This document shows, piece after piece, positions 1 to 64,000 of a stretch of DNA of 64,000 nucleotides (positions are counted from its first letter, which is position 1; each line of letters begins with the position of its first letter). Position numbers and translations under genes: made by a program. The DNA comes from Bugula neritina (taxonomy: Eukaryota > Animalia > Bryozoa). Below the pieces are notes generated by a model, which was given only the letters and a program-made list of their open reading frames with translations, was not told the origin of the DNA and ran no database searches. The stretch lies in contig OZ037771.1 in assembly GCA_964035545.1 (NCBI GenBank), forward strand, positions 7,039,190 to 7,103,189, written 5' to 3'.

Positions 1-9618
<9,618 letters not shown>

Positions 9619-10714
9619 GGTTTTTTTAAGAGTGTGTTCTTCTTCTTACGAGACAAAAAACTATGTTGTTTAGCTGAGTGTAATTTGCAGCACCTTTAAG
9701 CAGGGTTTGAAAAGAAAGGCGTAAATGATAAAAGTGTAAATATGAAAAAATAGACTCACTGATATGCTTGAGCTTTCGAGTGACGACCTGATAACCTAAA
9801 ATAGGTTATGATTCTAAGTAATTAGATAACGTAAAATGACGTAGGTTACTGTATGTAAATAATTCTCACTGCTCTGTAAATGGTTTACGATACTGACAGC
9901 CCAGCCCACTATTACCTTGCAATATTTAGATAGGATATTCAGCAGCAGGCATTAAGGTTTGTAGCTAATGTGATTCATTTGATTAGTGCTAACTATTTAA
10001 TATGAGGCTATGTCATGGCCTTGAGGCAATTGTCCTTCTTCCTCTCCAGGCTATCTGTTGATATGCTGGGGTTATACAGTGAATGCATACTGTGTTTTTG
10101 AAAATTCTCAATGGGAAATTTAGCAAGGCTTTTGTGTATTTACCGCATTTTTGGGCTAGTACAGTAACAACCTAAGCAGATGAAATTTTATTAACTACTC
10201 CAAAACAGTTATTGCAGCCATCATTTACTGTTATATTTAGCTGCGCTCTGCAAACAAAAAAGCCTAGTTGTTAGACATAAAAGATAAGTATAGATTAAGA
10301 TGCATATTTTCCTACTAAAACATGTTTTTTTATAAGATGTTGCGAGCAGATTTTTATTTTGTTTTTTTTATACCAAGTAATATAATTTTCAAAGCCAACC
10401 TCATTAATTTTATGCATATGTTATATACCGGTTTTTGAAGAATTGATGTTATTTAGTTTTTACCAGCAAGCATAAAAACACACTGCATGTAGAAACAGTT
10501 TAGGCATTCTTTGAATATTCTTGTTAAAAGTATATAAAGCCAGCTATATACGTGCTCAACAACAGGCTGAGACTTTCAAACATACTGGCGCTGACTGCAG
10601 CTGTGTCTTGTTTGTTGTGTGATAACAAAATACCACTTTAGTAACCTGTGCCAGATAAGGTTATATAACTGGTATGTTATCTGCAAATAGAGCTGTAAGT
10701 AAAAGTATAACTAT

Positions 10715-11450
10715 CACTGCGTTTCCATGAAGGCGAATGAATGCGTACGGATGCCCGTACGGATTACATCGAAGGAAAAACCACACGTTCCTATGCAATC
10801 CGTACGAAGTTATCTTCTCTTTGCAACTGTGACGGCTGAACTAAAATGATAATTAATATGGCCAACTTTGAGTTTGAGTTCATGCACAACGACAATTTTT
10901 TAATTCTGTCTCCATTTTTGATAGATTAAATCAACTAAATACACAAACTTTGAGTCAGTTTATTTAAAATAAAAAAACCATAAACCAATTTCTTGATCGA
11001 TAAACAAAAGCTTAGAAGTAATTTAAATTTTCAAAATGAAAAAGCTGTCAACTTATTTTTAGCTTGAGAAAGCTTTGGCTTGCAGAATAGTTTTACAAAT
11101 TTAAGATGATTAGTAATTATTTTAAATAATAGCAGCTAGAATAAATAAAATAATTTTAATTTTTAAAAGTCGAAGTACACTTTAGCGTAGGTTGTAACCT
11201 ATAATTACTGTTAGCATCGCGTAACTATGTAACTAGCCGCCACAAATGCTGATCTCTGCCTCCAGCCCAAAAAAGGTTTCATTCGATTTAACCGAAGGAA
11301 CCATTTCCATGATGCGCATAATGCGAAGGAAAATTTTCATCGAAGGAGCCGTTCGGTGTAATTTCCGGCTGCGGTTTTGCTTCGATGCAACTGTTTCCAT
11401 AGGGCGAATGAGAAAATCCATTCGCATAATGCGATAATGGAAACGCAGTG
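10715..11450. mobile_element. Non-autonomous TIR DNA transposon (MITE), copy 1
   Basis: TIRs CACTGCGTTTCCAT / ATGGAAACGCAGTG, 3-bp TSD TAT. A homologous copy lies at 62474-63601. Confidence 0.88.
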
Positions 11451-13556
11451 TATATGAGATTCTCACAAACCAAACTGTTTGACAACATGGATGTGCAATT
11501 ATGTAATCTCCCCACTTGCCACTCTATAGCTGCTACATTCGCTGCCAGAGTGGTTAATCCCAGCAGTAACTATTTAACTCATTTTTGTGGGAATCCTTAA
11601 TGGTTAGATTTATTAATTGGGTTTAAAACTGTGCCTCTCACCATGCGATTTGAGGAATTTTACTGTAAAACAGAACAGATGATAGTTGGCTGTTCTCCAC
11701 TAAAGCCCCGTTAGGGGTGGTTAGCCATCCTCTGTCGTACAGGGCCAGTGTTCTAATCACTGGACTATGATGGTGCTCTGTCAGAAGTAATTCTAGTTAG
11801 AATCTATAATATATCATGAATAATTGAATTATTGTGTATTTTATGCTGCTTATTGTAGCCATGACCTTTTTCTTAAAATGTTGGACTTCAAAAAGAACAA
11901 GCTGCTTTAAAGTACTTGTAAAATACATAGTGGTATTATAGAGATGACCGATAGGCCTAATATGTAGCAAACTTACACTCTAACAATCCAACAACTTTCC
12001 TTACGTTTGTTAGTTAAGAATGAGTTTGGATAGTTCTTGCAGGTAAAAAATATTATATATGCTGTGTGCTTAGTGTAGAACCTGCTAACCCAAAGTCAAC
12101 GGTCTGCTTGTAGGACATGTATAAGTTAATTACCAAATTAATCTTCAACAGTCATCAACTCTCCAAGACTGATTTTGTCAATGTAAGGGTAGCCTACTGA
12201 GTTGTTTCACAATTTTGTTTTGTCGACTGAACATCTTGTTAGGTAGCGTTGCCTTTTGTCTCAAGATCTATTGAAATAACTCTTCGATAAAGTTGTACTT
12301 GGAGCTGTATGTTTACAATAGTTAGGTTGTGCACAGGGATTTTTGTTCAGCAGCAGATGAAATTTTGGACTAAGTGAGTAGGTAAGTAATAGTTATAGTA
12401 AAACTTTACTTGGAGTATGCATACAGTTGTTAGGTTGTGCACAAGGTTTTTTTCTATAAAAATAGATGAAATTTTGAACGAAGTTATTACAGTTTCGGTA
12501 TATGACAGTTGGTAAGTAATAGATACCATTCACTATAAAGCATATTATTTTGGTAAAAGTATAGCTGTAGAGCACAGAGGAAACCTGTATTAATTACTGG
12601 GTGTTTCATAACACACTACAACACCAGACCGCAGTAACTCAAGTTCAGAAAACTTTATTTAAAAAACTTTTTGTTTACAACTATTATTTTTTTAGACTGT
12701 ATAACATAACAATATTTTTTAAAAAATTCAAAAGAATTATGTAAAATATTATTATTTACAAACTTTCATAAAAATATGACTTAATAGAAAATTGCTGCAA
12801 TTTTAACAGTAAAACATTAAATATTTAAAAGTAGTATAGTGTAAACAATAATAAACTGATTATCTAGCAAATTCATTTCCATAACCAGCCATTTTCTAAC
12901 TGTTATTGTCCAACAACTCATACATGAAGTAAAGTAGCAGAAAATAGCATGAAGTTTAATAATTGCCATGGAAATAATGCATTAGGTTAATTGACAACAG
13001 CATTAGGTGTTACCATCACAAAACCTAAACTATCATTACTATGCAACAGCATCAGTATAGATGAAGCGCATAATGAGGTAAAAGAAAGGATCGAAAGTTG
13101 AAGGCAAGTTTAAAATATGCTACAGTCCTTGGTGAACATAAAAATGCAAAATTACATCCCAATAACAAGTATACAGAGTTATTTGGATACAAAATGTGTA
13201 TGATAATGCCTTATCATGGCTATTAGCTAAATACCAATAACAGCAATCTACTTCTTTGGCAGCACCTGATATACTTAAATTACCGTTTGATAAGCTTGAA
13301 TAAGTTATTCTGTCAGTATAAGCTAACATAATTCATAGTGCAAGGCAAACTGCAAAGATCTGGGACTCGGCGTGCAAGAGAAGTTAAACTTTTTGGCAAG
13401 TATTTGAAACACGTCTTTAAGCCAAAAAGAAACATGAAAAATTCAACTTTTAAGATAAACTAAAATTGATACAAATATTACAATAAATTAGGCTATTGAC
13501 CAGGAGTGTGTGTGTGTCGATGGAGAAATTTGTTCTAGCAGTGAGTTGAGGTAAGT

Positions 13557-19011
<5,455 letters not shown>

Positions 19012-22000
19012 GTCTGGAATCAGTTGACCAAGTCAGAATCTCAAAGTTTATGGACCATCACATTCTAAAGAGAAACATACTTTTGAAACCATGTAATAAA
19101 AACTTAAATTCTGCTAAGAGATATCTATGTTCTATTTATATCTATGGTAAAAATACTCCACAAGAGATAATTATAACCTGCAAAAAATCTAGTTATATCT
19201 GAATAAATCAGAGCCTGGAAAACTGACTGCATAATTTTCCATTTTAAGCACAAATTACCAATAAATTGAAAGTATGAGTTTTTTGTGAAAGAATGAACTA
19301 TACAGTATATATGAAATTAATTTGCTTCTAATATAGCCCTTCGCTAAACAGCCCACATATTTGAACTCATTTATTTCTAACGATAAACTTTCAGCAGTTA
19401 TATTGAGGTTTGTAATTATTTGTAAGAATCACTGTCAATGATTTGATGCAGCTGAAAAAATATTACCAAGGTGGTGCAATAAAAAATTATTAAACTATTT
19501 GCTAACAATATTTCTGTTTTAAATAGCAGTTATTTTTAAATTACCAGCTGTATTGCTTGAACATTCATTTAAGATAAAAAATCCGATCTTTTAGTAAATG
19601 CTCAAACTTTTGCAAAATGAAGGAGTAGTGTTTATATTTCATGTTCAAACAGCAAACATATTGAAACACATGGCATTTCCATGCCGTTAATCTAAACTAT
19701 TTTAAGAGAAAACAAAGTAAAAAGTATCATGATGACCATTGAAACTCGAAATAATTGTAACATTAGTCTGAGAATAATGAATAGCCTATGCCAAGCTACA
19801 TACAATTACGAAATAATAAAGACTACAAAAACTGTACAATTGAATATAGCATTTCTAATTTAAACTGAGTAACTAATTATTTAGATTTATCAACTCTTTA
19901 CATTACAATTAAATATCAAGAATATATCAATCAATTTTACTAAATATTAGGATGGTAATACTAACTGCCTAGAAAACAATAATAAATTGAATGTTTAAGT
20001 TTGAAACAATGTTGCATACAATTCAAAATATTTATGTGTTATCAAGTCATTCATAAATAAAATATTTATGAATGACTTGATAACACAGCAACTCCACCCT
20101 TACTTTTTAGGTTAGTAGCCCATTATTATTGATTAACAAGTTATGATTTGTGAGTAAATTTAATGATATTAACAATAATATATGATGCTATCCTGATACT
20201 CAAAATGACAACAATAACGCAAGTTAAACTGAGCACTCTATAAACTTTTATAAACTACTGATAATGATTTGAGCCAATTTCAAATTTATTGTTATATTAC
20301 ACTACAGTACTTAGTTACTTGGTTACTAGTTACATAAAACTATATCCTTTTGCTGATTTACGGTTTACCATGTTAAATATTCATAGTGAGATTAAGTAGT
20401 AAAGGTCTCCACTCATACCGAGTCTCACTCTCAGTCAAGTAACAATAAACCACAGACTGAAGTTCATGCTAATCTCAATGCTATAACAATACTCATACTG
20501 ATCAGTATTTACTGTCAGGGTGTTTATGAGAGCAATAAATCACCTGTACAACTAGTGCTGATGGGTAAAGTTAAATGTGTATGCAAAGACTAATTTAAAT
20601 TAATACTAATAGTAATACTATTAGTATTACTTATTACTACCATACACCAGTACTAGTACTACCAGTATTACTTTCAGTATAACTACAAGTACTACTATCA
20701 TTAAATGTAATTATTACAAATAAAAATAAAATTAAAATAGTGATTAGGTTCAACATTACGATTATCAGATTGAGATCATCATGATTATAACAATGATAAT
20801 TTCATAATGACTATCCTTATGATACTCATAATGTGATTAGTGGCATTATGATTATTATATTTATAACAATAATTATAATAACCATAACCATAATGATAAT
20901 GATAATGTAAAACTAAATGATAATCATATTCATAATGATCAATCGTTATGAAACTCGTTTTCACATTAGTTTGTTTTATTGCCTGTTTAGTAAAATAATG
21001 CATGATTTGAATAAATATAATGCCACCCTAACAACATTACATATATATCATTATATGAGTGATTTAATGATTTATTATTTGAACATTTTAATGTCAAAAA
21101 CTGGGGGATAGGACGAATTATTCAAGCATTCAAGCGGAGCCAAAGGATACTGAATATGGTAAGGATCGCGAGGTGCAGCACAAGGCATAGGATAATTGAG
21201 TACCGTTACTCAAACTTCAAACTCGAAAGAATCCAGCCACTGCACTCAGTGACTTCAGATCTTGTACTGCATCAAACGATTTTTAGCAGTAGACCAAAAT
21301 CTTTAGTCAAAGGTGATTACAAGAGCACTAGAGTTATAAATGAGATCTTCGCAAATAAAAACGTCTATTTGAACATTTGCATTGACGTAATTGACGAGAG
21401 CCACTTGCTGTACCGACTCCGTTAAAAATATTAATTTTTATTTTCAGGTTGCTTATCAAAAGACCTGAACTTCATATTATACTCATTTTCATAATGAAAT
21501 TCATAACTTGCAGCAGTACAGTTGAGTGGTAATACCAGTGTCTAGTTTCTATGAAGTCAACAAATTGATTATATAAATATTTAAAATGAAAAGTAGTAAT
21601 TTTATTTTGTTCTTATCTATATTTAATTATTAAAAACAATAAATATAATTAATAATATTAAATTTAATAGACATAGTCATACTGATACTCATAGTGGTAG
21701 TATAAGTAGTCTATTACTATTAATATTATTAATAGTATAATAATGATATAATATTGATATTATTAATTATAATAATTATATTATTAATAATTATTTGGTA
21801 ATTATTATCACACCTAATGTCCGGCTTTTTAGTATTACCCAATTACTGATATATTGAATTACAGTATGAATATCAATATGAATATGACTCATATTATGAG
21901 TATCGACTCAGTGTGACTATCAATATGGATATAAATATTATAGTTATAGTTGTACTTGTAGTTGTAGTCGTACTGATACTATAGCTTTTAGCTGTGAGAA

Positions 22001-23202
22001 CAGATGATCAAACTAATGACCTATAAGAAACTAACTTGGAATAGAAACTATAAGTTTAGTTCTAAAATTTTATCTTTTTAATTTTTAATTGAACTTGTGG
22101 CAATTGTAATATGAGTGATTATGGAATTTATTAATGACATCATTCCGATTGCAGCTATTATATTAAGTATCATATTAGAAAATAGAATTTAGTAGATTTA
22201 GAAAATAGAATATTGTAGCTATTAGAATTGCCAATAACATTTTGCTTAGTCATAATACTATCAGCCATTATCATGTGTCTGTGATAAAGTTTATTCTAAA
22301 AAAGAAATGGATACTTATAGAATAAATTGAATAATTCCATTTCTCATTCATATTAGTCACATTACTGGTTACTACATTGTAAATAGCCATAAAGTTAAAC
22401 TGGGGGCAAATATTAGACTCCTCTAAAATATTTGCATAATACCTTCAGTCTAGACCAGAATATCAGTGCTAAAATTAAAATTCATTCAATTCGAAAACTA
22501 AATGCTAATTTAATAGATTCTCATGCTAGTATTCCTTCTAGTTTTTAAAATATCAACATGGAAATAAATAATATTACTCATAGTTTCACTTATCAGTCAA
22601 GTTCAAAATTGTTAAGCAAAGAAATTACCTGATGTTAATAATGCACTTGATAATTTTTAGGTTTTGTAGGAATATCCTTTGATTTTGTTGATTTCAAAAT
22701 TTTCTGTATTTGTAATGCGGTTAACCCTATGTGTTTCAAGTTATTCCTTGACATAAATTTTGCACTGTTCAACTCTATTGATTGTACTTTTTGCTACTCA
22801 AACTTGCCCACTCACTTAGCATTACTCATAAACTAATTACTAATCACTCTTAAACTTATTTCAAGTGATACTTTATCTTCTAGATAGTTGTGTATTACTG
22901 TATTAAATGAAAAATTGGGAAGACAAATCTAACATTAATATTAAGCTAAAATTCACTACAAAGCTTCATCTCCTAGATGCTTGTGTGAAAGTCGCTGGGG
23001 CCTTACCTTCTGTTATTGCAACACACCTATCTTCAATGTATTATGCCTTTTGATATATTACAATTATGAGCTAGAAAGGCTAATTGCTTTTATACTGGTA
23101 TGCCATATTAATATAATTTCTTTGTGAAAATACTAAGTTCAATATAAGTAGGCCTTTGCTATTGTTTAACATGTCTGTATTTTTTGTTTCACATTCATTA
23201 TA

Positions 23203-23433
23203 AAAAAAACTCACTTAAAACTCACGCAAGTTTATAGTCGCTATCCCTGTGAGAAACTCCTGATGGAAAGGGTTTTTGTTAGAACGGGCTAAAGGCTTGT
23301 TTTAGATGGGGCACAGGAGCTATTATGACTGGATGCTCTTTCTAACATCACCAATGGCCTTTGCCGGAGTTCGAACCCATGACTTCGTGTTCACAAAGCA
23401 AACACTTTAACCCCTAGACCACGGCTGCTCCCT
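23203..23433 (-). mobile_element. tRNA-derived SINE with 16-bp target-site duplication
   Basis: Minus strand has A-box-like TGGTCTAGGGG and B-box GGTTCGAACTCC. TSD TTTCACATTCATTATA at 23187-23202 and 23434-23449. A degenerate copy lies at ~41567-41760. Confidence 0.88.
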
Positions 23434-23516
23434 TTTCACATTCATTATATACCCTGCCTAATGTGATAAATGTGTATACCATTGTTCATAGTGGTTAAAC
23501 AAGCTGATGATCAAAA

Positions 23517-29964
<6,448 letters not shown>

Positions 29965-30841
29965 CATGTGCACAAAACTGGTGTAACACACCACTGGTAG
30001 TTTCCATTACATCACGTGGTTGCTGGTTGCATGAACTTATGGTTGTGACTTGTGGTTCAGGCAAAGGTGCAAAGGTCAATTCTGTTTAATATACTTGTGA
30101 GGTGCCAGGGGCTAGTAGTCATGTAGTTTAGTTATGCTAGTATGAATGTATATTCAAGGTTGAATCTAGTCTTTAGAAATAATTATGCAAATATTGTACT
30201 GTCACAGTCCACTATTTATCTTATTTTTTGATAAGCTGTTTATTGTCAAGGCTTGAAAATATTTGCCTAGTTTGAATTGTTATTGCATACGATTTTTGCT
30301 GATAGTGTTAGTTGTTCTATACATCATAACAAGACATCAAATTGTGAGTTATGTTTTTATATCAGTAAAATATATTTATATTATGTATATATATATTTAT
30401 AATATGGGTCTACCAGCAGTGCAGTTGGAAATACATGGTTTTTGAACAGATATCCTTGTTAGCTCTATTTTTGCAATGTTTATTTGAATATCTAATAGTT
30501 GAATAACATTGCATACCGTCACTTGGCACCAGATCAAGATTTTATCTTATCTTATCTTATTCTACTTCATAGCATTGTTACCAAAAGGTAACTTTTTGTA
30601 TAATTATTTAGATAAGTTGACTGAGAAAGGTTATTGCTCACCCCCATCCATTAACTATGCTGGAACCTGAAGAAATATAATATGTCTAACTAAAGCAAAA
30701 CTGTTATACCTGTATAACTGTACTTCTCATGCATATTGTGACTTGGTCAACTATTGTTACCTAAGCTGTATAAATATAGGCAGTGCTTCTAATTCTTATT
30801 GGCTCAGTTTATCCATCTCTCTAATTTAACTTGTTTACTAT

Positions 30842-31939
30842 CAGTGGTGTGTGACATGGGAGAATTCCCCCCTAGGGGGGAATTTGGTCTTTTTAGGGGG
30901 TTAATTTCATTTCTAAAAGTTTCACGCAGTTTGTTGATAATTTTTGAGTTTATACCCTATTTTTCAAGTTACTTTCATTTTACTTCATCTGCTTTCATTT
31001 TACTTCATCTGCTTTCATTTTACTTCATCTGCTTTCATTTTATTTCATCTATGGTTTTATGCGCTGCATTTTACAATCTAAGTTTACTTCTACATGCGCA
31101 TGTCTATTAATCACTCTGCCCTAACTGCTACCTGGGCTACTGTAAATGAAGGCTAAAAAGGTTCATGAAATCCAATAGAAATGTGAGCTGATCTCTACGA
31201 ACTATCTTACACTGCATACCTTGTAGATATATTTGCTGCACTAAATAATTTGAACCTAGGAATGTATGAGTACGTCATTGTTTTTCATAGCAGCATCAAT
31301 GCTATCAGAGCTAAGCTGAAGTTGTGGCAAACACACATTTTAATATCGAAAATATTGTATCTTTCCCCCTTTCAATAAATTATTAGGAAAAGAACCTGTT
31401 CTAAAAACTTTTTCAAAACATTTCTCTGAACTCTTGAAAAGTGTCTCTCTGAGCTACCTTCATAAAAGGAAGAAATTTTCAACTTGACACTGACACAATG
31501 AAGTTTTTACCAATTAAAGAGATTCATGGGTTTCAACAAGCTAAATCTATCTACTGATAGTTAAGAAAGCACTAAGAATTTTAGTGTTATTCAGCACCAC
31601 CTGAGCTGGGATTCTCATCAACATTAACCCTCAAAGTGACCTGAGATTTGCCCTGTCCACGTAAGAGCTAGCAAGCTGGCACAAAAGCATCAGCTGCAAC
31701 CATCCCAATACCAATAAATAAATTGTTGTGTGTTTCAACCATGCATACTAATATTGCAACCAATATATATTATTATAATCAAATCTAATAGCAAAATATA
31801 GACTTGTACCATAATAATAATAATATATGTTATGTCAGTCTTTTTAGAGTACATATAAATAGCAATTTACGAAAGGGGAGAAATTAATATTCAATGCTTA
31901 TGAAAAGGGGAGTGGTATAAAAAACTTTGGGAACAACTG
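30842..31939 (+). mobile_element. Decayed hAT (Charlie/Buster, ZBED5-like) DNA transposon remnant
   Basis: Termini CAGTGGTG.. and ..TTTGGGAACAACTG. Transposase fragments AYLVDIFAALNNLNLGM, INAIRAKLKLW, KALRILVLFSTT and DLRFALS resemble the hAT C-terminal region. TSD not convincing. Confidence 0.72.
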
Positions 31940-32040
31940 TTCAAGATAATGCTTTTAGCTTGCCTTGTTATTATTAATGTCAATAGTAATGTATAGATGA
32001 AAGCAAGGGGTGTAATGACAATGAGCGCACGCAGAAAGTT

Positions 32041-32051
32041 GGAATTTCCCC
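32041..32051 (-). promoter_or_regulatory. NF-kB consensus site upstream of the IAP first (non-coding) exon
   Basis: GGAATTTCCC(C) reads GGGAAATTCC on the minus strand, a perfect GGGRNWYYCC match. A strong donor AA|GTAAGT follows at 32167 and an acceptor at 32549. Confidence 0.55.
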
Positions 32052-32699
32052 AAACCTTTTAACATAGTCATTAGCCCTTCTTATTGTTGCTACGTTTCAT
32101 TATTCGTTTAGTTGCCCGCTCATTTCCAAGCTGTTTAGTATTCCACTGCACGTTTATCAGTCTCAAGTAAGTCACTTTTAGCTTAATAAAACTCTTTTCC
32201 TTTTAACTAGCTCTACAAAAGACTGCATCAGTTGTTTTTAAATCTTATTGGTAAGCAGTTTAGTGCAAGTTTGTAATTTAACACTGTAAACTAAGAAGTA
32301 GCTGTTAGTAATGCTATAATTTGTATTAGTGATAACTTACTTGTCACAACTTCAGAATGTTGTAGAATTTAACTTGGATGTGTCCAGATAAGTAATTTGC
32401 TATCACAGCAATATTGCTTCAAACTATTTTTTATCAAAAATTGGTGTTCCTGAAATGCTGCACTGTGAAATCCAATTCTTGCTCACTGATCACAACAACC
32501 TATACCATATTGAGTTTGAAAGGGTTAATTAATTCTGTTTTTTTTTCAGGTTTATACCAGAACCTTTAATAACACGGATTATCAGTAACGCTCTCTGAAT
32601 CAATGCTTATCAGACTGCCAGGTGATTTAAACTGTAATACAGTCTAACAAAGTGGCTGGGTCAATAATTAATATAGAGCAGCAAAGTTGTTGCAGGCGA

Positions 32700-35600
32700 A
32701 TGACTGATGTTCATAGAAATGATCAATGCCAGCTAAATTTCGGACTTCGAGCAAACAGTAACATTTGCCCTTTTAAGGTTAAACTCAAAAACATTCCTTC
32801 AAATATAATATGTTTAATTATTAAGTTGGTAATAAAATCTATAGATCTAGCGACTTCTCTAAGCCAACACGTAAGAAGTAGCAACATTTCTTATAACATT
32901 GCAATTAGTGTTGAGATAACTGACATCCAACTAGACATCTATATATGTATTAGTGTAATTGAGAAACCTTCTGAGTGTTATCGCAACTCCAAACCACTAC
33001 CTGTAATTGTAAAAATGAATGAAAGCTTAGAAGAGTTTGCATCTTCACCTGTTTCTAAAGGAACTCCGTGTACAAGTCCTCAAATAGTTGAGACTCAACC
33101 TGCAATTACTACGACATTTAACACTAGTGATTATTTTGACTCTGATGTAAGGTCATATTTAGTGAAACAAAATAAAAATGATTTACAAACTGATGAGGTA
33201 CATCAACTCGAGTCCTACAGGCAACTATTTGCTCCTTTAGTAACATCCGCTCATGTTTTAAGCAAAGCAGCAGATGTTAAAAAAGTTGAGAAGGAAGAAG
33301 ATAGTAAACGTATACTTCCCCTCGACGTTCAGCAGATTCTGGATGCTGGTCTGGTGACTGTAACCAGAATAGAGCAAGTCTACTTTGCTTCCAGTGCTAC
33401 ACAAATATCTTTTTTAAAAAATAATTTCACCAGAGAATCTCAGCGCCTTTTGACTTATTCTAACTTTAAAAGCAGTTGTATGTCAGCTCATTCGCTAGCA
33501 TTGGAGGGGTTTATACACGTCCCGGACTTGGGTAAAGATGCCGTAGCCTGTGCCTGGTGTCATCTTAAGTTATGTAACTTTCTTGAGCCCGTGAATGTCA
33601 GGGCTCTTCATAGAGCATACAGTGAAGACGTGTGTCAGTTTATACAACTTAGAAAGTTGGAAAATGTTTCGGATATCTCTGACAGCCATGTGATCACCCC
33701 CTTCCAACATGGTAAGTGTACAGATGGTTGCATTTAGCTTTTATATCAGGAAGGAATTATAATTTTTTCCAGATTTTTTTCTCAAACTGATGTTTATAGC
33801 ATGACTCTAGACCCTCAAATATTCCATTTAACACCCTTTAATTAGCATTATTATGTTTTTAAACATACTTGCAATATTTTCTAATAATGTATCATGGGTA
33901 CTTTATTCTACTAACACACAATACTAGCTGATGAATCTAATAACCTTTATGAAACAGCATTATTACATAACTGCAGCTTAGGTGCTGTGAAATGTTATGG
34001 TATATATGTATATATATGGTATACTAGTTATGATATATTGCTGTAAGTAAGCCTAGGGCCACACTGTGCGTATTTTCGCATGCGAAAATTGAAATCACAA
34101 GTAGCAAAGGTGTCCACTGTGCCCGTTGAGAAAACGTTCGCACTTGTCGCTCTGCATTTTCAACGCAAGTGCGAATCGTCTCTGTCGTCGTCACCTAATT
34201 GGCTGGTAGTTATTAAGCGAGCCCAATTTCTTTATTTTAGTGCTATATTTCAGTAAATTTGAGTTTTATTGAAAGCGAGTGCGATTTAAAAATGAAAGCT
34301 TTATTTATCGCGCATCACTGAAGCTACAGTGGACGCCTTTGCTACTTGTGGTTTCAATTTTCGCATGCGAAAATACGCACCGTGTGGCCCTAGGCTAAGG
34401 GGAAGGAAGTCATATTGTTATTACACCTCACTGATTTTGCAATTAAGTTATTATGGAAACCACATTAAACGTATAGACTGATGATTTTGTTATTAGTTTA
34501 AGTCTTATTACCTAAATATGTCTTGCTTACTTTTAACATAGCATAATGTGTTTTATATAGCATAATAATTTGTAATACATATAACACTATAATATATATT
34601 ATATAGCATACTCTAATAAATATTGCATTAATATACTAACAACATGCATATATTAGTTGTTACAGTATTAATTTAATGATTTTCATGCAAAATATAGTTG
34701 TAGAACTTAATTCATTTGGCAAGAAAAAATTGCACAGTCATCATGAAAAACATTCTTTACACAAATCTTCAGAAGCTTCTTCACCAAATGCAGACTCTGG
34801 GATCTTCATGGAGAATGATAGCATGCCGTTTTCAAGCTCGTCATCTCAAGATTCACCCCATGTTTCTTCCTTATCTTCAATACAAGAACGCAGTGACGGT
34901 GGGTACTGTTCCCTCAATAACCTAACTTCTGAAGTCAGCTCTTCTTTGGTAAGTTCAAAGAGGTTAGAAAATGCTAAACAAAAGCCCACAACTCAGTTAG
35001 GTGCTGCATCAAGAAACCAGATGCAGAGCGTTACTGGTGGTAAACTCAAGAAAAAACTTACAAATATGGTTCTTAGTGAACCCAATACAAAGATGTCTGG
35101 TGATGATTCGGAGGTTTCTGAGATGGAGACATCCAATAAAGTTCTCACCCTTGCAACTACTTCCCCCTCTAAATCAGGAGCTGCTGGACCTCTAGACAAA
35201 ACCCAGACGATGGATTTGGTTTCTTTCAAAGTCAGATATGTTCAGCATTGTCAACCCAGGTGAGTGTCACTTTGTTTATAAGTTCTTAGTAACTTAGCAG
35301 ATAGTATGAAAAATGACATTGTTCTTGTGGTGTACTAATGAAAATAGAGCATCCGCTAAAATTAGGCTTGCATTTCAAAATGATATGCAATATTTTTGTA
35401 TGCTAGAATATGCTACTTTTTTATTTATTATAGGACTTTACTTTTTTGCTTGACTTGCTTAGAAATTACTTAATACAGCGTGAATTTTGGTGTCACGGAG
35501 TGTGAGAGTGTGCATGAAAAAAATGGCTCAATCACAAACACTATACCCAGTGACTCCAAACTCGGTGCTGCATCTAACGATCTCATATGTGCTTACATGT

Positions 35601-38600
35601 TATTATAACTGCATATTATAATATATTAGAGTGTAAATTGTTGTGGGCAATCAGTTGGTTTTTAAAATATGACTGAGAGTGAATTTTTTCTGATATTTTG
35701 ACATGCATGACCTGTTCTGCTTCTGTGTTAAATTTCAGCCAATTTCTTAGCAATTAAACACCTCCACAAAGTTTATGAGATCTGCGTTAAAGATGAAATT
35801 CCTGCTTTAGATTAGGATGAATAAATCAAAACCATAAAACCTTTTGAAAGTGCATTTTAAAAAGTTTCAAAGTTTGTAAGTTATTAACCTGAAGCAGATT
35901 ATGTTCACAGCTTATACTGATCCAACTAGTGCAGATTTCTCTAAATTCTGTACACAATACTAACAGTTAGCTTGTTTTCCAGCATGAAAGAAAAGACAGA
36001 ATGGAACAAAATTCAACTGGAGGCTTGTAGTGACAGCCAATCTATGAACTGGGAAGTTAATCGACTAAGTACATTTTTGAATAAAGGTTGGAAGATCAAA
36101 ACAGCAGAAAAGTTTGCTGCAGCTGGATTTTTTATAGCCAGTTCAGGTAAATCATTCACTTTTATTGTTTATTATGTATCATGACCATTACAATATTTTT
36201 TTTAATTTATAAAACTCAGCTACTGATGGCTTATCGTCACTCACTTATATAAACACAAGTGTATAGAGATTTTGCTTGCTCGATAGTTATTTGTTGTTGA
36301 TTCAAAGTAATCAAAATCGCTTTTCTTAATATTAAAAGAATAAAATGAAATGTTACTGCGTTCATTACATCGGTGTACTATAAGTATATTTAGCTCTAGT
36401 AGCACAATGTGATGTTGATTTAGCATGTTTCAGTTTTAATTTATATATTTAATTTATATCTTTTTTTTTCTGGAGTAAGATTTAGGGGCTGGTATAAGGT
36501 TCTTTTCAGAGTTGTGATACCCACAACTAGCTCCAAACGCAAATAATAGACTTGCATTTTCATGCACTGTGCATTGTCAATTGAAAAATTTGGTACTCGA
36601 ATAATATGTAATCGATTAGATAAAAGCTTTAAATTAGTTTGAATGCTTTCACTTTGATAATTTTGTATTGGAACTATCACCAATGCTATTTCTGATTAGG
36701 GACTTTTGACATTTTACAACTGTTTGAACAGATATCACATGTGCCTTCTGTAACCAGAAGCTCCGCATTGGTAATGGAGAGAGAGACAGCTGTTCTCCAA
36801 CACAACTTCATTTTAAGACTTCTCCATCCTGCATGTTTGTTCAAGGTATACTGCGTTACATATATGTCATATTTATATATATATATATATGCTTCTGTTA
36901 CATTATTTGCATTAGTAGAATTCTTACTTCTTGCATGCAATACACACTATGTACTTTTGAGAGATGTGCAATTTCTTGCAAATGAACTTTTGTAAAGTAT
37001 TTGAAGTCTAAGGCTTATACAACCTATATATAAATTTACTTATGGTTATCAGGATTCTTTTTTACTTATTTTTCTTGGCTAAGTTAAGACATCTTTCTGG
37101 TTTCTCTATCCCTCCCGCCTTTTTATCTCCTCAACAAACTAACTCTGGGATTCATGTGATTATTAAACAAACTTCTTTACTGCTTCCTCATCTGTTAGTT
37201 CTTATAGTATTTTTAAAATATCAACTATTTCAGCTTCTAATATTAACTTGTATAAAATCATCAAAACCAAACTAAGTTATGGGAACATCGTAGTAGCATA
37301 TATGATTGGTTTGGTCTGAAACTCCTTCTGTATAGGTCAAGTGTTTCGATTGGTGTAATGAATAATTAAATTCATTTAATTGGCTAGCTGGCTGTTCTTC
37401 TGCATGGGTGGTCTAATCACCAGTAGATTGGATTCCTGGTAAATTAATTCTTATTTTCTTTATTGTAAAACTTTTGCCTAACATATCACTATAGTGCATG
37501 CTTGTTTTCTATTACTATTGTTTTAGACAGGTTACTAGAGAGAATTCTGGTTCTTCTTAGAAATATCAGTTTTTTTTTCTTTTAGGGATGAAGTTACCTA
37601 ACAACAAAACCAACATACCACGATTGTTTGACAGTCATGTCTGGCAGAATGACCTAGACTTTAAAAAACCAGCTGAACCAATTGTTCCATCGACTAGGCT
37701 GGATGGTTTGGGAATCCAGACAACACTTATTGCTAATCCAGCTATGGGTGTAATAGAGAGAAGACGGGACACATTCCTTACCTTCCCCAATGGCCATCCA
37801 AAAGATCCCAGTGAACTGTCTGAAGCTGGCTATTATTATGAAGGTAGAGTATCTTTCTTTTAATGCATCATGTGACTTTTTGAAGTGTTCAGTTTTCTAT
37901 ATATGCATGTACTATTTTTTCACTCTGCACATATAGCCTATTGCTATAGTATTATTACTAAATTTAGAGATGGTGAGTTTTCGGTAGGTAACAAGAAATT
38001 TAAGGCACCGAAGTTGCTCCACAGACTTGATATTGTTTGCTTTAATGTTGAAAATTTTAAAAAAAATCCTTTAGTTATTTAGTTAACCTATAGCTTTATA
38101 TTATATTTCCATGGTAAATTTAGCACCCATTCTCATTGCAAGAACTGCTATGATTAATTGCTTTAGAATTGTGTCCAACAGGTAAAGGACGGTCTGTTAC
38201 CTGTTTTGCCTGTGCTGTCGTCTCCGATAACTGGACTTTAAACGAAAATGTCTGGATGAGACATGCCCGAAGCTCTAAAACCTGTCCATTCGTGTTAATG
38301 AACAGAGGGGTGGAGTTTATCTGTGCAGCCATAGACGAACTTGGTTCATACAGTGAGCCAAGGGAAGAGAACAGGTTGACGGTATGTATGGCTTACAGAT
38401 CATAGTTATAGCTACAGTGGGCGTCTAGCTGTTGTCTTAATTTTAATTCTGCAATATTATGAATTTTCCATGATATGCAAACTCTATGCACTGCAAAATT
38501 AAGTGGCTGTGCTTCAGATTTATATTTTATGGTTATATTTTATAAAATAACTAAAAGTTTCATCTTTCAGCTCTTTTATTTGACTGCACTGCAAATACAT

Positions 38601-41509
38601 CATGCATTTTTAGTTTATGTAGGACAGACCATTTTCATCTTTCATTTTTATCTTCTTTCCACTACTATTTAACTTGAGTCAGCTTTTTATAATTTATGTT
38701 TTCTTGCAGTTGCGGGTTGCTCCTTTAGTTTAAAAATGATATCTTACTAAAACCCCAGTCGAATATGAGGTTTTTTTTTTAATTGCGCTAAATTATTTAA
38801 TGCTTAATGAGAAAATTGGTAATTTTGTTTAGTCTTAACAAATTCAAATAAAAATGCTCAAACATTACTACTTAAAGCATCATTACATGTTACAGCAAGT
38901 ATCCAACAGGATGTTGCGGCCACGCCTAGATTCGATCGTCGTGCAGCAAGCATTGGATTTGGGATACCATCGAAGTTTTGTCAGAGCCGCAGTTATTAAT
39001 AGATTGAAAGTGAGTTGCATTATGTCTGTTGTTTGTTGCCCATTTGTTTGTAGAGTTGTGAGTTTTAATCAACTAGAGCTTGATTTAATAAACATAATAC
39101 GAAGTATAGAGTGTACGCCAATTAAGTATTTTCAGATATAAATATTTGTTATTTTGTGATTAACATGTAAAATGATTACAATGAGGAACGGTTTTGGTTC
39201 GCATGGCATAAATAGGTTAAATAAACGCAACTATAATTTATCGCAGATTTTCAAAAATTCTCTAGCCATGTATTGACTTGCGTTTCAATTTCTATAAAAA
39301 CTTTACTAATCAATTATTAGTCACTTTAACAGACCAGTCATTCACTTTGGCTACAGTAAGATTGATAGAAAGTAGAGAAGATATATATATTGCTTAGTAG
39401 AATTTTCATTTTAACTTCTAATAATTTTTATTATATTTTCATTGAGTAAGAAGAAAGACATTTTAATGACTTTGCCTAATTTTTGCAGATTTTATTGAAT
39501 ATAATTTTGAGCAATTAGAATCTTGTTCAATCATAAATTCATGAGCTATTATTATAATTAATTTATTCTTAGAAATTAGCCCCAGATTACACAAGATTAG
39601 CTGATCTGGTCAAAGATGTTATGGAATTGACTCCACCCGACCCCAAAAGAATAGTAGAAGCTAAGGAATATTTGCTACCAGATTTATTAGCTGAACCCAA
39701 TTCAGATGAGAAAACAGACTCACATGAAGACAATACACCTGTGCCTGTACCACATGCAACTGAATTGGAGCAAACTGATAGCAAAGACACACCAGATATC
39801 AAAGGTGACATTTACAGTAGCCTGAAAAAGCAGTCAGCTAGCTCATACTCGTTAATTCCAATTATCGTGTCATTGTGGCTAAAGCATTTTTTGGTAAAAA
39901 TTTTTAACTCCAAACACTAAAAGAATCTCAGCTACAGGCTAATGAATTATGTCAAGGTCAAAGTAACTCAGTCAATTGAGTTAATCTCAAAAGTAAAAGT
40001 AGGACACGGTTTGGATATGATCTCCTTAGTGTCTACTATATTATTCTAATAATAGATGCTATTTTGTGGTCATATTAAATATAATACTGAATTGGCATGC
40101 GTCTGTCAAAGGTTGACAGTGCATGGTATTTTTAAAATTGATGTTTCAGGAGTCTCATAATGAGCTTCTCAATATTGTTATTTGTCACCCAGTATAACAT
40201 CTTTGGTCATATATATTAAAGTCTGTAAAATAAAAATTGTCCTTATAATAAGTTACAAGAATTATAAAACTTTGTTTGTACACCAAATCACTGCAAAGTG
40301 TTTCTGAATTAATGCTTAGCATGTAAAACATATCAGTTAAGCTAATGTTGAACAATTTTTAACTTTGAAAATAAATACGAATTGACAACTAATTTGTTTT
40401 TATTGTTAATTTATGTAGAAACCGATTCAGCCACTTCTGGTGAACTTGATTTAGATGGTCTAACAGAGAAGGCCTACACTTTACAGTTGATTTCTCAATT
40501 GACGTGTAAAGTGTGTCTCTCAGATCTGGTTGCCATCATATTTCTTCCATGTGGTCATTGTGGTAAGAACCAGCTTTCTTACACTTCCTGTTTTTGTGTA
40601 TGTATACCGGTAGCACTCTAATTATGTGGAAGTAACCAAAGTAAAGGCCTGGCCACACAATCGTCAAATTCACACAAAAGACGTGTGAATAGTTTTCCAC
40701 ACGTAATAAATAGTCCATGAATGGGTTTTGCACGAGATAAAAACAGCAGAAGATTGTCAGTCACAGAAACTGGTAGAACTGAAATAATAACTATTGATAA
40801 AATTCTATTGGCCAATCAAGTGGTGCTTATTGTCAAATGCGCTTTGTTTGTTCATCGTCTTAAGTGGATGCACCCAGCAAACACGAATTTATATGAATTC
40901 TCTTAAATTTGATTGTACATAAGTAACTAGTATATAGATTCCTAGCTAGTTATAAGACCAAAATGTAGTTTACAAAGTAATGAGGAGTTTGAGCTCCTCC
41001 TTAGTTGAAGGCAACATTATTGTTGCTATACTAATAACTTTGTTTTTTAACCTGTTTAAGCAAAGTTGTATCTTCCCTAGCTTAATATAGTCATTGCTGT
41101 ATTCCCAATAAAACAAAGCAATAAAGTTTTTACTACACACCATCATGGAATTTCACAAATAAAATTTCACACATGTTTTGTAACCGAGCAGTTAGGGTTA
41201 GTGCTATCTTTGAGATTAACATGTCAACCAGACTGTCTCCACTGGTTGATACGGTGGTTGTATTGGAGTCAGAGTGATTATTGGGGTCTTTCTTTGAGGC
41301 CCCTGTTTGCGAAAAATATTTATTGTATCCTGGGCTAAATTTGCAGGAACCATTCAAATCTTATAGCTTGATGTTATATGTATATTATATCCTGATAGTT
41401 TATGCTCGTCTTTGTAGTGTGCTGTACAAACTGCTCACCTTCCATGTCTGAATGCCCGATCTGTAGAGAAGACATTCGTGGCACAATACGAGCCAAATTC
41501 CCACCTTAA
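32700..41509 (+). CDS. BIRC: Inhibitor of apoptosis (BIRC2/3/XIAP/DIAP2-like): three BIRs, UBA, C-terminal RING; no CARD seen; ~963 aa
   Basis: Exons 32700-33711, 34698-35259, 35983-36146, 36732-36845, 37586-37843, 38182-38381, 38896-39009, 39573-39804, 40419-40562 and 41418-41509 sum to 2892 nt in frame. BIR Zn motifs CAWC..H..C, CAFC..H..C and CFAC..H..C; UBA-like VVQQALDLGY; RING CKVC..FLPCGHCVCCTNC..CPICR. The start could alternatively be the ATG at 33015. Confidence 0.93.
34051..34395. mobile_element. PIF/Harbinger (Tourist-like) MITE with ~70-bp TIRs in an IAP intron
   Basis: GCCTAGGGCCACACTGTGCGTATTTTCGCATGCGAAAATTGAAA.. is mirrored at the right end. TAA flanks both sides. Confidence 0.88.
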
Positions 41510-41566
41510 TGAATGCTAGAGAGAAATTGCTATATAAGCTAAAAGCATATACATTAAAGATTGATC

Positions 41567-41760
41567 AACCACGGTCTAGGTGTGAGATTGCTTAGCATAG
41601 CAAACTCGGAGTCATATGTTTAAACCTCAGTAAAATCCATTGATGATGATGTTAGGAAAAGCATTCATCATAATTGCTCATGTCCCACATATAAATAAGT
41701 CCTTAGCTGGATTTAAGGGTGGGGGGAAAGACTATAGACTAAACTATAAACATGAGTTCA
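41567..41760 (+). mobile_element. Degenerate copy of the tRNA-derived SINE in the IAP 3' UTR
   Basis: Shares GGTCTAGG, GATGTTAGGAAAAGCATTC, CATAATTGCTC and the ACTATAAAC..TGAGTT tail with the 23203-23433 element. Confidence 0.6.
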
Positions 41761-42853
41761 TATAAACTAAAAAGTTTAATAATTTGAACAATAATAGTTG
41801 ATTATTTTATGTTTTCTTTGCATTATTCTCTTGCTTGCATATTATACAATCATACGATAGATTTGTGTGTGTGCTATATCCTTATCCATGTTAATTACTG
41901 GTTTGTGTTGAATATGTTCACATAGTTCTATAATAATAAAACTTAGCCAGTACAGACTGATTCTAGCTCTTGATTTTGTACTTCACGTACATGTGGTATG
42001 ATGATTAGAAAGAATGATGATAATATATAATCTGAAACAAAAAATTCAATGTATACTTTATATTAACTGTAAGAGCATGTCACATGTTAAGCGTCATACC
42101 AATTAATAATACAATTGGTGGTCAAGTGTTGGATATGCCTTTCTAATTCAGTTTAAACGTAAAACTGTTCTGTAATTGGCTTAATAAATTATAACAACTT
42201 GTGTGGTAATTTTGTTGCATTGTTTACTGTCATAAATTCTGAGTGTACAGGTACCTAAAGACTTTGCGGTTTTCTCCCAATGATTGTACAAGAATGTTCA
42301 CGAATATTCTAAACTGATGAAATAGATCGTCATTGTTCATTAGGTTATTGTTTGCATTAATTATGTTACCTACTGCCAGCAATGTAAACAAGGTGTTGCC
42401 GAATAACCATTGAAGTTCCAATGTTTTGTTGTGTTTTGGTTACTGGAATGCTTGAGAATGTTCTAGAGTTTTTCTATAATTTACTATAATAATACTGAGG
42501 CAGTTGTGCTTACAAGACAGTTCGTTTTCATAAGTTGGTCTGCGTATAATATCTTGCTGGAGAAATAAAGTATACTTATATTCACAACTCTATTTACTCT
42601 CAATTGGATTAGCAAGCTGTATGCTACTTGTCTATACACTTCTGACTATACCAGACTTTTCAAACTCGTCACACTGCTACTGTAGTTTTGGAACATTTTC
42701 AAATTTTCATTGAAAGCAGTTTATATACAGACTATGGTTATCAGGTTCTGTGGAAAGAAACAAAAAAAAACTATACAAGTGTTGAATCATATCACTGTAT
42801 ACATGACTTCAGTTGACAGTATACCAACGATAAACTTTACGAGGAAATAAATT

Positions 42854-42930
42854 GGGAAAAGTGATTTCCAGGGAAATACCCAAGATGAGAGGGTTTTTCC
42901 AAAGGTAGCTGGATAATCCGGTAAATCCCA
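42854..42930. promoter_or_regulatory. Cluster of kB-like sites upstream of the putative non-coding first exon of receptor paralogue 1
   Basis: AGTGATTTCC, GGGAAATACCC, GGGTTTTTCC, GGATAATCC and GGTAAATCCC lie within ~80 bp. Donor CC|GTAAGT at 43130. Confidence 0.5.
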
Positions 42931-44061
42931 TTTAGTAACGGTAACAAAGACATTCTTTAATTATATAGTCATTTGTAACCAGCCTTTGTGTGTGACACAC
43001 GCATATAATCAATTAGCAGTATCTAATTGATCAAGCCTGTTAGAGTCTTGTATTCACCACTGCCGGTGCACCAACTGTTACTCATCAACATATTTCTCAG
43101 CATAGAAACATCCTGTGCTGGTGAAAACCGTAAGTTAACTATCACTTATATTTCGTTTCATTGATACAACAGCTGTGCTTAGTTCAGTACCCAACTGAAC
43201 TAAATTCCACGGCTTGCATAGGTTTATAGTTTTGTAATTGGCATTCTACAAATAAAGAATAATATTCATAAATATTGCAGCTAGCAAAGGATTGATTGTG
43301 AAGATAGCCACGAGATAATACTATAAATATTACAAATGCACTATGTAGTACTCCCTTTGTATCTCAACCAGAGGTCCCTAATCCTTAATTTGCGACGTAG
43401 TGATCGGTTTACTAGATTTAACTCTATTTTGCCTCTATTTACACCACGAACCACAAAAGGAAGTTCAAACACTTCTCGTGACCTATAGAGTTTTGCAGTC
43501 AAATGGATTCGTGAGATATAGAGAGAGAGCACCGTCTTTGTCTAAAGATAATCACTATATACATGTAACGTGATATAAAACTTAAATTACATGCTTTGTA
43601 GCAACTTATAACATATTTATATAGTATACTAATTACAACTGATAAAAATTGTGCAATTCATAAATGTTTGTGAGAGCTAGCATAACTAAATCTGCTCTAC
43701 TGGTTATAGGTACTAGGTAGTAACTACAAAAGACCTAATTAGCTTTGTCAGGCTTTGAGGCTAATTTAATTGTAACAGTATTTTGGTTATGAAGTTCCCA
43801 TACTACCTACTTTTCAAACTGATCAGCCTTCACCATAAAACATGTTCTTAGTTGTTTAATCTATCTCATTCAGTTAGTCTAAGATATACTCACTTTGTTG
43901 TAATGTTTACAAATTTCCATTAAGTGCAAATCAAATTATGAATTTCTTCTTGGAATATCATAGTTTTGCTAGGTGGTATAGACTAGTAATGAAATATTAC
44001 TTAAACTTTTGCAGTGCATTATAAGAAAAAAAGTTATGACCAAATAAATATGCAATTTTTA

Positions 44062-44133
44062 TGGAAATTCCTTTTTCCTTAGCGATAGTACAATACCAAA
44101 TTCATTGGAAATTCCCAAGGGCCTGGTTTTTCC
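44062..44133. promoter_or_regulatory. Second kB site cluster (intronic enhancer or alternative promoter of paralogue 1)
   Basis: TGGAAATTCC (44062), GGAAATTCCC (44107; perfect GGGAATTTCC on the minus strand) and TGGTTTTTCC (44124). Confidence 0.5.
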
Positions 44134-46198
44134 AACATACTTAAGAATTTGCCTTTTCTAGCCACTCCCAGTTATAGCTATCTCTAATAACAACTTGATG
44201 TAAACCATTAATAGTTCCATTTATAAAGTTGAGTTTGACTATCGCTTTAAGATTTTAGCTGTTTATAATTGAGCAGTTTTATAAAATGACCAATTTCTAT
44301 TGTTACATAATTATTAACAAATTACTAGCTCATAAGCTTCAATGAAGTTATTGAGTTGGTGAAAATAGTGAATAATCAACTATATGATTACATGTTATGC
44401 AATTTTCCCTTGCGAATTTTACAAAATAGCTAGTTTTATTCAAATCTAGCTGAGATTTGAAGTCTCCTTAATGTTGTAATGTAATGTATAGGTGCCATAT
44501 AGGCACCCTTTCACTTTGCTATCGTAGATTTTGTATAAAAAGTTCTTGCATAAGCTGTCCTAAATGTCTGCATGGCTTTCTTTTAGATTTAAAGCATAAA
44601 GCCTTTAGCAGTATTAAGATAGGGAATCAGTATGGAGGTTGTGCTTCTAGCAGCATTTCTTTTGAATGAGCTACAGCTCAGCTTACAGGACCCTATTCCA
44701 GCTGTGTTAAGGTTGGTAATTGAAAATAGTGCTTGCTTTTTCTGTTTAAACCCAACTTTTAAATTCACATCTTTATAATAAAAGCACAAAACGCCTATAA
44801 AAAATATTAGAATAATGAAGTCACATGCATGTTTTCAATGTAAACATGTATATTTACTATTCGACTTAGATAATAAATTAGCATTTTGGACTACAAAATA
44901 AAAAGCTACTTTGTTTTTTAAAACGCAGGAGCATAGCTAAATAAATTGAAATGTTTTGACACTTAATGTGGTTTTGTTGGAATAATCATTCATAATATTC
45001 TACGATATAAATGCAAGAAAAAAAGCTAGGCTCAACAAAAAGTAATGGGTTACTCAAGAAGTGTTACAAAATTCCCACAATGTCATAATAAATTTTTCCT
45101 ATGATTTTGGTAATTTCCAAATAATTTCCATCGTTCTTCAGAGTGAGTTATTAAGAACTAAAAATCCGTAAAGCATTATACGTTTAGTACGTGTCAAACA
45201 TTGACAACCCTATACGTTGCATATATAATTTTACAGTTACATATTCTGGGTAAGATATTGCAAATGTGGCTTCAGTTATCAGCTAATAAAAAGTACAAGT
45301 ATGCTTAAGAGCATTAGTAGATATGAAATATTTGCGTATAAGTATTCTTTGGATAACGCTATGGAACAAGGTTATAAAAATAGCGAACCTGAAAAAAGTT
45401 GAAGTTATAGTAAAAACCGGGCAAAAGATAGTTTTGGACAACTATAGTACAAGAGGTGATATTATAGTAAAGTTATAGCCACTCACTGGCCCAAGTAGTT
45501 ACACTAACATATAATTAAATCATATCTATAGTTAAAAGGCATTTGTGTGACCTATAGCTATTAAGTACTTCAACTGTCTAAAAATTATTTTAATAATTTC
45601 ACAAGAAATTAATCACAAATAAATGTTATACAGGGGTGTAAGCATTTGACATTTACAAGAGAAAACAATTCTGTAAACCCCAGGTAACTTCATCTTTTGT
45701 ATTTAACCTGTCAAAGTGTGTTGCTAATACTTGGCATTATTACTGCTTATCATTGCTAGAAAATTCTAAAACTTGTTTTAATGTAATTTTTTTTACTACT
45801 AAATGAGTGCATTTGTTATTAACTAATTATTATCACATTGAATTAATGCAGTAAAAATGCTCAAGTCAGCATAGCTGATTGGTTGAAATTGATACATGTG
45901 GTTTAGAATATTATAAAGATACAAGGCAGCCTACCCCAAGTAGTGCTAGTTGACTATTCAGAGCACTGACTTAGCATTCTGCATTTTAGTCCATTAGATT
46001 AATCTTTGTAAAGCTTTTAGATTATGTAGCTAGCACAGGGGGGGGACAAATCCTTATTTGGCTTATAGACTCTTGCTAGCTATTCTCCCGGAAAGGGAAA
46101 ATTTAAAATGTCCTTGTTTTGCTATAACTTTTGTCAAACCAAGAAATTAAATTTCCCAAAAGCAAAGCTGGGTAATGCTTGTAATGGTGGCATCTTGC

Positions 46199-49100
46199 AT
46201 GTTTAAAGCTTTCTTAGCTTTTTTTTGTATATATAAAGTTTGGTCTTCTACATGTGGAGAGCTTTGCACAAAACAGGTAAGCATGACAGGTTATGGCTAT
46301 GCTCAACAAAGATACATTATTTTCAACAAAATCTTTCACCATATATAGTTGAAGCAGTGAGCAAAAAGTCTTTTTATAAAATGTTTTAACAAATTTATTT
46401 TTAGATAATGGTGCTGTGAATATTGCCAAGTTCATGCAAAGACTGCTTTTAAAAGTGTACAATTTATTATTACTATTATTCATTAAAAATTTCAACGTAT
46501 TTTAGGTCATATACATAAATAATAACAGCAGCCAAATACTATAATGAGCAAAAGGTATCTTCGTGTAAATTGCCTTTTAATGACTAGTACCTATAGTGTT
46601 ATAGTTCAATTAGTTAGCAATATTGTTACAAGTAATTTACCAAAAGTTGTGAAAACTTTAATCCCTTCAAAGCAGTCTAGCTACAAATCTCTAGAGCTTT
46701 GCTTTTGATGTAAAACATTTGCTTAAATACATTTACTAAATTAACTTACAAAAACTAATGGTTTGGTCAATTATTGTATATTGCAATTGATTATACTATT
46801 ATAGATTGCAAAAAAAGCTACATGAAATGTAACATTCATACTCTCTTTTAGTGAAAAGCCATTAAAATTTTCGTTGACTTTGCAATGAATGCTGAAAAAC
46901 TATTTTTTTACCACTTACTATTATCATATTTTTGGACAACATTGCTTTTGTATAAATGCTACGGTGTAATAGATTATAGAGCTTGTTTGCTATAATAGAC
47001 TTTTGTTTTGTGAAAATTGTAATTGGTGATATATTTCTGAATAATATATTAGTAAAACTAAAGTAATTTATTGCAACTAATTCATAAAAACAAGTAAAGT
47101 TAATGATTTGCAGTTCAGTCATGAAGATATCTTGATAACTAGTATTTGACCTTTATAACTATAGTTATAAAGGTCAAATACTTCAACTGTTAAACCAAAA
47201 TATGTAAATATCCAAAGCTTTTATATAAGCCTTTAATGTGACCTTTTACATGTTTTAACTAACATGCAAAATTCACCAAAACTAAACTATGCGTTTCTCA
47301 CTTATAGTCTATAGTTACGTTACTGCATGTAGTTGAATCTTTGCAGGTGCAGTGGGAATCTATCAGACTTTACATATTATGATTGCCAACGACCCTCAAC
47401 TCCTGGTCACAATACAGCTTGTTTCGGACGAGATGGAATCGGGTTTGGGACATGCTTTTCTATCTGTGATGGAGTCTCAGTTGGTTCTTACGAGGGCCTC
47501 AAAAGTTACAAAAGTTGTGAAGCGAGCTGCAAATGTAAGCAAAACTTATAAGAAATATTATCAGAGTGATAATAATTATTCTTGCCAGAAGTGTGGGCCA
47601 TAAATATCTGAAATGACTTTATGAATATATTTAAAACTAGAAACAGTTATTTATAAAGTCTGTTGAATTAGCTAAAGTTGATGAAATATAACATTTTTTT
47701 AATTTTATTAAATTGGGTAATATATAAATATATTGTTATTCTTATTCAGCTTTTATGAATAAAGAATGCACCGAGGTTGGCGTCACAACTTCACCCCAGA
47801 GCCCGGAGATAGCAAATGCTTCATCAACCCTGGAGTTTATAGAATCCACTGCTTCCTCTCTAACAACAACCTCATTATCTGCCATAACAACAGCTCTTCC
47901 AGATGTTAATTATGATAGCATTACTGCATATTCCATCTGCATTCCAATCGCAGCGATTTTATTAGTCTGTCTTTTGGCTGAAGTTATACAGCGTTGCAGA
48001 AAACAGACTTCTCCGAGTGCTGCTTTCCTTGCTTGCATAAAAAAGATATACCAAAAAGCTAAATCTACTGACAGCAACAAAGGTACAAGCTGTTGATTAT
48101 TAATTATTTAATATGAATTTTTGAAAACGTTGTTGATGTCTTGCATAAAAATATATTCTAGTCAAATTAAGTATTGCTGACAGTTCTCTCATTAGATCTC
48201 TCCCACCCCTGTTTTGGTGATGATGTGATAGTGATGCTTGTATTTTTTTACTCATGAAACCGTTTGCTAGAATCAAAATACTATAGAGTCAATAGATTTT
48301 TGCTAAAAAACTTTTATGTCAGCCTACAGCCGCTTAGTCTCTAGCTAAATTTGCACCAGAATGTAGGCTATGATGTAGAGAAGTGAGGCTAAATGTTTAG
48401 AGTTTACAGAATAACGAGTCGTTGATAATCAATCAATGCTAGAAGTAGATGAACATGATAAATATTAATATTTATTATACTCTAAAACATGCACACATAT
48501 ATAGTATTAATATTGTTATATTTGATTCCTTAGGAAATTTTTTGTACAACCTTGTTTGATTCTTTATATGTAGAAGGCGGAGAACAAGTTATACCACTTG
48601 CCGATGTGAATAAACCCAAGCAAGAGTCAGGTAAAAAGTAATGTATATCAGAAATCAGCAACTAGTTTTTAATTTTAGTGTTTTGTGTGAATTATGCTCA
48701 GTGCAATGACAAACTGTGCTGCAAACTAAAAAAATGAACTTTAATAGTTTATATTATAGCTGTGAGCTAAGTGAATAATAATTTGGTTTTTAGTATTTTC
48801 TAAAACATTATGAAAAATAAAATTATGATGCCACACACTACACAGGCCACAATATATTTTGCTTCATTTGCTCCATTTTAAATGTCTGGTTTTTTTATAG
48901 TAACTAAATTTATTTGTACTTTGGGCAGGCTTCTTTAACAACAAGCGCTCCGTGCGTGATCTGACTTGATTTTTGTTGTTGCTAAGCATTTCTTTTACTC
49001 ACTAATATTATATTTTATTACTTCTAAATAACATTTTTTTGCTAAATTATGGAAACTAATTATCTCTACAGATGAATGCGGTTACAGTTTACTACAACTC

Positions 49101-49337
49101 CAAAATATTACCATAAACTGCATAATATATTATATAGCTTGTAATTGAATCTTGTCATTATTATCTATACTATTAGTATATAGATGTGAATTTATGCTCT
49201 ACAATAGAAATAGCTGGTCAGTTAAATACCATTCAACTGTTTTAGGTGAGGCAGCAACTACTGAGACTAGTGAGGCAGCAGACGTTCCTCATTGCTTAGA
49301 TAACACCATGTCACTAGTGCCAAATGATCAAACTTAA
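46199..49337 (+). CDS. Type-I membrane protein, paralogue 1: signal peptide, 8-Cys domain, S/T stalk, TM helix, tail with PKQES; putative TNFR-like receptor, ~248 aa
   Basis: Exons 46199-46276 (needs a 1-nt deletion in the T8 run at 46219-46226), 47347-47534, 47750-48082, 48574-48630 and 49246-49337; phases are consistent. TM segment AYSICIPIAAILLVCLLAEVI. Exon structure is colinear with paralogue 2. Confidence 0.75.
47141..47182. repeat. Perfect 42-bp spacerless palindrome, intronic
   Basis: AGTATTTGACCTTTATAACTATAGTTATAAAGGTCAAATACT is self-complementary. Confidence 0.95.
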
Positions 49338-50431
49338 GTGTAAAACTATCACATAAGTAATGCAGGTTAAATTGTTTATCTCTATTTTAAATTACTGCCA
49401 AAATAATTTACTTACTTACATCTTTTAATTTTCATCAAACAATATATCTTTCTATTGAACTATGACAGTTGAAATTTATGTTAACCTTTATTTAATGTTT
49501 TATATAGCAATTGCCCCTTTTGTTGAAGCAAATTGCTTCAAGCATTGCGATTAAATTTTTCAGCTTCCATGTTATTTTAATGTTTCAGTAATAGTCATGT
49601 TATATTATATTTTATAATTTGACTGCCCCTTATACTGAGTTTACATACTTACAGATGTATAAACTTTTTGTCTACTTTTCTACATATGCCACGTATAATA
49701 GTATTAGTCATGTGCATTACAATTACAATTACTCAGAATACATGAGTAAACAGCTAAATTTACTAAACTAAATTTGAAACCTAAATAATTTAGTGTAGAA
49801 TGCAGTAGTATAATTATATTATCTAGTAAAATAATGTTGGCTGTACAACCAACTATGATAAGTAATTAGTTGCGATTGAATAACAATTCTAAGGCACTTG
49901 ACGTCACGTTCTACATATCTCTCACCTACTAAATAAATAAAGAATGAAACTTTTAGTGCTTCCTTATTGCTAGTTATGCAAACATAACATTGATTGGTGT
50001 AAATAATTATGAGTGCCAATTCTTTTCTGAGTTTGAGTAAAACAAATTAAGCTTTTTTTCCTCGTCCATTGATTTATTGTTTACAAATTTACATATAGAA
50101 ACTACTAGTTTTAGCAGCATTACTAGTACAGGAGTAACTAAAGGTAGAATTTTAATTGGTTTGCTAATAATTGAAATGACACAAACGGGCAAAATAACAA
50201 TAGGTGCCGATAATGAACATTTAAAACAAATTCTTAGCATATATAATGCTAATGTGGACTAAGCTTGATTAAAGCTTGCTCAAAAGCTTGGGATTGAAAT
50301 AGCATTACAATTGAAACACTTCATAACAAATAATATCAGCCGGATCTAAATTATAGGTATATTGGGAAACTGCAGTAAGCATGGCGTGATTAGTGAATTT
50401 ATAATGATATATTGTATTTTCCTTGCCAAGC

Positions 50432-50510
50432 TGGAAAATCCAAGCAGTTAATATAAAATACGTTGATTGGATGATTCCATTGAGGTAATTGGAATGTTTG
50501 GGGAAATCCC
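50432..50510 (+). promoter_or_regulatory. NF-kB sites upstream of the putative non-coding first exon of paralogue 2
   Basis: Perfect GGGAAATCCC at 50501-50510 plus TGGAAAATCC at 50432. Donor AG|GTAAGC at 50573; next acceptor at 51637. Confidence 0.55.
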
Positions 50511-51659
50511 AGATTAGGTTGTTGGAAAACGCAATCATAAGGAAACTATTCATTCTCGTCCCAACTTTCAAGGTAAGCTGTTGTATATTAAATCTGTATA
50601 AATGTTATGAAATATATTTTCATTCGTTATAGGAAGAACAATAGAGTTTAATTATCACTGACTCATAAACATCTAGGAGGTATATATTTTTCATTTTTAG
50701 TACTACACTGGGGGATTCAAGATAATCCTTTCGTTAGTTTTTTATTGTAAACATTCACACGACTTGGAACTGTTTTGGTTCATTAGCTTTAGGTTTTGTG
50801 ATAATTAAGTTTGTCATTATGCCATAATATATACTTGTACATGTTGCTAGTATAACCTATCAATGTAAGGTGCATAATAAGCCCATGTGGTTTCTAACTT
50901 AAACACTTACTTACTCAAAGTCTGGTGACTCAACCACTTGTCAGTCTATGGTTAGTGTTAGCATGTATCTAATGCATTGGCAGAAAAAGAGCTACTCATG
51001 TGACTTAGTCAATTGTTTTAACTCTATTGTACTTCCAACTATACTAGCAAACAAAAACATTATATTTACATTTAGTTAGTGCTACTGAGAATACACCATT
51101 GATCGAATTCCAATTAATCACAGCGTTTCCGTCCCTTCCCATTATGGATGCTCCTATGCATGGATGAATTTGTGGTTTGCCTTTACTAGTGGTTGTGGCT
51201 TTATTTGAAGCAACTGTTTCCAAACATTAAATGAAAAATTCATTAGTATACATATATAATATATTGCAGTTACAGCTAGCTAGCACACAATAAGTAGGTT
51301 ATAATACACCATGTGTTTTGGTTCCTATAGCCACCATATAGAACAATCACTTTAGTATTTATGTATATATTACCTCCCCCCAACTATTCAAAACCAAAAG
51401 CTGCTAAAAGCAGCTCTATTTCTACGTATTACTGTTATGTTGTTTTCATATCTATAACTGCAATATTTTATTGCCAATCTCAAAATAACCCATAAACAGT
51501 TTTAGAAAGCAACTCCAAATTACAAAGTAGCAACACAATTTTAAATTGCTAAAAGCAATCTATTTTAGATCGAAAATCTCTGATTAGTTATTCTATATGA
51601 CTATTTAGATATAAAAATTTATTTAATTTTTTTTTAGAGAATATGAAAAGGGAGCAGCT

Positions 51660-54600
51660 ATGAGATATTACTTTGCTTCATTGCTCAATAATTTGCTGTA
51701 CTTTGTGCTCATTGCTAGACCTTGCTTACTCTCTACTCTCCCATTGGCTGTTTTAAGGTGAGCTAGATTGTTGTTGCATGCAAGTATATATAATATGTCT
51801 AAATAATTGTATAATTGCAAAAATTTTCATACCTATTAGGCAATAGTTTGTTGTACAAGCCAAAAAGAGTTCTATCACATAACTCTTTGTTAGAATATAA
51901 ACAAGCATAAACAATATTAGGTTAGAAATTTTTACTAACTATATAACATGTACTAACTTAATTATAGAGCAGTTTAGAAGACAAGTATTTGCTCGTTATT
52001 TTTATAAATGCAATTCCATAATTTCTTAATTATCATTTGTTGTGTTTTTGAAGGTAAATGGCAAAAAATTAATTCCAAACTGATAACTTTTCTAGTAATT
52101 ATAACAAGTATTAAATTGAAACAACAGTCACAAGTTATATTGATTAACACATTTTGCTGTTTTTTGAAAGAAAATATAGTAATTTTCATATCAGATTAAA
52201 AGTAAAAATAGCTAGCATATTGAAATTTCATAATATTTAATATTTAGCCTTTTTTATGAAAATAATTCTAAATTACCTTAATACTTGCATTGTAGCACAG
52301 TTGTCAAGTTTTTATTTATAGAGAAAATTAAACAATTAGCATGTCTCAACATTTTTATAATGATTTTGAAAACTCATAAGAATATAATTATTTTGCAGTT
52401 GCAAAGGAAGGTTGTCAAATTTTTCGTACAGTGATTGTCAAAGGCCCACAATACCTGGCCATGACGTTGCTTGTTTCTTATACGAAGGGCTTGGATATAG
52501 ACCATGTAGCTCCATATGTGACGGAGTTGAAGTCAAGTCCTATGAAGGAGATAAGAGCTATAGAAACTGTGAAGCACGATGCAAATGTACGTTCGAATCG
52601 TGCATAATATTTAATAAATTAAAGTATAAGTTCCAATTGAGTTTCAGCAAAAGTTTTTTGTCTCCTAAAATAATTCATATTGATTATGAAGCATCATGCG
52701 GCAGTTAACTGAAAAGCACAAAATCACGTTAATTAAAAAGTTTGTAATTAGGTAACTTGGAAAATCCAGAATGATAATGTGCAACATCCAGTGTGTGATT
52801 TGATTAGACAAAATGTTTTAATTTTTACAGTTTGGTGACATGACTTTACAACAAAATAAATTCTGATACGAAATCGCATAAAAGATGTGTGCACATTTGC
52901 ATACGTCACAGTGTGTGTGTAAATTAGCTAAAACTAGCTCCTGTTACGTTATAGTGTTGGTATATTTATGTGTGATATTATAAATTATACTATAATTATA
53001 TTATGTTTGCACAGTGTTTATGACCAGAGAATGCACTGAAGTGCAGCAGCATTCTACTGTTCAAGCTGAAGCAACTGTCTCAGAAGTTACCAGACAAGAA
53101 ACAAGTTTGGAACGTGTGACACCATCTACTGCGGACGAGTACAAACTGGCCAGGAACTCTACAAAAGTTGTATCCTCACGAACAAAAATCAGTCACATTG
53201 CTATCTACCTTGTATTTGGTTTGTTGGGCCTATTTGTGATTATTGTTGTTATTGCTGAAGTCCTGAGAAAAAGAAAAGATCAGGATTCTCGTGTTCGAAG
53301 GCGCTCGCTTTTTGAAAGAATCAAACGGGCAATGTGCAGACTCAGACCTGCAGATATTGTTGAGCTAGGTGAGCGATAAAAAAATTGTTAAGCAATTTAA
53401 AAGCTAGTAAAGCATAAATCACTGAGTTAAAAATGACTTGATACAATTGCAGTAAAATATCCTATGAAATATTGTCACAAAACTTTGCATTGCTATAAAT
53501 AGCTGTCGCTTTTCAATTTTTCATTCATCATTACTTCATTCGATAATATAATTATTTAGTTTAACCTAACATTGAAATATGTTAGGTTTATGTCTTTGAA
53601 TTTAATTTATTTTTGAACTCTCATTAGATACCATGAAACAAGATAATATAAAAAGTTATCTTATTTAATAATTATTCATAGTAATATATTTAAAAAAGCG
53701 CATTTTTATCATCATACAAATCCTAGTGATAGCACTAATGCAACAGAGCCAGCGAAAATGATTTCATATAAAGTACTTTAAAAACTTAGAATATACAATA
53801 TATACAGAAATTTTTACAGCATACTTTATTCAAGAGAGGACAACTTTAATATAAGAGTCCACTCGGCTGTTACCTTTCACAACCATTTCTTTTACTGTGA
53901 TGCACTTTTGCTACTGTAGTATTATATACTACCAAGGTTTGATTATAGCTATTCATATTCTGAGAAATTATTATAGTGATGTTTTTTGTTTTGCATGCAC
54001 AGAGCTTGCTCAAGTAAGACATCCTTTACAAGTATCAGGTATGTATATATAGTTGGTATAATCTACCAGCCTAATGGTAAGAGTAAGATTAAAATGTAGT
54101 AAGATTAAGAAAAATAACAATGCTAAGAATAGTCTAAAAAATACGAAACTTTAAAACAAAACAACAAATAAATTGCTTTGCTTTGCTTTAAATTTCTTTT
54201 AGTGTGATGCACTTTTGATACTATAGTATTATATACTACCAAGGTTTGATTATAGCTATTCATATTCTGAGAAATTATTATAGTGATGTTTTTTGTTTTG
54301 CATGCACAGAGCTTGCTCAAGTAAGACATCCTTTACAAGTTACAGGTATGTATATATAGTTGGTATAATCTACCAGCCTAATGGTAAGAGTAAGATTAAA
54401 ATGTAGTAAGATTAAGAAAACTAACAATGCTAAGAGTAGTCTGAAAAATACGAAACTTTAAAACAAAACAACAAATAAATTGCTTTGATATCATTATTTA
54501 TATTCTTTACAAGTACAATGTAATATTTTAAAACATGTTGAAATATGTATATAGCTATGCTTATAAACTGATTATTGTTATAGAAACTATGCCTACAGCT

Positions 54601-54681
54601 CAAGCCAGTCAAGCGGCTGATGTTCCTTTCATTCCAGATAACATTTTTCATCCAGTAGTGAATGAAGAAATTGGACTGTAA
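51660..54681 (+). CDS. Type-I membrane protein, paralogue 2: signal peptide, 8-Cys domain, stalk, TM helix, tail with PLQVS and PLQVT; putative TNFR-like receptor, ~269 aa
   Basis: Exons 51660-51757, 52399-52586, 53015-53368, 54003-54038, 54310-54345 and 54584-54681 sum to 810 nt in frame. TM segment IAIYLVFGLLGLFVIIVVIAEVL is followed by RKRK. The Cys exon is 188 nt in both paralogues. Confidence 0.8.
53896..54487. repeat. Near-identical 307-bp tandem duplication containing a 36-nt exon
   Basis: 53896-54180 is repeated at 54203-54487 with few differences. Confidence 0.95.
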
Positions 54682-54799
54682 ACTACCCACACCAGCTTTA
54701 TCATTTATTAAGCTGTACATGACTCTCTGTTTCTAATCTTTACAAAAATAACTTTGTTATTTTATGAGTTTCAATACTGCATGCAGAAGCTCATATATG

Positions 54800-55015
54800 G
54801 TATATAGTATAATATAATATAATATAACATATCATGATATAGTATAGTATAATATAATATAGTATAATATAATGTAATATAACATAATATAATATAATAT
54901 AACATGATATAATATAATATGATATAGTATAGTATAATATAATATAATATAATGTAATATAATATAATACAATGTGATAGAGTATAGTATAATATAATAT
55001 AATATAATATATATA
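54800..55015. repeat. (AATAT)n-type pentamer microsatellite between convergent 3' ends
   Basis: Directly visible. It explains the YYII ORFs. Confidence 0.92.
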
Positions 55016-55186
55016 CATGTTTTATATAGTTTTTCACTTTATTTTGTAATAATGCATATCTTTATATCTTAATATTAATATCATATGTAGTTTTAAATTA
55101 TGTGCAGTATATACTACTTATAGTGTTTTTGACTGATTTATATTAATAGATGCATATATGCAATATTACAATAGCAGTATATAATA

Positions 55187-57556
55187 CTACATTGTAGATT
55201 TGCAAAATTTTTCAAGTCTTTTTGTAAGATTTTTGTTGTCCTGGTTTACCGTGCTTCTTGTCATCGTTCTACTTTCAGTAATTTGTAATGAATATGTCGC
55301 TTCCTTTCCAGTGTCAGATGTCTTTAATAAAATAATATTAAAAGTTATCAATGCATAATTAATATAATAATTAAGGTATAGCCTTTTTTAAATAGAATTG
55401 TTTCTCAACAAGTTCTCATTCTAAATACTATGCAGTACTTAAACATCGCTTGGAAGAACCCATTGAAAATATGTAGATTCAAGTACAATTGTACTATAAA
55501 TAGTATAATTTTATTTAAACTATACTTTATATACTGAGATATTACATGCACCATGTACCAAATTTACTCATTTAGTTTTAAAAAAGCTAAATGAATCTAT
55601 AAAACTACGTAATAGAAACCAAATAGGCTATAAGCATTTGATCTAAGAGACGTAAAGGCAAATTATTACGTTGACATTGTTTTCAAACATGATAATTATT
55701 ATTTTGACACTTACTAGTGAGTGAAAGGTCATCTTAGCTGTAGTCCAAGGTCGTTCAGTCTCTTGTTTATATGTATATTTTTTTGCTATTTCTTTACTTC
55801 TTTCTCTAGTAGTTACATTGACCGTACCTGGTCGAACCAGCTGTCTAGATAGGGCATTGTTGTAGGACTTCAAATCTGATTGCGATTTTGCATGATCAGT
55901 CATCAGAGTAGAGGAAGCTGTGCTCACTGGCCTGCCTGTTAGATACTTTCTATTAGGTATTATACTGCCAGTGTTTGTAGAGTTTTCTGAATGTTTTAGC
56001 AAAGTTGGCGCAGATGTAGTAGCTTTTAAAGTTGCTGATGATTTTCCTAAAACATGAGGGGTACAATTGAAAAGTTTTGACTACAGTTTAAAAAACTATA
56101 TACCAATTTTATAGACAAATTTAGACAATTTTATTTCTATGACAAAATAAGCTTAAGATAAAAACAATTACGTCAAGTTAATAACTCAAGGTTTCTTAAC
56201 TCTTAAAAATGTCAATATTTATGTGAGATGTAACTTTAAAAAGTTGCATGCATAAAACTAAATGAAAAAATATTTTTCAAGTATATGATTGCCCCACTTC
56301 TGTCAGAGACAGTGCAGCAGTAGCATATTTCATAAATATCAAGCATGCCTACTGGTAATATGCTTTTAGCCCTCGAAAATATTTTAATTTAGTATATTGG
56401 TTTCATAGATAAACTCAGTATAAACATTCAATGATAAAATTAAACAATAATGAACAGTTATACAGACTTTCTAAAAATTGCATACAACTACAAGAAAATA
56501 TTAGATTACGGTTATATACCTCTTGCCCTAGTAGGTGAGAGTGCCAACCGCTGTCTAATGCTACACAATGTTGCCTCTAGCAATCTGCTGTCTGACATTT
56601 TCTCTCTTTCTGTTTGTAGTCTCTTTTCCAGTTCTTGATTTCTTGTTAACTTTGCATATACGAGATGAGTGCTGTATACCTTTATTAACATGCATAACAC
56701 CTTTAATTGCTAATGTGATGTTTATATAGATGATACAATAACATAATATATGCTGTGATTGTGTTGTTTCTTGTTGTTATAAAATTGCAACAGATTATAA
56801 TGATTGTATAACTTTGCAGTATCTATATTATTTATTTTAGGATTATATAAATAATATTGACAAGGTTCCAAAAAAAGAAAAGATGGTTATACAAGTTGAT
56901 GTTTTATATAAAAAACTTTCCGGAAAAATCTATGTGCTCATGGGATTTGTAATTTATAGCACAGGAACTAAACTTAATAAAGATTGTTTAAGGCTTCATG
57001 ATACTGGTATTTCCCACCTAGATATAACAGGTACTTTAACAAATACTTTCATTGCACAAGAGTGCAGTTTTTTCTCATGCAGAAATTATTTAATTAGTCT
57101 TAGTTGATCACAAACCAAATTGTTATTTTTTCACTTTTGCCTGTTTTTAAATTCTATATAAAGCTAACTCTTATACTTCAAACTCTCTTGCTTTTAACTT
57201 TTATACCAAATGATAGCAACTAAACGGTTTTGTTCAACATTGAAATAATTTCTTGAGAAGAAAAGCAAAATACTGAAAACGAAAACAAATTAAAAGCTAA
57301 CTTATAGGTCTATAATAAAGTTCAATATCATAACTGCTTAGCATGGAAATTTTGCTTTGTAATGCATTGCTTAAAAAACATATTTCTAAATTAAGTTGAT
57401 ACATACCTTGTTTTCAAATCTTTTCAGCACAAATCTTTGTTCATTATGAATTTCCGTCAATATTCTCTTTCTGTTATTTTCTATATTTGCTAGCTTTTTC
57501 TTAAGGAGTAATTCCTCCTGCCAATTAGAATACTGATATGTCTCCATGAATGTCAT
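55187..57556 (-). CDS. Uncharacterised protein with an N-terminal coiled coil (weakly CCDC190-like), 4 exons, ~260 aa
   Basis: Exons 57556-57407, 56700 (or 56679)-56520, 56046-55715 and 55321-55187, phase-consistent. Helical N-terminus NWQEELLLKKKLANIENNRKRILTEIHNEQRF followed by a low-complexity S/T/R-rich region. Confidence 0.7.
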
Positions 57557-58690
57557 TGCGAGTTTAAGTTGCAGTAACTCTAGGATCAACTTGATACTTA
57601 AAGCAATTTTTCTAGACACTGAGCATGGTTGTGCAGCAGCAAATAATTAAACTGTTATTTGATAGATAAGATGCTGTGTTATATATACTGATAGCTTTAG
57701 TGTACTGAGTTGCCTAGCAACAAGCAATTTAGTTTGGTAAGCACTTATTAAAAAGCACACAGCACAGGTGGTCTTGTTTGAATAAGACATGCTGTTATTT
57801 CGTGCTTGCACCAGATAACATTGCATAGTCATTTCAACTGATAAAAATGTTTGAACCAGCAAGTTTTGATTGCATACCTATAGGGCAATGTGGGTTGTTT
57901 TTCTTTTAGCAATGAGTGCTTCAAAGATTTCAAACATTAAATGTTGACATACTTTTTATAACTTTCTACTGTAAAAACAACTATAGATGATTTGTGTGCT
58001 CATCATTAAAAATATTAAACTTGCATATTTATTAAATGAGCATTGCAAAATCTTTGCTATAAACAGAGCTGTGAAGCAGAGCTGTGCCTGTGACATTTGC
58101 CCATATAGTGCAGCTAAACTGACTGAAAAAGTTGAGGCATTATATATAAGAAAGTAGCCTATATAATAAAACCAATTGTAATTTTTAAGCAAAATATTTA
58201 TTAGAGCTCAGACTTTTGTATATAAAAGTAAATGGCACTATAGAGTAAACAAGAGACATTTCATTTGTTTCTTCTCAAATGAGCTATTTATCCCTTGAAA
58301 CAGGTGATAACAATTACAGCAAAATTACATTTCAATTATTGACAAGCGATTTAAAAAATTTTTGCTTTTTTTCACAACAGCCAACTGGTTAAATTTTTGC
58401 AAAACAACACAAAAACAACATACGTAAAAATATGTCACATGTGTATAATTATGACTAAATAGTTTTTTTGAATTATCAAAATGCATGGGTATATGTGCCT
58501 GTCAAATGAAGCAAACTAATAAAAATAATTTTTTTCTGGTTTAGTTCTTATTATGGAACAAGCAAAGCATTATACTAACATGAGAATACATTTAACTTAT
58601 GCTAAAGATCAACATCAATTAAATAATGCTATAGCAGTGCATAGCTGAAACTTGATCCAGAGAATTTTTAAAATCTTGGGTGTAAAAAAC

Positions 58691-60097
58691 TTAGAGTTTT
58701 TTGAAGCAACTATCGTGGGAACTCCCTGAGATGTATTTCCTTGACTGGGAATTTTGCTTCAACAGTTTGCATTTTCCTAGAAAAAGAAGAAAAAACATTA
58801 TCTTTTACCAAAAATGATAAAATAAATACTCAGTTATTTACTATCTCTAAAAATTTTCCCATTATTGCTTAAACTTGCAAATAACAATAAACAGAAATTG
58901 TAGCATGCTTTTTACTGGCGCATGATGATTTTACCTGTTGACGAGTTGAAGCCAAAACTATCACACTCTATCATATTTGAGCAATAAATGGAGCAAATCT
59001 CTGAATTTCCAACCATCAAAGACGACAATTCCAAAAATGCTTTAGGACACTGATAGCCTTTTGCTGCGACACTGTAGCGACTGACCGTTTCAGCTAAACA
59101 AGAAAAACTCTGATTGCAGATTGGTCATTTTTAGTACACAACACTGACATTATATGGCAATCAAACAACTGGATAGTTTACTAATTTTCTACTAATGAAA
59201 TGTTTTTCAAGAAAAGATAGTTTGAAGGAGTGTCCAAGATATTATTTTGAAGTATTGCCAAAAATATCTAGTTGTATTATTGATTGAGGTGCATGACAGA
59301 AAGCTTTGTAGTAGTCATTTATTTATATGCTATGAATAATTATCAATTAAAGTAATAATTGAGTAATTTCAAATTATTTGATTTAGCTGGCACATTGATT
59401 TCTTAAACAGTTACAGAAATCTATAAAGAGCAGGTAGAATAGTATTTATTATTTTTGCATATTGTGTTTGATATACAATTAGGATATGCTTAATATAGCA
59501 TTTTGCGACTTACATTGGTTTTAATGTTGGAGAATAGAAAATTAAACATCTATTTTATATTGCATAGTAAATTAAAAATTTGAAGTATGTCAACATAATA
59601 GTCATGCTCCATAATATTTTAATCTTTTATCTAGAAATGTTGAACTCTCACTCACCAGGTCTTGGGTGATACAGGTCTCTGGATGTTGTGTGCGGTGCAT
59701 CGGTTGAACCTGTGTTACCGCCAGCTCTAGGAGTGTTAGTCAAAACATCACTAGAAGATGTGGAAGAATCGGAGGTTGTGCTAGTCACTTGTTGTGGAGT
59801 CTTAGAAGAATGCGGTTTTGAAATGGGTGCTGTGGTTGAAATGGTTGAAGTGGTTGAAGATGTTGAAGTGGTGGAAGTGGTGGAAGTAGTTGAAGTGGTG
59901 GAAGTGGTTGAAGGTGTTGAAATGGTTGAAGTGGATGAGGTGGTTGAGACGGTTGAAGTGGTTGAAGTGGTTGAAGTGGTTAAATTGGTTGAGGTGGTTC
60001 TATTCGTACTTGACCCTGGAATTAGAACACTGGCTGCATTAATTCTAGGACAATGAACAGCAATCAGTAGCAGTGACATCAGCTTGAAAAGTAGCAT
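58691..60097 (-). CDS. Secreted mucin-like (Thr/Ser-rich) protein with a C-terminal PAN/apple-like domain, 3 exons
   Basis: Exons 60097-59656, 59093-58935 and 58776-58691. Signal peptide MLLFKLMSLLLIAVHC.., (STT)n repeats, then a six-Cys domain with the core CSIYCSNMIECDSFGFNSSTGKCKL typical of PAN/apple. No TM helix. Confidence 0.8.
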
Positions 60098-60241
60098 AGA
60101 ACACAATGCTTGATAATACTGAAGTTTATTTCAACAATGTTTTGCAAAACTGCTAATTTTAAATTGCTGCAATTACGCCCCAATAATCCTTAATATACAG
60201 ATCATAATCATACTGCAACAAGAAGTATAATATAGAGGTTA

Positions 60242-62430
60242 ATTGATTGATTGATTGATTTATTACATATCACAAACATGACAACACGTTGCAAAATTCA
60301 GTGTAAATACTGGCTATAATAAGTAGGAATGAACAAAATAAGAGAAAAAATCAAAACTCTGTTGGATTATTTAAAATAAAAGCTCGTTTAAAGTATTTAC
60401 AAGATGTCGCAAGAAGCTATCTCTGCCCCATGCCCTTCTATATTTGATGGTTCGATATCTTCCAGAAGGGCATTGACTCAGAAAGTTATTGATGAAATGG
60501 TCATTGTCTGTTATATATTTGATGGCAAGTTCTTTAGTGAGTTTCTGAATGTGCAAATCAATGTTTAGATACTTAATTCCGAGTTTTGAGCAATCTTTGA
60601 GAATTCTTCGAATAGCCTTTTTATCACTGGCATAGATACAAGTAAAAATAGTACGTAGACAATAGGCGATGCGGGACATGATGAAACTTTTGAATAACAT
60701 ATTTGCTAGAGGTTTAGAGCTAAGATACGCAAAATTCTTCACAATATACATTCTTCTTGATGCTGTTGTTACTACTGATTGTACATGTTCATGAAATCTC
60801 AAATTCTGATCCACTAACACACCAAGATATCTCACTTTTTCAGACAATACAATGTTTGTTTCATTCAATACAAGAGTAGGGGTATGAGGTTTAGCACGTT
60901 GGGTTGAGAACATCATTTCTTGGGTCTTGCTAGGGTTTAATAATAGATTTAAATCATCACATTGCTTAGAAATTCTTTTAATCTCGTCAAAGTAAATATT
61001 TAGACCAGACTGTTTGCCAATGCAGCCAATAATGCAAGTGTCATCTGCATATTTAATTACGGTGATGTTGCTCTGGCTTGAGGTAATCCTATTAGTGTAA
61101 ATAGAAAACAATAGTGGAGATAAACAGCACCCTTGGGGAGTTCCTGTGTTAGTTATGATTGGTTTTGATGTTATGCCATCCACTACTGTGCGCTGTACTC
61201 TGTTTGTAAGAAAGCTGTAAATCCACTCAGTAACATTGGAGTCAAGATGAGTTAGTTGCGTAATGAGGTCTGGAATAGATATAGTATTGAATGCAGAAGA
61301 GAAGTCTAGAAAGAGACACCTTGCGTAATTGGATGCTTTCTTATCAATGAAACTTGTCACAGTTGTAGTTAGACATAACAGCGCATCTTGTGTAGAGCGA
61401 TTTGGACGATATGCGAACTGATATTTGTCCATAGGTGTATGAGTTATAATGTAGTGTTTGATGAGCCTTTCCAGCATTTTGCATATACAGCTTGTGAGAG
61501 CAATTGGACGATATTGTTTAAGTAGTTCAGGATTTTTGACTTTAGGAAGTGGCTTGATCATTGCAGATTTCCATGAATTTGGAGTTGTCTTAGATTGGAT
61601 GGAGAAAGTAAACAGTTTTGTAAAGACAGGTGCTAGTTGATAGCAGCAGATTTTTAAAACTTTTGGAATGAGACCATCAGGACCTGCACCTTTTCGTGAG
61701 TTTAGTCCCTTTAGCTGTTTGAGAACAGCGTCTTCTGATATTTCCAATGGAGGTGCACTGATAACGTTTCTAACAAAAACAGGCTGATGAGATATAGGCT
61801 TTTCATATCGGGTGAAGAAGGTATTTAGGTCATCAGGTGTAAATGGGTTAGCTTTAGCAGTAGTTGTCTTGCTGTGTGGTAGACCACTTATTTTTTTTAT
61901 ATTAGTCCATGCTTTGGCTGGTTGATTTACTAATTGTAGTTGAATTTTCTTGGAGTAATTAACTTTGCTGTTGGTTATAGATCTGGTGATGTCACGTTTG
62001 AGCTTATTATATAGTTTACGGTTTCCATCTTTGTGGGCTACTTGTTTTTGATAGATCATTTCTGTAATATGTTTAGTAATCCAAGGTTTCTGATTGGTAC
62101 ATGTTCTGAAGCTTTTCGTGGGTATGCAAATATCTGTGCAGAAGTTTATATAGTCTGTTACAATTTCAGTTTGTTGATGGATGTTATCATCATCAGAGAG
62201 CAGATTATTCCAGATAGTAATGTCAAATGCTGCTTTCAGCTTTTCACAGTTCTCTTCAGAATATATACGTCTGGTGACTCGAGTTGGTTTGTATTTAGAT
62301 AATGGTGTGTAGGTTGGTATGAGATGTGTTATAAAGTGATCTGACCCACCAAGCTTTGCATGTTGATGGCATTGTTTGAAGGCATCTTTGATTCTGATAT
62401 AGCATTTATCATAATGCATATCATGCACAC
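60242..62430 (-). mobile_element. 5'-truncated non-LTR retrotransposon (CR1 group, Rex1/Babar-like) with an uninterrupted ORF2
   Basis: 685-aa ORF 62428-60371 has the tail of an APE endonuclease (DKCY..LGGSDH) and RT motifs YRPIALTS, QFAYR, DFSSAFNTI, GTPQGCCLSP and YADD. The 3' end is AATAAA plus (TCAA)n at 60242-60265. Confidence 0.93.
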
Positions 62431-62473
62431 CTAACCTAAAAACATTTAAAGATGAGTTTTTTAACTAATAAAG

Positions 62474-63601
62474 CGCTGCATTTCCATGCAAGCGAATAAA
62501 TCGGTACAGATGTCCGTACGAATTACAGCGAAAGAAAACCACCTGTTCCTATGCAATTCGTACAAAGTTATTTTTTCTTTGAAATTGTGATGACTAAACG
62601 AAAATGATAATTAATATAGCCAACATTGAGGCAGTGTTCATGTGTAGTGGAAATGTATTATATATTGCATTAGAGTTGTCTTTTCATGCATCGAATCTTA
62701 TTTTTATTTTTATTTTTAAGGCACAAGTGTCGATTGTCGGGCTCCGGCATCGGACCAAAGTATCGGTGTCGGACTCCGACAATTGGACAGAATGAGAACA
62801 AAGAATTTTTCCTTGTATAAAGGAGGCGAGCTCGCATTGTAGAATCAGTCTACTACTGAAGCTCGCCGGATCAAGACTACCTTTATCAGCTATTTATTCT
62901 ACAATAAATATTAGTCTACTCGAAATCACTACCACACCTTGTTCTTCCTAAACTGGAGTTATGCTCCCCACTTGAACTGCATTCTACACACAAAACCACT
63001 ACACATGCACAATGGCATTTTTTAATTACCGCTTCTGTCCCCATTTTTTTATAGATTCAATTAATTAAATGCACAAACTTTGAGATAGTTTATTTTAAAT
63101 TAAAAAAGCATAAGTAAACTAATGAAAGCATAAAGTGTTTTGTGATCAATAAACTAAAGCTTAAGAGTTATTTAAATTTTCAAAATGAAAATAACTGCTA
63201 ACTTGTTTTTAGGTTAGGGATGCTTTAGTATACAAAAAAGTTTTATAAATTTAAGATGATTGGTAATTGTTTTAAATAATAGCATCTAAAATCAATAAAA
63301 TAACTTAAATTGTTATAAGCCTAAATATACTTTAACTTGTAACTTGCAACTTCGTAATTATTGTCTACATCACGTAACTATGTAACTAGCCGCCACAAAT
63401 GCTGATCTCTGCCTCCGACACAAAAGGTTTCATTTGATTTAACCGAAGGAACCATTTCCATCATCTGCATAATGCAAAGGAAATTTTTCATTGAAAGTCA
63501 TTCGATTGAATTTCTGGCTGCAGTTTTGCTTCGATGCAACTAGTTCAATATGGAGCGAATGAAAAAATCCATTCGCATAATTCAATAATGGAAACACAGT
63601 G
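62474..63601. mobile_element. MITE copy 2 (same family as 10715-11450), interrupted by a solo LTR
   Basis: TIRs CGCTGCATTTCCAT / ATGGAAACACAGTG, 3-bp TSD AAG. Colinear with copy 1 apart from the insert. Confidence 0.88.
62643..63003 (+). mobile_element. Gypsy-type solo LTR, 361 bp
   Basis: Inverted termini TGTAGTGG..CCACTACA, 4-bp TSD CATG, internal TATAAA and AATAAA. It is absent from MITE copy 1 at the equivalent position. Confidence 0.9.
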
Positions 63602-64000
63602 AAGATCAAAATTTTAACTAATATGTCATTTTAGTTTTTTTTTGTCCCTAGTTATTAGTAATCATCTACAGTTGATAAGTAATAGTCTAATCAGTTAAAG
63701 ACTATTTTAGTTCATTGTTGATAGTCAATGTTTACCTTGTAATTGGTAATTGCGTGTTTTTTGTGTGTTGATCTAACCAAAAGATTTTTAATCAATAATT
63801 ATATTGGTATCTTTATTGCCTATATATTGCCCTTTATTGCACATATAGAAAATATATTGCATGAATATGATTTCAGAAGGGAGCTATTTACAACTGTTTA
63901 CAAAAGATCTCACTTACTTTTGGTTAGCCTTATCAATTTCCTTAGGTCGGTTGCATAGACATAGCTTTCATTTCCTGGAACTAATGTAACTGCGCTGGGT

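Follow-up and report, generated by a model that had tools for sequence, protein, structure and literature searches.

A probable XIAP/DIAP2-type IAP gene beside two putative TRAF-recruiting receptors of an orphan family in Bugula neritina

Introduction

Receptors of the CD40 type are type-I TNFRs that combine a Cys-rich ectodomain with a short, death-domain-free tail bearing a Px(Q/E)E or PxQxT-type motif (PMC6125299). The TRAF1/2/3/5 consensus comprises a major form, Px(Q/E)E, and a minor form, Px(Q/E)xT (PMC6125299). Among IAPs, XIAP and Drosophila DIAP2 have three BIRs, a segment at the UBA position and a C-terminal RING, without a CARD, and in cIAP1/cIAP2 (BIRC2/3) the domains run BIR-UBA-RING. 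BIRC3 is among the classical targets of NF-kB, and Drosophila Grindelwald and Wengen are small type-I receptors with one Cys-rich module and TRAF signalling. Bryozoan immunity is almost unstudied, and the literature searched contained no description of bryozoan TNFR, TRAF or IAP signalling.

On chromosome piece C7 of Bugula neritina, the window (the whole 64-kb stretch of DNA that was analysed) holds three consecutive genes on the plus strand, an IAP followed by two putative receptors, R1 and R2. A first-pass annotation had described such a trio of neighbouring plus-strand genes and had read it as an NF-kB-inducible module of an IAP ligase and two TNFR-like receptors. The trio is present: all three are real genes on which purifying selection acts, as seen from Pfam BIR and RING matches, low dN/dS, consistent intron phases and NCBI models of a sibling lineage (~80% DNA identity; contigs L006, L034 and L035). 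Exon boundaries, especially those of the microexons, and 5' exons are predicted, and searches were run exon by exon. The homologous-protein search yielded unspliced ORF fragments or NCBI models only, and its length window left out full-length R1/R2 (~250 aa) and the 722-aa IAP model.

The IAP gene

The predicted, multi-exon IAP gene is composed of the following pieces.

33015..41509, plus strand: IAP gene from a splice/phase scan, predicted; ATG candidate at 33015, stop at 41507-41509
33015-33711, plus strand: BIR1 exon, predicted coding piece
within 34640-35260, plus strand: probable Ser-rich linker exon, predicted coding piece
35983-36146 and a piece within 36728-36845, plus strand: BIR2, predicted coding pieces
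37586-37843 and a piece within 38154-38381, plus strand: BIR3, predicted coding pieces
within 38839-39009 and 39573-39804, plus strand: UBA-like, predicted coding pieces
within 40352-40562 and 41418-41509, plus strand: RING, predicted coding pieces

Three separate domains matched Pfam BIR: BIR1 on its exon (5.9e-7), BIR2 in its second half (0.0076) and BIR3 in each of its two halves (0.044 and 1.1e-8). The BIR zinc ligands CX2C...H...C are present. The spacing of these ligands is canonical in BIR3, whereas BIR1 has one extra residue and BIR2 a three-residue insertion between ligands; the domains score 34-37 bits, while elsewhere in the genome BIRs reach 89 bits. The annotated E3-type character of the protein was borne out by the RING, the two exon halves of which match zf-C3HC4_3 (profile length 49) at positions 2-23 (0.013) and 23-48 (3.8e-5). 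Of the 3-BIR/UBA/RING architecture that had been proposed, Pfam thus recovered the three BIRs and the RING, and the UBA part was reduced to a sub-threshold half-domain match (UBA_BIRC2-3, E 0.18), with no match at this position in the PDB sequence search. The exon at the UBA position is the most constrained of the gene (dN/dS 0.02), within a range of 0.02-0.23 for most exons relative to the sibling lineage. NCBI models on sibling contigs L006 and L034 also bear BIR and RING.

No CARD was matched by Pfam in any exon frame from 38839 to 40618, and a short acidic linker lies where this domain would sit, between the UBA and RING exons. In PDB searches, BIR1 matched XIAP BIR1 (2POP, E 1e-4) and, more weakly, cIAP1 BIR1 (E 0.0056), while the other matches of the protein were to NAIP/XIAP BIRs. 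Since a CARD is lacking and the UBA is sub-threshold only, the gene is predicted to encode a divergent IAP of the XIAP/DIAP2 type, with three BIRs, a probable UBA and a RING, rather than of the cIAP type. Unlike XIAP/DIAP2, this IAP has very divergent BIRs, including the BIR2 insertion, a long N-terminal extension and a probable Ser-rich linker. Although its domain order is that of cIAP1/cIAP2, the analogy with recruitment of cIAPs to TRAF2 through BIR1 was not upheld: with the CARD missing and BIR1 nearer to that of XIAP, TRAF2 binding by this BIR1 cannot be inferred, nor a cIAP-TRAF2 contact assumed. Metagenome contigs searched with IAP exon 1 gave no match.

The R1 and R2 genes and their eight-cysteine ectodomain

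The exon models of the two putative receptors are given below.

44632..44711, plus strand: R1 exon 1, ATG and signal-like peptide, phase-2 donor
47347..47534, plus strand: R1 exon 2, Cys-rich domain with 7 of the 8 cysteines (dN/dS 0.19)
47750..48082, plus strand: R1 exon 3, eighth Cys, Ser/Thr-rich stalk, transmembrane segment and basic juxtamembrane stretch
48574..48630, plus strand: R1 microexon, predicted, 57 nt, phase 1-1, encoding a stretch that ends in PKQES
49246..49337, plus strand: R1 terminal exon with stop, contains ADVPxxxDN
51660..51757, plus strand: R2 exon 1, ATG and signal-like peptide, phase-2 donor AAG|GTGAGC
52399..52586, plus strand: R2 exon 2, Cys-rich domain (dN/dS 0.03 vs L006)
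53015..53368, plus strand: R2 exon 3, eighth Cys, stalk, transmembrane segment and basic juxtamembrane stretch
53896..54487, plus strand: tandem duplication in the last R2 intron, 307 bp and 285 bp, 97.5% identical
54003-54038 (PLQVS) and 54310-54345 (PLQVT), plus strand: R2 microexon copies, predicted, 36 nt, phase 1-1
54584..54681, plus strand: R2 terminal exon with stop, contains ADVPxxxDN

Several of these models recur in the sibling lineage, where the junction of R1 exons 1 and 2 is found in the NCBI protein EB796_019828, an orthologous ORF corresponds to R1 exon 3, and the orthologous R2 ATG is the start of an NCBI model on L006. Both R2 microexon copies are flanked by a strong acceptor and donor. 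The two genes had been annotated as a paralogous pair of Cys-rich type-I proteins, and this description held: the Cys-rich exons share 63% protein identity, exon-intron structure and intron phases (2,1,1,1) are identical, and in each protein a signal-like first exon is followed further on by a single transmembrane segment and then basic residues. Their common layout comprises a signal peptide, an 8-cysteine domain, a Ser/Thr-rich stalk, the transmembrane segment and a tail of ~78 residues. The predicted ectodomain is one ~70-residue 8-cysteine module on the stalk. TMEM154 kinship was considered and dropped, the sole match being sub-threshold and located on the R2 transmembrane exon.

Four copies of the 8-Cys family are present in the same genome, R1, R2 and others on chromosome pieces C3 and C4, and all of them show the Cys domain, an intron at the same point and a transmembrane exon. 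When 1.84 billion representatives were searched exhaustively with a profile, the Bugula orthologue and a single further homologue, from another sample, were all that was retrieved. Judging from these comparisons, R1 and R2 are tandem duplicates within a small orphan family, which to date has turned up only in Bugula neritina and that other sample.

The label "TNFR-like" did not survive the profile searches. Pfam gave no match at E<=10 for any of seven family members (R1 and R2 with five relatives), and the only match in the PDB profile search was the vicilin alpha-hairpinin 9Q1L, at a non-significant E of 0.65. In hhalign, the 8-Cys profile aligned to this genome's own TNFR_c6 repeats with probabilities of 0.1% and 1.4%. 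As a positive control, a six-frame search found four TNFR_c6 (PF00020) exon matches above cut-off elsewhere in the genome, so that true TNFR repeats are detected where present. By these searches, the predicted 8-Cys module is not a detectable TNFR repeat.

Structural comparison was carried out with an AlphaFold2 model built from seven sequences of the Cys exon alone (the eighth Cys lies in the next exon). This model, of low confidence (pLDDT 56.9), places short helices on both CX3C pairs; Foldseek against the PDB gave no match with it, and the ESM Atlas gave no usable match for the Cys module. Because the fold prediction is of low confidence, room is left for a very divergent TNFR-like fold. 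From its cysteine pattern, the CX3C...CX3C half resembles a helical hairpin stapled by disulfides. Alpha-hairpinins share this spacing at cysteines 4-7, but in R1 and R2 four more cysteines are present, and both are predicted to be membrane-anchored animal proteins.

These results bear on the proposal that R1 and R2 belong to the TNFR superfamily and signal via TRAFs to the adjacent IAP, in a co-induced NF-kB cassette held by selection, which we regard as very improbable. The type-I topology and Cys-rich ectodomain agree with it, and some single-Cys-rich-repeat TNFRs of insects and vertebrates are very divergent. However, to our knowledge TNFR repeats do not show the CX3C...CX3C spacing of R1/R2, and with an XIAP-like, CARD-free IAP the expected partner contact cannot be taken for granted. 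The resemblance to CD40-type receptors extends to topology, ectodomain, tail and motif; unlike them, R1 and R2 have no TNFR_c6 similarity detectable even with the repeats of this genome, and in place of a repeat ladder they have a single module on a mucin-like stalk, with the tail motif in a separate microexon. Similarity to Grindelwald/Wengen likewise found no support, as the PDB profile search returned no solved TNFR-type chain. A six-frame genome search for a TNF ligand (PF00229) detected no exon, which also counts against the proposal, although control genomes likewise gave none and the sensitivity of this search is doubtful.

Tail motifs in predicted microexons

A PxQx(S/T) motif had been reported for both tails. 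It was recovered in the predicted microexons, which are homologous and phase-compatible, as PKQES in R1 and as PLQVS and PLQVT in R2. The R1 and R2 tails are conserved only in the microexon stretch LAxVxxPxQxS and in the C-terminal ADVPxxxDN. As a pattern match only, and in predicted exons, PKQES fits the major Px(Q/E)E form and PLQVT the minor Px(Q/E)xT form (PMC6125299).

Since the LAxVxxPxQxS stretch fits the TRAF1/2/3/5 docking consensus, we propose, as the most likely mechanism, that R1 and R2 may signal as receptors, with a TRAF adaptor recruited by the microexon motif. TRAF-MATH genes are represented in the genome by 29 exon matches. The microexon is symmetric (phase 1-1), and its inclusion or skipping would therefore add or remove the docking site, which R2 could have twice. 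If R1/R2 recruit TRAFs, the pair would constitute an input to the TRAF/NF-kB pathway that evolved independently and has a new ectodomain, and a clear example of a signalling motif in a skippable microexon.

In the sibling comparison, which covered the R1 microexon, this exon differs from L006 at 4 of its 57 bases, while most of the flanking intron is a visibly poorer match, and it must be included in the 159-aa NCBI model on L006, a length that can be reached in no other way. For this microexon dN and dS are about equal and both low, as would be expected from constraint on the nucleotides (splicing) no less than on the peptide. In composition-matched shuffled tails, P.Q.[ST] arises by chance in 6.6% and 3.0% of cases, and the R1 and R2 motifs, being those of paralogues, are not independent observations.

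The TRAF-consensus motifs in homologous microexons favour TNFR-type signalling, and they can also be read as coincidence, in which case the IAP and R1/R2 would be unrelated neighbours, PxQxS a sorting, phosphorylation or splicing-enhancer signal, and the kB words the product of chance or of another factor. We hold this explanation to be somewhat unlikely. A short motif with a 3-7% chance per tail and the low dS of the R1 microexon are what it would lead one to expect, but P, Q and S are retained in paralogous tails that have little else in common.

kB sites and candidate promoters

The sites and elements upstream of the three genes are as follows.

30836..31941, strand not assigned: interspersed repeat upstream of IAP, at least 60 partial genomic copies, 68-82% identity
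32041..32050, minus strand: perfect kB site GGGAAATTCC upstream of IAP, 965 bp before the first plausible ATG
44062..44071, plus strand: kB-like site TGGAAATTCC upstream of R1, one mismatch
44107..44116, minus strand: perfect kB site GGGAATTTCC, 516 bp before the R1 ATG
50461..50571, plus strand: candidate R2 core promoter and 5' non-coding exon
50501-50510: perfect palindromic kB site GGGAAATCCC, 1150 bp before the R2 ATG

The annotated perfect kB site near each 5' end was verified, with GGGRNNYYCC at 32041, 44107 and 50501, 0.5-1.2 kb before the respective ATGs. The IAP site lies ~118 bp upstream of a conserved candidate donor of a 5' non-coding exon (32168) and ~100 bp past the 3' end of the interspersed repeat; in sibling L034, a one-mismatch motif, GGGTTTTCCC, occurs ~106 bp upstream of the same donor, in a poorly aligned region. 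For R1, the core GGAAATTCC is found in all three sequences, with a perfect site in L034 and one mismatch in L006 through a 1-bp deletion, and the neighbouring kB-like site occurs as a perfect match in sibling haplotype L034 and as a one-mismatch version in L006. The candidate R2 promoter contains TATAAAA (50461-50467) and the donor CAAG|GTAAGC after 50571, in a block ~90% conserved in L006. A strong acceptor at 51637, before the R2 ATG exon, is consistent with a non-coding exon further upstream. The R2 kB site lies ~40 bp downstream of the TATA box, probably within the transcribed leader, so that its conservation could reflect other constraints. More generally, at ~80% identity the survival of a degenerate 10-mer within one mismatch is not rare.

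GGGRNNYYCC occurs at 7 distinct sites in the window, against 1.48 expected from shuffles. Given a background of 0.03 sites per kb, measured on 200 kb elsewhere in this genome, P is ~0.03 for 3 sites in 22.6 kb and ~0.004 for 7 in 64 kb. In a motif-blind 10-mer comparison of the three 1.3-kb upstream regions, GGAATTTCCC was top among GC-rich words. Taken together, the kB sites and the tail motif are somewhat commoner than chance and are partly conserved in the sibling lineage. Spread of the sites by a shared repeat was rejected, as the three flanks are dissimilar and the repeat upstream of IAP, itself missing from sibling contigs L034 and L035, stops short of the site.

Rel-homology exons were found in the genome, and the upstream kB-type sites suggest that all three genes may be transcribed in a Rel-dependent manner, in which case the IAP may share this regulation with R1/R2. 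Sites before all three genes, with a shared top GC-rich word, would be expected of a co-induced TNFR cassette. They also weigh on the coincidence described above: a perfect site within 1.2 kb of each ATG has a nominal probability of ~0.036 per gene and the sibling lineage shows kB-like motifs at matching places, both of which speak against chance, but the P of ~0.03 against the real-genome background is only modest, and 4 of the 7 kB matches in the window lie outside the three upstream regions, one of them within a reverse-transcriptase ORF. A fuller scheme, in which a bryozoan-specific family with a new ligand-binding 8-Cys module and a splice-switched TRAF site, doubled in R2 by a recent tandem duplication, would be Rel co-regulated with the IAP as a lineage-specific survival/immunity locus, appears improbable.

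Linkage of the three genes

The sibling lineage has the genes in the same order, IAP-R1-R2. This conserved linkage, which agrees with a TNFR cassette held by selection, answers the synteny question in part only: the sibling is ~80% identical and collinear throughout, so the conservation covers a short evolutionary distance and says little. The C3 and C4 family copies have no BIR match within ~0.5 Mb and no perfect kB site in the 1.4 kb upstream, and that these copies are not beside an IAP counts further against such a cassette. BIR matches occur in at least 55 exons of the genome, in several clusters, and because BIR genes are so numerous, a chance IAP neighbour is plausible; some would be expected to adjoin unrelated genes. 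With IAP genes so abundant in this genome, the neighbourhood may have arisen by historical accident.

Combining these results, the reading that we find rather probable is that the locus holds an XIAP/DIAP2-type IAP together with an orphan pair of putative TRAF-recruiting receptors, shared regulation being only a possibility. Should R1/R2 turn out not to recruit TRAFs, the locus would serve as a warning that short motifs (kB, PxQxS) together with an abundant gene family easily suggest a "module". On the practical side, the analysis yields exon models for IAP, R1 and R2.

The IAP gene and its neighbours in a sibling lineage

Bugula neritina is a species complex. The nearest public DNA to the window belongs to an older draft, GCA_010799875, likewise labelled B. 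neritina (PMC7576161). Two contigs of GCA_010799875.2 (L006, VXIV02002946.1; L034, VXIV02001372.1) and one Logan contig (L035) were used for comparison. L006 and L034 share 96% identity and are collinear with the window, to which they are only ~80% identical; L035 matches the 5' region of the IAP gene at ~84%. The three are treated here as a sibling lineage. The same IAP-R1 region is present on both draft contigs, which differ in their kB-like sites at R1 and are probably uncollapsed haplotypes.

The observation of three linked plus-strand genes (the IAP and the tandem paralogues R1 and R2) with kB sites and tail motifs was confirmed in the sequence. For the IAP, a Pfam search of plus-strand open frames between 33.0 and 41.5 kb gave the following features.

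BIR1: Pfam BIR, 5.9e-7
BIR2, second half: Pfam BIR, 0.0076
BIR3, two halves: Pfam BIR, 0.044 and 1.1e-8
BIRC2/3-type UBA, first half: sub-threshold Pfam match, E 0.18
RING, two halves: zf-C3HC4_3 positions 2-23 (0.013) and 23-48 (3.8e-5)
41507-41509 (+): stop codon

The three BIRs and the RING of the proposed 3-BIR/UBA/RING architecture are thus recovered, and the UBA is represented only by the sub-threshold half match. No CARD was found in the same frames. Among PDB matches, BIR1 is nearer to XIAP BIR1 (2POP, E 1e-4) than to cIAP1 BIR1 (7QGJ, E 0.0056), and BIR3 matches NAIP and XIAP BIRs. Most exons show dN/dS of 0.02-0.23 between the window and the sibling lineage. Because of the domain matches, the absence of a CARD, the affinity of BIR1 and these dN/dS values, the gene is classed from its sequence as a functional, divergent XIAP/DIAP2-type IAP. 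Given the missing CARD and the closer XIAP match of BIR1, the analogy with cIAPs is not supported, and the recruitment of cIAPs by TRAF2 through BIR1 is not simply transferable to this protein.

Phase arithmetic requires an additional exon between BIR1 (phase-1 donor 33711) and BIR2 (acceptor 35983), which is probably supplied by a Ser-rich frame at 34640-35260; such a linker exon is consistent with the 722-residue NCBI model on L006. The first intron also holds a MITE-like element (34048-34399; inverted ends 34048-34120 and 34325-34399), of which a copy in the sibling contig lies instead upstream of R2 (L006:17553-17877).

R1 and R2 as members of an orphan family

R1 and R2 share a predicted five-part layout with intron phases 2,1,1,1.

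44632-44711 (+) in R1, 51660-51757 (+) in R2: signal exon
47347-47534 (+) in R1, 52399-52586 (+) in R2: Cys-rich exon
47750-48082 (+) in R1, 53015-53368 (+) in R2: eighth Cys, Ser/Thr stalk, transmembrane segment and basic stretch
48574-48630 (+) in R1, 54003-54038 (+) in R2, duplicate 54310-54345 (+): predicted microexon
49246-49337 (+) in R1, 54584-54681 (+) in R2: terminal exon

Their description as two paralogous Cys-rich type-I genes holds: the Cys exons are 63% identical in protein, and exon layout and phases are the same; outside these exons, divergence has passed DNA-level detection. Purifying selection acts on the Cys exons (dN/dS 0.19 in R1, 0.03 in R2). The junction of R1 exons 1 and 2 recurs in NCBI protein EB796_019828, and the length of the 159-residue NCBI model covering the remainder of R1 on L006 is attainable only with the 57-nt microexon counted in. 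Within the ATG exon of R2, a short upstream ORF of 6 codons (51643-51663, ATG 51643) overlaps the predicted start codon. A comparison of L006:14470-16469 with window 49226-49328 and 53783-56064 showed that R1 on L006 ends in an R2-type terminal exon (~85% identical to 54584-54681), followed by ~2 kb of R2-3'-like DNA, in place of the window-type R1 terminal exon. This arrangement could be gene conversion, segmental duplication between paralogues or a draft misjoin.

The R1 ectodomain has the spacing C-x11-C-x11-C-x10-C-x3-C-x16-C-x3-C-x7-C. Searches with seven family members returned no Pfam family at E<=10, a PDB sequence search with the Cys-rich domain gave no match, and the ESM Atlas gave no match for the Cys module. 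The sole PDB profile match was a plant alpha-hairpinin (CX3C...CX3C, E 0.65). When 1.84 billion representatives were searched exhaustively with a profile, the only matches were the Bugula orthologue and a single homologue from Logan runs SRR25569789 and SRR25569782. The Cys exon alone was modelled by AlphaFold2 at low confidence (pLDDT 56.9), with short helices at both CX3C pairs, and Foldseek found no match for the model. As a positive control, the six-frame approach recovered four canonical TNFR_c6 repeats elsewhere in the genome, while the family profile showed no similarity to the genome's own TNFR_c6 repeats (hhalign probability 0.1% and 1.4%). The label "TNFR-like" in the first-pass annotation therefore lacks support, and we conclude from these searches that R1 and R2 represent an orphan family, not a recognisable TNFR. 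Two further members, on chromosome pieces C3 and C4, likewise have a transmembrane exon after the Cys domain; their nearest BIR matches lie ~0.9 and 0.6 Mb away.

Candidate TRAF-binding motifs in the tails

The R1 and R2 tails have just two short stretches in common: LAxVxxPxQxS, encoded by the microexon, and ADVPxxxDN in the terminal exon. The R1 microexon peptide ends ...PLADVNKPKQES; that of R2 reads LAQVRHPLQVS, its second copy ending ...QVT. The reported PxQx(S/T) motifs are thus present in both predicted tails (R1 PKQES, R2 PLQVS/PLQVT). TRAF1/2/3/5 motifs take a major form, Px(Q/E)E then a polar residue, and a minor form, Px(Q/E)xT (PMC6125299); by pattern, PKQES matches the major and PLQVT the minor. 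P.Q.[ST] arises in 6.6% (R1) and 3.0% (R2) of shuffled tails.

Between the window and L006, 4 of the 57 bases of the R1 microexon differ, PKQES is unchanged, and most flanking intron sequence matches visibly more poorly. Both dN (0.076) and dS (0.083) are low, which nucleotide-level constraint (e.g. splicing signals) could explain as well as constraint on the peptide. Because each microexon is symmetric (phase 1-1), skipping it leaves the reading frame intact. That of R2 lies inside a 307-bp unit, recently duplicated in tandem (copies 97.5% identical). A role of LAxVxxPxQxS as a TRAF recruitment site would be reasonable, and is unproven.

kB sites

The three named kB sites, at 32041 (IAP), 44107 (R1) and 50501 (R2), are indeed perfect GGGRNNYYCC matches. 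The window contains 7 distinct sites, against 1.48 predicted from shuffles. With a background of 0.03 per kb (6 sites in a 200-kb sample from other parts of the genome), P is ~0.004 for 7 sites in the window and ~0.03 for three in 22.6 kb. Among the four other matches, two fall in a GC-rich stretch at position 3-4 kb and one in a reverse-transcriptase ORF. The latter, at 61135, belongs to a retroelement with a long open frame at 60374-62464 (-) bearing RVT_1 (2.5e-34). A motif-blind search for 10-mers common to the three 1.3-kb upstream regions (<=1 mismatch) ranked GGAATTTCCC top among GC-rich words, with only 2 such words against 0.32 expected.

The R2 site is unchanged in L006 within a ~90% conserved block, which has a TATA box 40 bp before the site and a candidate donor of a 5' exon 61 bp after it; the site probably lies within a transcribed leader. 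R1 has two kB-type sites 45 bp apart, both perfect in L034. The core of the downstream one, GGAAATTCC, is kept in the window, L006 and L034, and the upstream one has one mismatch in the window and L006. The IAP site lies ~100 bp past the end of a lineage-specific repeat insertion, and L034 has a one-mismatch motif, GGGTTTTCCC, roughly as far from a conserved candidate donor, in a weakly aligned stretch. The repeat inserted upstream of the IAP (30836-31941) is interspersed: the genome has at least 60 partial copies of it, many on C8. L034 and L035 lack it at this position.

Retention of kB sites at ~80% identity is not strong evidence. The sites are somewhat commoner than expected by chance and are plausibly functional, and Rel-homology exons were found in the genome.

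Linkage of the three genes

The IAP-R1-R2 order is kept in the sibling lineage; since the rest of the region is also conserved, this carries little weight. That the tails dock TRAFs and that Rel controls the genes are reasonable hypotheses; the proposed IAP-R1-R2 "cassette" is unproven.

The IAP and TRAF families are both expanded in B. neritina. The genome has a great many BIR exons (at least 55 matches, in several clusters), and TRAF-MATH exons give 29 matches. The large tandem clusters of BIR exons and of TRAF-MATH exons lie at C5:6.76-6.84 Mb, C6:12.49-12.59 Mb, C7:0.89-0.91 and 15.22 Mb; C9:5.07-5.43 Mb and C8:10.03-10.08 Mb. Upstream in the window lie two genes with no evident tie to the pathway of the genes studied, and a microsatellite.

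3-461 (-): otopetrin-like gene (6.3e-6, just below cut-off)
17661-17999 (-): TMEM185A-like gene (1.6e-11)
688-1064: long GCT-type microsatellite, whose frames read poly-Ala-Leu, poly-Ala-Asn or poly-Leu-Met
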